DNA from: a virus
Length of the DNA: 64,000 nucleotides
Strand: one strand, 5' to 3'
IMG/VR virus record: IMGVR_UViG_3300020179_002092
Location: 1-64,000 of that record
Below, one piece after another: positions 1-64,000 of this stretch. The notes under the pieces are model-generated. The model had not been told where the DNA came from. It did not search any database and saw only the letters and a list, made by a program, of their open reading frames with translations. A program made the translations under genes and the position numbers. How positions within the stretch are numbered: the first letter of the stretch is position 1; every line of letters begins with the position of its first letter.

Positions 1-155
1 GTTTCACATCAGCTAAGTTGCGAGCACACAGCGATTACTACTGGAATAGTAGAGTAAATAGTTGGGCGGCTATTCACAATGAGTGGGCTGACATTATGTG
101 TGAAAGCAAACAAAAAAATCTTGCTAGTAGTCAATTTGTAGAGAACTACCTATAA
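1..155 (+). CDS. UV-damage endonuclease UvsE/UvdE-like, C-terminal part (5' truncated by window)
   Basis: Manual translation of frame 3: ..KLRAHSDYYWNSRVNSWAAIHNEWADIMCESKQKNLAS..*; RAHSDY and DIMxExKxKN match the UvsE C-terminus. Confidence 0.7.
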   Translation, partial: FTSAKLRAHSDYYWNSRVNSWAAIHNEWADIMCESKQKNLASSQFVENYL

Positions 156-199
156 TGTATAGTATTCTACAAAGTATTTTTTGGTATTTAAAATATGAT

Positions 200-319
200 A
201 TGAATCTAAGTAAAGATCAACTTTATAAACTAGTGTACTACGATACTAACTGTACACCAGAAGAGTTTGATAAAGCATATGTTGAACTTTACAAAGCCTA
301 TACCAATACAGAGAATTAA
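200..319 (+). CDS. small hypothetical protein (39 aa)
   Basis: MNLSKDQLYKLVYYDTNCTPEEFDKAYVELYKAYTNTEN*, stops 1 nt before next ATG. Confidence 0.5.
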   Translation: MNLSKDQLYKLVYYDTNCTPEEFDKAYVELYKAYTNTEN

Positions 320-320
320 T

Positions 321-635
321 ATGAATAAATTATATGAATTAGAGTTTTATAATGGCATATTAGAATCTTTTAATAAAGCCAAAGCTGGCACTGTAAAACG
401 TGGTGACAGTGTTAGTTGGAATAGTAGTGGTGGCACTGCACGTGGTAAAGTTACTAGAATAATTACTAGTGGTGAAGCTAACGTACCTGGCAGTAGTTTT
501 AAAATTACTGGTACTAAAGAAGATCCTGGCGCTCTTATTCGTGTGTATAGGCCCGATAGTAATGGTAAGTATAAACCTACTGACACTATTGTAGGACACA
601 AGGTAAGTACTCTAACTAAAATAGAACCACTATAA
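321..635 (+). CDS. DUF2945/Hva1 Tudor-like domain protein
   Basis: GDSVSWNSSGGTARGKV...VGHKVSTL motif; ATG at 321 preferred over TTG 267. Confidence 0.6.
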   Translation: MNKLYELEFYNGILESFNKAKAGTVKRGDSVSWNSSGGTARGKVTRIITSGEANVPGSSFKITGTKEDPGALIRVYRPDSNGKYKPTDTIVGHKVSTLTKIEPL

Positions 636-826
636 TGCCTTGTTATAAATGTAGTAATGGTAAGTATAAGTATGGAGAAAAGGGCGATTGCCAATTTGAT
701 ACACTTGGCAGTTGTAAAGCAGCAGAACGAGCAATATACGCTAGAAAAAGGAAACTTACAAATGAGTTACAAACCAATGAAAAAACCAGGCCGGAAAAAA
801 CCAGGAAAAATGTAATAGATGAATAA
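635..826 (+). CDS. small Cys-containing phage hypothetical protein
   Basis: ORF track; TAATG coupling to upstream gene. Confidence 0.55.
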   Translation: MPCYKCSNGKYKYGEKGDCQFDTLGSCKAAERAIYARKRKLTNELQTNEKTRPEKTRKNVIDE

Positions 827-1946
827 ACGTACAGTTATACACACAGCACTAGCCGCAGCAGTTGCATTCACACTAGCTGGCTGCGGCACTAAAAAAGAAG
901 AACCAGCTCCAGCTAAAGCGGTAGAAGTTACCAAAGCAGAACCTCTTAAAGTTGGATTTATCTATGTAGGGCCAGTAGGTGATGCTGGCTGGACTTTTGC
1001 ACATGATAATGGACGCAAACATATCGAGCAGAAGTTTGGTGATAGGATCAAAACCACTTTTGTGGAAAAGGTGCCCGAAGGTGCTGATGCAGAACGTGTC
1101 ATTCGTGACTTAGTAACACAAGGCAATAAACTAATCTTTGCTACATCATTTGGTTTTGGTGATGCAATGGAAAAGGTAGCAAAAGACCACCCTGATGTTA
1201 AGTTTGAACATGCCACAGGATATAAAACTAGTAGCAATCTTAGCGTATACGAAGCTAAATTCTATGAAGATGCATATATGGCAGGTGTAGTTGCTGGTAC
1301 CATGACAAAAACTAATACACTAGGATTTGTTGGTAGTTTTCCTATTCCAGAAGTTTTACGTAATATCAATGCTTTTACACTAGGTGCACAAAGTGTTAAC
1401 CCTAAAGTTACTACTAAAGTAGTATGGATAAACACTTGGTTTGATCCGCCTAAGGAGTCAGAGGCAGCACAGGCACTGATTAATCAAAAGGCTGATGTAT
1501 TGCTACAGAATACTGACAGTACCGCAGTGCTACAAACTGCTGAAAAGAATGGTAAGTATGCTTTTGGTTGGGATAGTGACATGAGTGCCTTTGCTACCAA
1601 GGCACACCTAGGCTCAGCCATTGTAAACTGGGGTCCATACTATGAAAAAGCAGTAAATGACGTTCTTAGTGGTACATGGAAGACCAGTGACACAAAATGG
1701 GGCACTAAAGAAGGCGCTAATGACTTGATCAAAGTACCAGACTCAGTACCTGAAGCAGCTCGTAAACGTGTTGACGAAGTCAAGTCTGGACTCAAGGCAG
1801 GAACTTTTGCTGTATTTAAAGGCCCAATCAAAGACAACACCGGTAAAGTAGTTTTATCGAAGGATAAGGTAGCTGATGACGCTTGGAAAAGCAAGATCGA
1901 CTTCTTTGTAGAAGGCGTCGAAGGTAAAGTTCCAAGCGGTAAATAA
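819..1946 (+). CDS. BMP/PnrA-family ABC transporter substrate-binding lipoprotein (purine/nucleoside type)
   Basis: Lipobox LAGC; VGPVGDAGWT, FATSFG, IPEVLRNINAF, WFDP, QNTDS motifs. Confidence 0.92.
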   Translation: MNKRTVIHTALAAAVAFTLAGCGTKKEEPAPAKAVEVTKAEPLKVGFIYVGPVGDAGWTFAHDNGRKHIEQKFGDRIKTTFVEKVPEGADAERVIRDLVTQGNKLIFATSFGFGDAMEKVAKDHPDVKFEHATGYKTSSNLSVYEAKFYEDAYMAGVVAGTMTKTNTLGFVGSFPIPEVLRNINAFTLGAQSVNPKVTTKVVWINTWFDPPKESEAAQALINQKADVLLQNTDSTAVLQTAEKNGKYAFGWDSDMSAFATKAHLGSAIVNWGPYYEKAVNDVLSGTWKTSDTKWGTKEGANDLIKVPDSVPEAARKRVDEVKSGLKAGTFAVFKGPIKDNTGKVVLSKDKVADDAWKSKIDFFVEGVEGKVPSGK

Positions 1947-2906
1947 ATGGGCATAGCTGCTGAATGGGGCTATTGGCATCCGGTCTGGCGTGCCGATAGT
2001 CTCTCACCAGGTGAACTGGTAACGACTGTGCTATTAAGCGAACAGGTAGTGCTGTGGCGCGATCTCGATCAAGGGCTCATCCATGCAGCGGTCGATCGCT
2101 GCCCGCACCGAGGGGCAGCACTTTCTCTAGGTCGTATCGAGGGCGGACAGCTTCGATGTGCCTATCACGGTTGGTGCTTTGACCAGCAAGGGCAGTGCAC
2201 CGAGGTGCCGGCATTACCCTATTTTAGCCCGCCCAAGTCATTCCGATTACATCGTTATGATGTTCGGATTGAATTTGGCCTGGTCTGGATTGCTAAGGGC
2301 AATGCTCAAATGCCATTGTTTGAGGCTGAAGCGGATTTGTCGAGGCGACATTTGCTTTGCGGTCCTTATAAGGTAAAAGCTTCCGCACCACGAATTGTCG
2401 AAAATTTTCTAGATATGGGGCACTTTGCCTTTGTACATGAGCACTTGCTAGGCCATCGTGATCATTGTGAGATCCCGGATTACCGTGTGGTGCATGATGC
2501 CTGGGGTCTCGTTGTTGAAAGCGCGCAGGTCTGGCAACCAAAGACTAGCGCGGATGCGAGCGAAGCTGCGCTTATCGACTATCGCTACGAAGTAAGGGCC
2601 CCCTTTCAGGCCGCGCTTTATAAAGGCAAGCAGAGAGATGGCATCGCCTTATTCATCTGCCCTCACGAACCAGAAAGTTCTACGGTGTGGTTCCGTTTAG
2701 CGCTTTTTGATCTCGAAACAAGCGACGATACTTTGCTCGAGTTTCAGGACCAAATATTTGCTCAAGATCTACCGATTGTAGAATCGCAACAACCCAAATG
2801 CCTGCCACTTGAGCAAAGTTTGGAACTACATTGTGCGGCCGACAAGGCTTCAGTAGCCTATCGTCAATACCTCCGTGAACATGCGATTCGCTTTGGCACG
2901 AACTAG
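1947..2906 (+). CDS. Rieske non-heme iron oxygenase alpha subunit (VanA/methylxanthine N-demethylase Ndm-like)
   Basis: Rieske CPHRG..CAYHGW; mononuclear Fe ENFLDMGHFAFVH and QDLPIVESQ. Confidence 0.9.
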   Translation: MGIAAEWGYWHPVWRADSLSPGELVTTVLLSEQVVLWRDLDQGLIHAAVDRCPHRGAALSLGRIEGGQLRCAYHGWCFDQQGQCTEVPALPYFSPPKSFRLHRYDVRIEFGLVWIAKGNAQMPLFEAEADLSRRHLLCGPYKVKASAPRIVENFLDMGHFAFVHEHLLGHRDHCEIPDYRVVHDAWGLVVESAQVWQPKTSADASEAALIDYRYEVRAPFQAALYKGKQRDGIALFICPHEPESSTVWFRLALFDLETSDDTLLEFQDQIFAQDLPIVESQQPKCLPLEQSLELHCAADKASVAYRQYLREHAIRFGTN

Positions 2907-2957
2907 TAGCCAGTCTAGTTAAAAAAAACTGGCAACACACACATCACGGAGAATAAT

Positions 2958-3182
2958 ATGAATCCTTTTGAAATTCGGGCTCAATTACTTAAAATGAGCA
3001 AAGATTATCTAGACAAACAGTTTGAAGTCAATACAGAGTTTACAAGGCGAGCATTTGAAGAAATGGCTAAAAGCGGTCAAGATATAATGCAAAAATATCA
3101 GGAGTTTACTCCTAAGATGTATACTTTTGAAGATGTTATTGAACAGGCTAAGAAACTATATAGCTTTGTAAATAGTAAGTAA
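2958..3182 (+). CDS. phage hypothetical protein
   Basis: ORF with GGAG RBS, followed by terminator. Confidence 0.75.
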   Translation: MNPFEIRAQLLKMSKDYLDKQFEVNTEFTRRAFEEMAKSGQDIMQKYQEFTPKMYTFEDVIEQAKKLYSFVNSK

Positions 3183-3216
3183 TTATTGCGGGCAAAGTGC
3201 CCGCAATAAAATTTTT
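3183..3216 (+). terminator. intrinsic terminator hairpin
   Basis: ttattgcgggca-aag-tgcccgcaataa perfect stem followed by A/T tract. Confidence 0.75.
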
Positions 3217-3220
3217 ACAC

Positions 3221-3249
3221 TTGACTTATTCTGCTTTACGGTGTATAAT
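3221..3249 (+). promoter_or_regulatory. sigma70 promoter driving the tRNA/tmRNA region
   Basis: TTGACT-17 bp-TATAAT with upstream AT tract. Confidence 0.85.
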
Positions 3250-3276
3250 ATTATTTTACTCGGTAAGGGAAAGCAA

Positions 3277-3492
3277 ATGGCTGTTCAACAACTACTTGAC
3301 AACCTATATTTAAAACCAGCCCCCTGGCGAAAATGTTGGCAAACTAGAGAAGAAGTTATTAGCGATTGGCACTCGGGTAAAGACTTTCGTATTGAAAACG
3401 GGCCATATTGCAGTATTCGCGATATTGAATATTTATACAGCAGCTATAATCGTGTATATATTCTATACAGTCATGGCACTATAGAAGTTTAA
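3277..3492 (+). CDS. phage hypothetical protein
   Basis: ATG 3277 downstream of promoter with AAGG RBS; DWHSGKDF motif. Confidence 0.7.
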   Translation: MAVQQLLDNLYLKPAPWRKCWQTREEVISDWHSGKDFRIENGPYCSIRDIEYLYSSYNRVYILYSHGTIEV

Positions 3493-3496
3493 CATC

Positions 3497-3580
3497 AGGG
3501 ATGTGGTGGAATGGTATACACAACAGACTTAAAATCTGTCGCTGCAAAGTATGAGGGTTCGACTCCCTTCATCCCTACCA
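3497..3580 (+). tRNA. tRNA-Leu(TAA)
   Basis: Acceptor AGGGATG/CATCCCT, anticodon arm acaga-ctTAAaa-tctgt, long variable arm, GTTCGA, encoded CCA. Confidence 0.95.
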
Positions 3581-3589
3581 AGGAATAAT

Positions 3590-3772
3590 ATGGACAAAAA
3601 AGTAAACGATATATTAAAAGCACTACTAGGCACTGACGAGCTAGTTCAACGCTGGTGGAATAGCCCTAATCGTGCGTTCGATGGAGAAATACCTGACGAT
3701 TTGTGGAATACTAGTGACGGTCGTAAACAGGTTTATACATATATAGTAAATCAACTAGAAGCCCCATACTAG
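3590..3772 (+). CDS. stand-alone Xre/MbcA/ParS antitoxin C-terminal (DUF2384)-like protein
   Basis: WWNSPNRAFDGEIPDDLWNTSDGRKQV fits WxxxPNxxLxGxxPxxLxxTxxGxxxV; RBS AGGA immediately after tRNA-Leu CCA. Confidence 0.7.
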   Translation: MDKKVNDILKALLGTDELVQRWWNSPNRAFDGEIPDDLWNTSDGRKQVYTYIVNQLEAPY

Positions 3773-3849
3773 ATGCGTTAGCATAGCTGGCCAAATGTAC
3801 TGCCCTGTCACGGCAGAGATCATGGGTTCAAATCCCATACGCATCGCCA
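3772..3849 (+). tRNA. tRNA-Asp(GTC)
   Basis: Acceptor GATGCGT/ACGCATC, ctgcc-ctGTCac-ggcag, discriminator G, CCA. Confidence 0.95.
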
Positions 3850-3925
3850 TATTAAAATATTCTTTATAAGAGTATTTTAATATGGCTACTTGTTAGTAGC
3901 CATGCTAGAACAGTACGAGAATAAT

Positions 3926-4396
3926 ATGAAACCTTTTGACATTAAGGAAGTAAAAAATTATATTCTGCAAACTAGTCAGGAGAGTAGGATCTACTTAGGC
4001 GCAGATAGCGAGCGAAGTCAGCACGAGAAGATTTGGTGGGCTGACTATACTGTGGCTATCGTAGTACACATAGACGGCAAACACGGTTGTAAAATATTTG
4101 GTTATCATGTTCGTGAACGTGACTATGATCAAAAGAAGAATAGGCCTAGTATTAGATTGATGACTGAAGTCTATAAAGTTAGCGAAATTTACTTAGAACT
4201 AAAAGATGTAATTGAGGATCGTCATGTCGAAATACACCTAGACCTTAATCCACAGGAGTGCTATGCTAGTAATCAAGTAGTGCAACAAGCTATAGGCTAT
4301 ATTCGAGGTACTTGCGATGTTGAAGCTTTAATTAAACCAGATGCTTTTGCTGCAAGCTATGCAGCTGACAGATTAAAATTTATATTAAATCAATGA
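3926..4396 (+). CDS. YkuK-family RNase H-like protein (DUF458)
   Basis: IYLGADS, RLMTEV, EIHLDLN, KPDAFAASYAADR motifs. Confidence 0.8.
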   Translation: MKPFDIKEVKNYILQTSQESRIYLGADSERSQHEKIWWADYTVAIVVHIDGKHGCKIFGYHVRERDYDQKKNRPSIRLMTEVYKVSEIYLELKDVIEDRHVEIHLDLNPQECYASNQVVQQAIGYIRGTCDVEALIKPDAFAASYAADRLKFILNQ

Positions 4397-4611
4397 AATA
4401 TACTAGATTTGACCTAGAGCAACTAATTCTCAAAAACTGGGAAATTACTACCGAAATTAAATACTTAAACGAATTAATCTTAGAGGGTAAACCAAGCCAA
4501 GATCAGATTACAAATTATTTGCTGGGCTTAGAAACTATTTATGAAGTAAAGTTTAATAAGTTATGGGATTGTTTTGAAGAACTTTGTCAAAATCAAAAGA
4601 TTGCACTTTAA
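4393..4611 (+). CDS. phage hypothetical protein
   Basis: ATGA overlap with upstream gene. Confidence 0.75.
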   Translation: MKYTRFDLEQLILKNWEITTEIKYLNELILEGKPSQDQITNYLLGLETIYEVKFNKLWDCFEELCQNQKIAL

Positions 4612-4612
4612 A

Positions 4613-4686
4613 GCCCTTTTAGTTAAATGGTATAACAGTTGATTTGTAATCATCAATTGGCAGTTCAATTCTGTCAAAGGGCACCA
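4613..4686 (+). tRNA. tRNA-Thr(TGT)
   Basis: Acceptor GCCCTTT/AAAGGGC, anticodon loop ttTGTaa, CCA. Confidence 0.9.
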
Positions 4687-4689
4687 AGT

Positions 4690-5036
4690 TATAGTTGTAT
4701 GAAGCTAATAGAAACTTACTGCGGACGCGGGGGGCAGTTCCTCGCCGGGTCCACCAAAAGCGCACTGCCACTTAATACATAAATGCGGACTTATACCGGT
4801 ACAGCTTCCGCGGGTTAGTATAAGGTTGCAAACTTATACGTTAGTGTGCTTCTGATGGGCCCGACTTAGATTCGACGGGGTAAATAGTATTGCAGTGGAC
4901 AACTCGGCAGGCGATCTCCGTAAAAGAAGCAAATTAAAATAAATGCAAATGATGAGCATTTTTATCAGGAATTTAAGCTAGCCGCTTAAAACTTGATCGG
5001 GGTTCTGGGAATTTCCTTGTTACCAAAAATTCCCAC
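4690..5036 (+). ncRNA. ssrA: circularly permuted (two-piece) tmRNA; tag ANDEHFYQEFKLAA
   Basis: 3' acceptor strand CGGGTCC-A-CCA (ends 4756) precedes 5' strand GGGCCCG (4857) with G3:U70; ATTCGAC motif; tag ORF GCA AAT GAT..GCC GCT TAA 4945-4989; outer ends approximate. Confidence 0.92.
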
Positions 5037-5072
5037 TATAATTAAAAGTTTAAACAAATTTAAAGGAATAAC

Positions 5073-5273
5073 ATGGAACTAGAGTTTAAACATGCAGGAA
5101 TGAGTGTTAGTTTTGAGTGTGATGAAAATGATCACTATGATCACGTTGATCTTCTACGAAATATTGCAGCTCTAGTTGATGAACTAGCTAACCATACTGG
5201 TGTTAGTCTTGTAGTCTTAAGTGACAACAAAGAAGAAGAAGCTAATAACACTGATGATAGTTGGGACGAATAA
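5073..5273 (+). CDS. acidic hypothetical protein
   Basis: ORF with AAGGA RBS. Confidence 0.7.
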   Translation: MELEFKHAGMSVSFECDENDHYDHVDLLRNIAALVDELANHTGVSLVVLSDNKEEEANNTDDSWDE

Positions 5274-5366
5274 AACAGTACAATTTATTGCTCATGAAGT
5301 ACCTAGATTATATATTTGTTGGTATATCGATGAGCATAAATTTTTAAAAGTAAAAATAAAAATATT

Positions 5367-5442
<76 letters not shown>

Positions 5443-5443
5443 T

Positions 5444-5519
5444 GCGGCAATAGCTCAAATGGTAGAGTACCTGCCTTCCAAGCAGGATGTTGTCGGTTCG
5501 AAGCCGATTTGCCGCTCCA
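5444..5519 (+). tRNA. tRNA-Gly(TCC)
   Basis: GCGGCAA/TTGCCGC, cctgc-ctTCCaa-gcagg, TCCA end. Confidence 0.95.
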
Positions 5520-5537
5520 TATAAAAAATATTTCAGT

Positions 5538-5612
5538 ACTCAATTAGCTCAGCGGTAGAGCATAGCCTTTACACGGCTAGGGTCAGCAGTTCGAATCTGT
5601 TATTGAGTACCA
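5538..5612 (+). tRNA. tRNA-Val(TAC)
   Basis: ACTCAAT/ATTGAGT, tagcc-ttTACac-ggcta, CCA. Confidence 0.93.
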
Positions 5613-5630
5613 ATTCTAGGTATCATAAAT

Positions 5631-6434
5631 ATGCAGTCTATACCAGTAATAGGTGTACCCATAGTTAATGGTGTTCATTGGTTAGAAAGATTAATTAATA
5701 GTATAGATTATCCAGTAGATAATTTGTTTATAGTTAATAATAGTGCTAATGAAAAAACTACTGCTCAACTAGAGCAGTTAGTACAAACTAAAAAAGAATT
5801 TATTAAAAAAATAAGTTTAACAAATTTTCCTGGTAATATTGGTTGTGCTGGAGCCTGGAACTTAATAATTAAATGTTACTTGATGGCTCCATATTGGATA
5901 ATAACGAATCATGATATAGCATTTACCGCTGGTTGGTTAAAGACTATGGTTGAAAAAGCTAGTGATCCGGAAACTGGTATAGTATTTAGTAAAGCAGAAC
6001 ACTATGTATCCCCCGGAAATGGCGGCATAATTACTCTAGGTTGTTGGGATGTATTTCTAATAAAAGACTGGGCAGTACATAAATTTGGTTTATTTGATGA
6101 AAATTTATATCCTGCATATTCAGAAGATATAGATTACTTAATAAGAACAATTATTGATCCGATAAAAAAGAGTTCTGTTGAATTACCATACTATCATGGT
6201 GAAACAATGGACTATGCCCAAAGTGGTGGTCAAACTTTTCGTGTTGATCCAAAATTAAAAGAAAAAATAGATTATGCTAGACTTTTAAATGAACATGCTT
6301 ATATGAATAAGAAGTGGGGACCTGGTTGGCATTGGTTAGATATTTATAAGCATCCATTTAATAAGCCAGATATTGAATTAAAAATGAGTTTTTTTGATAT
6401 ATTTTTTGCAAGAAGTAAATATTTAGGGTTTTAA
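5631..6434 (+). CDS. glycosyltransferase family 2-like
   Basis: IVNN, NIGCAGAWN, ITNHDI (DxD-like), GLFDENLYPAYSEDIDY. Confidence 0.8.
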   Translation: MQSIPVIGVPIVNGVHWLERLINSIDYPVDNLFIVNNSANEKTTAQLEQLVQTKKEFIKKISLTNFPGNIGCAGAWNLIIKCYLMAPYWIITNHDIAFTAGWLKTMVEKASDPETGIVFSKAEHYVSPGNGGIITLGCWDVFLIKDWAVHKFGLFDENLYPAYSEDIDYLIRTIIDPIKKSSVELPYYHGETMDYAQSGGQTFRVDPKLKEKIDYARLLNEHAYMNKKWGPGWHWLDIYKHPFNKPDIELKMSFFDIFFARSKYLGF

Positions 6435-6436
6435 TT

Positions 6437-7909
6437 ATGCAAATTATTGACTTTTTTCCTTACTTTGACGGCACAGGAAAAGAATTATTAGAATTAAGAA
6501 TTAATATTTTAAAAGATTATGTAGATAAATTTATAATTTGCGAATCTAATAAAACCCACAGTGGTATATCTATTGAATATAAACTAGAAGAACGAATTAA
6601 AGAACTTAATTTACCAGGTAAAAAAATTCAAGTAATTAGGATTGATATTCCAGAAGAAGATAAACTTCCAGTAGAATTAATAGATATTTTTAATTGTTAT
6701 GAAGATAATAAAAATAAAATATCTATTCGTGCTAGAACAAGAGAACGCATGCAAAAAGATTCACTATTATCTATACTGGATAATTACAGTGATAATACAT
6801 TATTTTTAGTTAGTGACAGTGATGAAATAATTGATCCTAAACATCTACAATGGTTAGGTGCTACAGTATTAGCACATCAAGATGTTATTATTAAAGTACC
6901 TCTTGTACACCTAGAAGGTTGCGCAAATCTTAGAGTCTACAAAACCGCAGGCCATCCTAAATTGTGGGATGGTGCCTTATTTATGGCAACAAAAATTCAA
7001 CTAAAAAAAGCAACTCCTACACAAATTAGATCTAATATTAATAATCCTTTTCCAATTAGATATTTACATCACGACTCTAAACGTGTAGAAGATTTAGGTT
7101 GGCATTTTAGTTGGATGGGCAAAAAATATCATAGAAATTTAAAACGTAAAAATTTTACACACTACAATGATAAATTTCAAAACATACTAGGCAATAGTTA
7201 TAGTAGTTCTTCTATTGAAGATTTTCACGATCAAGAACCAGTTGAGGGTATGATTTCGCCTAGTGGTGAATTAGACACAGTACTAAAACTATATCCAGAA
7301 TCTTTATTACCACAACAGATATTTCTATTGCCAGCCGTAAAAGAATATTTATTACCAAAGTCACCTGTTATTACTGATCTAATAGATCTAGAATATGTTA
7401 GTGCTTGTAATAAATCTACTGATATCAATGAACATTTGCCTATATTAAAAGAATTAGCTGATCAGTGTAATTCTGTTACTGAATTTGGAACCAGAGATGG
7501 CCAGAGTACAAGAGCATTTTTAGCTAGTAAAATAAATACTATAAAAGCCTATCATCTTAGTTTAGATACTAGTGTACAAAAGTTATTTGATTATGCTAGA
7601 GATCGGAATAGAGATGTGTCATATACTCAAGCAGATGTATTAAATTTAGAAATTAATAATACTGATTTACTATTTATAGATACTTGGCACACTTATGATC
7701 AACTTAAGCAAGAGTTAAATATCCACGGCAATAAAGCCAATAAATATTTAGTTTTTCATGATACTCATACTTATGGTACTAAAGGCGAAGATAGAGATAA
7801 ATTAGGATTGCTACCAGCAATTCTAGAATTTTTATCAAAAAATCATCACTGGAAAATAAAATTACATAAAACCAATAATAATGGTCTTACAGTCTTAGAA
7901 AGAATTTAG
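6437..7909 (+). CDS. GT17-like N-acetylglucosaminyltransferase fused to class I SAM methyltransferase (Methyltransf_24-like)
   Basis: N: IDFFPYF..ELLELRI..VDKFIICESNKTHSG, SDSDEI, GWHFSWMG; C: EFGTRDGQST, LFIDTWHTYDQL, FHDT, NNNGLTVL. Confidence 0.8.
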   Translation: MQIIDFFPYFDGTGKELLELRINILKDYVDKFIICESNKTHSGISIEYKLEERIKELNLPGKKIQVIRIDIPEEDKLPVELIDIFNCYEDNKNKISIRARTRERMQKDSLLSILDNYSDNTLFLVSDSDEIIDPKHLQWLGATVLAHQDVIIKVPLVHLEGCANLRVYKTAGHPKLWDGALFMATKIQLKKATPTQIRSNINNPFPIRYLHHDSKRVEDLGWHFSWMGKKYHRNLKRKNFTHYNDKFQNILGNSYSSSSIEDFHDQEPVEGMISPSGELDTVLKLYPESLLPQQIFLLPAVKEYLLPKSPVITDLIDLEYVSACNKSTDINEHLPILKELADQCNSVTEFGTRDGQSTRAFLASKINTIKAYHLSLDTSVQKLFDYARDRNRDVSYTQADVLNLEINNTDLLFIDTWHTYDQLKQELNIHGNKANKYLVFHDTHTYGTKGEDRDKLGLLPAILEFLSKNHHWKIKLHKTNNNGLTVLERI

Positions 7910-7987
7910 CCCCCTTAGCTCATGCTTGGTTAGAGCACCCGACTCATAATCGGTAGGTGCCGTGTTCGACTCACGGAGGGGGCACCA
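7909..7987 (+). tRNA. tRNA with CAT anticodon, probably Ile2 (lysidine) rather than Met
   Basis: GCCCCCT/AGGGGGC, GACTCATAATCG arm resembling ileX-type tRNAs, CCA. Confidence 0.85.
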
Positions 7988-7989
7988 CC

Positions 7990-8014
7990 AAAACCAGCTT
8001 AAGCTGGTTTTTTT
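7990..8014 (+). terminator. intrinsic terminator ending tRNA region
   Basis: aaaaccagc-ttaa-gctggtttt + T tract. Confidence 0.85.
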
Positions 8015-8031
8015 GTTATAAAAAAATTATA

Positions 8032-8060
8032 TTGAACTATAAGGTTAAGTTTGCTATAAT
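8032..8060 (+). promoter_or_regulatory. sigma70 promoter
   Basis: TTGAAC-17-TATAAT, extended -10 TG. Confidence 0.75.
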
Positions 8061-8087
8061 ATTTATTCTATATTTAGGAAATGGACT

Positions 8088-8297
8088 ATGAAAGAAGAAA
8101 GAAAATATGTAGTAGCTTTTCAACACCCTCAGGATGATGGTATCGATTTAGAAATTATTTGGGCTAGTGATCCACTAGATGCAATGTTGCATTTCTTAGA
8201 TTATGATCACGTGCCTGACGGCATTGATAATGCTTATGAGCTACAGCAGTGGTTGTGGGATAGTGAAGAATCACTAATTAATTATATTGAGGTGTAA
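8088..8297 (+). CDS. hypothetical protein
   Basis: ORF downstream of promoter with RBS. Confidence 0.7.
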   Translation: MKEERKYVVAFQHPQDDGIDLEIIWASDPLDAMLHFLDYDHVPDGIDNAYELQQWLWDSEESLINYIEV

Positions 8298-8705
8298 ATG
8301 GCCAAAGGCAAAACTAGTAGTAAAAGTGATCAAAACTACTGGAACAGATATAGATCAGATAAAATCTGGGAGGTTAACAGGCGTAAAAAATTATATCGTC
8401 ATTTAAAAATTCATCCGCAAGATAAAATAGCTCTAAAAGCTATAGACAATATTAAATATCGTCGTAAAACACCTAAAGAACCTTTTTGGACTCCCGGTAT
8501 GGTTCACATAGCTAAATTGTTTAAACATTTTGCTGGATTTGTTAATAAGGACATGTTTAATAGCAATCATAAAATTCAACAAGATGCGTTAAATACTTAT
8601 AATAAATCTAAGGCAGTTATAAAGGTTAATCAAACAAGTAGAGTAGATTTTAGTATTGGTGCACGTGCCCATTATAAACAAGGCCCGTTACCATGGAGGC
8701 TTTGA
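8298..8705 (+). CDS. basic hypothetical protein
   Basis: GAGG RBS, abuts upstream stop. Confidence 0.7.
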   Translation: MAKGKTSSKSDQNYWNRYRSDKIWEVNRRKKLYRHLKIHPQDKIALKAIDNIKYRRKTPKEPFWTPGMVHIAKLFKHFAGFVNKDMFNSNHKIQQDALNTYNKSKAVIKVNQTSRVDFSIGARAHYKQGPLPWRL

Positions 8706-8953
8706 TAATATACACAGTTTTTGCAATAACAACTGGTATATGTTCTTGGCTATTTTATTACAGGCCTATTCTACAAGAAGCACGCGAATTGCGTATAAAT
8801 AACTCTTTTACTAGAAATCCTATTTTGAGTTCTTCTGTATATATCGTTATAAGTACACTAATTGCTCCTATTGTTTTTATACCACTTTTTAATCCTATAC
8901 AAAGTATAGCGTTTATTGAAGCGCTAAGTCGAGAAATGCTTAAACAAGATTAA
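8693..8953 (+). CDS. two-TM membrane hypothetical protein
   Basis: Two hydrophobic segments. Confidence 0.65.
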   Translation: MEALIIYTVFAITTGICSWLFYYRPILQEARELRINNSFTRNPILSSSVYIVISTLIAPIVFIPLFNPIQSIAFIEALSREMLKQD

Positions 8954-8964
8954 AAAATTTTTTA

Positions 8965-8993
8965 TTGAACTTATACACCGCCTAGTGTATAAT
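8965..8993 (+). promoter_or_regulatory. sigma70 promoter
   Basis: TTGAAC-17-TATAAT with AAAAATTTTT upstream. Confidence 0.75.
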
Positions 8994-9023
8994 ATTATTT
9001 CAATCAGAGAGGATTAACATCAC

Positions 9024-9296
9024 ATGAAACTAGTTGAATTTATATACACTAAAGATGTTGGTGAGGTTAGTAAACGGGCTGTAATAGAAGTTATTACACC
9101 TAGTAAATTTATTGAAGGCTGGGATATTACAAATCTAGACGAAGAAAATGCTGCTGTATTTATGCAGCAAATGAGCGAACTTCGTAGAGTTCAGTATGAA
9201 CAAACTATGAGTCTTATCACAGAATTTGATCTTAAACACAGTTATCGTAGATTTAAACCAGAAAATATGTCTGATGTTAAAGTAGAATATGTCTGA
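9024..9296 (+). CDS. T5-like hypothetical protein
   Basis: ORF with GAGGA RBS. Confidence 0.7.
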   Translation: MKLVEFIYTKDVGEVSKRAVIEVITPSKFIEGWDITNLDEENAAVFMQQMSELRRVQYEQTMSLITEFDLKHSYRRFKPENMSDVKVEYV

Positions 9297-9540
9297 AAGA
9301 TTCAGGATATGGGACAGTATTCAATTACATGAAACTATAAAATACAGTATACAGTTTCGTGCAAAGTTGGAACAATTATGCGTAGATAATAAAACAGAAC
9401 TAAATAATCTCCCAGATAGCTTAGTCCCAAGTGCATTGCTTTATATGCTAGTAATTAGTAATGAAGCTATGTACAATAAACTATTAGAACAAGATTTAAT
9501 TAAAACATTAAACCCTAAACAAAATTTAAATATACACTAA
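9289..9540 (+). CDS. hypothetical protein
   Basis: ORF overlapping upstream stop. Confidence 0.65.
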   Translation: MSERFRIWDSIQLHETIKYSIQFRAKLEQLCVDNKTELNNLPDSLVPSALLYMLVISNEAMYNKLLEQDLIKTLNPKQNLNIH

Positions 9541-9548
9541 GGAATATT

Positions 9549-9917
9549 ATGGCTACCCAATCAAGCTGGACAGATGAACTTAAAGCAAAAGTTATTTCAA
9601 TGTATGAACAGGCAGAACCTACTCCAGAAAGTTCTACTGAAATTATCAAAGATATCGCAGAAGAAATTGAAATGAGTCCTAATGGTGTTCGCATGGTGCT
9701 TGTACAAGCAGGTGTCTATGTTAAAAAAGATCCAACTAGCAGCTCTACTAAAACTGCAAGCGGTGAAGGTACAAAACGCGTATCTAAAGAAGCAAGTATT
9801 GCTGAACTTAAAACAATGATTATCACTATTGGTGGATCTCTTGATGAGGATATTTTGAGTAAACTTACTGGCAAAGCGGCGGTATATTTTACTTCGGTAC
9901 TTAAAAAAGCAGCTTAA
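9549..9917 (+). CDS. T5 D3-like DNA-binding protein
   Basis: WTDELK..SPNGVRMVLVQAGVYVKK..KLTGKAA pattern; synteny. Confidence 0.7.
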   Translation: MATQSSWTDELKAKVISMYEQAEPTPESSTEIIKDIAEEIEMSPNGVRMVLVQAGVYVKKDPTSSSTKTASGEGTKRVSKEASIAELKTMIITIGGSLDEDILSKLTGKAAVYFTSVLKKAA

Positions 9918-9921
9918 TAAT

Positions 9922-9943
9922 GGCGGCCTAGAGCCGCCTTTTA
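9922..9943 (+). terminator. intrinsic terminator
   Basis: ggcggc-ctaga-gccgcc-tttt. Confidence 0.75.
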
Positions 9944-9958
9944 TTACTGGAGAAATAA

Positions 9959-10585
9959 TTGGCTAGAACTAGAAAAACGGCTCTTGAAGAAGAGCGTATG
10001 ACAGATACTAACATTAATAGGGTTATAAAACTTCTTGAACCTATAGAAATAGGTAAAAAACCTATTTCTAAAAAAGAAGCGTGCCAAATACTTGGTATGG
10101 CATACAATACTACTAGACTAGCTACAATTCTAGAACAGTATAAAGAACGTGAACGTAAAAATGCTGAACATAGAGCAAAATTACGTGGCAAGCCGGTTAC
10201 AAAAGATGAAAAAATATTTATTATTCAAGAATACTTAAGTGGTAGTACTATTGATAGTATCACAAAAACTACGTATCGCGGTGTAACAACTATTAAAAAT
10301 GTTTTAGAAGAGTATAGTGTGCCACTACGTATTCCAGGACAAACTTATTTTACTCCGCAACTTATCCCTGATGGAGCTGTTAGAGATAGATTTCAAGTAG
10401 GAGAAACTGTGTGGAGCACAAGATATTGTTCGTTAGCTAAAATTTATAGCGAAAAACTTGACCCTAAACATGGGTATATTTATCACTTATGGCTAATGGA
10501 TGATAAACAACGACAATATTGCTGGCAGCCTGCATATGAACTAGCAAGTTTAGAACAAATTAAAGAGCTTGGAGTAAAAGTTTAA
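9959..10585 (+). CDS. putative HTH DNA-binding protein
   Basis: TTG start with GGAG RBS; SKKEACQILGMAYNTTRL helix-turn-helix-like segment. Confidence 0.6.
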   Translation: MARTRKTALEEERMTDTNINRVIKLLEPIEIGKKPISKKEACQILGMAYNTTRLATILEQYKERERKNAEHRAKLRGKPVTKDEKIFIIQEYLSGSTIDSITKTTYRGVTTIKNVLEEYSVPLRIPGQTYFTPQLIPDGAVRDRFQVGETVWSTRYCSLAKIYSEKLDPKHGYIYHLWLMDDKQRQYCWQPAYELASLEQIKELGVKV

Positions 10586-11571
10586 TGACGGTTTTTGCAA
10601 AACAAGTACTGGAGAGTGGTGGTAGTCTGCATCCAATTACAATAGAATTAAGTAAAACAAATGGTACAGGTATATTTAATCCTAGTCTATACTATGACGA
10701 ACAAGTAGATAAATTGTACTTTAATATTAGACACTGTCAGGTAACATTATATCACGCCGAAAACGGCAAATATGAAAGTTTCTGGGGACCGCTGCACTAC
10801 TGTCATCCAGAAAATGACCTTACTTTAACTACTACAAATTATTTTGGTGAATTAAATAAGCAAACATTAGAACCTATCTATACATCAAAAGTCGATACTA
10901 CTAAATTAGACGTTGCTCCTATTTGGAATTTTGTTGGTCTAGAAGATTGTAGAATTGTTAAGTGGGACAATAAGCTATATTTAAGCGGAGTCAGACGAGA
11001 TACTACAACAAATGGTCAAGGTAGAATAGAACTATCTGGTATCGAAATTGATGGCGAACATATTAAAGAAGTAACTAGAAATAGATTAAAACCACCTCTT
11101 GGTGATAGTTATTGTGAAAAGAATTGGATGCCTATTAATGACAAACCATTTGAATATGCAAAATGGTGCAATCCTACAGAAATTGTATTAGCAAATTTAG
11201 AAAACAATACTACTACACAAGTATTTCATGGTAAAGAAGCCTTTGCATACCCTAGAGATTTTCGTGGTGGCAGCCAAGTTATTAGACTAAATGACAAGTA
11301 CAGATTTTGTTGTGTTCATACAGTTAATTTATTTAAGAGTGAGCAAGACAGAAAAAATGCAGTTTATAGACATTGTTTTATAATTTGGGATGAAGACTGG
11401 AATGTAATTAAACATACATCAGAATTTAGTTTTTTAGATGCAAAAATAGAGTTTTGTGCGGGTATGACTAAATATAAAGAAGATTTTTTAATTAGCTTTG
11501 GTTATCAAGATAATGCTAGTTATGTACTAAGAGTACCAGAAAGTTTAATGGAGAGTATATGTCTCAATTAA
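10585..11571 (+). CDS. five-bladed beta-propeller glycosidase-like protein (GH130/GH43 clan-like)
   Basis: FNPS, GLEDCRIV, EKNWMP, FRGGSQ, IEFCAG, SFGYQD blade motifs. Confidence 0.65.
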   Translation: MTVFAKQVLESGGSLHPITIELSKTNGTGIFNPSLYYDEQVDKLYFNIRHCQVTLYHAENGKYESFWGPLHYCHPENDLTLTTTNYFGELNKQTLEPIYTSKVDTTKLDVAPIWNFVGLEDCRIVKWDNKLYLSGVRRDTTTNGQGRIELSGIEIDGEHIKEVTRNRLKPPLGDSYCEKNWMPINDKPFEYAKWCNPTEIVLANLENNTTTQVFHGKEAFAYPRDFRGGSQVIRLNDKYRFCCVHTVNLFKSEQDRKNAVYRHCFIIWDEDWNVIKHTSEFSFLDAKIEFCAGMTKYKEDFLISFGYQDNASYVLRVPESLMESICLN

Positions 11572-12131
11572 AAAACTTGTTATACTCCTATGTATATAAT
11601 CCTACAGACGAAAATAGACTGTATCTAGCAGATGAATACTATAAACTAGAACAGTATGCTGCTGCATTATCATATTATCTGCAAACAGCAGAAATGTCCT
11701 TTGAAAAAAATATGCAATATTACTGTTTAATACAGTGTGGAAAGTGTTTCCAAGTTCCTGGTAATAGAAAGCACAGTGTTATGACACTGTATAAACATGC
11801 AATAAATTTACTACCAAACAGACCAGAAGCATACTACTATTTAAGTCAAGTTTATGAATGGTCAAATGATTGGTTTGATTGCTATACTATGAGTTGCTTA
11901 GGTCTTGAAAAAGAAGAAATTAATGATAGTTATACTAAAAAACTAAAATATAGCGGACGTAATTACTTAATTTTTCAAAAAGCATTATCTGCATGGTGGA
12001 TTGGTCGAGGTAACGAATCAAGACAATTACATCAATATTTAATAAATAATCATTTTAATCAACTAGAAGATAGTGTTTTAACTTCTATATTAAATAATTT
12101 AAAAATACTATATCCTGAACGTCATGGATAA
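11559..12131 (+). CDS. TPR-repeat protein
   Basis: LADEYYKLEQYAAALSYY, PNRPEAYYYLS helical repeats. Confidence 0.7.
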   Translation: MSQLKNLLYSYVYNPTDENRLYLADEYYKLEQYAAALSYYLQTAEMSFEKNMQYYCLIQCGKCFQVPGNRKHSVMTLYKHAINLLPNRPEAYYYLSQVYEWSNDWFDCYTMSCLGLEKEEINDSYTKKLKYSGRNYLIFQKALSAWWIGRGNESRQLHQYLINNHFNQLEDSVLTSILNNLKILYPERHG

Positions 12132-12405
12132 TAATATTCTCTATGAACGTTTAATAGAAGAAAATCTAGAAAAAGGTTTTCAATTTAAGCTAGTAGTGAA
12201 CGATTTTAAAAATGTTACTTATATTCAACTGCGTAAATATTTTTTAAATTATGAAGGTGAATGGATTCCTAGTCGTGAAGGCGTAAGCATACCAGCTAGT
12301 ATTGAAAATATACATAGTTTGTTATATGGACTTCTAGATATTTGCGCTAAAGCCGAAGGAGAGAAAATAATTAAGTTTTTTTACGACCATATTAGTAAAA
12401 AATAA
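12124..12405 (+). CDS. PC4/p15-like ssDNA-binding transcriptional coactivator
   Basis: F..YIQLRKYFLNYEGEWIPSREGVSIP; T5 synteny before ligase. Confidence 0.8.
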   Translation: MDNNILYERLIEENLEKGFQFKLVVNDFKNVTYIQLRKYFLNYEGEWIPSREGVSIPASIENIHSLLYGLLDICAKAEGEKIIKFFYDHISKK

Positions 12406-12406
12406 C

Positions 12407-12435
12407 TTGACAAATAAACCTTAAACTGCTATAAT
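12407..12435 (+). promoter_or_regulatory. consensus sigma70 promoter
   Basis: TTGACA-17-TATAAT, extended -10 TG. Confidence 0.9.
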
Positions 12436-12442
12436 ATTATTT

Positions 12443-13399
12443 ATGAATAAATTACATAAACTATTAGATAAAGCCAGTGAAGCCTACTATGCGGGTAAGC
12501 CTACTATTCCCGATCATGTATTTGATCAATTAGCAGATAGCTGTGATTACAATAAAATTGGTACAGCTGTGCATGGGCGTAAAGCCAAGCACTTGTATCC
12601 TATGTATAGTTTACAAAAATATTATGAAGATGAAGGTAAAAGTGATCCATTAGCAGGCTTAGATGTTACTGCAAGTATTAAGCTAGATGGTGCTGCTATC
12701 AGTCTATTATATGTAGACGGTATACTAACACAAGCACTTACTCGTGGTGATGGCCTTGAAGGTCAAATTATTACCGATAAATTATATGAACATGGTGGCT
12801 TAGTGCCACTAACTATTAATCTTTGCAATATAACTGTACAAATTACAGGTGAGATAGTAGCTCCGCTTCATATAGAAAACAGTCGTAATTATGCGGCAGG
12901 ATCACTAAATCTTAAAGATTTAGCAGAGTTCAAAACTCGTGCTATTGAATTCTTTGCCTATCAAGTAACGCCAAACCTAGGTCAAACTTGGTCTGGTGAT
13001 ATGCATCTACTAAAACAATTGGGGTTAAATACTGTACTAGAGCCTGAACTTAGCAATATATATCCTAGTGATGGCACAGTAGTAAGATTAGAAAATAATT
13101 ATCAATTTGACCAACTAGGTTATACTAGCAAACATCCACGAGGTGCTTATGCTAAAAAACAGCGAGCAAGTTTTGTAGAAACCATACTATTAGATGTAGA
13201 GTGGAATGTTGGAAAAACAGGTAGAGTAACACCTACTGCCATATTAGAACCAGTAAAAATTGGTGATGCTTTAGTAAGTAGAGCAACATTAAATAATCCT
13301 GGATTTATAGAAGCTCTTGATCTCCAAATTGGAGATACTGTAGCCGTAGCCAGAGCTGGTTCAATTATACCTTGTATAGTACATAAAGTAAATGTTTAA
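12443..13399 (+). CDS. ligA: NAD-dependent DNA ligase subunit A (adenylation + OB)
   Basis: KLDG, TRGDG, GEI, RNYAAGSL, DG, VGKTGRVTP, RATLNN. Confidence 0.95.
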   Translation: MNKLHKLLDKASEAYYAGKPTIPDHVFDQLADSCDYNKIGTAVHGRKAKHLYPMYSLQKYYEDEGKSDPLAGLDVTASIKLDGAAISLLYVDGILTQALTRGDGLEGQIITDKLYEHGGLVPLTINLCNITVQITGEIVAPLHIENSRNYAAGSLNLKDLAEFKTRAIEFFAYQVTPNLGQTWSGDMHLLKQLGLNTVLEPELSNIYPSDGTVVRLENNYQFDQLGYTSKHPRGAYAKKQRASFVETILLDVEWNVGKTGRVTPTAILEPVKIGDALVSRATLNNPGFIEALDLQIGDTVAVARAGSIIPCIVHKVNV

Positions 13400-13431
13400 A
13401 ATTTTTTAGTAAAAGCAGTAAAAATTTTAGC

Positions 13432-13460
13432 TTGTCAATTACTAGTTATTAGTGTATAAT
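13432..13460 (+). promoter_or_regulatory. sigma70 promoter between ligase halves
   Basis: TTGTCA-17-TATAAT. Confidence 0.8.
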
Positions 13461-13484
13461 AATATCTTAAGTTAATTAATCTAT

Positions 13485-14246
13485 ATGAAAATTAAAATTC
13501 CAACAGAATGTCCGTGTTGTAATTCTAAACTAGAATTAGTAAGAGATCAACTCTTTTGTCGTAATAAAAGTTGTGAAGCACAAACTGCTAAAAGAGTAGA
13601 ACACTTTTGTAAAACTCTTGGAATTAAAGGTATGGGTGCTAAAACTATAGAAAAACTAGAACTAGGAGATATAACTGAAATATTTTATCTTGATAAGCAA
13701 GAAATAGCTGCTCAACTAAATAGTGAAAAAGTTGCTGAAAAATTACTCGATGAAATAGATAAAAGTAAATCAGCACCTCTTGCTATAGTTTTAGCAAGTT
13801 TTAGTATTCCATTAATGGGTTTTACAGCTAGCAATAAATTATGTACAGTTATTTCTACAATAGACGATATTAATTTAGATTCTTGTAAAAAAGCCGGTTT
13901 AGGTGATAAAGTAACATATAATCTACTAAATTGGTTAGAAACAGAATTTACAGAAATGAAAGCGTTTTTGCCTTTTTCATTTCGTAATAAAATACCAGTA
14001 ACTAATAATATTAATAAACAAAATATTTGTATTACTGGCAAACTATCTTCTTTTAGAACAAAAGCCGAAGCTTATAGTATATTAATAGAACATGGATTTA
14101 ATATTAGTGAAACAGTAAATAAATCTCTCAGCTATTTAGTCGATGAAGAAGACAACAACAGTAGTAAGCGTAAAAAAGCCGATCAATTAGGCATAAAAAT
14201 TATTACAAATTTACAAACTTTTTTAAGAGAATATATTAATGACTGA
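13485..14246 (+). CDS. ligB: NAD-dependent DNA ligase subunit B (Zn finger, HhH, BRCT)
   Basis: CPCC..C..C, IKGMG, BRCT ICITGKL..SSKRKKADQLG. Confidence 0.92.
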   Translation: MKIKIPTECPCCNSKLELVRDQLFCRNKSCEAQTAKRVEHFCKTLGIKGMGAKTIEKLELGDITEIFYLDKQEIAAQLNSEKVAEKLLDEIDKSKSAPLAIVLASFSIPLMGFTASNKLCTVISTIDDINLDSCKKAGLGDKVTYNLLNWLETEFTEMKAFLPFSFRNKIPVTNNINKQNICITGKLSSFRTKAEAYSILIEHGFNISETVNKSLSYLVDEEDNNSSKRKKADQLGIKIITNLQTFLREYIND

Positions 14247-14991
14247 AAAAACAAAAAAATGGTCAGAAGAAACAGTAGATCAATTAATGAAACTTGTTGG
14301 TAAACAACGTCCAGTTGCTGCTGAAACAGTTTTGCACGCTGCTAAATCTTTAGGCGAAGATTTTACACCTAGAAGTGTAGCCAGTAAACTACGTCAACTA
14401 GAAGTAGAAGTTGCTAGCATGGCAAAAGAAAAAACTAGTGCTTTTAGTGAAGATGAAAGTGCTGAGCTTGCTGAATTTGTTGTACAAAATGCAGGAAAAC
14501 TTACCTATAAACAAATTGCTGAACAATTTATGAACAGCAAATTTACTGCTAAACAAATTCAAGGTAAACTTTTAGCTCTTGAACTTACTGCCAGTGTTAA
14601 ACCAGCAGAAAAAGTAGAAGTAGCACGTACTTATACTGATAGTGAAGAGCGCCAGTTTATTCAAATGGCCGAACGAGGCGCATTTATTGAAGATATTGCT
14701 ACGGCTTTAAATAAAACTGTAGCAAGTATTCGTGGCAAAGCACTTAGTCTTACTCGCAAAGGTCAAATTGCTAAGATTCCTGCGCAAAAGAATAGCTATG
14801 CCAAAGAAAATGTTGATCCAGTTACAGCACTAGGAGCAGAGATTCATAGGATGACAGTTGCACAAATTGCAGCTGCTGTTGATAAAACTGAGCGAGGTCT
14901 TAAAACCTTACTTACACGTCGGGGAATCAAAGTTGCTGATTATGATGGAGCAGCAAAACGTGCAAAAGCAGAAGCACGTCAAACAGCCTAA
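14239..14991 (+). CDS. T5 D5-like DNA-binding transcription regulator
   Basis: Repeated HTH units (RSVASKLR, KQIQGKLL, SIRGKALSL, LTRRG); synteny. Confidence 0.85.
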   Translation: MTEKTKKWSEETVDQLMKLVGKQRPVAAETVLHAAKSLGEDFTPRSVASKLRQLEVEVASMAKEKTSAFSEDESAELAEFVVQNAGKLTYKQIAEQFMNSKFTAKQIQGKLLALELTASVKPAEKVEVARTYTDSEERQFIQMAERGAFIEDIATALNKTVASIRGKALSLTRKGQIAKIPAQKNSYAKENVDPVTALGAEIHRMTVAQIAAAVDKTERGLKTLLTRRGIKVADYDGAAKRAKAEARQTA

Positions 14992-15011
14992 TTAAAAAAT
15001 AACAAAACCCG

Positions 15012-15052
15012 AAGGCTGGGAGAATTAAAAACCTCCCAGCCTTTTCTTCTTT
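15012..15052 (+). terminator. intrinsic terminator
   Basis: aaggctgggag..ctcccagcctt + T-rich tail. Confidence 0.8.
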
Positions 15053-15064
15053 TAGAGCATATAG

Positions 15065-15364
15065 ATGAAGGTTACAATAACATATCATGATAATGAAAGT
15101 TTTACTGTTGAAGAAATAGTAAAACAAGCTACACATAATTATGGTCGCACAGCCCAAGTCGAAATAATGCCTGAGTCAACGTTAGCTTATGATCATATTT
15201 ATTTTGGATTGCAACAACTTATAACACACGAACAATTAAGCATATTATTTGAAGAAAACAATAAGTATCAACAAGACATTAGAAAATTACGAGAAGAAGT
15301 AATTTACAAAATAACAGAAATTATAGATCAAGTTATTATCGACAATGAATCGAAAGTAGGTTAA
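15065..15364 (+). CDS. hypothetical protein
   Basis: ORF track, operon position. Confidence 0.7.
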   Translation: MKVTITYHDNESFTVEEIVKQATHNYGRTAQVEIMPESTLAYDHIYFGLQQLITHEQLSILFEENNKYQQDIRKLREEVIYKITEIIDQVIIDNESKVG

Positions 15365-15366
15365 TT

Positions 15367-16746
15367 TTGGACACAAGCGCAGTAGTCTTAAATAAACTAC
15401 TAGCAGAGCAAAACCTAGAATTATGGGCTCGCCTTAAGCTAGTATTCTTAGACCCTGCCTATAGCTCTCTTTATACTGCTATTAATAAGCATTATGAAAA
15501 GTATCATCAAGTACCTAGTTTTGATGATCTTTCTGTAACATTAAGGGAGGGGCCTGCGTCTAAAACGTTAGCAACTCTTCGTCTAACAGAAGTTCCTGAT
15601 GTTTCAGCAGAAATAGCACTTGATGCATTAATAGATCAATATACACAAAATGAAACAGTAAAATTATTAGATAAATTCGTAGACAAACTACCTCTTTATG
15701 ATAGCAATGAAATAAAAGAAAATTTATCTACTATAGTAATGACTATAGAAGAAAAAACACATACTAGTGAAAAAGTATTTAACATGGCTAATATCATGTT
15801 ATTTCGTCATCCTGATGATTTGGAGAAAGAACGTGTTTATTTAGGACTTAATAATACTTTTGATGCTGTTCTTGGTGGTGTAGCTAGACAAGAGCTTATA
15901 CTTATCGGAGGGAAGAGAGGTAGTGGCAAGAGTATTACTAGTAGCAACATTTTTATTAATCAGTATGAGAATGGGAATAGCTCAATATACTTCTCTATAG
16001 AAATGACTGCTTATGAAGTTATGGAAAGAAATTTGTCTATACTAACAGGTGTTAGTTTACAGCGATTAAAACAAAATAAGCTAACAGACGAGGAAGTACT
16101 AAGATTAGTAAAATGTAGAGCTAATATGTTTCAAGATTCAGATCAATTAGTATTAGATTTTATGCGTCATCGCGACAGATATAAGTTTGAAGAAAATTTA
16201 GTGCGAAATCATGAGTTAAATCAAGATAATCAAATGATTATTGTTGACGATAGAGATTTGACTATTAGCAGTATTGACTTACATATAGGAAAAGCTAAAG
16301 CAAAATTTGGTGATCGGCTACAAGTTGTAGTAGTAGATTATTTAAATCAAATAGTGCAAGAAGGCAGCGATATGTATGACTGGAAACCACAAGTTGAAGT
16401 ATCAAAAAAATTAAAGAATCTAGCAAGAAAATATGAAATAGTATTAGTAAGTCCTTATCAAATTGATGCAACTGGAGAAGCACGGTTTGCTAAAGGTATT
16501 TTAGATGCTGCAGATATTGCACTAGTAATGGAAGCTCATGATAAAAGTAGTGAAGCTATTAGTTTTGAGACTACTAAAATTCGTGGTGGAAAAGAGATGA
16601 AATTTACTAGTCCTATTGATTGGGAAACACTAAAAATTAGTCCGCAAAGTATAGATAAACCACAAGAAAAAGAAACTATTAAAAAAACTGGAAAGAAAAA
16701 TTTAAAACAAGATGACAGCACAGCAGATTTACCTTGGAATGCTTAA
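15367..16746 (+). CDS. DnaB-like replicative helicase (T5 D6-like)
   Basis: Walker A GKRGSGKS, FSIEM, VVVDYLN, SPYQ. Confidence 0.92.
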   Translation: MDTSAVVLNKLLAEQNLELWARLKLVFLDPAYSSLYTAINKHYEKYHQVPSFDDLSVTLREGPASKTLATLRLTEVPDVSAEIALDALIDQYTQNETVKLLDKFVDKLPLYDSNEIKENLSTIVMTIEEKTHTSEKVFNMANIMLFRHPDDLEKERVYLGLNNTFDAVLGGVARQELILIGGKRGSGKSITSSNIFINQYENGNSSIYFSIEMTAYEVMERNLSILTGVSLQRLKQNKLTDEEVLRLVKCRANMFQDSDQLVLDFMRHRDRYKFEENLVRNHELNQDNQMIIVDDRDLTISSIDLHIGKAKAKFGDRLQVVVVDYLNQIVQEGSDMYDWKPQVEVSKKLKNLARKYEIVLVSPYQIDATGEARFAKGILDAADIALVMEAHDKSSEAISFETTKIRGGKEMKFTSPIDWETLKISPQSIDKPQEKETIKKTGKKNLKQDDSTADLPWNA

Positions 16747-17595
16747 ATGACAGATCCAGTACTACAATTATTACAAAAAAATGGATTAAACTATACAATA
16801 AGTGGCAGAGATTACTTAGTAAAATGTTTAAATCCAGATCATGAAGATACGCACCCTAGTTTTAGAATTGATAGAGTAAATGGTGCAGCACATTGTTTTA
16901 GTTGTGGATTTAAAACTAATATATTTAAATATTTTGGAGTATTTACTAATCCAGTTCCTCTTAGAGTAGCAAATCTTAAACGTAAATTAGAAACACTAAA
17001 AACAGTAGAAAGTTTAAGCTATCCTGCTGGTTATACACCTTGGACAAAACCATTTCGTGGTATTAGCATTCAAACACTTAAATATTTTAATGCGTTCTAT
17101 ACTAATCAAGTAGAAAAACTACAAGATAGAATTGTATTTCCTATTAGTGATGTAACTAATCAAATAAAAGTATTTGTTGGTAGACATACACTAAGTAATG
17201 TAAATCCAAGATATATAAATTATCCTAATGGTGTTCAATTACCCCTATTTCCAAGCTATTTAAAACAATCTAATCGCAGCATAGTTTTAGTAGAAGGAAT
17301 ATTTGACATGTTAAATCTATACGACAAGGGCATGAAAAATGTGATTTGTTGCTTTGGTACTAACACACTACAAAATAACGTAAGTGAAAAGTTGCTGCCA
17401 TTTAAAGCGCAAGGAGTTACAAATGTGTACATATTGTTTGATGGCGATGAAGCAGGCGAAAAAGCTGCTAAACAATTAAAGCCATTACTAGAAAAAGATG
17501 AATTCATTGTAGAGATATTAAAACTGCCAGACGGAGTTGATCCTGGCGAATTAGATCAAATAGATGTACAAAGTATAAAAGAGTATATTCAATGA
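16747..17595 (+). CDS. DNA primase
   Basis: Zn motif CLNPDHED..HCFSCG; TOPRIM VEGIFD, FDGDEAG. Confidence 0.93.
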   Translation: MTDPVLQLLQKNGLNYTISGRDYLVKCLNPDHEDTHPSFRIDRVNGAAHCFSCGFKTNIFKYFGVFTNPVPLRVANLKRKLETLKTVESLSYPAGYTPWTKPFRGISIQTLKYFNAFYTNQVEKLQDRIVFPISDVTNQIKVFVGRHTLSNVNPRYINYPNGVQLPLFPSYLKQSNRSIVLVEGIFDMLNLYDKGMKNVICCFGTNTLQNNVSEKLLPFKAQGVTNVYILFDGDEAGEKAAKQLKPLLEKDEFIVEILKLPDGVDPGELDQIDVQSIKEYIQ

Positions 17596-19871
17596 AAATT
17601 GCCTTAATTGACAAAGCACCTAATCGCACAAAATATAGTGATTATTTTGAGTTTGATTTTGAACACTTTCACATGAGTTCAAAGCCTATTACAAAATTGC
17701 TGAAAAAAGATGTAGACCTAGATATTGATACTAACTTATATGACTTAGTGATACTAGTAGGTGCTGAAGCGGCTAAAGAATATGCTAAAATTACTAGTGT
17801 AACTAACTATGCAGGTCAAGTAATAAATGAAAAGTTTATACCTATCAGCAATCCTGCTATGTTAGCATTTAAGCCAGAAGGTAAACCGGATTTTGAGCGT
17901 GCAGTAGATAAAATACACAAATATGTTCGTGGTGAAGTTACTGGACTTAAAACTGGCGATTTTTGTGGTATTGGTAATGAAGAACAAGCTAGAGCTTTCT
18001 TTCAAGAAGTTTTAGATAACGCACAGGGTGTAGTAGCTATGGATACAGAAACAACTGGCCTATACCCTAGAGATGGTTATGTACTCGGCATTAGTATTAG
18101 TTATAAGCCAAATCATGGCAGATATATTAGCTGTGATTGTATTGGTGAAAATACATTTCAATTATTGCGTGAAATTTGTAGTCGTTTTACAATAGTTTTC
18201 CATAACATGAAATTTGACTATAAAATGCTTAAATATCATCTCGATTTAGAATTTGATCGTAGTAAAGTACATGATACTATGGTCATGCACTATGTATTAG
18301 ATGAAACAGATGGTCATGGCTTAAAAGATTTAGCACTAAAGTACACAGACTATGGTGACTATGACGCTAAACTGGATGAATTTAAGAAAGATTATTGCCG
18401 TCAACATCATATTCTCAACGAAAATTTTACCTACGACTTAATACCATTTGACATTATCAGTGAATATGCATCGATAGACACAGCAGTTACACTAGAATTA
18501 TTTAACAAGTTCTGGCCTATCATACAAAAAAATGGTAATCTATACAAAGTTTACACACAAATCTTAATTCCAGGTACCTTATTCTTAATGGACATGGAAG
18601 AAGTAGGTATTCCTATTAGTCGTGAACGTATGCAATTAGCGGACGAGTATCTAAGTACAAAGATTGAAGAAGCTAAACAGCATATTTACACTTTTGATCA
18701 AGTAAAATTATTTGAAAAGAATGAAAATAAAACGTTTAATCCTAATAGTGTTATGCAGCTACGCTCAATACTATTTGATTATGTAGGATTAACACCAACT
18801 GGTAAAAAAACTGGCACAGGAGCTATTAGTACCGATGCAGAAGTACTAGAACAGCTAAGTGAAGAACACGAGCTTCCTAAGGCTATCTTACAAGTACGTA
18901 AATTATCAAAGATTCAAAACACATATATTCATAAGATACTTCCTGAGCTTGATAAAGACGATAGGATTCGCACTAATTTTAATCTTATTTTTACCACTAG
19001 TGGTCGTCTATCTAGTAGTGGTAAATTTAATGCACAGCAGATACCTAGAGACGACCCAATAATTAAAGGTTGTATCAAAGCTCCAATAGGTTATAAAATT
19101 GTTTCGCAAGATTTGAGAACTGCTGAAATGTACTATGCCGCGGTGCTGTCAAAAGATAAGAATTTGCAAAAGGTATTTACTGACGATGCTGATTTTCACA
19201 GTAGTATTGCTAAAATGGTATTTGACTTACCTTGTGATGTAGAGCAGGTAAAGAAAATTTATCCAGATATGCGTCAAAGTGCTAAAGCAATTTCATTTGG
19301 TATTTTATATGGTAGTGGAGCTGATAAAGTCAGTGTTACTGTTACGAAAGCTACAGGACAGCACTACCCTGTAGATCGTGCTCGTGATGATATTAAGCAG
19401 TACTTTACAACTTTTAAAAAATTAAAGCAGTGGCTAGACACTCGCAAGGAGTTTATTCAACAAAATGGATATACTTACTCGTTTTTTGGCCGAAAAAGAC
19501 GGCTTCCTAACGTATTCAGCAGTGACAAAGGAATCGCAGCCCACGAAGTACGAAGTGGAATTAATTCAGAAATCCAATCGCTGGCAAGTGACGTTAACTT
19601 ACTCGGAGCTATTGGAACTGCTAGAGAAATTATCGAGCGTAGACTTGACGCAAGAATCTTCATGCTTGTACATGACTCAATCGTGGCATTGGTTAAGACC
19701 GAGCACGTAGAACAGTATTGCGAAATATTGCGTAGTAATACTCAATATGACTGGGGCTGTAACATTCCCGGATTTCCTATTGGTGTAGACCAAGACATTG
19801 GCGATGATTATAGCTTTGGGCATTTTGAAGAAATTTATGCAGTTAGACAAAATAACTTGGCCCGTATTTAA
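17592..19871 (+). CDS. family A DNA polymerase with 3'-5' exonuclease
   Basis: DTETTG, HNMKFD, TTSGRLSS, motif A QDLRTAE, motif B RQSAKAISFGILYG, motif C VHDS. Confidence 0.96.
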   Translation: MKIALIDKAPNRTKYSDYFEFDFEHFHMSSKPITKLLKKDVDLDIDTNLYDLVILVGAEAAKEYAKITSVTNYAGQVINEKFIPISNPAMLAFKPEGKPDFERAVDKIHKYVRGEVTGLKTGDFCGIGNEEQARAFFQEVLDNAQGVVAMDTETTGLYPRDGYVLGISISYKPNHGRYISCDCIGENTFQLLREICSRFTIVFHNMKFDYKMLKYHLDLEFDRSKVHDTMVMHYVLDETDGHGLKDLALKYTDYGDYDAKLDEFKKDYCRQHHILNENFTYDLIPFDIISEYASIDTAVTLELFNKFWPIIQKNGNLYKVYTQILIPGTLFLMDMEEVGIPISRERMQLADEYLSTKIEEAKQHIYTFDQVKLFEKNENKTFNPNSVMQLRSILFDYVGLTPTGKKTGTGAISTDAEVLEQLSEEHELPKAILQVRKLSKIQNTYIHKILPELDKDDRIRTNFNLIFTTSGRLSSSGKFNAQQIPRDDPIIKGCIKAPIGYKIVSQDLRTAEMYYAAVLSKDKNLQKVFTDDADFHSSIAKMVFDLPCDVEQVKKIYPDMRQSAKAISFGILYGSGADKVSVTVTKATGQHYPVDRARDDIKQYFTTFKKLKQWLDTRKEFIQQNGYTYSFFGRKRRLPNVFSSDKGIAAHEVRSGINSEIQSLASDVNLLGAIGTAREIIERRLDARIFMLVHDSIVALVKTEHVEQYCEILRSNTQYDWGCNIPGFPIGVDQDIGDDYSFGHFEEIYAVRQNNLARI

Positions 19872-20361
19872 ATTAGGTAATAAACAACCCCAAGTAGAAA
19901 ATGGGGTTGTTTATTATCACACAGAATTACTCGACAGTGAAAAAAACGAGTTAATAAATACAATAAACATTGTAGACGATAAAACATTGCCACAAAAAAC
20001 ATTAGGTTTACGAAGATTAAGTATTAATAAAGATAATTTATATAAAATATCTACAGCAATATATACTCTGCAAGATTTAGTAAAAATAGCCACACCAAAA
20101 GTTTGGTTTATAGATAGCAGTGGAGCTATTTTTCAGTATAAAAAATCTGTGCGCGCTAAGCTGCAAATTTACAAGATTAAACAGGTTCTACCTGTTAGTG
20201 GAATAGGATGTGTACTAGAGGTTGAAGGTCTAGTAGAAAGATTTAAATCATTAACAGTACCAAATAATGAAAAATATGCGGCAATTTTACACTATAGTAA
20301 CAAAGTGTTATTCTACGGTTTATGTAGTGAAAAAATCAAATCAACTTGGAGATTAGTATGA
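19837..20361 (+). CDS. T5-like conserved hypothetical protein
   Basis: Between pol and D10; FIDSSGAIFQYKK. Confidence 0.7.
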   Translation: MQLDKITWPVFKLGNKQPQVENGVVYYHTELLDSEKNELINTINIVDDKTLPQKTLGLRRLSINKDNLYKISTAIYTLQDLVKIATPKVWFIDSSGAIFQYKKSVRAKLQIYKIKQVLPVSGIGCVLEVEGLVERFKSLTVPNNEKYAAILHYSNKVLFYGLCSEKIKSTWRLV

Positions 20362-21650
20362 AAGCTATTATAAGTAATAGAATTTATATGGACAATCCAG
20401 GTAATGCTGCTACTAAATTTATAGCAAACACGTTAACTTATAAACTAGTAAAAAATACTGGATCTAAAAAATTTAATACAGTAGAAACCATAAAAAATTA
20501 TAGATTATTTAATGGCGGCATGATAAGTGTTCCACAGGGTCGCATAGACCTAATACCAGAAGAATATGAAATTATCGATAGACGTGTATACAATAATGTT
20601 CCTTTTCCTAAACCAAAATTTAACCTAAGACCAGAACAAGAAGAAATCTATAAACAAGCTAATGATACATGTTTTATTAATGCACTAGTAGGTTGGGGTA
20701 AAACATTTACTGCCTTACATATAGCTAGTAAGTGGCAACAAAAAACATTAATTGTAACTCATACTACGGCACTTCGAGATCAGTGGATAGACGAAATACA
20801 AACCTTATTTGGGGTAGTTCCTGGAATTATTGGTAGTGGAACATTTAATATTGATGATCACTGCATTGTAGTTGGAAATGTGCAAAGTATTGTAAAATAT
20901 TTAGAAAAAATAAATAAAGAATTTGGCACTATTATCTTAGATGAAGCACATCATTGTCCAGCAACCACTTTTAGTAAAACTATAGATAGTTTTCACAGTA
21001 GGTATAGATTGGCACTAAGTGGAACATTGACTAGAAAAGATGGAAAACATGTAGTATTCCAAGATTATTTTGGTAATGTAGTATATAAACCACCACAAAG
21101 TAATACTATTAATCCACAAGTACATTTAATTAAAAGTAATATAGTATTAAATCCCAAAGCTAGTTGGGTTGAAAAAATAAATGAATTAACACAAAATAAT
21201 GATTACAGAAAATTTATTAGCGTTTTAGCTAAATATCACATTAATAATGGGCATAGTGTACTAATAGTAGCAGATAGGGTAGAATTTCTAGAAAAGGTAA
21301 AGGAATATGTTGGCGAAACATGTTTGTTGGTTACTGGCGACACCTCAGCAGAAGAAAGACAGCTTGCAAAAGAACAAATCCTTAACAAAACAAAAATGTG
21401 CATTGCTGGCAGCAGACAGATATTTAGTGAAGGAATCTCCATTAATATCTTAAGTTGTGTAATACTAGCAGTGCCAATGAGTAATGATAGCTTACTGGAA
21501 CAAATTGTAGGCAGAATTATGCGAGAATATCCAGATAAATTAAATCCTATAGTAGTAGATGTGCAATTTAGCGGTTGGTTAGATAAAAAACAAAATAATG
21601 ACAGATTAGGGCTATACCTTAAGAAAGGCTGGGAAATCATAACGGTATAG
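20358..21650 (+). CDS. SF2 helicase (T5 D10/UvsW-like)
   Basis: GWGKT, DEAHH, LSGT, SEGIS, QIVGRIMR. Confidence 0.92.
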   Translation: MKAIISNRIYMDNPGNAATKFIANTLTYKLVKNTGSKKFNTVETIKNYRLFNGGMISVPQGRIDLIPEEYEIIDRRVYNNVPFPKPKFNLRPEQEEIYKQANDTCFINALVGWGKTFTALHIASKWQQKTLIVTHTTALRDQWIDEIQTLFGVVPGIIGSGTFNIDDHCIVVGNVQSIVKYLEKINKEFGTIILDEAHHCPATTFSKTIDSFHSRYRLALSGTLTRKDGKHVVFQDYFGNVVYKPPQSNTINPQVHLIKSNIVLNPKASWVEKINELTQNNDYRKFISVLAKYHINNGHSVLIVADRVEFLEKVKEYVGETCLLVTGDTSAEERQLAKEQILNKTKMCIAGSRQIFSEGISINILSCVILAVPMSNDSLLEQIVGRIMREYPDKLNPIVVDVQFSGWLDKKQNNDRLGLYLKKGWEIITV

Positions 21651-21660
21651 AATTTTTAAC

Positions 21661-21689
21661 TTGTAGTATTTAATTTGCTGTGTTATAAT
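21661..21689 (+). promoter_or_regulatory. sigma70 promoter
   Basis: TTGTAG-17-TATAAT with extended -10 TG. Confidence 0.65.
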
Positions 21690-21694
21690 ATATA

Positions 21695-22051
21695 ATGGTC
21701 GAAAGAAAAGTATATAGATTTGATTTACAAAAAGCTAAAATTTTAAGTAAACATAATCCAATAAAAATGTTAAATATATTATATAAACACTACAAAAGAA
21801 ATGACATTAAATTAAATGGATTAAGTTTTTTAAAAAATGCTAAAGATTTTTTCCTAGACAAAAATGTAGATATATTATATAGAGCGCAATATATAGACTT
21901 AGCAGGACGTAGAAGTTATCAACAATACAAAGACTTAAATTACACATATTTAGACTTAACTTACTATCCTGATATAAATATAAATGCAATAACCTACAAT
22001 ACATTATTAATAATCAAAAACAACAAAATTTATTTTAAATACGAGGAATAA
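21695..22051 (+). CDS. hypothetical protein
   Basis: ORF between D10 and D11 as in T5. Confidence 0.65.
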   Translation: MVERKVYRFDLQKAKILSKHNPIKMLNILYKHYKRNDIKLNGLSFLKNAKDFFLDKNVDILYRAQYIDLAGRRSYQQYKDLNYTYLDLTYYPDININAITYNTLLIIKNNKIYFKYEE

Positions 22052-22690
22052 ATGGCACTAACTTTTAAACAAACAAAAGGTAAAGCAGTAACAAATAAAG
22101 TAGAAACTTATGAATATAAAGATGGTGAAAATACAGTACGATTAGTTGGTGGTATTCTTCCTCGATATATTTATTGGATTAAAGGTACAAACAACAAAGA
22201 TATTCCTATTGAATGTCTAGCCTTTAGCCGTGATAAAGAAAAATTTGACAATTTAGAAAAAGATCCTGTACCTGAGTATTATCCTGATCTAAAATGCAGT
22301 TGGAGTTATTCTATTAATTGTATAGATCCGAAAGACGGAAAAGTTAAAGCACTTAACCTTAAAAAGAAATTGTTTGAGCAGATTCTTACTGCTGCAGAAG
22401 ATTTAGGTGATCCTACTGACTATGATACAGGCTGGGATGTAGTATTTAAACGTGTTAAAACTGGTCCACTTACTTTTAATGTCGAATATACACTACAAGT
22501 ATTACGTTGCAAGCCTCGCGCTCTTACACCGGCAGAAAGAGCTGCTGCAGATAGTGCACAGAGTATTGATGAAAAATTTCCAAGACCTACACCAGAAGAA
22601 ATAAAAGCTTTGCTAGAAAAATTAAGTAATCAACAAGACGAAGAAGAAACTACAGATAACGAACAAGAAGCAATTAAAGAATTAGGTTAA
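22052..22690 (+). CDS. T5 D11-like ssDNA-binding protein
   Basis: RYIYW, LKKKLFEQI, DPTDYDTGWDV, acidic C-tail; synteny. Confidence 0.85.
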   Translation: MALTFKQTKGKAVTNKVETYEYKDGENTVRLVGGILPRYIYWIKGTNNKDIPIECLAFSRDKEKFDNLEKDPVPEYYPDLKCSWSYSINCIDPKDGKVKALNLKKKLFEQILTAAEDLGDPTDYDTGWDVVFKRVKTGPLTFNVEYTLQVLRCKPRALTPAERAAADSAQSIDEKFPRPTPEEIKALLEKLSNQQDEEETTDNEQEAIKELG

Positions 22691-22695
22691 TAATA

Positions 22696-22730
22696 AGCCC
22701 AGTAACCTAAATTACTGGGCTATTTATTTT
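22696..22730 (+). terminator. intrinsic terminator
   Basis: agcccagtaa-cctaaa-ttactgggct + T-rich tail. Confidence 0.8.
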
Positions 22731-22745
22731 TAGGAAATGTTAAGT

Positions 22746-23705
22746 ATGCAAGTATTATTTACAGCAGATATTCATATAAAATTAGGTCAAAAAAATGTTC
22801 CTGTAGAGTGGGCTAAAAATAGATATGAATTACTGTGGCAACAATTAACACTACAACAAAAAAAAGCAGATGTATTTATTATAGGCGGAGATATTTTTGA
22901 TAAACTGCCTAGCATGGAAGAATTAGAAATTTATTTTGATATGATTAGTAATTGCAAGATAAATACATTAATTTATAGTGGTAATCATGAGGCAGTTAAA
23001 AAGTCTACAACTTTTCTAACCAATTTAGCTCGTGTAACCAACTTAATGAATAGAAAAGTAATAATTATAGACGATTACTATAGCGACTATGGAATAGAAT
23101 TTGTTCCTTACAATAAATTAAAAGATTTTGAACAAGCTAATCCATGGCCAGAAGGTGGTAATATATTATGTACTCACGTACGTGGTAGTATACCTCCACA
23201 TGTAACACCAGAAGTAAATTTAAATATATTTAAGCTTTGGAAGATTGTGCTAGCCGGTGATCTACATAGCTATGAAAATTCTCAGGCAAATATTTTATAT
23301 CCAGGTAGTCCAATTACTACTAGTTTTCACAGACAACCTGTAGACACAGGAGTTATTTTGCTAGATACTGAAACACTAGAGCACAAGTGGATAAAACTAG
23401 AACTACCGCAATTGATAAGAAAAACTGTTGGAGCAAATGACCCTAAACCGCCAACTGAGTATCATCATACAATTTATCAAGTTGAAGGTGATATGCAAGA
23501 ATTAGGACAGCTAGAAGATAGTGATTTAATTGATCGCAAGATAATCAAACGTACAACTGATGTGCAATTAATGCTAGAAAACGATATGAGTTTGATTGAA
23601 GAAGTAAGAGAATATTTAAGATATATACTTGAATTACCTGAAGAAACTATTGAACGCGCAGCACTAGAAGTTCAAAGTCAACTTGATAAGATTGAAAATG
23701 AGTGA
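22746..23705 (+). CDS. Mre11/SbcD-like nuclease (T5 D12)
   Basis: ADIH, GGDIFD, GNHE, THV, GDLH, YPGSP. Confidence 0.93.
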   Translation: MQVLFTADIHIKLGQKNVPVEWAKNRYELLWQQLTLQQKKADVFIIGGDIFDKLPSMEELEIYFDMISNCKINTLIYSGNHEAVKKSTTFLTNLARVTNLMNRKVIIIDDYYSDYGIEFVPYNKLKDFEQANPWPEGGNILCTHVRGSIPPHVTPEVNLNIFKLWKIVLAGDLHSYENSQANILYPGSPITTSFHRQPVDTGVILLDTETLEHKWIKLELPQLIRKTVGANDPKPPTEYHHTIYQVEGDMQELGQLEDSDLIDRKIIKRTTDVQLMLENDMSLIEEVREYLRYILELPEETIERAALEVQSQLDKIENE

Positions 23706-23713
23706 GTTAAAAG

Positions 23714-25516
23714 ATGATAACAATTAAGGAATTACGTTGGAGTAATTGTTTTAGCTATAGTTCAAATAATGTTATCAACTTTGTAAAAGCACCGTTAACA
23801 CAACTAGTTGGTAAAAACGGACACGGTAAAAGTAGTATTGCATTAATATTAGAAGAAGTATTATTTAATAAAAACAGTAAGTCTATTAAAAAGTCTGATA
23901 TTTTAAACAGATATATAAAAGACAAAAATTATATTATTGAATTAGATCTTGAACGTGATGGTAATGATTATACTATAAAATGTACTCGTGGCACGCAACA
24001 AACTGTTAAATTGCTAAAAAATGGCCAAGATATTAGTGCACACACTGCTACACAAACTTATAAAATTATAGAGGATATTATAGGTATTGATCATAAAAGT
24101 TTTTCGCAAATTGTTTATCAGTCAAATGCTAGTAGCCTTGAGTTCTTAACTAGTGCAGATACAGCACGAAAAAAGTTTTTAATAGAAATTTTAAATTTAA
24201 CTAAGTACACTCGTGCAAGTGAAATATTTAAAGAAATTAGTTTAGAGTTAGGTAAAGAAATAGCACAATGTCAAGCCAAAATTACTACTATTAATAATTG
24301 GCTAAACAAGTATGAAAAAAGTGATCTAATTGTTAAAAATTTTTATATAGTAGAAACTTTGGATAATAATTTATCTAAGCAGGTAACAGAATTAGAATTA
24401 GACTTAGCGAATTTAGAAAAGATTAATCGTAAAATAATTAATAATAATGTTTATAAACAACAGTTAAATAATATAGATTTAAATTTATCTAACTCTACTA
24501 GTGTAGATATTGACGATATTAAAAAATTTCAGCAAAAACAAGCTGAGTATATGAAAACTGTTCGAGATGGTGAAACATTTATAAAAAAATTAAATAACTT
24601 ACATGGTGTCTGCCCAACTTGTTTTAGTAAAATTGACAGTGTAAAAACTACTGATTTAATTAATGAACGAAATGAGGAGATAAAAAGTGCTAAATCGGCA
24701 CTAACATCAACTACGACAATTATTAGTAGTTTAGAAGAGCAATATAAATTATATCAACATAATTTACAGCAACAACAAGAATGGGAAAAACTTCATCTAT
24801 TAATTGATAATTCGCTGCCAGAAAAAACATTAATAAAAAATGAACTACAAATTAAATATGATAGCTTAGCTAAAAATTTAAGAGACACTCAGCAACGAAT
24901 AAAATTGGCAGAAGAAAATAATTTAAAGATACAACAGCATAATAGTCGTGTAGAAACTATTAAGCAACAATTGCAAGAGATGAGTGAAGAGTTAGAAGAG
25001 CATAGTTTTCAACTAAGTTTAATGAACGAGCGCATGAGTATACTACAAGTACTTACAAAAACTTTTAGTACTACAGGCCTTGTAGCTTATAAGATAGAAT
25101 GTTTAGTAAAAGACTTAGAAGATATTACTAATAAGTACTTAGTCGACTTAAGTGATGGTAGATTTCAAATTACTTTTAAAGTAAATAGCAGTGATAAACT
25201 AAATGTTATTATTACTGATAATGGCAAAGATATTGATATTAACGCATTAAGTGGCGGAGAACGCGCTCGTGTAAATGTTGCAACACTACTTGCAATTAGA
25301 AAGTTAATGCAAACACTTAGCAGCAGTCGTATTAATTTGCTAATATTAGATGAAACAGTAGAAGCTCTAGATACAGATGGTAAAGAAAAATTAATAGAAG
25401 TGCTATTGAGTGAAGAACATTTAAACACTTTTTTAGTAAGTCACGGTTTTAGCCATCCACTATTAGAAAAAATTAGCATTATAAAGCGTAATAATATATC
25501 TCGTATTGAGGGGTAG
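23714..25516 (+). CDS. Rad50/SbcC-like ATPase (T5 D13)
   Basis: GKNGHGKS, Zn hook CPTC, LSGGE, ILDE, SH. Confidence 0.94.
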   Translation: MITIKELRWSNCFSYSSNNVINFVKAPLTQLVGKNGHGKSSIALILEEVLFNKNSKSIKKSDILNRYIKDKNYIIELDLERDGNDYTIKCTRGTQQTVKLLKNGQDISAHTATQTYKIIEDIIGIDHKSFSQIVYQSNASSLEFLTSADTARKKFLIEILNLTKYTRASEIFKEISLELGKEIAQCQAKITTINNWLNKYEKSDLIVKNFYIVETLDNNLSKQVTELELDLANLEKINRKIINNNVYKQQLNNIDLNLSNSTSVDIDDIKKFQQKQAEYMKTVRDGETFIKKLNNLHGVCPTCFSKIDSVKTTDLINERNEEIKSAKSALTSTTTIISSLEEQYKLYQHNLQQQQEWEKLHLLIDNSLPEKTLIKNELQIKYDSLAKNLRDTQQRIKLAEENNLKIQQHNSRVETIKQQLQEMSEELEEHSFQLSLMNERMSILQVLTKTFSTTGLVAYKIECLVKDLEDITNKYLVDLSDGRFQITFKVNSSDKLNVIITDNGKDIDINALSGGERARVNVATLLAIRKLMQTLSSSRINLLILDETVEALDTDGKEKLIEVLLSEEHLNTFLVSHGFSHPLLEKISIIKRNNISRIEG

Positions 25517-25517
25517 T

Positions 25518-25700
25518 ATGAGTAAAAAGCATCTTGAAAAGATTATGAGTAGACGTCCAAAACGAATAGAAAAAGCCACTAAATTAATAGAAGAAATGGC
25601 ACTATTAGATCAAAAATTACCTCTATATATGGACGCTAGGGGTAATATTGACTGGGATAAGCTAGCTAAACATGTACATGAGGCTATTAGTGGTACATAG
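25518..25700 (+). CDS. hypothetical protein
   Basis: ATG after GAGGGG RBS. Confidence 0.6.
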   Translation: MSKKHLEKIMSRRPKRIEKATKLIEEMALLDQKLPLYMDARGNIDWDKLAKHVHEAISGT

Positions 25701-25721
25701 TCGCCAAAAAAGAGCAGACTC

Positions 25722-26147
25722 ATGTTTAAGATCTTAAACAGTCAAGCAGATCAAATTGGTAATATTTTAGTCACGGTGTTTCACAAACTGGCTCTGTTTG
25801 GCATTGGTGCTGCAACAATATGGGCTGCTGGTTATACTTTCTGGGAACTATTTGCCAAGCCTCATGCTACCATCAGCGATCTCTTGTTGCTGTTTATCTA
25901 TCTGGAAATTGGCGCTATGGTGGGTATTTATTTCAACACAAATCACATGCCGGTGCGTTTTCTGTTGTATATTGCAATCACTGCATTGACCAGACACTTG
26001 GTAGAGATGATGAGTCACTCACCGGTTAATGTGTGGCACATGGTGGCCACAGCAGGCTGTGTGTTTGTTGTGGCTATAAGCGTAGTTGTAATTAGATTCG
26101 GCAGTTGGCGATTTACGTCTAGAAACGATAGTGATGATACAGTATAA
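25722..26147 (+). CDS. psiE: phosphate-starvation-inducible PsiE-family membrane protein
   Basis: 4 TM; DLLLLFIYLEIGAMVGIYF..HMPVRFLLYIAITALTR. Confidence 0.88.
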   Translation: MFKILNSQADQIGNILVTVFHKLALFGIGAATIWAAGYTFWELFAKPHATISDLLLLFIYLEIGAMVGIYFNTNHMPVRFLLYIAITALTRHLVEMMSHSPVNVWHMVATAGCVFVVAISVVVIRFGSWRFTSRNDSDDTV

Positions 26148-26285
26148 ACTTTTTTAATTGTGAATATCACATTATTAACATATTAGAATTAAGAAATGAA
26201 GATTAAAAACTATCTATAACTAAATATTAGATAGAATCCTTATCAACAAACTTAAAAAATATATAGGTGTAAATAGGCATATCTC

Positions 26286-27473
26286 ATGAAAATTGCTATT
26301 ATTGGAGCAGGTATAGTAGGAATTACTTCTGCTTACTATCTGGCAAAAGCTGGTTATAAAGTTACTCTTTTTGACAGCGAATCAGGTCCTGCTCAACAGA
26401 GTAGCTATGCAAATGGGGCACAAATCAGTGTTAGCAATAGTGAAGTCTGGAATACTTGGCATAATATATACAAGGGTATAAAATGGTTAGCTAAAAAAGA
26501 TGCACCTCTCTTGATCCGACCCAGTTTGGATTGGGATAAGACACTTTGGCTTCTTAAATTCTTATACTATACAGCTACTAATATCTATGAAAAAAATACT
26601 ATTGCTACTATAAAACTGGGATTGCAGGCCCGTAAACTTTATGAAAAAATTATTGTAGAAGAACAGTTAAAATTTGATCAACGATATGAAGGCATACTGC
26701 ACATTTATAGAAACAAAAATTGGTTTAAACAAGCTAAACAAAGACAAGAGTTATATGTCTGGAACGATTGTGACCATGCGATCTTGACAAATAAAGACGA
26801 TATACTTAAAATAGAACCTAATCTGTTTAAAATTCAAGATATAGTTGGTGCTACTTATACAAAATCTGATTGGACCGGAGATATCTATCAATTCTGTAAT
26901 CATTTATTTAATGTATTAACAACAAAATATTCTATTGAATATGAATTCAATAGGAAAATAAGATTTATGTATGAGTTAAGTACCTATGATAAAATAGTTG
27001 TGGCCAACGGATCTCAAGCTAGACATTTGAGTAGACAAATTGGTGATTGTCATCCCGTATATCCTGTAAAAGGATACAGTATCACTGTTCCTGCACAAGA
27101 CATAAAAAACTATGATGCTATGCCCACAGTAAGTATTTTAGATGATGAAAATAAAATAGTATGCAGTAAACTTGGTGCTAGATTAAGAGTTGCAGGAACT
27201 GCAGAAATTACTGGTGATGATACAACGATAAGATCAGAAAGAATAGAACCTCTTGTAAGATGGGTAAATAAAAATTTTCCTGATATTAATACTGAACGAT
27301 ATGATAGTTGGGCTTGTTTAAGACCTATGACTCCAAATATGTTGCCAATAGTTAAACAAAGTAAATACAATGCTAAAGTATTTTATAATATTGGTCATGG
27401 GCATTTAGGCTGGACATTGAGTACAGCAACAGCAAAAAATTTAACTGAGTTAATGAATAATATTAAAAATTAA
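26286..27473 (+). CDS. dadA: D-amino acid dehydrogenase (FAD-dependent)
   Basis: GAGIVG, SYANGAQIS, YPVKGYS, RVAGTAE, WACLRPMTP, GHGHLGWT. Confidence 0.88.
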   Translation: MKIAIIGAGIVGITSAYYLAKAGYKVTLFDSESGPAQQSSYANGAQISVSNSEVWNTWHNIYKGIKWLAKKDAPLLIRPSLDWDKTLWLLKFLYYTATNIYEKNTIATIKLGLQARKLYEKIIVEEQLKFDQRYEGILHIYRNKNWFKQAKQRQELYVWNDCDHAILTNKDDILKIEPNLFKIQDIVGATYTKSDWTGDIYQFCNHLFNVLTTKYSIEYEFNRKIRFMYELSTYDKIVVANGSQARHLSRQIGDCHPVYPVKGYSITVPAQDIKNYDAMPTVSILDDENKIVCSKLGARLRVAGTAEITGDDTTIRSERIEPLVRWVNKNFPDINTERYDSWACLRPMTPNMLPIVKQSKYNAKVFYNIGHGHLGWTLSTATAKNLTELMNNIKN

Positions 27474-27487
27474 GGAAAGAAATTTTA

Positions 27488-27568
27488 ATGAACATCAAAG
27501 ATGTAATCATGTTAGTTGTAATTTGTTCTATTATGTCTGTGACCTTGCTTTATGGAGGCATGCCATAA
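27488..27568 (+). CDS. 26-aa single-TM microprotein
   Basis: MNIKDVIMLVVICSIMSVTLLYGGMP*, AAGGA upstream. Confidence 0.5.
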   Translation: MNIKDVIMLVVICSIMSVTLLYGGMP

Positions 27569-27642
27569 TGGCTAAAAATATCTGTATTTTATTTTACGTT
27601 TCAACAATGATAACAATCTTTTTAATCTTGGTGGGTATTTAA
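27568..27642 (+). CDS. 24-aa single-TM microprotein
   Basis: MAKNICILFYVSTMITIFLILVGI*, GGAGG RBS, TAATG coupling. Confidence 0.5.
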   Translation: MAKNICILFYVSTMITIFLILVGI

Positions 27643-27643
27643 T

Positions 27644-28009
27644 ATGTTTGGCTTTATAAAATTTTTAATGCTTTTGATAAAAACTTTTTATCATCTATTG
27701 GATCCTAACAAGAATGGTATGAAAGCTGCTCCGGTCAGTGTAAAATACATTGCCAGTATTTTATTGGCCTGTTTTTGGGCACTGGCATTTACTCTATATG
27801 TGGGAGAAATTTGGCTGCTGGGTTATAACCTATTTGGGCACATGGCTATTGTGACCATGGCGTTTGTGACCTGGATTGTGATCAAGACCATTCAAAAACA
27901 ATATCCAGATCGTCCACTAATAGAACACTTGAGACAACCGGATCGTAGTCAGCGTGATTATGAAATGACAGATCAAGAGCGTGTTAAGAAAGCAGGTGGT
28001 GTAGTATGA
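27644..28009 (+). CDS. membrane hypothetical protein
   Basis: Hydrophobic helices. Confidence 0.7.
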   Translation: MFGFIKFLMLLIKTFYHLLDPNKNGMKAAPVSVKYIASILLACFWALAFTLYVGEIWLLGYNLFGHMAIVTMAFVTWIVIKTIQKQYPDRPLIEHLRQPDRSQRDYEMTDQERVKKAGGVV

Positions 28010-28260
28010 AATTGTTCAGACCCAAACATCAAACAGGATATGTTTCTGAAATCACAGAATTTATTAACGAATTGAAACAAAAAGATCCTGAACTTGAAGC
28101 CAAACAATTGTATGGACGAAATTTGCTCTGGAACCGTCCTCAGGATTTAAATACCAATGAAGAATTAAATGCAGGGCGTGAAGCACAGAGTTCATATGTA
28201 TATTATTCAATACCGGATGTTAAAAAACCACTCTACAATGTTGACGTAGATAAAAGATAA
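28006..28260 (+). CDS. DUF3460-family protein
   Basis: YVSEITEFINELKQKDPELEAKQ..GRNLLW..Q..YVY. Confidence 0.75.
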   Translation: MKLFRPKHQTGYVSEITEFINELKQKDPELEAKQLYGRNLLWNRPQDLNTNEELNAGREAQSSYVYYSIPDVKKPLYNVDVDKR

Positions 28261-28267
28261 TTCAAAT

Positions 28268-28558
28268 ATGATATATTTTTGTTGCTCTCTACAAAACCCT
28301 TGGCATAAGAGGTGGGTAGGACACATCCGAACTTGGTCTGGTGCAGTGAGAGGAACCAAGCATAAATTTTGGGAAATACAATTTGGACGTTTTAATTATT
28401 TTTTAAGAACGGAACTCAACATGACCACAAAAGAAGATCATGCTGGTGTAGAATTTGAAGTTGGGTTTTTGAGCTATTTTCTAAATTTTCATGTCTATGA
28501 TCACAGACACTGGAATGACTTTGACAACTGTTTTCATGATGTAAATCATCGTGTCTAA
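28268..28558 (+). CDS. phage hypothetical protein
   Basis: ORF; DHAG..YDHRHW motif. Confidence 0.65.
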   Translation: MIYFCCSLQNPWHKRWVGHIRTWSGAVRGTKHKFWEIQFGRFNYFLRTELNMTTKEDHAGVEFEVGFLSYFLNFHVYDHRHWNDFDNCFHDVNHRV

Positions 28559-28607
28559 AATTATAGTAGGGTAATTTTATGAAAAAAAATTGTGATTAAT
28601 GAATGTT

Positions 28608-29069
28608 ATGATAGATAGTCGTCAAAAAGGCGCGCGTACAGAAACACTAGCACGCGATGTTTTACGTAAACATACTGGTTTAAATTGGGAACGAGTGCCT
28701 GGAAGTGGAGCACTTGATCCTAAACATCAACTCAAAGGTGATCTTTACGTGCCTGGTAGTAATAACAAGTTTTGTATAGAGGTAAAAGGTTATGCAGAGG
28801 ATCATATTAACAGTGGACTACTAACGCATAAAACTCCGCAGCTAATAGAATGGTGGCAACAGACTGATCGACAAGCACGTCAAGTAGGTAAACTACCACT
28901 ACTTATATTCAAATATGATCGAAGTAAACTATTTGTAGCTACAGTAGAATACAACCTTGACATGTTAGATAATCGTTGGATCTTATACAGCAATGGTGAA
29001 GATTACGAGTTTTATATTCTATTATTAGAAGATTGGCTTAGTGGATCCACAGTTAAATTTATATCTTGA
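28608..29069 (+). CDS. T5 D14-like PD-(D/E)xK nuclease / Holliday junction resolvase
   Basis: DSRQKGARTE, RVPGSGA, KGD, IEVK, WWQQ. Confidence 0.87.
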   Translation: MIDSRQKGARTETLARDVLRKHTGLNWERVPGSGALDPKHQLKGDLYVPGSNNKFCIEVKGYAEDHINSGLLTHKTPQLIEWWQQTDRQARQVGKLPLLIFKYDRSKLFVATVEYNLDMLDNRWILYSNGEDYEFYILLLEDWLSGSTVKFIS

Positions 29070-29094
29070 TTTTATGTTTCAACTGTGTTATAAT
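29066..29094 (+). promoter_or_regulatory. sigma70 promoter
   Basis: TTGATT-17-TATAAT, extended -10 TG. Confidence 0.75.
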
Positions 29095-29119
29095 AATAGA
29101 TTAAACCTTAAAAAACGAT

Positions 29120-29956
29120 ATGAAACCTTTTACACAATTTGAAACAACTGAAAAAGTATTAATGATAGTTGATGCACTTAATCTTGCTTTTCGCTATAAA
29201 CATAGTGGGACTAGAAATTTTGCAGAAGATTATATACGAACAATTGAAAGTCTAAAAAAGAGCTATAAAGCTCAGTGGGTTATCATTGCTGCAGATCAAG
29301 GATCTAGCAGTTATAGAAAAAATATTTATCCATTTTACAAACAAAATCGCAAGGATAAGTATGATCAGCAAACTGATGAAGAGCGTCTAGAATTTGAATT
29401 ATTTTTTGAAGATTTTACTCAAACCTTAGAACTACTTGCTGAACGTTATCCAGTACTACGTTTTCAAGGCGTTGAGGCTGATGATATTGCAGCATACGTT
29501 GTTAGCAAAAAACGACAGTTAAAAGTCAATGAAATATGGTTGATAAGCAGTGATAAAGACTGGGATCTACTAGTTAAACCAGAAGTAAGCAGATTTAGTT
29601 ATGTTACTAGAAAAGAAGTTACTTGGGAAAATTGGAATGATTATTACTCCTTTGAACCTGAACAATATATTTCGATTAAGTGTCTTATGGGTGATAGTGG
29701 TGATAATATTCCTGGTGTTCCTGGTGTAGGACCTAAACGCGCTCAACAACTTGTTGAAGAGTATGGTACTGCCTGGGATATTATTAACAGTATTCCCATA
29801 CAAGGTCGTTATAAATATATTCAAGCAATTAATGACTGTAAAGAACAATTAGAACTTAATTATCAATTAATGGATCTTGTTACTTATTGTAGGGATGCTA
29901 TTAACCCAGAAAATTGTAGTGAAATTAATCAAATATTAGAGTTAACCATTAAATGA
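29120..29956 (+). CDS. 5'-3' exonuclease / flap endonuclease (T5 D15)
   Basis: VDALNLAFR, YKQNR, GVEADD, SSDKDWD, GDSGDNIPGVPGVGPKRA. Confidence 0.95.
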   Translation: MKPFTQFETTEKVLMIVDALNLAFRYKHSGTRNFAEDYIRTIESLKKSYKAQWVIIAADQGSSSYRKNIYPFYKQNRKDKYDQQTDEERLEFELFFEDFTQTLELLAERYPVLRFQGVEADDIAAYVVSKKRQLKVNEIWLISSDKDWDLLVKPEVSRFSYVTRKEVTWENWNDYYSFEPEQYISIKCLMGDSGDNIPGVPGVGPKRAQQLVEEYGTAWDIINSIPIQGRYKYIQAINDCKEQLELNYQLMDLVTYCRDAINPENCSEINQILELTIK

Positions 29957-30438
29957 AAAAAAATATAGAATTTTTTAATATTAACAAAACTTATGACCAC
30001 AATTGTGATGTACAGATTAAGCAAATAGTAGAGTGTCGTGTAAATAATGCTGCCTACTTACCAAAACGTGCTAATCCTACAGACGCAGGAGCAGATTTAC
30101 GCAGCACTGAAAAGTGTGATCTCTATCCTGGCGAAACAAAACTCTTAGATAGTGGTGTAGCCATTAAAATTCCACAGGGTTATGGCGGGTTCGTCTTTAA
30201 CAGATCGGGACAAGGCTCAAAGGGAATTATTGTGCTTAACGGCGTAGGCGTTATTGACAGTGATTACCGTGGAAATATAAAAATTGCATTAAAAAATATT
30301 AGTGAAAATAGATATACCATAGAAGTTGGTGATAGAATTGCGCAGCTGGTTATACTACCAGTTATACTTTGCGATTTTGTAGACAGCTGGAATGACACAG
30401 AACGTGGTACCGGAGGGTTTGGTAGCACAGGAAAATAG
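29953..30438 (+). CDS. dut: trimeric dUTPase
   Basis: AGADL, RSG, GVIDSDYRG, RIAQL, RGTGGFGSTG. Confidence 0.96.
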   Translation: MKKNIEFFNINKTYDHNCDVQIKQIVECRVNNAAYLPKRANPTDAGADLRSTEKCDLYPGETKLLDSGVAIKIPQGYGGFVFNRSGQGSKGIIVLNGVGVIDSDYRGNIKIALKNISENRYTIEVGDRIAQLVILPVILCDFVDSWNDTERGTGGFGSTGK

Positions 30439-30446
30439 GAGAAATT

Positions 30447-32411
30447 ATGCAAGTAAGCACACGCGCTCAAGTTATCACTAGAAGAACGTATAACAGACCT
30501 ACTAGTGATGACGGTAAACAATTTGAAACATGGACACAAACAATTCGTCGAGTACGTGAACATCAACACTGGTTGTGGAAACGCAGTGTAGATCGTCAAC
30601 TATATTCTAATGAAATAGAAGAATTAGAAGAACTAGAACAATTGATGCTAGCTAGAAAAGTATTAATGAGTGGGCGTACACTTTGGCTAGGTGGTACAAC
30701 AGTAGCACAAACACGCGAAGCATCACAGTTTAATTGTAGTTTTACACAAGTAGAAACAGTATATGATGTAGTTGATGTTTTATGGTTATTATTGCAAGGT
30801 GCAGGAGTAGGATTTAAACCTATTGTAGGTACTCTAAATGGATTCTCAAAACCTATCAAAGACATTAAGATTGTTAAAAGTCAGCGTACTAGTAAGGGTG
30901 GACTTGAACATAATGTTGAAACTTGGGATGCAGATACAAAAACTTGGACAATACAAGTTGGAGACAGTGCAGAAGCTTGGGCTAAATCTATAGGTAAGCT
31001 ACTTGCTGGCAAGTATCCTGCTAACACTCTTGTGCTCGATTTTAGTCAATTAAGACCTGCTGGAGAAAGGTTAAAAGGTTATGGATGGATTAGCAGTGGT
31101 GACAGTGCTATATCAAAAGCTTATGTTGCAATTGCCAACATACTTAATGGTAGGGCTGATAGTCTTCTTTCTAGGATGGATATTCTTGATATTGTCAATC
31201 ATCTCGGAACAATATTATCCAGTCGTAGAAGTGCTGAAATCGCGCTTTTTGACTATGGTCAGCCGGAGTGGGAAGAATTTGCAGTAGCTAAAAAAGACTT
31301 TTGGTTGTATGCGCGTGAACATCGTCAGCAATCAAATAACAGCTTAGTATTTAAGGAAAAACCTAGTCGTCAAGAACTAAAACATATATTCAGTCTTATG
31401 CAAGAAGCTGGTGGTAGCGAGCCAGGGTTTATTAATGAACAAGAAGCTCTTAGACGTGCTCCGTGGTTTAAAGGAGCAAATCCTTGTGTGGAAATACTTT
31501 TAGGCAACAAAAGTTTTTGTAATCTTACAGAAACAGACATTTCTAAATTTAGAGGAAATAACGCAGAATTACATGATGCAATTAGATTAGCTGCTAGAGC
31601 AAACTATCGTCAGACTTGTGTTAATCTTAAAGACGGTATTTTACAAGAAGCGTGGCATCTTAATAACTATTTTTTACGTCTTTGCGGAGTTGGTTTAACA
31701 GGTATTGCAATGCGTCCTGATATGCATAGTTATGATTATGAATATTTAAAACGAACTGCAACAGCAGCAGCTATTAGTATGGCAGATGAACTAGGATTAC
31801 CACGTCCTAAGAATATTACTACAATTAAGCCATCGGGTACATTAAGCAAAATTATGGACTGTACAGAAGGTGTACACAAACCACTAGGCAAGTACATTTT
31901 TAATAACGTACAATTTGGAATTCATGACCCATTAATTCCAATATTACGAGCTGCTAATTATAAAGTTATCAATCATCCTACAGATCCTAGCGGAGTATTA
32001 GTAACATTTCCTGTAGAGTGGAAAGATGTGCAGTTTGATAAAGATAGTGGTAAAGAAGTTAATCTTGAAACAGCAATTCAACAACTAGAACGATACAAAA
32101 TGTTACAAACTAGTTGGACGCAACAAAACACATCGGTAACTATTAGCTATGATGTTAATGAAGTGTCAGAAATTATAGATTGGTTATTAAATAACTGGGA
32201 TTGCTATGTAGGAGTTAGTTTTATCTATAGAACTGATCCCACAAAAACAGCTAAAGATTTAGGGTATCTTTACTTACCACAAGAAGTAGTAGATGAATAT
32301 ACATTTAGAAGTTATATGCAAGACTTAAAACCAATTAATGTAGATAGTGCTAATAGTTTTGACGAATTATTAGATGATGAATGTATAACTGGAGTATGTC
32401 CTGTAAAATAA
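30447..32411 (+). CDS. nrdJ: class II (B12-dependent) monomeric ribonucleotide reductase
   Basis: RRTYNRP, FNC, GVGF, RRSAEI, NPCVEI, CNLTE, KPSGT, C-terminal CxxxxCP. Confidence 0.92.
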   Translation: MQVSTRAQVITRRTYNRPTSDDGKQFETWTQTIRRVREHQHWLWKRSVDRQLYSNEIEELEELEQLMLARKVLMSGRTLWLGGTTVAQTREASQFNCSFTQVETVYDVVDVLWLLLQGAGVGFKPIVGTLNGFSKPIKDIKIVKSQRTSKGGLEHNVETWDADTKTWTIQVGDSAEAWAKSIGKLLAGKYPANTLVLDFSQLRPAGERLKGYGWISSGDSAISKAYVAIANILNGRADSLLSRMDILDIVNHLGTILSSRRSAEIALFDYGQPEWEEFAVAKKDFWLYAREHRQQSNNSLVFKEKPSRQELKHIFSLMQEAGGSEPGFINEQEALRRAPWFKGANPCVEILLGNKSFCNLTETDISKFRGNNAELHDAIRLAARANYRQTCVNLKDGILQEAWHLNNYFLRLCGVGLTGIAMRPDMHSYDYEYLKRTATAAAISMADELGLPRPKNITTIKPSGTLSKIMDCTEGVHKPLGKYIFNNVQFGIHDPLIPILRAANYKVINHPTDPSGVLVTFPVEWKDVQFDKDSGKEVNLETAIQQLERYKMLQTSWTQQNTSVTISYDVNEVSEIIDWLLNNWDCYVGVSFIYRTDPTKTAKDLGYLYLPQEVVDEYTFRSYMQDLKPINVDSANSFDELLDDECITGVCPVK

Positions 32412-32432
32412 AACAAAAAGTTTATAGGTAAT

Positions 32433-32467
32433 AAAAAAGCCCACTAGAATGTTCTACTGGGCTTTTT
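32433..32467. terminator. bidirectional terminator at convergence of the two transcription blocks
   Basis: aaaaaagccca..tgggcttttt. Confidence 0.85.
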
Positions 32468-32471
32468 GTAT

Positions 32472-33116
32472 TTATAAACTTAGTGGCGTGTCATAATTAT
32501 TATCTTCATCATCTATACTATTATCATCATCATACATACTATCTAGTTGACTAAATACTTCTACTAGTATATCACGATAAGGTTGATCTACTTTGCATAG
32601 GTCTAATAAATAAATATCTAAGTGATCATTACGTAATAATTCTGCATGATACATAAATTGACCAAATGCTTCTAAGTCTTCACTAATATTAGTATTAGCA
32701 TAATTTTCTAATATTTGTGCTGCCATCATACGTAGTGGTTTACTAATCATGCCTTTTTGAGCAATATGTACTAATTGAAGTGCTTTTCCTTCACGCTCGC
32801 GCATAATTTGATTTCGTTTTGCTGTACTCCAACTATAACCACCGTCGCCGCCCCACAAATCCCAAGCTACCCTACCTTTACTAGGAAAGCCTTCTTGTCC
32901 ACTATAAAATCCTGTTGCCTGTTTGTCTACTTCATGACGGCTAAAAAAACTGTACATACGTAGTACTACACTCGCTGATAGTGGATCGCGATCTTTTAAT
33001 TGATTAGCTCTGGCTAAGCCAACAAGTGTACCACCGGCTTTTCCTTCACTTTTCCACTTTAGTGCTCTCTTGGCCGCACTAGCCATACCACTTGTTGGTT
33101 TATATGTTTTAGCCAT
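32472..33116 (-). CDS. phage hypothetical protein (possibly head-associated)
   Basis: GGTLVGLARANQL..RMYSFFSRHE..AWDLWGG pattern. Confidence 0.65.
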   Translation of the reverse strand: MAKTYKPTSGMASAAKRALKWKSEGKAGGTLVGLARANQLKDRDPLSASVVLRMYSFFSRHEVDKQATGFYSGQEGFPSKGRVAWDLWGGDGGYSWSTAKRNQIMREREGKALQLVHIAQKGMISKPLRMMAAQILENYANTNISEDLEAFGQFMYHAELLRNDHLDIYLLDLCKVDQPYRDILVEVFSQLDSMYDDDNSIDDEDNNYDTPLSL

Positions 33117-33808
33117 TACAGCTCCTGTTTATATGCTAAAATTATTTGTTTACATAGTTTACTACGTACAATATCTTCATCACGAAATCTAACGACTTCA
33201 ATACCTTCAATATGTTCTAGTCTAGTACTGGCGTCTAAGAGCCCACTGTTGTGAATATCGCTTTGCTCGTAATCTCCGTTAATTATTATTTTACAGTTTC
33301 TCCCAATGCGTGATAAGATCATTTTCATCTCATCCTTACTAGCGTTTTGTGCTTCGTCGAGTAAGACTATGCAATCATCAAATGTTAGTCCACGCATAAA
33401 TCCCAGCGGTTTAGGTACTATTTGATTTTTATTTACTGCATACTCATAGAACCCCTGTCCTAGACTATTGCTAAAGATTTGATCAAATGGTTCTAAGTAG
33501 GGAGCATATTTTTCTTCTAATGTACCAGGTAAAAATCCAAGTCCACGTCCAGTTTCTATATTAGGTCTTGTTAATATAATTTTTTGTATGCGGCGATGAA
33601 ATAATTCACCGGCTGCATAAGTTGCTGCAATATAAGTTTTACCAGTGCCTGCACTACCTATACCAAAAATTATGTTATTTTCATGTATAGCTCGTAAATA
33701 TTCTTCTTGAATGTAGTTTAATGGTTTTACATTTTCAAAGCCTATTTCTAGAGAAACAACATTATTACATTGTACGCTGCGTAATTTTTTAGCACTGCTT
33801 TTAGCCAT
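33116..33808 (-). CDS. phoH: PhoH-family ATPase
   Basis: GSAGTGKT, LGFLPGTLEEK, FMRG, DEAQN, GD..QSD, DIVRS. Confidence 0.95.
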   Translation of the reverse strand: MAKSSAKKLRSVQCNNVVSLEIGFENVKPLNYIQEEYLRAIHENNIIFGIGSAGTGKTYIAATYAAGELFHRRIQKIILTRPNIETGRGLGFLPGTLEEKYAPYLEPFDQIFSNSLGQGFYEYAVNKNQIVPKPLGFMRGLTFDDCIVLLDEAQNASKDEMKMILSRIGRNCKIIINGDYEQSDIHNSGLLDASTRLEHIEGIEVVRFRDEDIVRSKLCKQIILAYKQEL

Positions 33809-33836
33809 ACTTATATCCTATAAGTTTAGAGACTGT

Positions 33837-34142
33837 TTATAGCTCTCTATTATCTTGTTGAGGTATTTTATTTCCTAATATTTTACTTCTAGTAGTATAT
33901 GTACTTTCTCCTTGTTGATAGTTTGTAGTTTTGCTAGTAAATTTTTCAGCAACAGTTACTCCTAAACCAGCCATAGTAATATACACCATTCCCTCAAACA
34001 TATATGTTTCTACAGTTTTGTTAAAAAATAAGTTTGAAATAAAAGCTATACTACATAGTATAAATGCTAAAAAAGTTATTAGTCGCTTGCTGCTTAAACT
34101 GCCATTTTCACCATCTTCAAATAGTGTAGCTAGCCGACGCAT
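33837..34142 (-). CDS. putative holin
   Basis: Two TM helices (SSKRLITFLAF..), adjacent to endolysin. Confidence 0.65.
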   Translation of the reverse strand: MRRLATLFEDGENGSLSSKRLITFLAFILCSIAFISNLFFNKTVETYMFEGMVYITMAGLGVTVAEKFTSKTTNYQQGESTYTTRSKILGNKIPQQDNREL

Positions 34143-34144
34143 AA

Positions 34145-34756
34145 TTAACTTAATATATTTATAATATGATTGTAGTGATTTAATCTGTCTTCTAATCCGT
34201 TTGTACCACCATTAATTCGTTTAGTTAAAGTAACTATGTCAGCTACATCTGCAAATCTATTAAGATTGTTAGTTTTCCAAAACCAACAACTACATTCTAC
34301 AGCACCTTCAAAAGTTTCCATGTACTCTGACGCTTCTTCGGCACTAATATCTAAACTACTAGCAAATTCTGTATAGTTATTACGTCCAGTTAACTGTATT
34401 AATCCACGACCACAAAAAAGCCAACCGTCTCCACTTTCTTCAGAACCATTGCCCATGCGGTTGGCATACACACGATTAGCAATTTTTTCCGGCTGACGTT
34501 CATACTGTTGTGCTAATGCATCTGTAGGAAAATATTTGGGAAAAGTTTTGCGCAGGCTTTGCCAGCGATAGTTTAAGTTTTCCTTAAAAAATTTAAAATT
34601 ACCACTTTCGTGTGCACACTGTGCTAAAAAAGCAGCTACTCTTAATTTGGTATCAATTTTATAGCACGGAAATAATTTTTCAAAACATTCATACCAATTT
34701 TTAACGTGCAAATTATTGGGTATAATGTCTTGCAATTGTTGTTGTGTAAAAATCAT
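34145..34756 (-). CDS. GH19 endolysin
   Basis: FLAQCAHESG, ENLNY, GRGLIQLTGRNNY, TKRINGG. Confidence 0.93.
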   Translation of the reverse strand: MIFTQQQLQDIIPNNLHVKNWYECFEKLFPCYKIDTKLRVAAFLAQCAHESGNFKFFKENLNYRWQSLRKTFPKYFPTDALAQQYERQPEKIANRVYANRMGNGSEESGDGWLFCGRGLIQLTGRNNYTEFASSLDISAEEASEYMETFEGAVECSCWFWKTNNLNRFADVADIVTLTKRINGGTNGLEDRLNHYNHIINILS

Positions 34757-35025
34757 TACTGCTCCTTATTTTTCCAGTGATTATTGTACCAGGTAATCCA
34801 ACTGTCTACTTTAGCTTTACAAAGATGCCACTTTAAATAATTTTGTTCTACATTACTTACTAATTCAGGCATACCATCGCCTACTTTTAATAATTCTAAT
34901 GGCTCACATGGTGCTAAATAAACTTGTCTTTCCTTTTCTGGTAATACTGGCCAAGGTTTTCCTATAGAAAAAGTTTGACATCCGGTTAATACAAATACTG
35001 TAGTTAAAAGTAATATAAATTTCAT
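34756..35025 (-). CDS. o-spanin (Rz1-like lipoprotein)
   Basis: Signal peptide with LTGC lipobox, Pro/Cys pattern. Confidence 0.8.
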   Translation of the reverse strand: MKFILLLTTVFVLTGCQTFSIGKPWPVLPEKERQVYLAPCEPLELLKVGDGMPELVSNVEQNYLKWHLCKAKVDSWITWYNNHWKNKEQ

Positions 35026-35609
35026 TTTTTAACACCAGTTTCAGTAGGATTTTGCGCGATATTATTTAGCCTATTTATATATAATTCAGGTACTACAGGA
35101 CAATTTTTTTGAAAGTTTATTGCATCCTGCATATCTCTATTTATTTTTTCACGATCTATTGCACTTAACGCTTCATACTTAGCTTTTGCAGCTTGATCAA
35201 AACTATTAATAATATTTTGTACCGTAGCATCCTTAGCTTTGATAGCTAGAGCAAAATTATCGCTTTGACGTTTTAATTGCGTGGCACTATCTTTTATAAC
35301 AGCCATCTTTGCTGCAGTTTCTTCACCTAATTTAGCATTTAATAGTTCTTGTTCTTTTATAGCTAAATTATACCGCTCTTGCTCTACGCGTAATTTTTCT
35401 TGCCAACTATTTTCGTTAAAAACTACGCCAGTAATAAATATACTTATTACGAATATAGCTAAACTACCTATTTGAATAGGTAGTTTATATAATTTTAACA
35501 GAGGTATAGGAATAAATCGTAAAAAATTACTAGCTATATATACAGTAGCGCTTAATACTGCTAATCCTATCCACGTATAAACAGGAATAAAATTTAATAT
35601 AAACATCAT
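35022..35609 (-). CDS. i-spanin (Rz-like)
   Basis: N-terminal TMs, coiled coil, Cys near C-terminus, overlaps o-spanin. Confidence 0.75.
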   Translation of the reverse strand: MMFILNFIPVYTWIGLAVLSATVYIASNFLRFIPIPLLKLYKLPIQIGSLAIFVISIFITGVVFNENSWQEKLRVEQERYNLAIKEQELLNAKLGEETAAKMAVIKDSATQLKRQSDNFALAIKAKDATVQNIINSFDQAAKAKYEALSAIDREKINRDMQDAINFQKNCPVVPELYINRLNNIAQNPTETGVKK

Positions 35610-35611
35610 AA

Positions 35612-38209
35612 TTAGTATGCCCAAGCTTCATTAATACTTAATTCAAATGGAGTTACTTTTTCGCTGCGCACATTTAATAAAATACTAGTTTTTAAACCAC
35701 TACTTGAATTAATAAAAAATAATTCTCTTTGATTTTCTATTTCACCAGGACCTGTATTAGTTTTAAGTTTTTCGTTTCCTATAATATGTCTAGTAATAGT
35801 TAATATATTTTTATTTCCAAGAGGATCACTAGAATTATTAAATGCTAAAGATTGTGCATATTTTTCTTCACTTAAATGTGGATTTATTAAATAACTTGCT
35901 TTGTCTATATTTGGATCTTTTAAAGATTTCAATCTTAAATGTAATTCGTAAACTTCTAGTTCATTTAAAATTTTATCCATAATACCTGCTTGAGCTAAAA
36001 ATCCTGGTGCAGCATGCTTAGTAGTAGTATTCTTAACTTTACTATTCATAGCACCAATTTTATCAATTAACCAACTTTGATATGCTAAATTTAAAGTAGC
36101 TACTAAAATACCTTCTACATAGTACTTAGTAATTCCTCTAGATTGTTTGGTTAAATTTTTAAATATTTTAAAAGGTCCCATAGGCACAGTAGTACTTTCA
36201 GAGTCTACAGGGTTCCATCTACCTTCTACTTCTGCAGAAGTATCACTTAGTACTTTCGTAATTACTTTTACTTGAGCAGGACCAGTACCTGGCGCTCCAT
36301 TATCTGGTTGATTAGTTGGTAAAAATCTTTGATTAAACCCAAAGCCAACAAAATCTTTGTTAATTATTTTGTCACCAACTTTTAAATCTCGTAAAAATTT
36401 AGTTCCTACTCCATTTAATAAGGATTTTGCTGCTACAGCAGGTTGACTAGTAGTGGCAGTTATAGCAGGAAGATTTTGAGTCCAGCAAGTTCCTTCAATG
36501 TCCGGACCTTCTGATTCTGAAGTAACTATAAGAGTTTGCCAATCAGATAAAAATCCTATAACAGGAGGGTTAGAGCGTTCTTCAATAACACTATCATAAT
36601 TTACTATATTAAACTTACCTGAAACAGCAGTAGTTGAATATACAGAACTAGCAGGATCAGGCCATTTAGTAGTTTTTCCAATAATAATTTCTAATATATT
36701 ACTATTATTAGTTGTGTCTAAGTGTACAACATTTTCACTTGTTAAATAACCTTTGTTAGGTGGCGGAGCCGGAGGCGGTGGATTAATACCTCTAGTGCCT
36801 ACATCATTATCAGTAGCAACAAATAATGATTTATTAGCTAATACAGTGCTTACACCTTGAGTTCTAGGTTTCCATAAATAAAATCTAGTATTATGTTTTT
36901 TTATTTCTACTGCGGGTGATAGACCACCAGCAATACTTTTAGCTTGTAATGCTGTTGGTTGTTGATATACTTGTGTATTTACATTTTTAATTTTAATGAC
37001 TTCATACGTTCCACCACTAAGATCTAAATATCTAAAATTTGGCGAATCTATTTGTACCTTTAAAGGTCCCCAAGATACGTTTGTTTGTAGATCAAAAAGA
37101 GCAGTCCAACGTCTATTATTATCATAATAATCTCGAACATCAAATGCCCCATTTGCAGTACTGTCTATTTTTAATAAACTAACTCCATTGTTTGCATCTA
37201 AATAAGTTTTAAATGCAGTAGCACTAAAGTTTTTTATACTATTTATATAATATTTACTAGATATGTTAATAACATTGGGACTAAATCTAGGATTATCTAA
37301 ATCATCTACATCATAAATTTTTTCTGATCGAATATCTAGTCTAAATCCATCAACTATAATTTTCTTTATAGCATTTATAAAAATTATTTCCTGGTTAGTG
37401 CCTTCTTTTTTAGAATTCTCTGTTCTTTTTATTTCGCTTTCAATAACAGTTCTATCTACAACAATATTGATAGTTTTAGTTATACCGCTACTAATTATTA
37501 ATTTATCATTAACGGCAATAGTTTCTATTTCTTTATTAAAATTACCACTAGTACCTATAAAATTATCAGTAATTATAACTGGTGTAGAACTAGCAACTGT
37601 AGGACCTACTATACTATCACTCTTTAATAATATAATTACAGTTTCAGAACCTTCTAATACTAAATCCCCAATTAAAGTTAGTGTTAAACTAGCTGTACCA
37701 GAACTATTTACATAAATTACTCCAGAATTAGTAAATTCAACAAAATCAACAGCACTTGTGTTTCCTGTATTTATCCAAAATAGTGGAGTACCAGTAGCAA
37801 CATTTGTAGTAGTAATATTCCATGTTATACTACTTCCTTCGACTACAGTTGTAGTCGAAGGAAATATTGTATAAGTTTTTTCAGTAGAAGTATCAGCAAC
37901 ATTAACAGTAGATGCAGTAGCAACCAAAGTTCCCAGTAAACTATTTGTATATAGCCTAATAATTATTGTTTCTACCCCTGCCTCTGAAGTAAAATCTTCA
38001 GCTATAGTAATAGGTAAAATTGCAAAATTATTATTTATTACTACAGAACCACTATTAGATCCGCTAGTAAAATCAGCTCCTGTTGTTGTTCCTACATTTT
38101 CCCAAAATAACTGAGTTCCATTTGCAACACCAGTTGTAATAATAGTCCATGTAATTGAACCACCCTCATTAACTGAACTAGAATTAGGATTAATACTATA
38201 TGTTGCCAT
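35612..38209 (-). CDS. virion structural protein with two N-terminal Calx-beta/Ig-like domains
   Basis: Repeated SVNEGGSITW..ADF..D..E.ETIII; GVGTKF..LKVGD motif. Confidence 0.7.
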   Translation of the reverse strand: MATYSINPNSSSVNEGGSITWTIITTGVANGTQLFWENVGTTTGADFTSGSNSGSVVINNNFAILPITIAEDFTSEAGVETIIIRLYTNSLLGTLVATASTVNVADTSTEKTYTIFPSTTTVVEGSSITWNITTTNVATGTPLFWINTGNTSAVDFVEFTNSGVIYVNSSGTASLTLTLIGDLVLEGSETVIILLKSDSIVGPTVASSTPVIITDNFIGTSGNFNKEIETIAVNDKLIISSGITKTINIVVDRTVIESEIKRTENSKKEGTNQEIIFINAIKKIIVDGFRLDIRSEKIYDVDDLDNPRFSPNVINISSKYYINSIKNFSATAFKTYLDANNGVSLLKIDSTANGAFDVRDYYDNNRRWTALFDLQTNVSWGPLKVQIDSPNFRYLDLSGGTYEVIKIKNVNTQVYQQPTALQAKSIAGGLSPAVEIKKHNTRFYLWKPRTQGVSTVLANKSLFVATDNDVGTRGINPPPPAPPPNKGYLTSENVVHLDTTNNSNILEIIIGKTTKWPDPASSVYSTTAVSGKFNIVNYDSVIEERSNPPVIGFLSDWQTLIVTSESEGPDIEGTCWTQNLPAITATTSQPAVAAKSLLNGVGTKFLRDLKVGDKIINKDFVGFGFNQRFLPTNQPDNGAPGTGPAQVKVITKVLSDTSAEVEGRWNPVDSESTTVPMGPFKIFKNLTKQSRGITKYYVEGILVATLNLAYQSWLIDKIGAMNSKVKNTTTKHAAPGFLAQAGIMDKILNELEVYELHLRLKSLKDPNIDKASYLINPHLSEEKYAQSLAFNNSSDPLGNKNILTITRHIIGNEKLKTNTGPGEIENQRELFFINSSSGLKTSILLNVRSEKVTPFELSINEAWAY

Positions 38210-38221
38210 TATTTATCCCTG

Positions 38222-40642
38222 TTAAATACTAATTGTTGCAACTACTTCACTAATACCAGCGTTTAATATTCTAATATCTACAATTACATCACCGGTATTA
38301 CTTGTTGTTATTGTAGTTTGTTGTAATTCGGTACCAGCAACAACAAATTTCATACTAGTACCAGTAATTGTTAGTGAAACAGGTAAATTATTTATTCTTT
38401 GATTTAAGAAATTGTATGCAGATACAAGTATTTGACTATTAATAGGTGAATTGTCATAATCATAATTAGTTTGTAGAGTTCTTAATACAATTCTAACAGG
38501 AATTGATATGCTTAAACTATGAATATTTACATATCCATTATCTGCTGGTGCTTCAGTGGCCCAAATTCTGTCTGTTGCATCCCTGCCTAGACTTGTAAAT
38601 ATACCAGGTATTTCTGTAGTTGACATCCAACCTTCTGCATCGTTCCACTGATAAATAACTATGCGATCTTGTAGTATCATACCTACAAGTTTTCTGTCGT
38701 CTTTTAAAAATACAATACTTTTAATAGTTGTAGGTACTGTAAACGATGAGTGATAAGTTAATCTTTTTGGCAGTGGAGGAGTAGTTGTAGGATCCATATT
38801 TACTTTATACGTAAACACAACTCTACCACCACTTGCACTTGATCCACTACTAGTACTACCATATTTATTAAATACACCACTCATAGTGTACATAGTTAAA
38901 TATCTGTTTAATTTTTCTATTGGTAAAGCTATACTACTTGGTGTAGTAAACGCTTCTATTACACTTAATGCAGTAGATGAACTTGGTGTAACACTTACAG
39001 TTCTTACTTGATTTCCTATTTTTATTACATCACCTGCTACAAGATCTATATTAAAATTAGTACTTACACCTGTTACTAAAAAACCATCCATAACAGCATT
39101 ACCAATATTTTGATAGCTAGTGTGATGCTCATTATACATCAAATCTGCTAAACCATTATCAGCACCTTCAGTATTTCTAATAAGTGTTGCACTTGGTGTG
39201 GGTACATTATTAATAAGAGTTCTTCTATTTCTATATCTGCCGCTAATACCGCCAGCAAAATTAGGACCTGCAGGTTTACCAGTAAGCGTACTAGGACCAA
39301 AACTTTTGCTTAATCCTTCAGTATTATTAGTATTATTAGCAACTGTGTTACCATTATTAAGTGTTATTTCTACAGGAAATCTAGTAAAACTTTCTGCTCC
39401 ACTAGTTGTCCAAGTGTACAAATAAGGATAATAATTTCCTACTTTATCAAAATAGGGAGTAAACCAGTGTCTAATGTTAATATTACTAGAGTTATAAAAA
39501 ACTTTTGAAGAAAATTTAGCAAATTCACCTAGTGCTGTGCTATTTGTATTTCGTTTTCCAGGGGAAAATCTTACAGTTTCTGGCACCGTCGGCGCGTCGT
39601 CTAACTTTGTTACAACTGTAGTATTAAGCGGAGCAGAGGTTTCGCCTGCTTTATGTGAAACTAAATAGCCTACATGATCACTTCTACAATCGTTAAAGAA
39701 ATAAGTAGGAACGTTAGATGCATTTTTACCAACATATTGACCAATCATTTCATCAAATAATGTAACAGGTGCTGATGGTGAACCAGTGGTGCCAAATAAT
39801 TGTAATGGTCCGCTACGCTCTCCAGTTCGTATATTTATACGTCTAAGTGCAAAAGTTGGTCTAATTACTTTGCCAAATTCACTAATAGGATAGAAACTGT
39901 CGGCACCGCGTCCGGTAGCCCCTCCTGCTATAGAAATTTTACCGCTGCTAGTTATACATAATTCAGAAACCCAACCAGTATTACCATCTTCTTCAGTGGG
40001 AAGTGCAAAATATACTCCCTGCGAAGCCTCTGTATAGGATTGAGTTTGTATTTGTGTACCGGCACTAATTATAGTAGGCGGTACTGCATACATTTCTTGA
40101 GGACTTCCGCCACCGGGCCAAAGTATAACAGTTAGAGGGCCACCATAGCTGCCATCAATATACCACATAACTGTTACTGTAGTTAAATCGTTTGATATAA
40201 CTCTATTTATTACACCGCGTTGTAAACCTTCAACCATGTTTAAATAGTTAGTTACTATTAAGTTAGTTTGACTGTTCATGTTTAATACATCAACAGCGGC
40301 AGTAGCAGCACTCATGTCATTGCCAAGAATAGTATGACCAGCATAAGCAACATCTTTAGTTAAAGCCATAGTACTGCCAGGAAATAATCCGCTTCTTGCA
40401 ATAGCACCTAGGACGTTAGGTGCTACTGTTTCTAGAATATTTCTATTTTTTAGATGAATATTACTACCACGATAATCAACGCGATTTCCACCTGGAGTCA
40501 TAAACATATGACTATTATGTTTATAGGCTAAAGTATCTTTTGAATAACCTTCACCTTCTAAATAAATTGTGTTCTTTCCTGGATTGGGATCCTCAAAAAC
40601 ACTAATTACACCTTTTTTTGTAGCATATTTAATTATAGCCAT
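38222..40642 (-). CDS. putative virion/fibre-tip protein, EDPxP paralog family member
   Basis: FEDPNP..IYL N-terminus, LTYHS, GRDATDRIW, C-terminal Ig-like domain. Confidence 0.65.
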   Translation of the reverse strand: MAIIKYATKKGVISVFEDPNPGKNTIYLEGEGYSKDTLAYKHNSHMFMTPGGNRVDYRGSNIHLKNRNILETVAPNVLGAIARSGLFPGSTMALTKDVAYAGHTILGNDMSAATAAVDVLNMNSQTNLIVTNYLNMVEGLQRGVINRVISNDLTTVTVMWYIDGSYGGPLTVILWPGGGSPQEMYAVPPTIISAGTQIQTQSYTEASQGVYFALPTEEDGNTGWVSELCITSSGKISIAGGATGRGADSFYPISEFGKVIRPTFALRRINIRTGERSGPLQLFGTTGSPSAPVTLFDEMIGQYVGKNASNVPTYFFNDCRSDHVGYLVSHKAGETSAPLNTTVVTKLDDAPTVPETVRFSPGKRNTNSTALGEFAKFSSKVFYNSSNINIRHWFTPYFDKVGNYYPYLYTWTTSGAESFTRFPVEITLNNGNTVANNTNNTEGLSKSFGPSTLTGKPAGPNFAGGISGRYRNRRTLINNVPTPSATLIRNTEGADNGLADLMYNEHHTSYQNIGNAVMDGFLVTGVSTNFNIDLVAGDVIKIGNQVRTVSVTPSSSTALSVIEAFTTPSSIALPIEKLNRYLTMYTMSGVFNKYGSTSSGSSASGGRVVFTYKVNMDPTTTPPLPKRLTYHSSFTVPTTIKSIVFLKDDRKLVGMILQDRIVIYQWNDAEGWMSTTEIPGIFTSLGRDATDRIWATEAPADNGYVNIHSLSISIPVRIVLRTLQTNYDYDNSPINSQILVSAYNFLNQRINNLPVSLTITGTSMKFVVAGTELQQTTITTSNTGDVIVDIRILNAGISEVVATISI

Positions 40643-40917
40643 TATTCAGATTCCTTTTCAGAATAACCTTCTCCCAACATCCAGTTTACAACTTCTTGTG
40701 CATCTATCCACTTATACCGTTGACCATTTTTATCAAATCTTAGTGGATGTTTATAAAAAATTCCAGAATATGTTTCAACAGTTTTTTCCATTTCTTCTAC
40801 TATTTGCTTTTCTATTTTAAATAATTTAGCAACAGTATTATTTTCTTCTAATACTACTTTATAGGTTTCAATTATAGTAATATGTTCACTAATAGCTATT
40901 GGTATTTCAAAAATCAT
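40642..40917 (-). CDS. small hypothetical protein (possible paralog of 60610..60804)
   Basis: C-terminal P..NG..W...E...W motif. Confidence 0.6.
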   Translation of the reverse strand: MIFEIPIAISEHITIIETYKVVLEENNTVAKLFKIEKQIVEEMEKTVETYSGIFYKHPLRFDKNGQRYKWIDAQEVVNWMLGEGYSEKESE

Positions 40918-40929
40918 TTTGTATATTCC

Positions 40930-41385
40930 TTAATTACTGTATATAAATTGCGTATATAAATCCTCGGCTCCAATACCAGGTTGTATTATATCAACTGTTA
41001 AATAGTCTCCTTGAATCATAGCAATTTCACTAATGCTACTGCTATTTGCATATGTAGCATTTGCTAAAATATTTAACTCTTTAGTTAATAAACCATTTTT
41101 TCTAACACCTATTTTTATAAGATTGTTAGTAGGTTTTACTAAATACGCTCTAATTTCAATTATAGTCAGTGTAGAAGGAGCATACCAACGTTTTTTACCA
41201 ATGTTCTTGGTTAATTTACCAAATATAGTATGATTAAAATGACTAAGAGGTACTGTTATAGTATTACCATGTGTAGCTGTTAAAACTTGACCTTCGGCAT
41301 TTACCGTTATATTAGCCGCAGTATAATAGCCTGGCAATACACCTGTAGGCGTAATATTAGTTTCTGTGATTTTTGTTGATGACAT
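40930..41385 (-). CDS. short fibre/adaptor protein
   Basis: N-term TGV.PG.YT.ANITVN shared with 44814..47843; C-term GDYLTVD domain shared with 60806 gene. Confidence 0.65.
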   Translation of the reverse strand: MSSTKITETNITPTGVLPGYYTAANITVNAEGQVLTATHGNTITVPLSHFNHTIFGKLTKNIGKKRWYAPSTLTIIEIRAYLVKPTNNLIKIGVRKNGLLTKELNILANATYANSSSISEIAMIQGDYLTVDIIQPGIGAEDLYTQFIYSN

Positions 41386-41508
41386 GGTAATGCCCTATAT
41401 AAGTTAAAATTTTTACTACTACTATTATACTATAAAAGTAGTAGTAGATGCTAGATTAAATTTATATTAACTAGCACTTATCTTTATCGTAGGGTAATAT
41501 TTTTTTAA

Positions 41509-41880
41509 CTATTGAGGTATAACAACCTCAATCCAACTTGTGGTACTTTCATCCCAACGATACATCTTACCATCTGTGGGCATTGCGGTAGGTGCTTGCC
41601 ATAAGCCAGCGGCATCATCTAGTTGCCAGCTCGCAAAAGGCTTAGGAGGAATAAAAGCATCACGTTCAGGATCATAGCTGTAGCCAATGCCAGCATAATT
41701 TTTGCGAAATGGTGTGCCACCACCGTTATGTACTCCACCATGTGTGTTATAACTGGTGCGCTTGCACAATTGACCACGAAACTGACCGTAGTGTGCTTCC
41801 CAATCATAGTTTGATTCATCTTTACCTACGATAACTTCAGTAACGATGTAGTTTTCATCTAAAAATGCATAATGTGCCAT
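41509..41880 (-). CDS. tail fibre-associated (chaperone-like) protein
   Basis: MAHYAFLD, RTSYN, RKNYAGIG.YD...DAFIPPKPF.SW; follows Gly-rich fibre genes. Confidence 0.7.
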   Translation of the reverse strand: MAHYAFLDENYIVTEVIVGKDESNYDWEAHYGQFRGQLCKRTSYNTHGGVHNGGGTPFRKNYAGIGYSYDPERDAFIPPKPFASWQLDDAAGLWQAPTAMPTDGKMYRWDESTTSWIEVVIPQ

Positions 41881-41918
41881 TTGTTGTTTTCCTTATAGAA
41901 AATAATAATATACTGTAT

Positions 41919-44804
41919 TTATGTTAGACTGAATGTGACGGTGCCTGTACCGGCTGTGAATGACAGTATTCTAGATCCCACTACAGCGGTTGTGTTGTTA
42001 GTGAATGTCAGGCCAGCTGATACTGTGGCTGTATATACGCTAGGTATACGCAGTACAACTATGCCGGAACCACCTGCGCCTCCTGCGTAAAAAGTATTAG
42101 GCCCAGTAGCAAAACCACCGCCACCTCCTCCTCCCCCGGTATTAGCTGTACCAGATGATCCTGTAGCCGAAGTAACACCATTGCCACCGCCCCCTGAACC
42201 ACCTGTTCCAGCGGTGCTTGTTTGTCTAAAGTCTGGAGCACCTCCACCCCCACCTGCATAAGTTACAGTTGAGCCAGTTATTACGGAATTTGCCCCAGCA
42301 CCGCCATTTCCTCCCGCAGATGTTGTTGCATTTACTCCAATAGCATTTGCACCGCCCCCACCTGCTCCAACAGGATAACCTCCAAAAACTCCAGTTCCTC
42401 CAGTATTTCCTTGGCTAGGTGAAGTTGATGGCGTATTTCCTGAACCTCCTACTCCATTAGTAGGGTTAGAACCACCCCCGCCACCGCCCGAACCACCGCT
42501 TAATCCGTTTTGATTTGGCGCTATAGTACAACCCCCGCCACCGCCTTTTGTAGAAGTAATTGTGCTGAAAACAGAATCTGACCCAGACACTCCTACATTT
42601 TGAGTTCCAGATGCGCCGCCTGCGCCACCACCACCAACTGTAATCTCATAGCTAGTTCCTGTGTTAACACTTAATACTGTTCCGGCCCTGAAACCTCCTG
42701 CGCCACCTCCACCACCACCATTACCACTAGAGCCGCCGCCGCCTCCGGCCACTACCAAGTATTCTACTGTGAGTGGGGGTGGTGTAGTTTGTAGCGCAAA
42801 AGTACCAGTACCGGCGGTAAATCTAGTATGACGATATCCCCCACCTTGGCTGATGGTTTCCGCAGTTAAGCCGGTGCCGATGCTAGCGTAGTAAGTGTCA
42901 GGATAGCGTACAATAACTACGCCGGAACCGCCGGCACCACCATTACCGGCTCTACCAGCTCCACCACCTCCACCTGTGTTGGCATTACCTGATGTGCCGT
43001 TTCCAGTACCAAACACACCAGTACCTCCTCCTCCTGCGCCACCTGCACCAGCTGTGCCTGTAGAAGTTGATCCACCTCCACCTCCAGCATAAGTTACTGA
43101 CGATCCTGTGATAGAAGATGATAAGCCGGCACCGCCGCTACCTCCACCTCCAGTAGTGCCGGTAGTACCTACTGCTCCGGCACCTCCACCTCCACCCCCT
43201 GCTCCGTAGGAACCCGATGAGTGATTTGCAGTACCACCGTTATTTCCCTGACTAGGTGTTGTAGCAGGTGTATTTCCTAAGCCGCCGGCATAGGACCCCG
43301 AAGATAAGGCTATTGATCCTCCACCACCTGAGCCACCATTTCCAGCATTTGCGCCTCCATAGGCTTGTCCACCTTTGCCTCCACCAGTAGAAGTAATAGT
43401 ATGAAAAGAAGAATCAGAACCATTAGTAGGATTTGTAGAACTGCTTTGTATTGCGCCCGCTCCGGCAGCTCCAACAGTTACAGTATATGATGTTCCTGCA
43501 ACTATCGAAAAATCAGCTGCTGTTCTAAATCCACCTGCACCTCCACCTCCAGAAACATCAGTGTAACCTCCACCCCCACCACCACCGGCTACCACTAGGT
43601 AATCTACCGAAATAGGCGGATTATTACTAAAAAATACATTACCAGTGCCCGCGGTAAAGGTTGATACTTTGTTGGCGCCGATGGTGACAGTTGATGTGGT
43701 CAAGCCCGAGCCTGGGATCATGTAATACACTGCGGGATAGCGTAGGATCACAATACCAGAACCACCTGTCCTTCCGCCTACAGAGTCGCCCGGAGTTATC
43801 CAACCACCGCCCCCACCGCCCCCACCAGTGTTTGTAGTTCCCGCAGTTGATGATGCTACTAAAGAATTAGGTGTTTCTGAACTTAGGCTACCGTTTCCAC
43901 CACCACCTTGTCCACCTAAACCTTGCTTTGACGCAGGTTGTGATCCGGGGTAAAGAGCTCCACCACCACCTCCACCACTGTAATAAGTAAGAGTACCCGT
44001 AATTAAACTTGTTCCGCCAACACCACCATTTGCCGCAGTAGTTAGTAATCCACTTGCACCAATGCCACCAGCACCGCCACCAGCACCACCTGCATAATTT
44101 GGAGGACTTCTATATCCGGCACCACCTGCATTACCTTGACTAGGCGTGGTAGAAGGGGTATTACCCGGCCCACCTGCATTTCCTGTAGATCCACCGGCTT
44201 GCCCACCGCCACCTGATCCACCTGATCCACCGGTATTGCTATAGCCGTTAGCAGAACTACCGCCACCGCCGCCGCCACCTGTTGAGGTAATACTACCAAA
44301 TATACTATTACTACCCGCACTACCATTATCAAAAACCGCTCCTGGTCCTGTTCCACCGGCCCCCACTGTAACTGTATAAGTTGTAGTAAAATTTACTGTA
44401 CTAGTTCCTGTTCTAAATCCACCTCCACCTCCACCTCCTGCAAGATATCCACCCCCACCTCCGCCACCGGCAACTACCAAATAATCTACACTCATTGTAG
44501 TCAGCGAGCTAGTAACACCAGATACCGTGATCCAAGCTGCCAAGGTGGCATCATAGTATTCAACACGATCTAAGTCGGTGTTGAATCGAACATAACCATC
44601 ATTTACCGAAGTCGGGCGTTGGGCTGTGGTGCCGCGAGGTAGGCTGAAGAATCCTGTGCTGGTATTGTCTCGATCCGACACATCAGCAGGCCCGGTTATG
44701 CTAGACCCAACTTTATTCCAGCTATTACCGTCATAACGCCACACAATATTATTATAAGTATAAGTTTGGTTAGTGCTAGGGCTTAAGGGAAATGATATTG
44801 GCAT
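41919..44804 (-). CDS. glycine-rich fibre/adhesin, three tandem Gly-rich domains
   Basis: 3x V(D/E)YLVVAGGGGG...GGSGxVxxR; LPRGTTAQRP neck. Confidence 0.85.
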   Translation of the reverse strand: MPISFPLSPSTNQTYTYNNIVWRYDGNSWNKVGSSITGPADVSDRDNTSTGFFSLPRGTTAQRPTSVNDGYVRFNTDLDRVEYYDATLAAWITVSGVTSSLTTMSVDYLVVAGGGGGGGYLAGGGGGGGFRTGTSTVNFTTTYTVTVGAGGTGPGAVFDNGSAGSNSIFGSITSTGGGGGGGSSANGYSNTGGSGGSGGGGQAGGSTGNAGGPGNTPSTTPSQGNAGGAGYRSPPNYAGGAGGGAGGIGASGLLTTAANGGVGGTSLITGTLTYYSGGGGGGALYPGSQPASKQGLGGQGGGGNGSLSSETPNSLVASSTAGTTNTGGGGGGGGWITPGDSVGGRTGGSGIVILRYPAVYYMIPGSGLTTSTVTIGANKVSTFTAGTGNVFFSNNPPISVDYLVVAGGGGGGGYTDVSGGGGAGGFRTAADFSIVAGTSYTVTVGAAGAGAIQSSSTNPTNGSDSSFHTITSTGGGKGGQAYGGANAGNGGSGGGGSIALSSGSYAGGLGNTPATTPSQGNNGGTANHSSGSYGAGGGGGGAGAVGTTGTTGGGGSGGAGLSSSITGSSVTYAGGGGGSTSTGTAGAGGAGGGGTGVFGTGNGTSGNANTGGGGGAGRAGNGGAGGSGVVIVRYPDTYYASIGTGLTAETISQGGGYRHTRFTAGTGTFALQTTPPPLTVEYLVVAGGGGGSSGNGGGGGGAGGFRAGTVLSVNTGTSYEITVGGGGAGGASGTQNVGVSGSDSVFSTITSTKGGGGGCTIAPNQNGLSGGSGGGGGGSNPTNGVGGSGNTPSTSPSQGNTGGTGVFGGYPVGAGGGGANAIGVNATTSAGGNGGAGANSVITGSTVTYAGGGGGAPDFRQTSTAGTGGSGGGGNGVTSATGSSGTANTGGGGGGGGFATGPNTFYAGGAGGSGIVVLRIPSVYTATVSAGLTFTNNTTAVVGSRILSFTAGTGTVTFSLT

Positions 44805-44813
44805 GATTTAATC

Positions 44814-47800
44814 CTAGTTAAATGTTACAGTACCGGTTCCGGCTGTGACTGAATATACTCGATAACCTGTTACCGCGGTGTTTGATTGAGTCACAGTCAG
44901 GCCAGCTGAAAATGTGGCTGTGTATAGATTGGGTATGCGTAGGATGACTACGCCAGAACCACCTGTACCGGCCAATCCGGTACTAACATACGAACTGCCA
45001 CCGCCACCGCCACCGGTGTTTACTAATCCTGATCCGGCTGCTCTTGTATATACAGAAGAAGCATTTAATAAAGCACCATCGCCTCCTCCCCCAAATCCAC
45101 CTGCTCCGCCACCGCCCGACGCTCCACTGTTTCTTAAACTACTAGATCCACCACCGCCACCAGCATAACTCACAGATGAGCCTGTTATAGACAAGTTAGC
45201 ACCTATACCACCAGCGCCACCCGAACTACTACCGGTTCCATTTCCTCCTATACCACCAGCACCGCCGCCTCCGCCGCCGTCGTAGGTGGTATTCATTGTA
45301 CCATTACCACCTGTATTACCTTGACCTGAGGTTCCAGCTGCTCCTGTATTATTTGTAGAGCCACCTAATCCACCTCCACCGCTTCCACCAGACACAGCCG
45401 GGCCAGGTATATTACCTGCGCCATATCCGCCACCAATAGCAGTAAAGGAAGAAAAAATACTATTACTACCAGAAGTTTGATTTACAGAAGGACTATATTG
45501 TCCTGCTGTGCCGCCACCCCCTACACTAACATTATAAGGAACACCGGATTGAATGTTTGTTCCTGTCCCTGTTAAGAGTCCACCAGCTCCCCCACCACCA
45601 CCAGTACTAGAACCACCGCCACCTCCGCCAGCCACTACCAAATAATCTACTGTAAGTGGTGGTGTGGTGGTGAATGAGATTGATCCTGTGCCCGCAGTAA
45701 ATCTTGTGTATTTCTCTGCTGCATTTATTGTGACTGTTTCTGCGGTGAGTCCGGTTCCGAGATTGATATAGTAGTTGGTAGAATAGCGTAGAATGACTAC
45801 ACCACTGCCACCTGTGCCACCGTTGCCGTATGTTGTATCATTATTTCTATGAGAAGCGCCACCGCCACCACCTGTATTAGCAGTACCATCACCACCTGCA
45901 TTAGGTGCTCCCGTCGCCCCAGAATTTCCGCCTCCACCCAATCCGCCAGAACCTGGTGTGCCTCCAGTATATGTTCCGCCGCCGCCTCCACCAGCATAAT
46001 AAGTAGACGATCCTGTAATAGAACTTAGTGCTCCTATCCCGCCATTACCACCGGTGGTAGAGGTTCCGTTAGCACCAACAGAACCAGCACCTCCACCACC
46101 ACCAGAACCATAATTTCCTGTACTAACACTACCGCCACCATTGTTGCCCTGACTAGGTGTTGTGCTAGGGGTATTTCCTGCACCAATGGCTCCGCTGTAC
46201 CCTGCCCCACCACCAGAACCGCCGCTGCCACCTGCACCCGACCCTGTGCCCCCGCCCTGTCCCGAAGTACCACCGAATCCACCGCCTGTTGTGGATATAC
46301 CCGAAAATGCACTACCGCTTCCAGGAGAACCTTGTGTTTGAAGTGAACCAGATCCAGTGCCCCCACTACCACCAGCACCAACTGTTACAGTATAGGTTGT
46401 ATTAAGTTGTATAGTACTTTGTGTACTAGTTAATAGTCCTCCTGCTCCACCTCCACCCCCCAAGCCTCTTACACCTCCACCGCCACCAGCAACTACTAGA
46501 TACTGTACAGCAATGGGCGGTGTTGTTGAAAAACTGACAGTGCCAGTGCCAGCTGTGAATGTGATGATTTTGAATCCACCTACTATAACAGAGCTTGATG
46601 TTAGCCCAGCTGATACTGTTTCATAATATAGTATAGGATATTTGATAATAACAATACCAGAGCCGCCCGAATAACCGCCCTGACTTCCGCTGCCACCACC
46701 GCCACCACCACCGGAATTTGTTGTACCTGCTGCTCCAGCAACAGTGCCGGCGCCTTTTCCGCCCCCACCTAAACCACCAGTACCGCCATTGGTTCCATTG
46801 AAAGTTCCGCCACCGCCACCGCCAGCGTAATATCCAGTAGAAGGTGATCCACCATGGCCAGCTGCACCGAAAGATGAAGCAAATGATGGACCTATTAGAC
46901 CACTTCCGCCATTGCCACCAGTTCCTCCAGATGGTCTGGCTGATCCTGCACTACCAGCACCACCACCACCAGATGCATCTGTTGTATCGCTACCCAGAGT
47001 CGCGCCATTTTGACCTTGTGTAGTTGAAATTTCGCCTGAAATAGGAGTTATTGCAATTGCAGCCCCACCAGGGCCATTATAACCAGCGCCACCACCAGAA
47101 CCCCCAGTAAGACCTGGACTACCTGGCGCAACACCGCCACCGCCACCGCCACCTTTTGATGTAATAGAGTGTAAGATTGAATCGCTGCCTGTTGATCCAC
47201 CACTGGCGCTACCTGTGTTTGTACTTCCTGCGCCACCCCCACCTATAGTAATTGTATAATTTGTGTCTGACAGAAGAAATAAATTAGTACCATATCTCAT
47301 TCCTCCAGCACCGCCACCGCCACCATGACGAGAGCCACCTCCACCTCCACCAGCGACTACTAGATACTCAATATCAAAGCTAGTGGAAACAGCAGCACCA
47401 GCTGTCTGTTGTAGGGCCATCCATGATTGATAAGTTGAATTATAGTATTCTACTTGTAGGGTAGTAGTATTATATCTAACATATCCTGATTGTGGTGTTA
47501 CAGGACGCTGTGCTGTGGTACCAGCTGGTAAACTTATAAAATCTGTAGCTGAATTTGGTTGTCCGCTGACAGCCGCAATATTGGCTGAGCCCCCTCCACC
47601 ACTGACCACTGCCCAAGCATTACCAAAGTAAGCATTGAGGTCACCAGTTTCTGAATTCAACCATAAGTTGCCTTCCCCTGATCCAGCTGGTCGAGTACCA
47701 CTTACTGTAACCGATGCTCCGCCTCCACCACTACTAGCACTGGTAATTTGTCCAGCTTCATTAACCGTAATATTGGCATGAGTATAGCTGCCTGGGGTAA

Positions 47801-47843
47801 CACCTGTGGTGGCTAGCATTGTTGTTGGAACTTTTGTAGGCAT
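44814..47843 (-). CDS. glycine-rich fibre/adhesin, three tandem Gly-rich domains
   Basis: 3x YLVVAGGGGG modules; LPAGTTAQRP neck. Confidence 0.85.
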   Translation of the reverse strand: MPTKVPTTMLATTGVTPGSYTHANITVNEAGQITSASSGGGGASVTVSGTRPAGSGEGNLWLNSETGDLNAYFGNAWAVVSGGGGSANIAAVSGQPNSATDFISLPAGTTAQRPVTPQSGYVRYNTTTLQVEYYNSTYQSWMALQQTAGAAVSTSFDIEYLVVAGGGGGGSRHGGGGGAGGMRYGTNLFLLSDTNYTITIGGGGAGSTNTGSASGGSTGSDSILHSITSKGGGGGGGVAPGSPGLTGGSGGGAGYNGPGGAAIAITPISGEISTTQGQNGATLGSDTTDASGGGGAGSAGSARPSGGTGGNGGSGLIGPSFASSFGAAGHGGSPSTGYYAGGGGGGTFNGTNGGTGGLGGGGKGAGTVAGAAGTTNSGGGGGGGSGSQGGYSGGSGIVIIKYPILYYETVSAGLTSSSVIVGGFKIITFTAGTGTVSFSTTPPIAVQYLVVAGGGGGVRGLGGGGGAGGLLTSTQSTIQLNTTYTVTVGAGGSGGTGSGSLQTQGSPGSGSAFSGISTTGGGFGGTSGQGGGTGSGAGGSGGSGGGAGYSGAIGAGNTPSTTPSQGNNGGGSVSTGNYGSGGGGGAGSVGANGTSTTGGNGGIGALSSITGSSTYYAGGGGGGTYTGGTPGSGGLGGGGNSGATGAPNAGGDGTANTGGGGGASHRNNDTTYGNGGTGGSGVVILRYSTNYYINLGTGLTAETVTINAAEKYTRFTAGTGSISFTTTPPLTVDYLVVAGGGGGGSSTGGGGGAGGLLTGTGTNIQSGVPYNVSVGGGGTAGQYSPSVNQTSGSNSIFSSFTAIGGGYGAGNIPGPAVSGGSGGGGLGGSTNNTGAAGTSGQGNTGGNGTMNTTYDGGGGGGAGGIGGNGTGSSSGGAGGIGANLSITGSSVSYAGGGGGSSSLRNSGASGGGGAGGFGGGGDGALLNASSVYTRAAGSGLVNTGGGGGGSSYVSTGLAGTGGSGVVILRIPNLYTATFSAGLTVTQSNTAVTGYRVYSVTAGTGTVTFN

Positions 47844-47852
47844 GCTGTTTCC

Positions 47853-50800
47853 TTATTTTAACCTGTGTGGGCCGGTGGGCGGTGTAAAGTTGGCAGTGTA
47901 ACGGGCTACACCCTTGGTAATTCGCAGATCGTCGATGTAACCATTGAAAAATGAACCTACTACTGCAGGTGGTCCAAGAGTACTTGAAGCACCGACACCG
48001 AATTTCGTGGAGGCTGTTAAGGTCATTAAATCACCAACTGTTATAGTACCAGTACCATCTAATACACCATTTATAAATAACCTCACTGTATTCGTAGACC
48101 TTGTAACTGCAACATGTGTCCAAGTATTTAGGCTAACATTACCGGTCGATACAAAATCTTGCCACGATGATTCACTGGCAGCTACAAAAAAAGTAAGTTT
48201 ATTTGTAGTGAAATACAACAGATACTGAATTACAGAAGTATCACCTATTCTATAGATACCGCAAATAACGCCATTAGTAGTAGAATAATTAATCCATGCT
48301 TCTATTGTAAAATCACCACTTTTAAGATCTAAAAAGCTGCCCGGTGGCGCTGGTATAGTTAAGTAGTCACCGGTGCCATCAAACGACATAGCACCTGTAC
48401 CATACTTAACTTGCACTGAACTAGTCTTGGCATCTGCCACAGTCTCAACGACCGTACGCCCGGTACGATCTACAATGGCAGCGTCGGTGAAGTTTAGTAG
48501 TAGACTGGTGTTAGCTGTAGGACTGGCTGGTGCGGTTGGTGGTGTAAATGCACTTGTATACAGTGCTGTACCTTTAATAATATTAAGATTAGTTATATAT
48601 CCGTTAAAATGCCAAGTATTTGTGTCTTCATTTCTTCCAATAGACCATTGCTGAGTTGTATCATTCATAGTTACTGAGCTTGTTCCAGTAGCTGCTGATA
48701 CTCCATTAAGCCAAATAGTAAAATTACTACCGCTGCGAGTAATAGCAATATGGTACCATGTATTAATATTTATTGTAGCAGTTGTTGTAAGGGTAAGACT
48801 GTTATTTATGCTAAAAGAAATAATATTAGCACTAGTTATATATAACATAAATGGATAGCTTGGTCCACTCCATTTACTCAATATTCCATGATTGCTACCA
48901 GCTGATAATCTGTAGACCCAGCACTCAATTGTAAAATTACTATTTCCAAGTTCCATATTTGGATTATCGGTTACAGTAAGAAAATCTCCAGTACCATCAA
49001 AATAGGCCGATCCACCGTGTAGTGCGGGTGTGTATGCTGCGGTGGGGGCGAAGGGTGAGAAGGCAACTACTCTGGCGTCACCGTTGCGAGTGACGGCGAA
49101 GTTATTGGTACTAGCATCTCTAAAGCGGTTGTCGTGGCAGGTTAATAAACTGGTGTTTGCTACAGCAGTTAGTGGTGTGGTACTTGGTGTAAAGTTTGTG
49201 GTATATAAGGCAGTGCCTTTAACAATACGCAGGTTACTGATATAGCCTGCGTAATCATTCCAAACTTGAGTATCCCATCTACCTATTACTAAACTGCTAG
49301 CGTTGTTAAAATTATTTGAACAAGTTATAGTATTTGTTAAAACTCCATTCGAGAAGGATGTCAACACAGTACCACTACGCACATATGCAATGTGTGTCCA
49401 TTGACCAGGAAGTACTTGATTGTTTTCACTATGTAAATTTCCACCACCAAAATAAAAAATAGCCGATTTAGTCCCTATGTTATAGGCTATTTTCCAACTG
49501 TCCGCTGTAGAACCTGTTCCTTTAGTTATCATATCTGGCCACGCATCAGTTGGGGTGGATGAAGGGTTCATCCAAAATTCAATAGTAAAATTACCAGTTT
49601 CCAAGTCTAGAGCGGCATTGTCTGCTATACTTAGGTAATCGTCGACACCATCAAAATAAACACTCCACCCAGTCTGACTAAATGGGCTGAATGTACCTTG
49701 ACTAGCATTACCGTTACGAGTGATTAAGAATTGATTCGAGCTGGCGTCCTGAAATCCATGATTGTTGTGTGGTTGACGATATTGTAGGGTTAATAATTGT
49801 GTATTGGCTATAGCGGTCAGTGGCTGGGTAGGTGGCGTAAATACCGAAGTACCACTTGTTATCGCACTGGTTTGATAGCTTGTCGGTACAGAACCTTTTG
49901 TAATTCGTACATCCGACATATAACCAGTAAACATAAAATTACCCAACGAATCTCCGGCAGTTGCAAGTGTCAACGCTCCGTTTGTATAATTACTGTTATT
50001 GGTAATTGAATTAGCGTCTAAAACACCATTAAGGAAAATCCTTGTTCCTGCGTTACTTGTAACCTGTCTTGTTACAGCAACGTGCGCCCAAGTATTAAGC
50101 TGTATATTTGTTGTCCCCGTAACAACATCAACACCAACAGTTCCATCTCTTAAAGTTAACTTATACCCTGATGATACATTTAACCAAGGAGAGTTGAAAT
50201 TAGGCGAACCTCTTCGTAAATCAATCAGACCAGAAGGGCTAGCAGGAGCAGCCGTCATGTATATCCAACCCTCCATGCAATATTCGCCAGTACCAAAAGC
50301 AAAAGCTGAGTTTACTGGCCCCTGCAAATAATCCCCACTACCATCAAAATATGCACTGCCGTTGGCTATTTGAGTATAAAATGGATTGTTATGAGATATA
50401 ACAGGACTATTTACTAAATTAATAGTAGCATTGGATATATTTTCTATAAACCTATTGTCTTGCCATAACAATAATTTAACATCACCTGCAACGGCTCCTT
50501 GACTACTATTAGTTAATTTAGTAGTAGGAGGTGTAAAAATTTGAGCATCTACAGTAGTTGAACTAGTTTGATAACTTGTAGGAACCGATCCTATAACCAT
50601 ACGGAAATTGCTAATAAAAATTTCTGTTAGATCTCCACCTAATTGACTATTTGTACCAAAACTAGTAGTAGATGTTCCATTTATATTAGTGGTCGCACCG
50701 GCTACTGACTCTTTTAATATGCCATTCAAAAAAAGCCTTAGTGTACCATTTTGTCTTGTTACCAGTACATGACACCAACGATTCTTATATAGTGCAACAT

Positions 50801-52298
50801 TGCTGGCTCCAGAAGCTGTAGCACTAAAATAAGTAGTAGAGTTTCCATCTATTAGAGTTTGTATTAATGAATCAACAGTCCCAAACGCTAGCTCTATTCC
50901 CACGCTACCTGCTAAACCCCAATTGCTTTGATGACTCCAAATTCTACTATAATTTGCTGGCTGTCTAACAACATTAATCCAACATTCTATACTAAGATCG
51001 TTGGTGCCTATACTGCGTGAGGCATTATAGGCAAGGTAAGCATAACTGCTAGAGCCGTTAGTATACAGACTATAACCAGTTCCGTATGGAGTAAAACTAC
51101 TAGCACGAGCATCGCCCAAGACAGTTAAGTTAAAATTATTCGCTGAACTATCCCGTACTATAGTATTGCCCTGCCCCCCACCTAATAGCAGTGTAGTCAA
51201 CCTAAAGTAAGGATCACTCACAGTGATAGTTACTGTAAATGTACGTGGGCTATCTTGATTTTGTGCATCGGTAGCACGCACTGTAAAAGTATAAGTGGTA
51301 TCTACTGTGACCCCAGTTACAGTGCCTGTGATAACACCAGTGCTGGTGTTCAAGGATAGGCCAGGCGGCAATGATCCCGATATTAGTGTATAACTGGTGG
51401 CTTCTGTGGCTACTAGACTTAATGATATTGAAACACCATCATACTGATCGGGCAAACCACTAGCAGTTTGCCAACTAGGTAAACTACTAAAAGTAACACC
51501 TGGTACGCTAATGGCCACACCACCATCACTGTTAATCACATAAACCACATATGTACCAGCTGCCAGTGCACCTGTGCCTACTTGTAGCTCTGTGCTTGAT
51601 ATAAAACTTATGCTAGCTGCTGGAGTTTGATTAAAGTATACTAAACAACCACTGGCAAAACCTGTTCCGGTTAACTTGATATATCCGCCACTGGTATCCA
51701 CAGCAGTGTCGTCAATGGCGGCATAACTGCTATCAGTTATAGTTATTGCGCTAATTTTAGGTGCAACGCCACTGCTAACTACATCGCCAAGTACACGTAA
51801 TTGTATTTGACTATTAGCAGGAGGAGCGCTAGTAAATATGACGTTACTGCCGCTGACAGTATAGTCTGTGGTGGGTGTTTGAGTTACGCCACCTATGATT
51901 GCCAGCACAGTATGTACTGTTATACCACCGGTGGCTGCAAAAGTTGTTGTACTACCATTGCCCGTATAAGTGTAAGTGGTGTGCTGTAGTCCAGCTCCAC
52001 TGCCACTACCGCCACTACCGCCACTACCTGCTAAACCTTGTATGCCTTGCGCACCGGTACCTGTAATACCCTGTAAACCCTGTAAACCCTGTAAACCCTG
52101 CAAACCCTGCAAACCCTGCAAACCCTGCAAACCCTGCAAACCCTGCAAACCCTGTAAACCCTGTAAACCCTGCGTACCACTACCTGTAGTACCTTGTGTA
52201 CCCTGATTTTGAGCAAAACCAAAGCCTTGTACGCCTTGTACGCCTTGTACGCCTTGTGGCAAGCTACTTGCTATTAGAGTTCTAACTGATATAGGCAT
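47853..52298 (-). CDS. large fibre: collagen repeat, IPT/TIG, putative Ig (He_PIG), multiple LamG/ConA lectin-like domains
   Basis: (GLQ)n; SGSLPPGLSLN..G.ITG; repeated FDG.GDYL..FTIE.W..W.H.A..R..GYI..LRI.KG. Confidence 0.88.
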   Translation of the reverse strand: MPISVRTLIASSLPQGVQGVQGVQGFGFAQNQGTQGTTGSGTQGLQGLQGLQGLQGLQGLQGLQGLQGLQGLQGLQGITGTGAQGIQGLAGSGGSGGSGSGAGLQHTTYTYTGNGSTTTFAATGGITVHTVLAIIGGVTQTPTTDYTVSGSNVIFTSAPPANSQIQLRVLGDVVSSGVAPKISAITITDSSYAAIDDTAVDTSGGYIKLTGTGFASGCLVYFNQTPAASISFISSTELQVGTGALAAGTYVVYVINSDGGVAISVPGVTFSSLPSWQTASGLPDQYDGVSISLSLVATEATSYTLISGSLPPGLSLNTSTGVITGTVTGVTVDTTYTFTVRATDAQNQDSPRTFTVTITVSDPYFRLTTLLLGGGQGNTIVRDSSANNFNLTVLGDARASSFTPYGTGYSLYTNGSSSYAYLAYNASRSIGTNDLSIECWINVVRQPANYSRIWSHQSNWGLAGSVGIELAFGTVDSLIQTLIDGNSTTYFSATASGASNVALYKNRWCHVLVTRQNGTLRLFLNGILKESVAGATTNINGTSTTSFGTNSQLGGDLTEIFISNFRMVIGSVPTSYQTSSTTVDAQIFTPPTTKLTNSSQGAVAGDVKLLLWQDNRFIENISNATINLVNSPVISHNNPFYTQIANGSAYFDGSGDYLQGPVNSAFAFGTGEYCMEGWIYMTAAPASPSGLIDLRRGSPNFNSPWLNVSSGYKLTLRDGTVGVDVVTGTTNIQLNTWAHVAVTRQVTSNAGTRIFLNGVLDANSITNNSNYTNGALTLATAGDSLGNFMFTGYMSDVRITKGSVPTSYQTSAITSGTSVFTPPTQPLTAIANTQLLTLQYRQPHNNHGFQDASSNQFLITRNGNASQGTFSPFSQTGWSVYFDGVDDYLSIADNAALDLETGNFTIEFWMNPSSTPTDAWPDMITKGTGSTADSWKIAYNIGTKSAIFYFGGGNLHSENNQVLPGQWTHIAYVRSGTVLTSFSNGVLTNTITCSNNFNNASSLVIGRWDTQVWNDYAGYISNLRIVKGTALYTTNFTPSTTPLTAVANTSLLTCHDNRFRDASTNNFAVTRNGDARVVAFSPFAPTAAYTPALHGGSAYFDGTGDFLTVTDNPNMELGNSNFTIECWVYRLSAGSNHGILSKWSGPSYPFMLYITSANIISFSINNSLTLTTTATININTWYHIAITRSGSNFTIWLNGVSAATGTSSVTMNDTTQQWSIGRNEDTNTWHFNGYITNLNIIKGTALYTSAFTPPTAPASPTANTSLLLNFTDAAIVDRTGRTVVETVADAKTSSVQVKYGTGAMSFDGTGDYLTIPAPPGSFLDLKSGDFTIEAWINYSTTNGVICGIYRIGDTSVIQYLLYFTTNKLTFFVAASESSWQDFVSTGNVSLNTWTHVAVTRSTNTVRLFINGVLDGTGTITVGDLMTLTASTKFGVGASSTLGPPAVVGSFFNGYIDDLRITKGVARYTANFTPPTGPHRLK
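52069..52167. repeat. 9-bp tandem repeat (ccctgYaaa)x11 encoding (GLQ)11
   Basis: Directly visible. Confidence 0.9.
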
Positions 52299-52356
52299 AA
52301 TTTTAAACCTTGATTAAATGTAACCAACAATTTTACACACAATTGCATGGTCCAGC

Positions 52357-52623
52357 TTATAACACAGGAAAGGCTCCGGTTGGTGCAGTGAAGTTAGCTG
52401 TGTATCGTGCATATCCCGTGGTCAATCTTAAATCTTGCAAGTAACCGTTAAAGTATGCAGCCCCTGCACCGCCTCCACCACCTGTGGCAACTTCTTGTGT
52501 AGTGGCTACCTGCGTGCCGCCAACACCGGTACCTGTGGGCAGTACAATAGTATTACCTGTGGCTGTTATAGTAGCTGTGCCAATCTGTAAGCTGTCACCA
52601 ACAACAAAAGAAAAATTAGGCAT
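52357..52623 (-). pseudogene. internally deleted LamG fibre gene remnant (N-anchor fused to terminal LamG strand)
   Basis: C-term YFNGYLQDLRLTTGYARYTANFTAPTG mirrors the end of 47853..52298 without the rest of the domain. Confidence 0.6.
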
Positions 52624-52656
52624 AATTCATATCTCTTATTAGATATTTACCTTATA

Positions 52657-55600
52657 TTACGTATAGAAAACTTCGGTGGCAGTTAATCTATGCACTGTGT
52701 AACCGCTTATCGTACTAATTTCACCACCCACTGCTTTAGGAGAGCCTAAATATTTTATAATAATAACACCTGACCCACCTGATGCTCCGCCAGCAGTGAC
52801 ACCGTATACTCCACCATAAGCGCCGTAACCGCCGCCACCACCGCCGGTATTAGGACTACCAGTTTGTGGAGAAGTACCACCACAAGCACTGGCGCCTGAC
52901 CCACCACCTCCTAAACCTCCAGCTGACCCTGAGCCACCTTCCGACCCTCCTCCTCCACCGCCACCATAATAAGTGTTAATTCCGGTGATATCAAACTGCC
53001 TGCCTATTCCTCCTACTGTACTAGCGCCGCCACAGTGGCCTCGGTTTGAAGCCGAATATCCTGACCCAGGTGTAGCACCAGGACCAGCACCACCTCCACC
53101 TCCTGCGTATCCTGCACCGTTAGAGCCGTAGGCTGCAAAAGGAGGTTGCGGTGTTTGAATACTGATGTAATTATTTTGCCCGCCGCCACTGCCTCCGTCG
53201 CTGCCTAATCCACCAGATGCAGATCCGCCACCGCCTCCACCGTAAGCAGTATAAGTATTACTACCTATAACTATGCTGGTGTTGCCGCCTGCTGAAGAAT
53301 TCAACGTTCCATTTACACACCCTGCACCTCCAGCACCTACTGTACAGGCCAAAGATGTTCCTTGTGTAAGAGTAACTGATGTAGCATGTAGTATACCACC
53401 AGCACCTCCGCCGCCACCAGCCCCGCCATAGTAAGTTCCGCCGCCTCCGCCACCACCTGCTACTAATAAAATTTCTGCAGAGAAGGGGGTAATTACGCCC
53501 GTACTTATAGTAATGTTAAAACTTCGATCTTGATAAGCAGCATTTAAATCAGACACTCTGACTACAAAAGAAAAATTAGCAGTGGCTCCTGCATCCTCAC
53601 CAACCCCTGATATAAGTCCCGAACTACTATTTAGAGTAATTCCAGCTGGTAAGTTCCCTGAATACACCGTATAATTTAATGCGCCATCCCCTCCAGCCAA
53701 AAGCTGAAAGCTGTATGCCACATTGACTTGCGCTGGTGGCAAATCGCCAGCGGGAGTTATCCAATAAGGTGCAATAATACTAACCGCTGTAATATAAGAA
53801 ACACCGTTACCGGTTATGAATACGTTACTGGTATAAGAGCCATTTACTGTGGCTATAACCTGGGATTTAGCACCGTTATCAAAGGTCATAGTATCGCCTA
53901 TGATTTGCATATTCATTCTAGTTAAATGAGCACCCGACGTATCTACAATTGTGTTACTTTGAAATGTCAACAATTTTACTTGATCACTGGTAAAGGCTAC
54001 TAAATTGCCACTGGCAGCTTGACTGCTGGTTAAATTACTAGTGGCAGGAGTAAAATTACCTGAATAAGCAGCAACACCTTTTAAGATACGCAAATTACTA
54101 ATCATACCATTAAATGATACACTCCAAGTCTGACTAAATCCTACATTTAGCTGACTAGTATAATCATAGATATTAAATCCCGCTGTTACATTCAATCCGG
54201 CCTCTACGCCATTTTTGAACCATCTTAAGTTTGTACCTGATCTAACCAACGCCCAGTGTTCCCAAACTGCTGTGCCTACATCCGCTGTAGAATAAAAATC
54301 TTGTGTGCCTGCATACCTGACTACTAGCTTATTGGTTTGTGTGCTGTTTCTATAAATCTGCCAACCTTGCGTAGCGTCTCCAGTTTTATGTCCTACAACA
54401 CCGCACAAGTTGGTTTGACTAGACCAAGCTACTCTACTATAAAGCCAGAATTCTACAGTAAAATCATCTAAGTAGAAATTAAAATCGTCTGATGTAGCGG
54501 CTACTATCTTATCTCCGGTTCCATCAAAGGTTACTGACCAGGACGTACCTGCATTTCCAAAAGGATTTAGACTAGTTACAGCAGCATTACCATACTCCGC
54601 TAATTCTTTCCTATTAGTAGCATTTACAGTTAGCGTAGAATTAATAGTAGTCCCAGTAAAATTATAGCTAGATTGATCCATTGATAATGTAACTTGATTA
54701 GCACTAGATGGATCATATATATAAATACTATTGTATCCGGTACCTGTTAAATTATCTGCGGTAGTGCCTGTTTGAATTGCTGATGCCATACCTCTATTAA
54801 CTAGCCATATTCTGCCTGTACTATCTATTCCATATGCTCGAACATCTAAACTAGTTGTATTAAGATTTGTCCATCCTGATATCGGACTAAATTCTAATTT
54901 AGCTACTCTGCCTATCTGAAAAACTAATAGCGTGTCTCCAGAGTCACTAACAGGAACCCATGATCTTGGCATGTCATAACTTGTAGGCCAATTATACACA
55001 CTGTGAAACGTTAATTCGTGATCATTGCCTCCTACAGAATAAGTTATCCAAGCTCTTTGTTTAATATTACTAAATCTTTCGTTTATATAGTTATGTATGC
55101 TTTTTTCTGTAATAAGGAAGCTTATATATGTAATATTATTTTTTACAAAAACATGTGGCTTTATCCACCAGGTATTACTGCTGTTAGCATTGTAATTATT
55201 ATTACTAGCTACTTGACCATATGTAGAAAAAGTATCAGGTCCTGGATATGCAACACTACATGTAGTAGATGTAACTTGGCCTGTTAGTTTATTCCAAGTA
55301 AATTTTCTAGGTTCTAATATGCCTGAAACATTATAATGGCTGCTATAAAATGTACAGTAATAACTGTTTGTATTTACGAAGTTGCTTGGAAATTGGTATA
55401 TGACGCCAGTATATCCGCCCGTTATTCCAGTTAATATTGTACTTGTACTAGTACTAACGGCTGATCCTGTAAAGCTAGGGTTACCTATTCTAATTACTGA
55501 ATATTCATGTGTATTGCAATTAACTTCTAAAAAATAATCTGTACCAAAATAATCTGATCCCATGTAGAAATGAATAATATTAGTTGTAGTTCTAATATTA

Positions 55601-56178
55601 TAAGTTGTGAGACCGGCCGGATCCATGAGCATTAATACTACTGCGGTAGTATTATTATCTTGATTTAGTCCTATCCAATTACCATCCTCACGCAATCTTA
55701 TAGGAGTAGTCCAATCATTTTGAGTAGTAGTACGTGTTTGGGCAAACGTATCTAAGTTTTCACCTACCCACACGTCTTGTCTCATATTATCGGTAGTAAT
55801 GTCTCTAGGATAAAACATGTACCATCTGTCAGCAGTGCTGGCATAAATTATTTTTTGCGGTGTAAAATTATAGTCTAGAAATAATAGCCACGGATCCCAG
55901 CGTCCTATACCAGCAGGCCATGCTTGTCTACTATCTGCCCAACTATTACCAAATTTACCAACAGTCATGACCACTGGCCAGTCTTTCCAGTCTGCGGCTG
56001 CTGTAGTAGTAGTATTCCAAGTATTATCACTATGCCAGAAAGATTCTCCAGGTCTTGGGGTTAAATCATTGACATTTAGTGCTTGATTTTCAACAAAAAT
56101 TCTACCATATCTATTATCCGGATCTTCTATTACCCAATTATAGCTTTGATTTCGTTTAACATGTACTAACAATGGCAT
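52657..56178 (-). CDS. EDPxP-family virion protein extended with LamG, Ig and Gly-rich domains
   Basis: IEDPDN..IFVEN N-term; GIDSTGRIW; FDGTGD LamG; SGNLPAGITL; LLVAGGGGG module. Confidence 0.75.
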   Translation of the reverse strand: MPLLVHVKRNQSYNWVIEDPDNRYGRIFVENQALNVNDLTPRPGESFWHSDNTWNTTTTAAADWKDWPVVMTVGKFGNSWADSRQAWPAGIGRWDPWLLFLDYNFTPQKIIYASTADRWYMFYPRDITTDNMRQDVWVGENLDTFAQTRTTTQNDWTTPIRLREDGNWIGLNQDNNTTAVVLMLMDPAGLTTYNIRTTTNIIHFYMGSDYFGTDYFLEVNCNTHEYSVIRIGNPSFTGSAVSTSTSTILTGITGGYTGVIYQFPSNFVNTNSYYCTFYSSHYNVSGILEPRKFTWNKLTGQVTSTTCSVAYPGPDTFSTYGQVASNNNYNANSSNTWWIKPHVFVKNNITYISFLITEKSIHNYINERFSNIKQRAWITYSVGGNDHELTFHSVYNWPTSYDMPRSWVPVSDSGDTLLVFQIGRVAKLEFSPISGWTNLNTTSLDVRAYGIDSTGRIWLVNRGMASAIQTGTTADNLTGTGYNSIYIYDPSSANQVTLSMDQSSYNFTGTTINSTLTVNATNRKELAEYGNAAVTSLNPFGNAGTSWSVTFDGTGDKIVAATSDDFNFYLDDFTVEFWLYSRVAWSSQTNLCGVVGHKTGDATQGWQIYRNSTQTNKLVVRYAGTQDFYSTADVGTAVWEHWALVRSGTNLRWFKNGVEAGLNVTAGFNIYDYTSQLNVGFSQTWSVSFNGMISNLRILKGVAAYSGNFTPATSNLTSSQAASGNLVAFTSDQVKLLTFQSNTIVDTSGAHLTRMNMQIIGDTMTFDNGAKSQVIATVNGSYTSNVFITGNGVSYITAVSIIAPYWITPAGDLPPAQVNVAYSFQLLAGGDGALNYTVYSGNLPAGITLNSSSGLISGVGEDAGATANFSFVVRVSDLNAAYQDRSFNITISTGVITPFSAEILLVAGGGGGGGTYYGGAGGGGGAGGILHATSVTLTQGTSLACTVGAGGAGCVNGTLNSSAGGNTSIVIGSNTYTAYGGGGGGSASGGLGSDGGSGGGQNNYISIQTPQPPFAAYGSNGAGYAGGGGGAGPGATPGSGYSASNRGHCGGASTVGGIGRQFDITGINTYYGGGGGGGSEGGSGSAGGLGGGGSGASACGGTSPQTGSPNTGGGGGGYGAYGGVYGVTAGGASGGSGVIIIKYLGSPKAVGGEISTISGYTVHRLTATEVFYT

Positions 56179-56179
56179 A

Positions 56180-56572
56180 TCAGCTCCAGAAAGGTTGATT
56201 TTCCGCTGTACCGGGGGTAGTTATTACTGAAACAGGTATTGTTGGCGCATAATCATTACTATCTAACACAATTAACTCTACTATACCATTTACATTACTA
56301 GTCGAACTAATAGGTAGAGATATATCACTTTGTACGCATACTGGTATACTTATAGGATGACTCCATGTAGTATTGGTTGTAGATACAACTTCTAATACAC
56401 CTAATATCGTAGACTTTGTGCTGGTTACTGAAATAGTACAAGTATTAATTTCATACTTATAAGTTGTATCTGCTATTTCCAACATTAAATGATTTTCATT
56501 ATACGTAGAAATTAATCCTGGTTCTGTTTTTACACCACCTTGAAAAACTATTTGATTAATAAGCTCTGACAT
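56180..56572 (-). CDS. hypothetical structural protein
   Basis: ORF coupled to neighbours. Confidence 0.65.
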   Translation of the reverse strand: MSELINQIVFQGGVKTEPGLISTYNENHLMLEIADTTYKYEINTCTISVTSTKSTILGVLEVVSTTNTTWSHPISIPVCVQSDISLPISSTSNVNGIVELIVLDSNDYAPTIPVSVITTPGTAENQPFWS

Positions 56573-58347
56573 TATATTACCACATGAGAAGTGATTAAAG
56601 GTCTACCGCCCCCAGTTATAGTTATAGGCACTACTACGTTACTATTAGCACTGGTTTCTACAGTAATTATTTGACTGTTATTGCTAAATTTAGCATTGCT
56701 ACCGTTAATAACTAATTTTACATTTGCTGATACTTGTGTATTAGATACTACGTTTTTTGTATTTATGGTTAAATTAGCTGTACTATTTATTCCAGAATAC
56801 ACATAGTTAATTTGATCTAAACTTAATCTAACAGATATTGGCTGGCTAGGTAAATATTCGTAAACCATACCGTGTCCTCGTGCATTAGAATAGTCGTAAC
56901 GCTGTGTACCAGAATCATAATAATTGTTAATTCCAGAAGTACTTATATATATTCTATTTGTAGTATCTTGTGCTACAGATCTAGCAGATATAAATTCTAC
57001 ATCATGTTCAAACCAACCACGATCTGGATCAAAACTTATAGTACACACTGTATCCATTCTAATTATTAATAATTGATTACCAATTTCATTAATAGGTAAA
57101 TAGTATCGTGGATAATGCCTATTACTGCTATCCCAAATTATAGTACTATGATAAGTTAATATATGATCATTTGTTCCAGAACCTACTGTAAAGGTAATCC
57201 AAATATTTTGTTTATCTCGGCGATAGTACCAGGCTCTTTCATACGGATAATTAGGCGCCGAACGATCTATAAACATATAAGTAATATAGGTTTGCCCACC
57301 TATAGTAAATTGGTGTGGTTTATACCACCAGGCATTTCTGGTTTGACTATGATAAGTTGGCTCAAATCTAACTAATCGTTGATAGTCCAAGTGGTTTGTG
57401 CCTGTAGGATATACTAATGTACATCTAGTAGAAGTAATTTCTCCAGATACAGGGTTCCAAACGAATCTATGAAAAATAGCTTCTTTATTATCTTCTAATG
57501 CGTTCTGATCCCATCCACCTTGATAAAATACTTTGCGACTAGCGGAATCATGCCGTATATTACTTGGAAATTGGTAATGGTGAGTACTAGGTCCGGGATG
57601 AACAAATGTACTAACTAAAGATGATGTGGCTAATGAGCCTATTTTATAAAACTCTATACTCTGTGTGTTGCCGTGTACATCTGCAAAAAGAGCGCTACCA
57701 TCTGCAAATGTACCAACAAAAAATAAATTATTTGCAGTACTTCTAGCTGAGGTAAACGCAACCCCACCAGCCCCAGTAAACCTTAGTTTGCCTAGGTAAT
57801 ACGTTCCATTGTCGTAGCTTATAGCATAAAAATCATCGATACCGTAAGGATCTTCGTAAAATACAGTACAAAATGCTCCGTTACTAGCACTGTAAAAAAC
57901 TGGTGCCTTATTAAAATCATAGCCTGCCCAATAACTCATTAGGCCATCGTTACCACTGTAGCTGCTATGACTCATTATTACACTTAACCCAGTGCTGGTT
58001 TTGAGACTTTGCTGTCCTGGCAGATTATAATAATCTAAACTGGCCATCCAAGGATCCGAATGACCTGGATAAATATGTGCTTCTTGTCTAGCTGTAGAAT
58101 ACTGAAGACACCAACGTCCCATTGTTTGTAGAACGGTATAGCCCCAATCTACTGGGTGCGCTGTATCAGGGGCTGCCACCATGTCTGTACCCTGACCATA
58201 GAAATAATCTCCAGGTATTACATTTAGATTGTCAATATTATGTGCTTGATTATTTATGTATATTCTTCTATTATTAGGGTCAGGATCTTCAAACATGTAG
58301 TTCCATGCACGAGTCCTTTTTTCATTAACTAGCTCTCTTATTGGCAT
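56572..58347 (-). CDS. EDPxP-family virion protein (core form)
   Basis: FEDPDPNNRRIYINN, PSNIRH..RKVFY, WWYKPHQF, LTYHS, QDTTNRIY, Ig-like C-term. Confidence 0.7.
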   Translation of the reverse strand: MPIRELVNEKRTRAWNYMFEDPDPNNRRIYINNQAHNIDNLNVIPGDYFYGQGTDMVAAPDTAHPVDWGYTVLQTMGRWCLQYSTARQEAHIYPGHSDPWMASLDYYNLPGQQSLKTSTGLSVIMSHSSYSGNDGLMSYWAGYDFNKAPVFYSASNGAFCTVFYEDPYGIDDFYAISYDNGTYYLGKLRFTGAGGVAFTSARSTANNLFFVGTFADGSALFADVHGNTQSIEFYKIGSLATSSLVSTFVHPGPSTHHYQFPSNIRHDSASRKVFYQGGWDQNALEDNKEAIFHRFVWNPVSGEITSTRCTLVYPTGTNHLDYQRLVRFEPTYHSQTRNAWWYKPHQFTIGGQTYITYMFIDRSAPNYPYERAWYYRRDKQNIWITFTVGSGTNDHILTYHSTIIWDSSNRHYPRYYLPINEIGNQLLIIRMDTVCTISFDPDRGWFEHDVEFISARSVAQDTTNRIYISTSGINNYYDSGTQRYDYSNARGHGMVYEYLPSQPISVRLSLDQINYVYSGINSTANLTINTKNVVSNTQVSANVKLVINGSNAKFSNNSQIITVETSANSNVVVPITITGGGRPLITSHVVI

Positions 58348-58355
58348 AAAAATTC

Positions 58356-60596
58356 CTATAAATTAATACTAGCAGAAATTTGTGTTTGTCCTGGCCCTAC
58401 AATCGTGACTGGTACTGAAACTGAATTTGAATTACTAGTGGTTACTTGTACAATATTGGTATTATTTGCAAATAATATATTTCTACTATTTGCTGTTAAT
58501 GTTATTGTGCTGGCCACCCTATTATTATAGAAATCATATGCGTTAACTATAATATTGGTACTAATTGCCGTGCCTTGATACGTGTATCTAGTAGTTGTTC
58601 CTGGTACTGGATTGCTTAAAGCTATATCAACTCTTGTTGGCATATTTTCTTTAAACATATGAATATCTACTCTACCTAAGTTAGGATTTCTAGTAGTTAC
58701 CCAGATTCTATTTTGGCTATCTACTCCTATACCTCTGGCTCTAATACTAGCTATATATCCTGGCTGCCAGCCTGTTGAAACATGCATAGTTCCACTGGCT
58801 GTACCACTAATCAGAGTACCACTATCATTAACCGTTACTACAAAAGTAAAACTATTTTCGTTCAATACATTATTAACTCTATAACAACCATTAGGTGCAT
58901 TACTATCTGCCACGGCCCCACTAGTTGTTATAATTTCTCCTGCTATTAAACCATGAGCAGTTTTATTTACTGTAACGGTAGTTAGTCCACCAACTACTGA
59001 ATAAGACCAAGAGGTTGCGTCAAATTCTGTTGTATCAAATGTATATATACCTGTACCTGCTGTACTAGCTATAACAATTTTATCGCCATTTGTATTGTAC
59101 GGCACCCATGTTAGTGGAAAGTCATTAGGAGTTAAAAAACTAATAGCGCTATGAAAAGTTAGTTGACTATCGTTTGCTTCAATTTTAAAAGTTAGCCATG
59201 TTCTGGCTTTTACAGTTGGTAATCTTGCACTATTGCTATAAATAAATTTATCAATAACAGTAAAAGTTATGTAGTTTACATTATTTTTTGTAAACTGATG
59301 TCCTCGTTGCCAATAGTTATTTATACCAAACGTGTTATAGTTATTAGCAGTAGGTATAGCAGCATACGTTGCAAAACTTGTTCCTGCCGGAAAATTTTCT
59401 ATACAATTAGTAGTTGCAATTGTACCAGTAGATTTTGTCCATTCTATCCTTAATACAGCTAAATCTGTTGTACTAAAAGGGGCGTAATAAAATACCTTTC
59501 GATTTTCTGTAGCATGTCTTATGTTACTAGGTAATGATGGAAAAACATTATTTGTAAGTGTTCCAGAAGGCAATTGACTGCTAGTTACTGTTGTTTCTGT
59601 AAATGGAGCACTAAGAGTATATTTATATATACTTAAATTCGCTGGATTAATTTGCTCTACTCTGCAAAACCATATATGACTAGGGTCTGTACCCATAAAA
59701 AATTTATAACCACCTAGATTCAATTGAGTGTAAGTAGGTCTGCTAACTCCGGCTGTTGTGCTATTATCTTCGTAAGTATAATTGTGTCCGTATAGAACAA
59801 CTGCTCTACACCCATTACTGGCAATTGCTGCAGCTTGTGCTTCATTTTCAATACCCCAACCTCTATACGCAGTACCTGTTACTGTAACCGTACCTCCAGC
59901 AGTTCCGCTAGGAGCTGTACCAAGTGTAATAGTAAAACTATTAGCATTAGGTACTGACGATATAGAAAATAGTCCATTAGGGGGGTTAGTCGAAGAAATA
60001 GCTCCAGATACTGTTACATAGTCTCCGGTAAAAAATCCGTGATTACCTTTATTAATAGTAATAGTTACACCAGAGTAAGACCACGAATCTGCAGTAAATG
60101 TTATATTTTCTACATGTTCTAATAAATGTACATAGTAAAAAGTATCTGTATGTCTCCAGCTATTGCTACGACGAGTCATCTCTTTACCCAGCCACCAGTC
60201 TCCTTGAGTATCTCCAGCTGAGGAGGTTCTAGGGTAGGTGGCCACAGTAGTACCTAAAGCACTTCTCCATACTCTAGTAGGTTTTGCAGACTCTAGGTCC
60301 AAGCTAAGCAGCCAATTATCAAATAAGCCCATCATAGCCCATAAATCATTATTACTTGCTGCCCATGCGTTACTATCTATATTATTTAATTGAATAGGAC
60401 CGTAATTATCCCATTCTCCGCTATTTGTGTAAGTATTATACCTAGTTTGCCACTGCCATATTTCTAGTGAGCGAGGAGAAAGATTTGTAAAATTAAAAGC
60501 GAAATTATCTAAAAATATTCTATTTTTGGTGGGATCTGGATCCATCCAGATTGATGGCCATTTATTGTAAGACTTGCAGGTAACTAATTTTGCCAT
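58356..60596 (-). CDS. EDPxP-family virion protein with two inserted FCCH-like domains
   Basis: MDPDPTKNRIFLDN, PSNIRH..RKVFY, GVDSQNRIW; 2x HG..GD/GE..T.SGA..PNG inserts. Confidence 0.7.
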   Translation of the reverse strand: MAKLVTCKSYNKWPSIWMDPDPTKNRIFLDNFAFNFTNLSPRSLEIWQWQTRYNTYTNSGEWDNYGPIQLNNIDSNAWAASNNDLWAMMGLFDNWLLSLDLESAKPTRVWRSALGTTVATYPRTSSAGDTQGDWWLGKEMTRRSNSWRHTDTFYYVHLLEHVENITFTADSWSYSGVTITINKGNHGFFTGDYVTVSGAISSTNPPNGLFSISSVPNANSFTITLGTAPSGTAGGTVTVTGTAYRGWGIENEAQAAAIASNGCRAVVLYGHNYTYEDNSTTAGVSRPTYTQLNLGGYKFFMGTDPSHIWFCRVEQINPANLSIYKYTLSAPFTETTVTSSQLPSGTLTNNVFPSLPSNIRHATENRKVFYYAPFSTTDLAVLRIEWTKSTGTIATTNCIENFPAGTSFATYAAIPTANNYNTFGINNYWQRGHQFTKNNVNYITFTVIDKFIYSNSARLPTVKARTWLTFKIEANDSQLTFHSAISFLTPNDFPLTWVPYNTNGDKIVIASTAGTGIYTFDTTEFDATSWSYSVVGGLTTVTVNKTAHGLIAGEIITTSGAVADSNAPNGCYRVNNVLNENSFTFVVTVNDSGTLISGTASGTMHVSTGWQPGYIASIRARGIGVDSQNRIWVTTRNPNLGRVDIHMFKENMPTRVDIALSNPVPGTTTRYTYQGTAISTNIIVNAYDFYNNRVASTITLTANSRNILFANNTNIVQVTTSNSNSVSVPVTIVGPGQTQISASINL

Positions 60597-60609
60597 GTTG
60601 TATCCTAAA

Positions 60610-60804
60610 TTATTCTTCTGATATTTCGGCTATAATAGGGGGGCCATAGGCTAATTTAACTGATTCCCACCAGATTAAAGATTCTGCTTCTGATTGCCAC
60701 GGTAACCCGTTGGTAGGGTTATGAGGCTGTTTTATTATAAGCCTATCATTCTCATAGACTTTTAACGTGTATTCAATAAATGTAGTTGAAAATATAGTAG
60801 TCAT
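60610..60804 (-). CDS. small hypothetical protein
   Basis: QPHNPTNGLPWQSEAESLIWW; GAGAA upstream. Confidence 0.65.
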   Translation of the reverse strand: MTTIFSTTFIEYTLKVYENDRLIIKQPHNPTNGLPWQSEAESLIWWESVKLAYGPPIIAEISEE

Positions 60805-60805
60805 A

Positions 60806-63800
60806 TTATTCTCTGTTATATAAAAAACTAATTACAAGATCAGTTCCCGCAATAGAACTACCTTTTTGCAGCACATCAACTGTAAAATAATCGCCTTTTA
60901 TTGAATTAATATTAACGTTAGATTCAATAGAATTAGTAGTAGCAGCTATAGTTAACTGTGCCACTTCGCTAGCATTTTTCTTTATACTTAAAATTATACT
61001 TGTACCGGTAGGGGCTGTTGAAACCTGTGCTCTTAGTTGGCTGACTAAAATATTACTTTGTATCCACCATCTACTGGTGCCTGTAGAAATATTTACTGTA
61101 CCAGGTAAATTATAGTGCCTTTCTAATATTGTAGGCTGTCCTTGTATACCTTGTATACCTTGTATACCTTGTATACCTTGTTGTCCTATTGTACTAGTAA
61201 TTTGCCAAGTAGTTCCATCGTATATAAATTCATATGTAGTACCGCTTATATCTAGTAATACATCATCTGCGTAACCTTCTATAGTACTACTATTTCTAGC
61301 AACTGTTAAGTTAATATTAGCTAAATTAGCTCCATCTGTAATAACTACGTAGTTACCTACTGCAGGACTACTAGGTAGTGTAATAGTAAATGTACCACCA
61401 CTAGTATCAACTATTAATTTATCACCACTTATAGCAGTATAATTTGCTGTTTTTCTTGACCACAGTGAGCTTCCACCAGTAGCTGTAAAAGTAATAGATT
61501 TTGGAACACTACTAGGGTTGGTTGTTATTTGTACACCACTGCCAGCTATAAATTTAACAGTATCTAAGCCACTAGCTACTAAATCTGCCTGACCGTCTAC
61601 TTGCCAAGTTTTAAAAGTAGAATTCATACCTACTTTTACAGCACCACTACCTAGGTTAGTTACATCAAAACCACTGTCGCTATCAAATCTTAGTGCAGTA
61701 ACACTAGACACTGCTTGACTAGTTACATTAGAACTATTTATAAGGCTAACTTCCATTAAAGTACCACTAGTACCTTGTATACCCTGACCAGCAAACTCTC
61801 CGTGTAATCCTTGTATACCTTGTACGCCTTGTACGCCTTGATTTTGATTAAAACCACCACCTTGTATACCTTGCGTACCCTGTATACCTTGTGGACCAAG
61901 ATTAGTAATATTAATAATACCTGCCATTGACCCATGATGTTGGCAATTATAATATAATGTATTTGGTGCATCATAAGGTACAACAAATGTAATGGTACCA
62001 TTATCAATACCATTATTGGTTACTCCAGTGTTGTATTGATCACCTGTACCAGTTGTTTGAGTCGTTTTTATCCAAAAAGTATGACCACTAGCAGAAATAG
62101 AAAAGTAATAAGTAAATCCTCTTATAAAGTTAAGAGTAGGATTATTAGATCCATTTATTACATAGGCACCACTTCCAGAATTAGTAACAGTATAGGTAGC
62201 TCCTCCTACTAATCCTTGTATACCTTGGTTGCCTTGTGGCCCTTGACATCCTTGTGTACCTTGAGTACCTTGTGGTCCCTGTATACCTTGAATACCTACA
62301 GCTCCGCTAAGATCACTTTGATAGCTCCAGCTAGTACCAGTCCATAAATATAGTTTACTATTATCAGGATCTTCTGAATTAATTGTATTTACTAAAGCAA
62401 ACTGACCTCCTACAATATTTGTAGGATTAGTATCTGCTAATAATGCAGATACTGTTGAATATACTTTTGCAATAACAAAACCTAAACCAGTATCGCCTCG
62501 TAATCCTTGTAGTCCCTGTATACCTTGTATACCTTGTATACCTTGATTTTGATCAAAGCCACGTCCCTGCAATCCTTGCAGCCCTTGCAGCCCTTGCAAC
62601 CCTTGCAACCCTTGCAGCCCTTGCAACCCTTGATTCTGATCAAAACCACCACCTTGTAATCCTTGTACACCTTGTGGTCCAATTACTCCTTGTTCACCTT
62701 GTGGTCCTGTATAACCTTCTGGTCCTTCTGGCCCAATTTGCCCATGTTCACCTCGTGTACCCTGTAATCCTTGAGACACTAGTAATGTCCAATTGTTTCC
62801 TTCAATAGGTATAATACCAGAAGTAAGTGTAAATATCATTGATCCACTTATAGTTCCTTCAGTAAACCCTATAGGTGTTCCACCAATAGCTGTACTTAAT
62901 TTAAATTGAAAACTAGCGTCCGGTACAGAAATAATATAGTAGTATGTTCCTAACGGATTATAACCGATAATTGTTGCTGTGCCACCATCATTAGTTCCAG
63001 ATACATATACTCTATCTCCTACCCTTAATCCCTGATCTAAATTAACTGGATTACAACTAATTATACCTGTAGAATTTATACTTATATTAGTTAGTGTTTC
63101 AGTTATAAAATTTTCTTTTACTAGCCAGTTACTACCAATATAGTGAACGATATCAAAATATTCATAATTTGCTGTTGAATTCCAGATACCTTTAGGAGTA
63201 AATCTTCTACCTTGTGTACCTTGCGTACCTTGACTTTGATCAAATCCACCACCCTGTATACCTTGTGGTCCTTGTGGTCCTTGTGGCCCATATGGTCCTT
63301 GTATACCTTGATTTTGGTCAAAACCACCACCCTGTAGTCCTTGTCTACCTTGTGTACCTTGTCTACCTTGTGTACCTTGTCTACCTTGTAGTCCTTGTAT
63401 ACCTTGATTTTGATCAAAGCCACCACCCTGTAGCCCTTGTTGACCTTGTGGCCCTTGTGGCCCTTGTATACCTTGTGATCCTTGTATACCTTGATTTTGA
63501 TCAAAGCCACCACCCTGTAGTCCTTGTGTACCTTGTGTACCTTGTGTACCTTGTGTACCTTGTCTACCTTGTGTACCTTGTGTACCTTGATTTTGATCAA
63601 AGCCACCACCCTGTAGTCCTTGTGTACCTTGTACACCTTGTGGTCCTTGTCTACCTTGAGTACCTTGAGTACCTTGATTTTGATCAAAACCACCACCCTG
63701 TAGTCCTTGTCTACCTTGTGTACCTTGTCTACCTTGTGTACCTTGTCTACCTTGTGTACCTTGTGTACCTTGATTTTGGTCAAAGCCACCACCTTGTAGT

Positions 63801-64000
63801 CCTTGCGTACCTTGAGTGCCTTGTCTACCTTGAGTGCCTTGTCTACCTTGAGTGCCTTGTGTGCCTTGATTTTGATCAAAACCACCACCCTGTAGTCCTT
63901 GTGTACCTTGTGTACCTTGAGTACCTTGAGTACCTTGTCTACCTTGTAGTCCTTGTATACCTTGATTTTGATCAAAGCCACCACCCTGTAGTCCTTGTAG
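60806..64000 (-). CDS. long collagen-like fibre protein (start beyond window) with cupredoxin-like and C-terminal GDYxTVD domains
   Basis: The frame of the 60806..62839 ORF stays open upstream (manual translation ..QGRRFTPKGIWNSTANY..GTISGSMIFTL..) into G-X-Q repeats reaching 64000. Confidence 0.85.
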   Translation of the reverse strand, partial: LQGLQGGGFDQNQGIQGLQGRQGTQGTQGTQGTQGLQGGGFDQNQGTQGTQGRQGTQGRQGTQGTQGLQGGGFDQNQGTQGTQGRQGTQGRQGTQGRQGLQGGGFDQNQGTQGTQGRQGPQGVQGTQGLQGGGFDQNQGTQGTQGRQGTQGTQGTQGTQGLQGGGFDQNQGIQGSQGIQGPQGPQGQQGLQGGGFDQNQGIQGLQGRQGTQGRQGTQGRQGLQGGGFDQNQGIQGPYGPQGPQGPQGIQGGGFDQSQGTQGTQGRRFTPKGIWNSTANYEYFDIVHYIGSNWLVKENFITETLTNISINSTGIISCNPVNLDQGLRVGDRVYVSGTNDGGTATIIGYNPLGTYYYIISVPDASFQFKLSTAIGGTPIGFTEGTISGSMIFTLTSGIIPIEGNNWTLLVSQGLQGTRGEHGQIGPEGPEGYTGPQGEQGVIGPQGVQGLQGGGFDQNQGLQGLQGLQGLQGLQGLQGLQGRGFDQNQGIQGIQGIQGLQGLRGDTGLGFVIAKVYSTVSALLADTNPTNIVGGQFALVNTINSEDPDNSKLYLWTGTSWSYQSDLSGAVGIQGIQGPQGTQGTQGCQGPQGNQGIQGLVGGATYTVTNSGSGAYVINGSNNPTLNFIRGFTYYFSISASGHTFWIKTTQTTGTGDQYNTGVTNNGIDNGTITFVVPYDAPNTLYYNCQHHGSMAGIINITNLGPQGIQGTQGIQGGGFNQNQGVQGVQGIQGLHGEFAGQGIQGTSGTLMEVSLINSSNVTSQAVSSVTALRFDSDSGFDVTNLGSGAVKVGMNSTFKTWQVDGQADLVASGLDTVKFIAGSGVQITTNPSSVPKSITFTATGGSSLWSRKTANYTAISGDKLIVDTSGGTFTITLPSSPAVGNYVVITDGANLANINLTVARNSSTIEGYADDVLLDISGTTYEFIYDGTTWQITSTIGQQGIQGIQGIQGIQGQPTILERHYNLPGTVNISTGTSRWWIQSNILVSQLRAQVSTAPTGTSIILSIKKNASEVAQLTIAATTNSIESNVNINSIKGDYFTVDVLQKGSSIAGTDLVISFLYNRE
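63200..64000. repeat. higher-order collagen repeat array: 9-bp GXQ units punctuated by GGGFDQNQ blocks
   Basis: Recurrent ttgattttgatcaaa(g/a)ccaccaccctgtagt and ccttgtgta/ccttgtcta units. Confidence 0.9.

What the first reader, a model, noticed from the sequence alone, without database searches (positions are those of the whole stretch)
4690..5036. Permuted two-piece phage tmRNA with an alphaproteobacterial-style T-loop
Seen: the CCA-bearing segment precedes the acceptor 5' strand; G3:U70 is kept; the T-loop reads GGCAGTT instead of TTCRANY; tag ANDEHFYQEFKLAA ends in the ClpXP-type LAA. Known: two-piece tmRNAs with GGCRG T-loops typify Alphaproteobacteria, while most Burkholderiales have one-piece tmRNA. 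Inference: the RNA may be of different ancestry than the betaproteobacteria-like protein AMGs and might resist host nucleases that target tmRNA. No smpB is in the window.
Basis: partly seen in the sequence, partly recalled or inferred. Interest (0 to 1): 0.7.

Follow-up and report, generated by a model that had tools for sequence, protein, structure and literature searches.

The report
Chimeric two-piece phage tmRNA gene
A lake phage carries a real, split ("two-piece") copy of the ribosome-rescue RNA tmRNA; such phage genes are already known, but this one joins a betaproteobacterial-type body to an alphaproteobacterial-type "elbow", apparently swapped in as a cassette.

Summary
At 4687-5037 (+) lies a circularly permuted tmRNA gene (Rfam tmRNA_permuted, 110.5 bits). 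It has G3:U70, A73, an encoded CCA, the T loop GGCAGUU and the tag ANDEHFYQEFKLAA. No SmpB is found in the 74.5-kb record.

The RNA is not alphaproteobacterial as a whole. It belongs to a large phage-borne family: more than 120 IMG/VR contigs, plus cultured Stenotrophomonas and Synechococcus phages. Most members have a canonical T loop, and Rfam types them as beta_tmRNA. Syntenic sister phages share this gene's flanks at about 95% identity but carry a standard tRNA-like domain and an unrelated spacer. Only the elbow (T loop plus D loop) is alpha-like, and the elbow type switches repeatedly on the family tree. This points to exchange of a cassette made of the tRNA-like domain and the spacer.

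The window passes the alpha_tmRNA threshold with 81.3 bits, but this is not diagnostic, because true beta tmRNAs score 63-87 on that model.

Two metabolic genes point to freshwater Burkholderiaceae as hosts, and those genomes carry one-piece tmRNAs. The mismatch with the host is therefore real, but it is normal for this family. Nuclease resistance is untested. Phage two-piece tmRNAs are published (Melnitz, 2022), and this scan has met them on other DNA. I class this as a new variant of a known kind.

The parts
4613..4686 (+). tRNA-Thr (anticodon UGU) with encoded CCA. It lies directly upstream, so its 3' processing should set the 5' end of the tmRNA acceptor piece.
   Evidence: ARAGORN. The same tRNA-to-tmRNA junction (ACCAAGUUAUAGUUGUAUGAAG) occurs in the syntenic kin L164, L230, L203 and L243, and in Stenotrophomonas phage Marzo.
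4687..4756 (+). Acceptor piece (its 5' end is inferred). P2c 5' strand AGUUG 4693-4697; P2a 5' strand UACUGCG 4717-4723; T stem 4727-4732 / 4740-4745; T loop GGCAGUU 4733-4739; acceptor 3' strand 4746-4752; A73 4753; CCA 4754-4756.
   Evidence: Rfam alignment; sequence. P2a and P2c are canonical in 79-99% of 86 distinct family members, with several pair types at each position.
4757..4856 (+). Intervening segment (100 nt) that maturation should remove. It is closed by a helix of about 11 bp (4758-4768 with 4841-4851) and is followed by CUGAU before G1.
   Evidence: Fold; the z-score is only -1.27, so the interior is not notably structured. It is 95% identical in L164, with compensatory changes in the closing helix, and unrelated to the 74-nt segment of the syntenic kin L230, L203 and L243.
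4857..5037 (+). Coding piece (its 3' end is inferred). Acceptor 5' strand GGGCCCG 4857-4863; D-loop region ACUUAGAUUCGAC 4864-4876; P2a 3' strand 4876-4882; P2c 3' strand CAACU 4900-4904; small hairpin about 4905-4920.
   Evidence: Rfam alignment; covariation counts; comparison of D-loop types.
4945..4989 (+). Tag reading frame: resume codon GCA, peptide ANDEHFYQEFKLAA, stop TAA.
   Evidence: Sequence; ARAGORN -ps90 gives the same tag. Related tags: ANDDYFYQDLKLAA (L230) and ANDDYFYQEVKLAA (L018/L165). A bacterial beta tmRNA (L153) encodes ANDEHFAIAA.
4999..5035 (+). H-type pseudoknot after the tag. S1 is GGGG 4999-5002 with CCUU 5015-5018. S2 is (U)GGGAAU(UU) 5006-5014 with (AA)AUUCCC(A) 5027-5035.
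   Evidence: An S2 of at least 6 bp in the same arrangement is found in 45 of 98 family members, with 33 distinct S2 sequences, and in none of the shuffled controls. Full compensatory replacement is seen in L164, L230, L203 and L183.

Best explanation
This is a functional phage-encoded two-piece tmRNA.

How it most likely works (every step is inferred). It is transcribed within a mixed operon of tRNA genes and small ORFs. Host tRNA-processing enzymes cut the transcript: the 3' processing of the abutting tRNA-Thr frees the 5' end of the acceptor piece, trimming exposes the encoded CCA at 4756, and RNase P cuts 5' of G4857. The 100-nt spacer is discarded. The two pieces stay together through the acceptor stem and helix P2. 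Host AlaRS charges the RNA through G3:U70 and A73. Host SmpB and EF-Tu deliver it to stalled ribosomes. Translation resumes at GCA 4945 and adds (A)ANDEHFYQEFKLAA, whose LAA end directs the product to ClpXP-type proteolysis.

Where it comes from. The gene belongs to a large family carried by phages, whose body is of the betaproteobacterial two-piece type. In this lineage the tRNA-like domain and the spacer (T arm to D loop, which are contiguous in a permuted gene) were replaced by a cassette with an alpha-like elbow. This cassette circulates among phage tmRNA genes.

Likely benefit to the phage (inferred): keeping ribosome rescue running while host RNA synthesis is shut off and processed polycistronic transcripts yield non-stop mRNAs.
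For: The gene is real and carries all sequence determinants.

Helices P2a and P2c and the 3' pseudoknot covary across about 90 relatives.

Stenotrophomonas phage Marzo has an annotated tmRNA between tRNAs, and Synechococcus phage BUCT-ZZ01 also carries one.

In that sample 71 of 76 parsed members have canonical T loops and 5 have GGC-type loops. T-loop type and D-loop sequence covary.

The kin are syntenic. L164, L230, L203 and L243 share flanking proteins with the window at 62-93% identity.

Mosaic structure:
- Window against L230: 95% upstream, 72% T arm, unrelated spacer, 80% D region.
- L005 against L016: 100% T arm, 97.8% spacer and 100% D region, but only 80%, 55% and 50% in the flanks.

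On a tree built without the tRNA-like domain, the elbow type needs 11 changes, and well-supported branches alone force at least 3.

The body is closer to beta than to alpha.

SmpB is absent here and in five jumbo-phage records that carry family members, three of them at least 92% complete.

The operon is bounded by terminator-like sites at 3183-3209 and 7990-8011, with none directly after the tmRNA.
Against: There is no direct evidence of transcription, processing, charging or tagging. The contigs from RNA libraries gave only fragments, mostly over the tRNA-Thr or from relatives.

The window itself fails the beta_tmRNA cut-off (69.8 bits against 84).

The trees rest on only 115-194 columns, many forks are unresolved, and the root is unknown.

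The bacterial samples are subsets of what is held: 26 alpha-type and 3 beta-type sequences.

The T arm is two bases longer than in kin, giving a 6-bp stem. It is not known whether host SmpB, EF-Tu or the ribosome tolerates that.

The host is inferred from only two metabolic genes.
Confidence: 0.72

Rival explanations
1. One reading: the whole tmRNA gene is of alphaproteobacterial ancestry. It was captured from an alphaproteobacterium or one of its phages and is kept because the odd T loop escapes host nucleases that attack tmRNA.
For: The T loop GGCAGUU and the D loop ACUUAGAUUCGAC resemble the bacterial alpha type (GGCRGUA; AAAUAGGAUCGAC). For the window, alpha_tmRNA scores above beta_tmRNA (81.3 against 69.8). 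The tag begins ANDE, close to the alpha ANDN tags.
Against: Body identity is 44-49.5% to alpha against 54-61% to beta. True alpha tmRNAs score 203-299 on the alpha model, while true beta ones already reach 63-87, so 81.3 bits is cross-hit level. Syntenic orthologues with the same body carry a canonical elbow and type as beta_tmRNA. The 26 bacterial alpha sequences form a clade that excludes the window (100/97; 96/71). ANDE-type tags also occur in bacterial beta and Burkholderiaceae one-piece tmRNAs (ANDEHFAIAA, ANDERFALAA). Nothing bears on nucleases.
Confidence: 0.07
2. The alpha-like elbow arose in place by ordinary mutation and co-adaptation of the T loop and D loop (convergence), without any exchange of a cassette.
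For: The T loop and D loop touch each other in the folded domain, so they are expected to change together (established tRNA and tmRNA structure). The phage T stem has 6 bp, unlike the 5 bp in all 25 bacterial alpha-type sequences parsed with a GGC-type T loop. The T-arm pattern was found in 0 of 401 genomes of the alpha class. So the phage elbow is not a plain copy of a bacterial one.
Against: In the same interval the whole spacer and acceptor pair 5/6 also differ from the syntenic kin, while the flanks stay 95% identical. Nearly identical cassettes of T arm, spacer and D loop sit in divergent bodies (L005, L016, L021). The elbow type needs at least 3 and most likely about 11 switches on the tree. 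The same T arm also occurs in one-piece phage tmRNAs and in alpha-leaning phage tmRNAs.
Confidence: 0.12
3. The RNA does not rescue ribosomes. It is a decaying relic, or a decoy that ties up host SmpB or AlaRS and blocks host trans-translation, as proposed for the mini-tmRNA of mycobacteriophage DS6A that consists of the tRNA-like domain only.
For: No expression data exist. The elbow and the 6-bp T stem are unusual. The phage has no SmpB of its own. DS6A-type inhibition is described in the literature (PMC4131195).
Against: The tag frame, the sequence before the resume codon, helix P2 and the 3' pseudoknot are all intact and are maintained by compensatory changes across the family. A decoy would not need them. 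Tags stay in frame and keep the (L/M/I)AA end in nearly all kin.
Confidence: 0.06

Closest known systems
Betaproteobacterial two-piece tmRNA (Rfam RF01850 beta_tmRNA; the 'third lineage' of Sharkady and Williams 2004, as cited in PMC9004378)
   Same: Permuted gene order. Similar P2 and pre-tag region. The tag start ANDEHF and the pseudoknot loop CCUUGUUACCAAA are shared with a bacterial member, L153. Body identity is 54-61%. Syntenic orthologues pass the family cut-off.
   Different: The window itself scores 69.8, below the cut-off of 84. Its T loop is GGCAGUU on a 6-bp stem and its D loop is alpha-like, where bacterial members have UUCGAYU and a (C/U)GG(U/C)UUCGAC D region. It is phage-borne and sits in a tRNA array. 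Its spacer is longer: 100 nt, against a median of 33 nt in 29 bacterial two-piece genes. Bacterial members score 169-296 bits.
Alphaproteobacterial two-piece tmRNA (Rfam RF01849 alpha_tmRNA; Caulobacter type, Keiler et al. 2000, as cited in PMC9004378)
   Same: GGC-type T loop and an AUAG(G/A)(A/U)UCGAC-type D loop. Permuted order. A pseudoknot after the tag.
   Different: The body is only 44-49.5% identical. The score of 81.3 bits compares with 203-299 for true members. The T stem has 6 bp, not 5. The window lies outside the bacterial alpha clade.
Published and deposited phage two-piece tmRNAs: OM43 phage Melnitz and pelagimyophages (Buchholz et al. 2022, PMC9004378); Stenotrophomonas phage Marzo (MZ326868, annotated tmRNA); Synechococcus phage BUCT-ZZ01 (ON615601, not annotated)
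   Same: A phage-encoded permuted tmRNA without SmpB, in aquatic or large phages, of a type that differs from the host's own tmRNA. Marzo shares the tRNA-to-tmRNA junction and the 5' signature. BUCT-ZZ01 shares the pre-tag region at 83%.
   Different: Marzo and BUCT-ZZ01 have canonical T loops. Melnitz is reported as alpha-type and has a glutamine riboswitch. No such riboswitch is found here: there is no glnA-type hit at E up to 10 in 4560-5120. This phage has T5-like replication genes and a lake origin.
tmRNA genes interrupted by mobile elements (the group I intron form with homing endonucleases in the T loop; PMC11915505)
   Same: A mobile insert sits inside the tRNA-like domain region of ssrA. 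In kin of this gene the spacer holds small ORFs and a LAGLIDADG-like gene.
   Different: No splicing is needed here, because the spacer is removed by tRNA processing. The window's own spacer has no ORF.

Membership tests
tmRNA, permuted form (Rfam RF04321) | Covariance-model score at or above the curated cut-off (47 bits) | tested here: met
   110.5 bits, E 1e-20, full model 1-213.
tmRNA, permuted form (Rfam RF04321) | The CCA-bearing 3' half of the tRNA-like domain is encoded upstream of the 5' half | tested here: met
   CCA at 4754-4756; G1 at 4857; 100-nt spacer between them.
tmRNA, permuted form (Rfam RF04321) | Alanine identity set: G3:U70, A73, 7-bp acceptor stem | tested here: met
   GGGCCCG 4857-4863 pairs with CGGGUCC 4746-4752; G4859:U4750; A4753.
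tmRNA, permuted form (Rfam RF04321) | Tag frame that opens with an Ala resume codon and ends in a hydrophobic-Ala-Ala motif and a stop | tested here: met
   GCA at 4945 through TAA at 4989 encodes ANDEHFYQEFKLAA.
tmRNA, permuted form (Rfam RF04321) | Helix P2 joins the two pieces and is supported by covariation | tested here: met
   P2a and P2c are canonical in 79-99% of 86 distinct kin, with several pair types. The P2b pairing I proposed was not supported.
tmRNA, permuted form (Rfam RF04321) | Matures into two RNA pieces; is charged with Ala; binds SmpB; tags proteins | not testable with these tools
   Contigs from RNA libraries were fragmentary. No biochemical data exist.
alpha_tmRNA (Rfam RF01849) | Score at or above the cut-off (50 bits) and within the range of true members | tested here: inconclusive
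   81.3 bits passes the cut-off. But true beta tmRNAs score 62.7 and 86.9 on this model, and true alpha ones 203-299.
alpha_tmRNA (Rfam RF01849) | GGC-type T loop with the matching D loop | tested here: met
   GGCAGUU and ACUUAGAUUCGAC, against bacterial GGCRGUA and AAAUAGGAUCGAC.
alpha_tmRNA (Rfam RF01849) | Body (P2, pre-tag region) related to alphaproteobacterial members | tested here: not met
   44-49.5% identity, the lowest of all groups compared. The bacterial alpha clade excludes the window.
beta_tmRNA (Rfam RF01850) | Score at or above the cut-off (84 bits) | tested here: not met
   69.8 bits. Syntenic orthologues: L164 87.6, L230 95.3, L203 103.1, L243 106.6.
beta_tmRNA (Rfam RF01850) | Body related to betaproteobacterial members | tested here: met
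   54-61% identity to L153-L155. The tag start ANDEHF and the pseudoknot loop are shared.
beta_tmRNA (Rfam RF01850) | Canonical UUCRANY T loop on a 5-bp stem | tested here: not met
   GGCAGUU on a 6-bp stem.
Phage-borne permuted tmRNA family (defined here by its 5' signature) | 5' strand GUAUGAAG..A...GAA.........GGACGCG followed by a T arm, CCA, a spacer ending in UGAU or UAAU, and then GGG | tested here: met
   The window matches the pattern that finds more than 120 IMG/VR contigs.

The most novel reading that the evidence does not exclude
Inside phage tmRNA genes, the tRNA-like domain together with its spacer behaves as a mobile cassette. Homing-type nucleases or small genes lodged in the spacer spread it and co-convert the flanking elbow. 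The alpha-like elbow, which lacks U54 and U55, changes which host factors can act on the RNA (modification enzymes, SmpB, T-loop nucleases). On this reading the elbow type is a battleground between phage and host, or between phages. A further possibility is that the rare bacterial 'third lineage' of two-piece tmRNA itself came from such phage genes.
Probability: 0.2. Interest if true: 0.7.

Novelty: new variant of a known kind. Interest (0 to 1): 0.42.

Why it matters
Phage two-piece tmRNAs are already described, so the gene as such is not news. Three things are useful here.

1. Typing by T loop or by the alpha_tmRNA cut-off misleads. This RNA has a beta-type body with an alpha-type elbow. Claims of "host transition" that rest on tmRNA type, as made for Melnitz, therefore need module-by-module analysis.

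2. A stable-RNA gene of about 350 nt shows clear internal mosaicism: the elbow with its spacer, and the tag, reassort among syntenic phages. This gives a natural set of elbow swaps for testing what SmpB, EF-Tu, the ribosome and the T-loop enzymes require.

3. ARAGORN at default settings misses this variant, so surveys based on it undercount such genes.

Tried and rejected
I could not fetch the 131-kb contig that carries the identical BMP protein, so the rest of the phage genome was not checked for SmpB.
- Expression. Four metatranscriptome runs are held only as contigs. They covered mainly the tRNA-Thr and scattered pieces at 90-99% identity. One contig belongs to an L005-like relative. This says nothing about ends, processing or expression of this gene.
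- ARAGORN with default settings found nothing.
- Glutamine riboswitch, as in Melnitz: no Rfam hit even at E up to 10 in 4560-5120.
- cyano_tmRNA (RF01851): no match.
- The spacer fold is not exceptional (z -1.27), and neither are the isolated pseudoknot and pre-tag folds.
- The P2b pairing I proposed (GC.AAUA with UAUUGC) is not supported across the family.
- The L026 spacer ORF, which I guessed to be HNH, has no Pfam hit. The L023 ORF is LAGLIDADG-like but just under the cut-off.
- BLAST of the tmRNA against 172 genomes of the family of the best candidate host gave no match. The tool notes that this call had no positive control.
- Monophyly of the three bacterial beta sequences is not rejected (p-AU 0.35), so the direction of transfer between phage and bacterium cannot be told.
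- The papers PMC516066 and PMC16621 are not held. What I say about them comes from citations in PMC9004378 and from my own knowledge.
- A first regex for the pseudoknot failed for technical reasons and was replaced.

Full report
WHAT IS THERE

The window is the first 64 kb of a 74.5-kb IMG/VR virus record, estimated 66% complete. It has an AT-rich core of 32-35% G+C. It encodes family A DNA polymerase, an SbcCD-like nuclease, NAD-dependent ligase, a DnaB-like helicase and ribonucleotide reductase.

The same DNA stretch occurs in lake and freshwater metagenomes; 17 studies hold at least part of it.

ARAGORN finds seven tRNA genes between 3497 and 7987.

Rfam places a permuted tmRNA at 4693-4989 (RF04321, 110.5 bits, cut-off 47) and alpha_tmRNA at 4640-5037 (81.3 bits).

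- a T arm at 4727-4745 with the loop GGCAGUU at 4733-4739
- the acceptor 3' strand at 4746-4752, A73 and an encoded CCA at 4753-4756
- a 100-nt spacer
- the acceptor 5' strand from G4857, with G3:U70
- the tag ANDEHFYQEFKLAA at 4945-4989

ARAGORN misses the gene at default settings and calls it as a permuted tmRNA only with -ps90. SmpB is absent from the whole record.

STRUCTURE AND CONSERVATION

I cut the acceptor and coding pieces out of about 100 related viral loci and aligned them.
- Helices P2a (4717-4723 with 4876-4882) and P2c (4693-4697 with 4900-4904) are canonical in 79-99% of 86 distinct sequences, with several pair types at each position.
- After the tag lies an H-type pseudoknot. 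Its second stem is replaced by fully compensatory sequences in relatives: 33 distinct versions in 45 of 98 kin, and none in shuffled controls.
- The spacer is closed by a helix that shows compensatory changes against the nearest relative, L164.

The gene is therefore under selection as a structured RNA. The tmRNA has no terminator of its own. The tRNA and small-ORF block is bounded by terminator-like hairpins at 3183-3209 and 7990-8011. The tRNA-Thr ends three bases before the conserved start of the acceptor piece.

WHICH KIND OF TWO-PIECE tmRNA

I calibrated the Rfam models on bacterial genomes:
- True alpha tmRNAs score 203-299 bits on alpha_tmRNA and 32-60 on beta_tmRNA.
- True beta tmRNAs score 169-296 on beta_tmRNA and still 63-87 on alpha_tmRNA.

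The window scores 81.3 on the alpha model and 69.8 on the beta model. Both values are at cross-hit level, so passing the alpha cut-off of 50 means nothing.

Of 76 that I could parse, 71 have canonical T loops (UUCGACU and similar on a 5-bp stem) and five have GGC-type loops.

Cultured members exist:
- Stenotrophomonas phages of the genus Menderavirus. Marzo has an annotated tmRNA between tRNA genes, with the same tRNA-to-tmRNA junction as here.
- Synechococcus phage BUCT-ZZ01, where the gene is not annotated.

Members with a canonical elbow type as beta_tmRNA at 87-130 bits. A bacterial beta tmRNA (L153) encodes ANDEHFAIAA and has the pseudoknot loop CCUUGUUACCAAA, as the window does. Outside the tRNA-like domain the window is 54-61% identical to bacterial beta sequences, 44-49.5% to bacterial alpha sequences, and up to 82% to viral sequences with a canonical elbow. 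The 26 sampled bacterial alpha sequences form a clade that excludes the window (100/97; 96/71).

THE ALPHA-LIKE ELBOW IS A CASSETTE

T-loop type goes with D-loop type. GGC loops pair with A(A/U)(A/U)UAG(G/A)(U/A)UCGAC, as in bacterial alpha tmRNAs. Canonical loops pair with (C/U/A)CAUGGUUUCGAC.

Four contigs (L164, L230, L203, L243) are syntenic with the window. Their flanking proteins are 62-93% identical to the window's, and the same tRNA-Thr lies upstream. L164 shares the window's elbow and spacer. L230, L203 and L243 keep the 5' strand at 95% identity but have a canonical T arm, a different acceptor pair, an unrelated 74-nt spacer and a canonical D loop.

The converse also holds. L005, L016 and L021 share a T arm, spacer and D loop that are 97-100% identical, while their bodies are only 50-80% identical.

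On a tree built without the tRNA-like domain, the elbow type needs 11 changes, and well-supported branches alone force at least three.

Tags reassort too. The window and L230 carry the long ...YQ(E/D)(F/L)KLAA tag. L164, L203 and L243 carry ANDEVFALAA. All four combinations of elbow and tag therefore occur among syntenic phages.

The phage GGC-type T arm has a 6-bp stem:
- The exact pattern is absent from 401 genomes of the alpha class.
- None of the 25 bacterial alpha-type sequences parsed with a GGC-type T loop can form the sixth pair.
- The same T arm occurs in alpha-leaning phage tmRNAs (L010, L012, L022, L029; 95-110 bits on the alpha model).
- It also occurs in one-piece phage tmRNAs (L017, L025, L028, L030).

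HOST

The BMP-family lipoprotein gene (819-1946) has its best matches, 74-83% identity, almost only in freshwater Burkholderiaceae and Burkholderiales genomes among 185,579 species. The DAO-like gene (26286-27473) is also best in the top BMP genome, G001, at 45%.

Four of the five nearest genomes show a one-piece tmRNA (159-211 bits) with a canonical elbow and tags such as ANEERFALAA. None has a permuted gene.

Only 3 of 151 sampled genomes of that order pass the beta_tmRNA cut-off. No genome of G001's family matched the window's tmRNA by BLAST, although that call had no positive control. One genome in the samples, G180, is unpublished. It counts only as one of the non-hits in those tallies, and no other claim rests on it.

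The phage's tmRNA is therefore not host-like. This holds across the family: Stenotrophomonas phages carry members too, and five jumbo phages with family members lack SmpB.

WHAT IS KNOWN

Buchholz et al. 2022 (PMC9004378) describe a two-piece tmRNA in the OM43 phage Melnitz. They count 53 distinct two-piece forms among 18,146 phage genomes, mostly aquatic, using ARAGORN. They interpret an alpha-type gene in a phage of a beta-type host as a sign of host transition. The 2025 tmRNA database lists 79 phage sequences (PMC11915505).

This scan has reported phage two-piece tmRNAs, with genes or nucleases in the spacer, on other DNA. I saw the same in kin of this gene: ORFs of 45-132 residues and a LAGLIDADG-like gene. 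The window's own spacer is empty.

VERDICT

This is a real and probably functional phage tmRNA of a known kind. The alpha-like T loop is real, but it marks a swapped elbow on a beta-type body, not alphaproteobacterial ancestry. Function, processing and any nuclease escape remain untested.

Noticed in passing
L025 10600-10755 (+), IMGVR_UViG_3300045988_159261: A partial match to OLE RNA (RF01071; 104 bits; model positions 437-594 of 616) inside a 110-kb viral contig that also holds about 30 tRNA genes and a one-piece tmRNA.
   Followed up: no
L017 6177-6618; L030 10381-10824; L028 3446-3830 (-); L025 2689-3120 (-): One-piece (standard-order) phage tmRNAs (RF00023, 52-108 bits) that end in the same 6-bp, GGC-type T arm as the window. 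The alpha-like elbow is therefore not tied to the permuted gene form.
   Followed up: partly
Spacers of kin: L023 6665-7060 (-), L026 1252-1626 (+), L224, L242, L214, L231, L173, L205 and others: Long spacers (140-453 nt) hold ORFs of 45-132 residues. Many of these stop on the conserved UGA just 5' of G1. The L023/L167 ORF is LAGLIDADG-like, just under the Pfam cut-off. L224 and L242 encode related small hydrophobic proteins. Earlier notes of this scan describe the same use of this slot.
   Followed up: partly
GenBank ON615601 (L032 1299-1595); KR560069, MN095772, MN098328, MK580972, MZ042490, OL702939: The permuted tmRNA genes are unannotated in Synechococcus phage BUCT-ZZ01 and in several Stenotrophomonas Menderavirus records. 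One record labels the gene 'tRNA-OTHER'. Marzo, Bhz51, Yut2 and Yut3 annotate it.
   Followed up: partly
window 819-1946: The BMP/PnrA-like lipoprotein gene has hundreds of metagenome homologues at 85-91% identity, which is closer than any of the 185,579 species genomes (at most 83%). Its G+C is 42%, against 49-65% in the bacterial homologues. Many of the close copies may therefore be phage-borne.
   Followed up: partly
L171, L215, L218 (viral); L153, L154 (bacterial beta): Some family members and two bacterial beta tmRNAs do not encode the terminal CCA (ACC is followed by U or C), so they would need the CCA-adding enzyme. The window encodes CCA.
   Followed up: no
window 3183-3249 and 7990-8011: The block of tRNA genes, tmRNA and small ORFs looks like one transcription unit. 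A terminator-like hairpin at 3183-3209 is followed by a promoter-like site matching the consensus at 11 of 12 positions (3221-3249). The next strong terminator-like site comes right after the tRNA with anticodon CAU, at 7990-8011.
   Followed up: no

What the first reader, a model, noticed from the sequence alone, without database searches (positions are those of the whole stretch)
35612..61150. Duplicated three-gene fibre-tip module: GDYxTVD domain, small W-motif protein, EDPxP protein
Seen: the C-terminal ~105 aa of the collagen fibre (G..RWW..LRA..P..KKN..L.I.A..GDYFTVD..Q.G..DL..F.Y) matches 40930..41385 (G..RWY..IRA..P..RKN..L.I.A..GDYLTVD..Q.G..DL..F.Y). Each is followed by a small P..NG..W..E..W protein (60610; 40642) and then an EDPxP protein (58356; 38222). 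Inference: a conserved docking system in which a fibre-end domain plus adaptor loads interchangeable tip proteins, here on a long collagen stalk and on a very short stalk. I do not recognise it as a described system.
Basis: partly seen in the sequence, partly recalled or inferred. Interest (0 to 1): 0.72.

Follow-up and report, generated by a model that had tools for sequence, protein, structure and literature searches.

The report
Conserved phage tail-fibre tip module
This uncultured water phage carries two copies of an uncatalogued gene set (fibre ending in a small C1q-like knob, a tiny protein, one or more propeller-shaped proteins, and a protein with a fixed tail peptide) that recurs in the same order in dozens of other phages and probably builds an exchangeable host-binding tip, though physical docking has not been shown.

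Summary
The two fibre-end domains align (31% over 109 aa, E 8e-13). A profile built only from other phages picks the two small proteins as the top two of 945 ORFs. The genome has four EDPxP paralogues, not two. In 56 of 56 IMG/VR loci found through the EDPxP protein and having upstream sequence, a fibre ending in this domain lies directly upstream, with a small ORF before an EDPxP gene.

Models: the end domain is a C1q/TNF-like jelly-roll. The EDPxP protein is a beta-propeller, apparently including its N-terminus, plus a C-terminal Ig-like domain.

New here:
- A fourth part: the next gene ends in a Gly-rich linker and a [QE]xW[YFS] tail (34/47 against 7/705 ORFs).
- A second, non-homologous small+large cassette follows the same domain in other phages.
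- Remote versions exist in cultured Ralstonia phages RP12/RP31 and Alteromonas phage R22Y.

None of the parts has a Pfam family.

Docking of separately made tip proteins onto the knob is the best reading (about 0.45) but is untested. The main rival is fibre plus chaperone plus independent binding proteins. The scan has reported analogous dock-and-peptide systems on other DNA; no sequence link to them was found.

The parts
60806..64000 (-). Collagen-like fibre, 1939 aa; the gene runs on to 66625 of the record, beyond the window. N-terminal MPAINFP motif, long GXY runs, C-terminal knob.
   Evidence: ORF; Pfam Collagen 3e-30 and tail-fibre PHROGs.
60806..61141 (-). Fibre-end domain, copy 1 (about 105 aa, GDYFTVD). 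It follows the last GXY triplets within about 10 residues and ends at the protein's C-terminus.
   Evidence: BLASTP E 8e-13 to copy 2. Copy 2 was modelled as a jelly-roll. This copy was not modelled itself.
60610..60804 (-). Small W-motif protein, 64 aa; starts 1 nt after the fibre's stop codon.
   Evidence: Independent profile, E 6.3e-4, rank 2 of 945 ORFs.
58356..60596 (-). EDPxP protein, 746 aa (MDPDP variant): propeller family plus C-terminal Ig-like domain.
   Evidence: Family HMM 3e-22; phrog_20698 6e-11.
56572..58347 (-). Second EDPxP paralogue of module 1, 591 aa.
   Evidence: Family HMM 3e-17; N-terminus MFEDPDPNN read from the sequence.
56180..56572 (-). 130-aa protein ending ...AENQPFWS; tentative tail-bearing (X) protein of module 1.
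   Evidence: Loose alignment to 119-129-aa X proteins of other loci: shared MSxIVNQ start and W-containing end. It does not fit the strict tail pattern.
52657..56178 (-). 1173-aa fusion: EDPxP-type propeller (N-terminal ~540 aa), then LamG, He_PIG Ig domain and a glycine-rich domain.
   Evidence: Family HMM 6e-19 over residues 250-537; Pfam Laminin_G_3, He_PIG, Gly_rich_2.
40930..41385 (-). 151-aa 'stalkless fibre': 40-aa N-terminal motif shared with the 1009-aa glycine-rich protein, plus fibre-end domain copy 2 (GDYLTVD).
   Evidence: AF2 model pLDDT 81, jelly-roll over residues 45-151. Best match is the phage 7-7-1 long tail fibre C-terminus, Z 10.0, rmsd 2.3 A over 102 residues. N-terminal motif 51% identical to 47724-47840, E 1e-6.
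40642..40917 (-). Small W-motif protein, 91 aa; its stop overlaps the start of the next gene by 1 nt.
   Evidence: Independent profile, E 2.9e-6, rank 1 of 945 ORFs.
38222..40642 (-). EDPxP protein, 806 aa: one beta-propeller (about residues 1-715, with low-confidence inserts) plus a C-terminal Ig-like domain (717-806).
   Evidence: Family HMM 4e-83. AF2 model pLDDT 75, pTM 0.80. All top 50 VIA matches are propellers, best Z 12.6.
35612..38209 (-). 865-aa protein ending ...INEAWAY: tail-bearing (X) protein of module 2.
   Evidence: Position and tail match the fourth conserved part. Its orthologue in L009/L025 ends ...IENWAY.

Best explanation
The stretch holds two copies of a conserved four-part module for the far end of a tail fibre.

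Part 1 is a fibre protein of any length whose last ~105 residues form a C1q/TNF-like jelly-roll knob. It is trimeric here, because it sits directly on a collagen triple helix.

Part 2 is a 64-91-aa protein with a C-terminal Trp motif. Its gene abuts or overlaps the start of part 3.

Part 3 is one or more globular proteins of 590-810 aa: a beta-propeller that appears to include the EDPxP-bearing N-terminal strands, followed by an Ig-like domain.

Part 4 is a protein of variable size that usually ends in a Gly-rich linker and a short tail, [QE]xW[YFS].

Proposed mechanism (inferred, not shown). The knob is a hub at the fibre tip. The separately made propeller proteins are fixed to it, helped or bridged by the small protein. 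The tail-bearing protein probably attaches through its tail. The result is an exchangeable, multivalent host-binding tip on stalks of any length.

Shown here: homology of the parts, conserved order, the predicted folds, and the way the parts travel together across phages. Inferred: trimer state, contacts, and host binding.
For: - Duplication in the window.
- Order fibre-end domain -> small -> EDPxP (or D-B-s-B, D-B-B-s-B) in 56 of 56 loci seeded from the EDPxP protein. The domain always lies 0-3 residues from the C-terminus. Small-to-EDPxP gaps run from -51 to +14 nt, several of them overlapping. A divergent small ORF is also present in both clades of the 12 'DB' loci, one locus of each read.
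- Carriers of the domain range from 151-240 aa (anchor plus knob only) to more than 2100 aa, with unrelated stalks. Recombination therefore keeps knob and cassette together while the stalk is replaced.
- The EDPxP protein is modelled as a compact monomer (pTM 0.80). No trimeric stalk or baseplate-attachment family was detected, so it would need a site to sit on.
- Its N-terminal 40 aa and residues ~640-760 are the most conserved parts and the middle is variable.
- In longer relatives the propeller often lies at or near the N-terminus with extra domains after it (window 1173-aa protein, P0160).
- The tail motif follows the cassette in 34/47 unique modules against 7/705 other ORFs, p 3e-41.
- The tail also follows the unrelated ALT cassette and a third arrangement in Alteromonas phage R22Y. 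The knob is thus the only constant partner.
- Tail class and cassette type both cluster on the knob tree: 10 changes against 23.5 under shuffling, 0 of 300 as low.
- In RP31 virions the fibre ORF150 (observed 120 kDa, theoretical 111 kDa, so apparently not cleaved) and the 170-aa collagen+knob protein ORF140 were detected by mass spectrometry (PMC5468394 Table S3).
- Precedent: in phage 7-7-1 a fibre ends in a triple jelly-roll, and small proteins encoded next door (garland proteins) bind the lower fibre (PMC12796354).
Against: - No complex was predicted or observed.
- Strict synteny also fits fibre plus chaperone plus neighbours.
- The knob's structural relatives (C1q, TNF, CBMs, 7-7-1 gp015) are usually terminal ligand-binding heads themselves.
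- The knob also occurs without EDPxP proteins.
- The RP31 virion proteome (32 proteins from gel bands) did not list the three EDPxP-like proteins or the tail proteins.
- Clustering of tail and cassette on the knob tree can come from simple linkage.
- The five DBsB/DBBsB modules where the next gene could be read lack the tail on it.
- The window's 130-aa protein fits the tail pattern only loosely.
Confidence: 0.45

Rival explanations
1. Fibre, chaperone and independent binders. The knob is the fibre's own trimerisation nucleus and receptor-binding head, as in C1q, collagen VIII/X NC1, BclA or lactococcal phage RBP heads. The small protein is an assembly chaperone, either for the knob or for the propeller it is co-translated with, and does not stay in the virion. 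The propeller and tail-bearing proteins attach elsewhere (baseplate or other fibres). They merely travel with the fibre as a host-recognition cluster.
For: - Fold matches to terminal heads: collagen VIII NC1 Z 8.8, C1q Z 8.5, CBM36 Z 9.1, 7-7-1 fibre end Z 10.
- Collagen directly precedes the knob, as in C1q-type proteins.
- Small genes after fibre genes are classically chaperones, and whole host-recognition modules move between unrelated phages (PMC10579305).
- The small gene always abuts an EDPxP gene rather than the fibre in DBsB loci.
- The RP31 proteome found the fibre but not the propellers.
Against: - The small protein matches no chaperone family: Pfam and PHROGs are empty.
- The knob is conserved (RWYAP, GDYLTVD, DLYxQFxY) across phages with very different stalks and tail types, which is unusual for a receptor-contacting tip.
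- 151-180-aa carriers with nothing but an anchor and the knob are common.
- The EDPxP family was never seen without the knob upstream: 56/56.
- The conserved tail is found in myo-, podo- and jumbo phages whose baseplates differ.
Confidence: 0.35
2. The propeller proteins are not virion parts. They would be enzymes or lectins made late in infection, for example acting on host surface polysaccharide or modifying the fibres. They would be kept next to the fibre genes only for co-expression.
For: - Top structural matches include lactonase-type and lectin propellers: 6-phosphogluconolactonases Z 12.4-11.5, PLL lectin Z 9.9.
- They are absent from the RP31 virion protein list.
- No catalytic family is excluded by the data.
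Against: - No enzyme family is matched by sequence.
- The C-terminal Ig-like domain, and the fusions to LamG, He_PIG and glycine-rich fibre domains, are typical of virion adhesins.
- They sit inside a solid block of fibre genes with 1-13-nt gaps.
- The RP31 analysis used excised gel bands and gave only 5 peptides even for the fibre.
Confidence: 0.12

Closest known systems
Branched receptor-binding-protein systems of Klebsiella podophages KP32/K11/KP34: branching domain on RBP1 plus a conserved docking peptide on RBP2 (PMC6872550; shown experimentally in PMC13352976)
   Same: A fibre or spike protein carries a conserved domain. The next gene encodes a binding protein with a conserved terminal segment. 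The pair lets binding proteins be exchanged, and gene order mirrors assembly order.
   Different: There the dock is an internal T4gp10-like domain near the N-terminus of a trimeric tailspike, and the plug is a free N-terminal peptide. Here the candidate dock is a C-terminal jelly-roll knob. The downstream protein is a predicted monomeric propeller whose conserved N-terminus is part of its fold. A small third protein and a C-terminal tail peptide on a fourth protein are also involved. No sequence relation was detected.
Phage T4 long tail fibre gp34-gp35-gp36-gp37 with chaperones gp38/gp57A (established knowledge, from memory)
   Same: The fibre is built from serially encoded pieces joined end to end. 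A small protein (gp35) sits at the joint. Gene order equals assembly order.
   Different: T4 pieces are all fibrous trimers except gp35. There is no jelly-roll knob, propeller or tail peptide. No homology was found.
Agrobacterium phage 7-7-1 long tail fibre gp015 and garland protein gp014 (PDB 9RKV; PMC12796354)
   Same: This is the best structural match of the end domain (Z 10.0, rmsd 2.3 A over 102 residues). That fibre ends in a trimeric jelly-roll, and small proteins from the neighbouring gene bind the lower part of the fibres.
   Different: 13% identity, and a profile search of PDB sequences finds nothing. Garland proteins are homodimers forming a ring around the baseplate, not tip proteins. 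No propeller partner is present.
C1q/TNF-type heads on collagen stalks (C1q, collagen VIII/X NC1, Bacillus BclA; PDB 1O91, 6Z6V)
   Same: A collagen triple helix is directly followed by a C-terminal jelly-roll, which in those proteins trimerises and registers the helix.
   Different: No Pfam C1q or TNF match. Z is only 8-9, within the range of generic jelly-rolls. The domain also caps non-collagen stalks.
Tail fibre plus cognate chaperone 'cap' modules shared by unrelated Alteromonas phages (V22 gp26/gp27, A5 gp8/gp9; PMC10579305)
   Same: A fibre end and its downstream partner move together between myo-, podo- and siphoviruses. The partner binds the fibre tip.
   Different: Those chaperones are DUF4376 proteins of 176-240 aa. 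The small protein here has no such match, and a large propeller protein follows it.

Membership tests
C1q/TNF superfamily (Pfam C1q PF00386, TNF PF00229) | Sequence match to the family profile | tested here: not met
   No Pfam family at E<=0.1 for the 151-aa protein or for the fibre's end. The PDB sequence profile search found nothing relevant.
C1q/TNF superfamily (Pfam C1q PF00386, TNF PF00229) | Compact jelly-roll beta-sandwich fold | tested here: inconclusive
   Model residues 45-151: collagen VIII NC1 Z 8.8, C1q head Z 8.5, 4-1BBL Z 8.3. CBMs and capsid jelly-rolls score the same. The fold class is clear; the superfamily is not.
C1q/TNF superfamily (Pfam C1q PF00386, TNF PF00229) | Trimer at the C-terminal end of a collagen stalk | not testable with these tools
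   Inferred only: GXY repeats end about 10 residues before the domain. No multimer prediction was available.
Branching-domain / conserved-peptide RBP systems (Klebsiella phages) | T4gp10-like branching domain on the first RBP | tested here: not met
   No such Pfam or PHROG hit on the fibre or on the 151-aa protein. The conserved domain is a C-terminal jelly-roll.
Branching-domain / conserved-peptide RBP systems (Klebsiella phages) | Conserved terminal docking peptide on the second RBP | tested here: inconclusive
   The EDPxP N-terminus is conserved (BIGN profile 1e-4 to 1e-25 in nearly all loci) but is modelled as strands of the propeller. A conserved C-terminal tail exists on the fourth protein.
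Branching-domain / conserved-peptide RBP systems (Klebsiella phages) | Physical binding of peptide to dock | not testable with these tools
   No multimer prediction or experiment was available.
Tail fibre assembly chaperones (Caudo_TAP PF02413, DUF4376 PF14301) | Sequence match of the small downstream protein | tested here: not met
   No Pfam or PHROG family for the 64-aa and 91-aa proteins or for three homologues from other loci.
PHROG 20698 / 22549 (unknown function) | Profile match | tested here: met
   The C-terminal ~100-160 residues of the 806-, 746- and 591-aa proteins match phrog_20698 (1e-12, 6e-11, 1e-8). The 746- and 591-aa proteins also match phrog_22549. Only the last part of each profile is covered.
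Beta-propeller fold (EDPxP protein) | Circular array of four-stranded blades | tested here: met
   All 50 best VIA matches are propellers, spanning model residues from about 1-143 to about 669-748. Examples: Nup88 NTD Z 12.6, 4.4 A over 334 residues; lactonases Z 12.4-11.5. The blade number was not determined.

The most novel reading that the evidence does not exclude
The C1q-like knob is a general socket at phage fibre tips, and the short C-terminal tail after a glycine linker ([QE]xW[YFS], FHWR in RP12/RP31) is its plug. Together with the small protein and propeller set, this would be an undescribed connector system shared by T4-like, podo- and jumbo phages. It would let one fibre carry several separately encoded, exchangeable binding proteins.
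Probability: 0.3. Interest if true: 0.75.

Novelty: new variant of a known kind. Interest (0 to 1): 0.6.

Why it matters
Host range of uncultured aquatic phages is largely unreadable from sequence, because their fibre genes have no annotation. This module is common. The EDPxP family has 650 clusters at 50% identity. The knob is found on at least 152 clusters of longer proteins. The module reaches cultured phages of Ralstonia and Alteromonas.

If the knob is a socket, it marks where the exchangeable host-binding parts begin. That would explain 'stalkless' 150-aa fibre genes. It would also add a connector pair to the few known ones (T4gp10-like branching domains, gp38-type tips). Even if docking fails, four sizeable uncatalogued families now have a defined context and predicted folds.

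Tried and rejected
- Nucleotide and protein searches of 50,697 GenBank phage records with the window's module found nothing. A compact EDPxP protein from L011 hit only the C-termini of RP12/RP31 and Bacillus phage BpSp proteins.
- BLASTP between the two small proteins found nothing. A profile was needed.
- The word-index search for long carriers of the domain with a single sequence found one protein. The alignment query found 152.
- hhalign of the small family against ALTS, and of the EDPxP family against ALTB, gave no relation: probabilities 0.6% and 0.1%. The alternative cassette is analogous, not homologous.
- Foldseek on the 806-aa model gave only low-TM DDB1-type propeller matches (TM 0.13).
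- The ESM Atlas added only 'Big_1-like Ig' and generic propellers, and nothing usable for the small protein.
The contexts of P0013-P0015 and of the 150 EDPxP representatives could not be read.
The small protein, the X proteins and the ALT cassette were not modelled. No multimer model is possible with these tools.
- Duplication as an assembly artefact is rejected: the copies are only 31% identical.
- Earlier findings of this scan were searched by sequence with the knob protein and an EDPxP representative. No look-alike window was found.

Full report
**Setting.**
The window is bases 1-64000 of a 74,495-base IMG/VR virus record judged 66% complete. From 35612 to beyond the end of the record, the minus strand is a solid block of fibre-type genes with gaps of 1-13 nt. 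It holds three collagen-like fibres, an S8-type peptidase, LamG-repeat and glycine-rich proteins, and the genes of the finding. The plus-strand half carries replication genes: family A polymerase, DnaB-like helicase, NAD ligase, SbcC-like ATPase and class II RNR.

**Checking the observation.**
The collagen fibre is 1939 aa and starts outside the window.
- Its last ~105 residues align with residues 44-149 of the 151-aa protein at 31% identity, E 8e-13. No third copy exists in the record.
- The two small proteins do not align by BLASTP. I built an HMM from six small proteins of other phages only and searched all 945 stop-to-stop ORFs of the record. The 91-aa and 64-aa ORFs came first and second (E 2.9e-6 and 6.3e-4), with the next at 0.07.
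- The two EDPxP proteins share their last 146 residues (E 2e-12) and, weakly, their first 26.
- An HMM from ten such proteins of other phages found four members in the record: 806 aa (4e-83), 746 aa (3e-22), the N-terminal half of the 1173-aa protein (6e-19) and 591 aa (3e-17).

The correction is that module 1 carries three propeller genes.

**Conservation elsewhere.**
- A scan of IMG/VR with the end-domain alignment gave 16 loci. In all but one weak case, the fibre ending in the domain is followed by one of two cassettes. One is a small protein plus an EDPxP protein. The other is a different pair: a 90-99-aa protein ending ...VWTEWTG plus a 367-390-aa protein ('ALT' cassette).
- The reverse scan, seeded with the EDPxP alignment, gave 69 loci. 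I searched their ORFs with HMMs of all parts.
  - Thirteen loci are cut off just upstream of the EDPxP gene.
  - In all other 56, a protein ending in the domain (0-3 residues from its C-terminus) lies directly upstream.
  - The orders are D-s-B (most loci), D-B-s-B (6 loci), D-B-B-s-B (2 loci), or D-B with a 295-340-nt gap (12 loci).
  - That gap holds a divergent 92- or 112-aa ORF with a similar C-terminal pattern in the two loci read, one from each clade.
  - The small gene always directly precedes an EDPxP gene, abutting or overlapping it (gaps -51 to +14 nt).
- The EDPxP family has 650 clusters at 50% identity with E<=1e-3, and 428 at <=1e-10.
- The end domain sits on at least 152 clusters of longer proteins of 200-1015 aa, some with collagen or Mtd_N stalks.
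- No part has a Pfam family. The EDPxP C-terminus matches two PHROGs of unknown function.

**Folds.**
- The 151-aa protein was modelled with a 13-sequence alignment, mean pLDDT 81. Residues 45-151 form a jelly-roll at pLDDT about 80-92.
  - The best match is the C-terminal 'triple jelly roll' of the long tail fibre gp015 of Agrobacterium phage 7-7-1: Z 10.0, rmsd 2.3 A over 102 residues.
  - Next come CBM36, collagen VIII NC1, the C1q head, 4-1BBL and capsid jelly-rolls at Z 8-9.
  - In 7-7-1, small garland proteins from the neighbouring gene bind the lower fibre (PMC12796354).
  - In the window's long fibre, GXY triplets end about 10 residues before the domain. This is the arrangement of C1q-type proteins, so a trimeric knob is a safe inference.
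- The 806-aa protein was modelled with 99 sequences, pLDDT 75, pTM 0.80. It is all-beta.
  - All 50 best structural matches are beta-propellers, and many alignments start at residue 1 and end near 712.
  - The first 50 residues, which include the EDPxP motif between two strands, have pLDDT 90-94.
  - I therefore read the N-terminus as part of the propeller, probably of the blade that closes the ring with the conserved C-terminal blades. It does not look like a free peptide. This is an inference, because I could not inspect coordinates.
  - Residues 717-806 form an Ig-like domain. The Atlas feature search points to Big_1.
- Against its 71%-identical orthologue in L009, the N-terminal 40 residues (92%) and residues 640-760 (80-95%) are the most conserved. 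The middle is at 47-70%.
- In the 1173-aa paralogue, and often in longer relatives, the propeller lies at or near the N-terminus and other domains follow.

**A fourth part.**
The gene after the last EDPxP (or ALT) gene varies from 63 to about 1700 aa. It usually ends in a Gly-rich linker and a short fixed tail...EIQTWY...KQIWY...GPVQSWS...PVQSWSD...PESWE.
- The pattern [QE]xW[YFSTEA]x0-2 at the C-terminus fits 34 of 47 unique module-following genes, against 7 of 705 other ORFs of the same loci. Fisher p is 3e-41. Most of the seven appear to be the same gene in truncated loci.
- In the window, the 865-aa protein after the 806-aa propeller ends ...INEAWAY. Its orthologue ends ...IENWAY.
- The 130-aa protein after the 591-aa propeller ends ...ENQPFWS. 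It aligns loosely with 119-129-aa tail proteins, so I count it as tentative.
- The tail follows both the EDPxP and the unrelated ALT cassettes.
- In the cultured Alteromonas podophage vB_AmeP-R22Y, a 682-aa fibre with the domain (E 8e-26) is followed by two unrelated proteins. The second ends ...SSPIQFW.
- The end domain is therefore the only constant companion of the tail.

**Trees.**
On a tree of 54 distinct end domains, cassette type needs 5 changes for three labels, against a shuffled mean of 18.2 (0 of 200 as low). Tail class needs 10 changes against 23.5 (0 of 300).
- In genomes with two modules (L014, L036, L041), the two knobs fall into different clades, each with its own cassette or tail type.
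- One well-supported clade joins ALT and EDPxP modules that share the 'SW + polar' tail.
- The most divergent knob clade has a different tail (...ELLISE).

Linkage alone can produce such patterns. They show that the parts are inherited together and that stalks are swapped around them. They do not show contact.

**Cultured relatives.**
Ralstonia jumbo phages RP12 and RP31 carry a remote version.
- The annotated tail fibre (ORF153 in RP12, ORF150 in RP31) has a weak end-domain match at its very C-terminus (E about 1e-3 to 8e-3).
- A propeller homologue follows.
- Next is a short protein ending ...GGGKGGGFHWR.
- Then comes a 138-aa protein with the small-protein motif (QPWADAATAEAW; E 0.003-0.016).
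- Two more propeller homologues follow (1e-30, 1e-37).
- Last is a 107-aa protein ending ...GSGGGFHWR.
- A 170-aa collagen plus end-domain protein lies nearby (2.5e-7).

The published RP31 virion proteome lists 32 proteins from gel bands. It includes the fibre ORF150 (observed 120 kDa, theoretical 111 kDa) and the 17-kDa ORF140. It does not include the propeller or tail proteins (PMC5468394 Table S3). The end-domain carriers are therefore virion proteins. The absence of the others is weak negative evidence, since the fibre itself gave only five peptides.

**How it most likely works.**
Shown: a four-part unit that is duplicated here and conserved across T4-like loci (gp13-15 homologues next to L015-19), a podophage and jumbo phages. 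It has a knob of C1q-like fold and globular propeller proteins.

Inferred:
- The knob trimer is a hub at the fibre tip.
- The propellers, made together with the small protein, are fixed to it.
- The tail on its flexible linker is a second plug.

The arguments are:
- the 56/56 dependence of the propeller family on an upstream knob;
- the many carriers that are nothing but an anchor and a knob;
- the lack of any detected attachment or trimerisation element in the propeller;
- the conservation of the knob across stalks and tail types;
- the tail's fidelity to the knob across three cassette types.

The main rival is that the knob is the fibre's own head, the small protein is a chaperone, and the rest sit elsewhere. 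It explains the fold matches and the proteome result, and it cannot be excluded. I put docking at about 0.45, this rival at 0.35, and a non-structural role of the propellers at about 0.12.

**Comparison with known systems.**
The principle is known.
- A conserved domain on one fibre protein can hold a separately encoded binding protein through a conserved terminal segment. This was modelled in Klebsiella phages (PMC6872550) and shown by engineering (PMC13352976). Serial assembly with a small joint protein is known from T4.
- Host-recognition modules shared by unrelated phages, with tip-binding chaperones, are described for Alteromonas phages (PMC10579305).
- C1q domains on tail fibres of contractile injection systems have been catalogued (PMC12923769).

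What differs here is the set of parts: a C-terminal jelly-roll, a small Trp-motif protein, a monomeric propeller and a C-terminal tail peptide. None is related by sequence to those systems. I therefore class it as a new variant of a known kind.

Earlier notes of this scan describe analogous dock-and-peptide systems in other genomes. Sequence look-ups found no link to them.

**Limits.**
- No multimer prediction was possible.
- Coordinates of the models could not be inspected.
- Many IMG/VR loci are near-duplicates, so 56 loci are fewer independent lineages: 54 distinct knob sequences entered the trees.
- The weak matches in RP12/RP31 lean on context.

Noticed in passing
L013:7301-8723, L016:7345-8751, L014:12332-13737 (other phages): Fibres with the same end domain can be followed by a different, non-homologous pair: a 90-99-aa protein ending ...DNVWTEWTG and a 367-390-aa protein starting MYI. 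In L015-L019 this cassette lies just upstream of T4 gp13/gp14/gp15 homologues. No Pfam or PHROG family matches it.
   Followed up: partly
window 40930-41385 and 44814-47843; 41919-44804 and the fibre start at record 66625: Short N-terminal motifs are shared between otherwise unrelated fibre proteins. TKI..TGV.PG.YT.ANITVN.EGQ heads the 151-aa and 1009-aa proteins (51% over 39 aa, E 1e-6). MP(A)I.FP...Y.Y......W heads the 1939-aa fibre, the 961-aa protein and fibres in L011/L014. These are probably attachment motifs at the near end.
   Followed up: partly
L094 (RP12 137258-151821) and L096 (RP31 134004-148567): Ralstonia jumbo phages RP12/RP31 carry a remote version of the module, with three propeller homologues and two short proteins ending ...GGGFHWR. 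In RP31 the fibre ORF150 and the 170-aa collagen plus end-domain protein ORF140 are in the published virion proteome.
   Followed up: yes
L095:5273-8953 (Alteromonas phage vB_AmeP-R22Y, PP212876.1, unannotated record): A cultured podophage has a 682-aa fibre with the end domain (E 8e-26), followed by two unrelated ~280-aa proteins. The second ends ...SSPIQFW. There is no small or EDPxP gene.
   Followed up: partly
L004:6646-8580 (record 66645-68579, just beyond the window): A 644-aa S8-type peptidase-like protein (phrog_9158 2e-69, protease phrog_3677 9e-28) sits between two collagen fibres. It may process or mature the fibres.
   Followed up: no
window 34145-35624: A lysis cassette lies directly after the fibre block: endolysin (phrog_181, 3e-77), an 89-aa lipoprotein-like ORF and a 200-aa membrane protein (spanin-like). 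A PhoH-like gene is at 33116-33808.
   Followed up: no
window 41919-47843 and 52657-56178: Two ~1000-aa proteins are made of three repeats of a glycine-rich domain (Gly_rich_2, phrog_2295). Each repeat ends in a motif like ...FTAGTGTVTF. The same domain ends the 1173-aa propeller fusion, and it follows D-B-s-B modules in other phages (L049, L055, L057, L060, L063).
   Followed up: no
window 52357-52623: An 88-aa ORF ends ...GYARYTANFTAPTGAFPVL, copying the C-terminal motif of the LamG repeats of the 1481-aa protein next to it (...RYTANFTPPTGPHRLK). It could be a gene remnant or a small capping piece.
   Followed up: no
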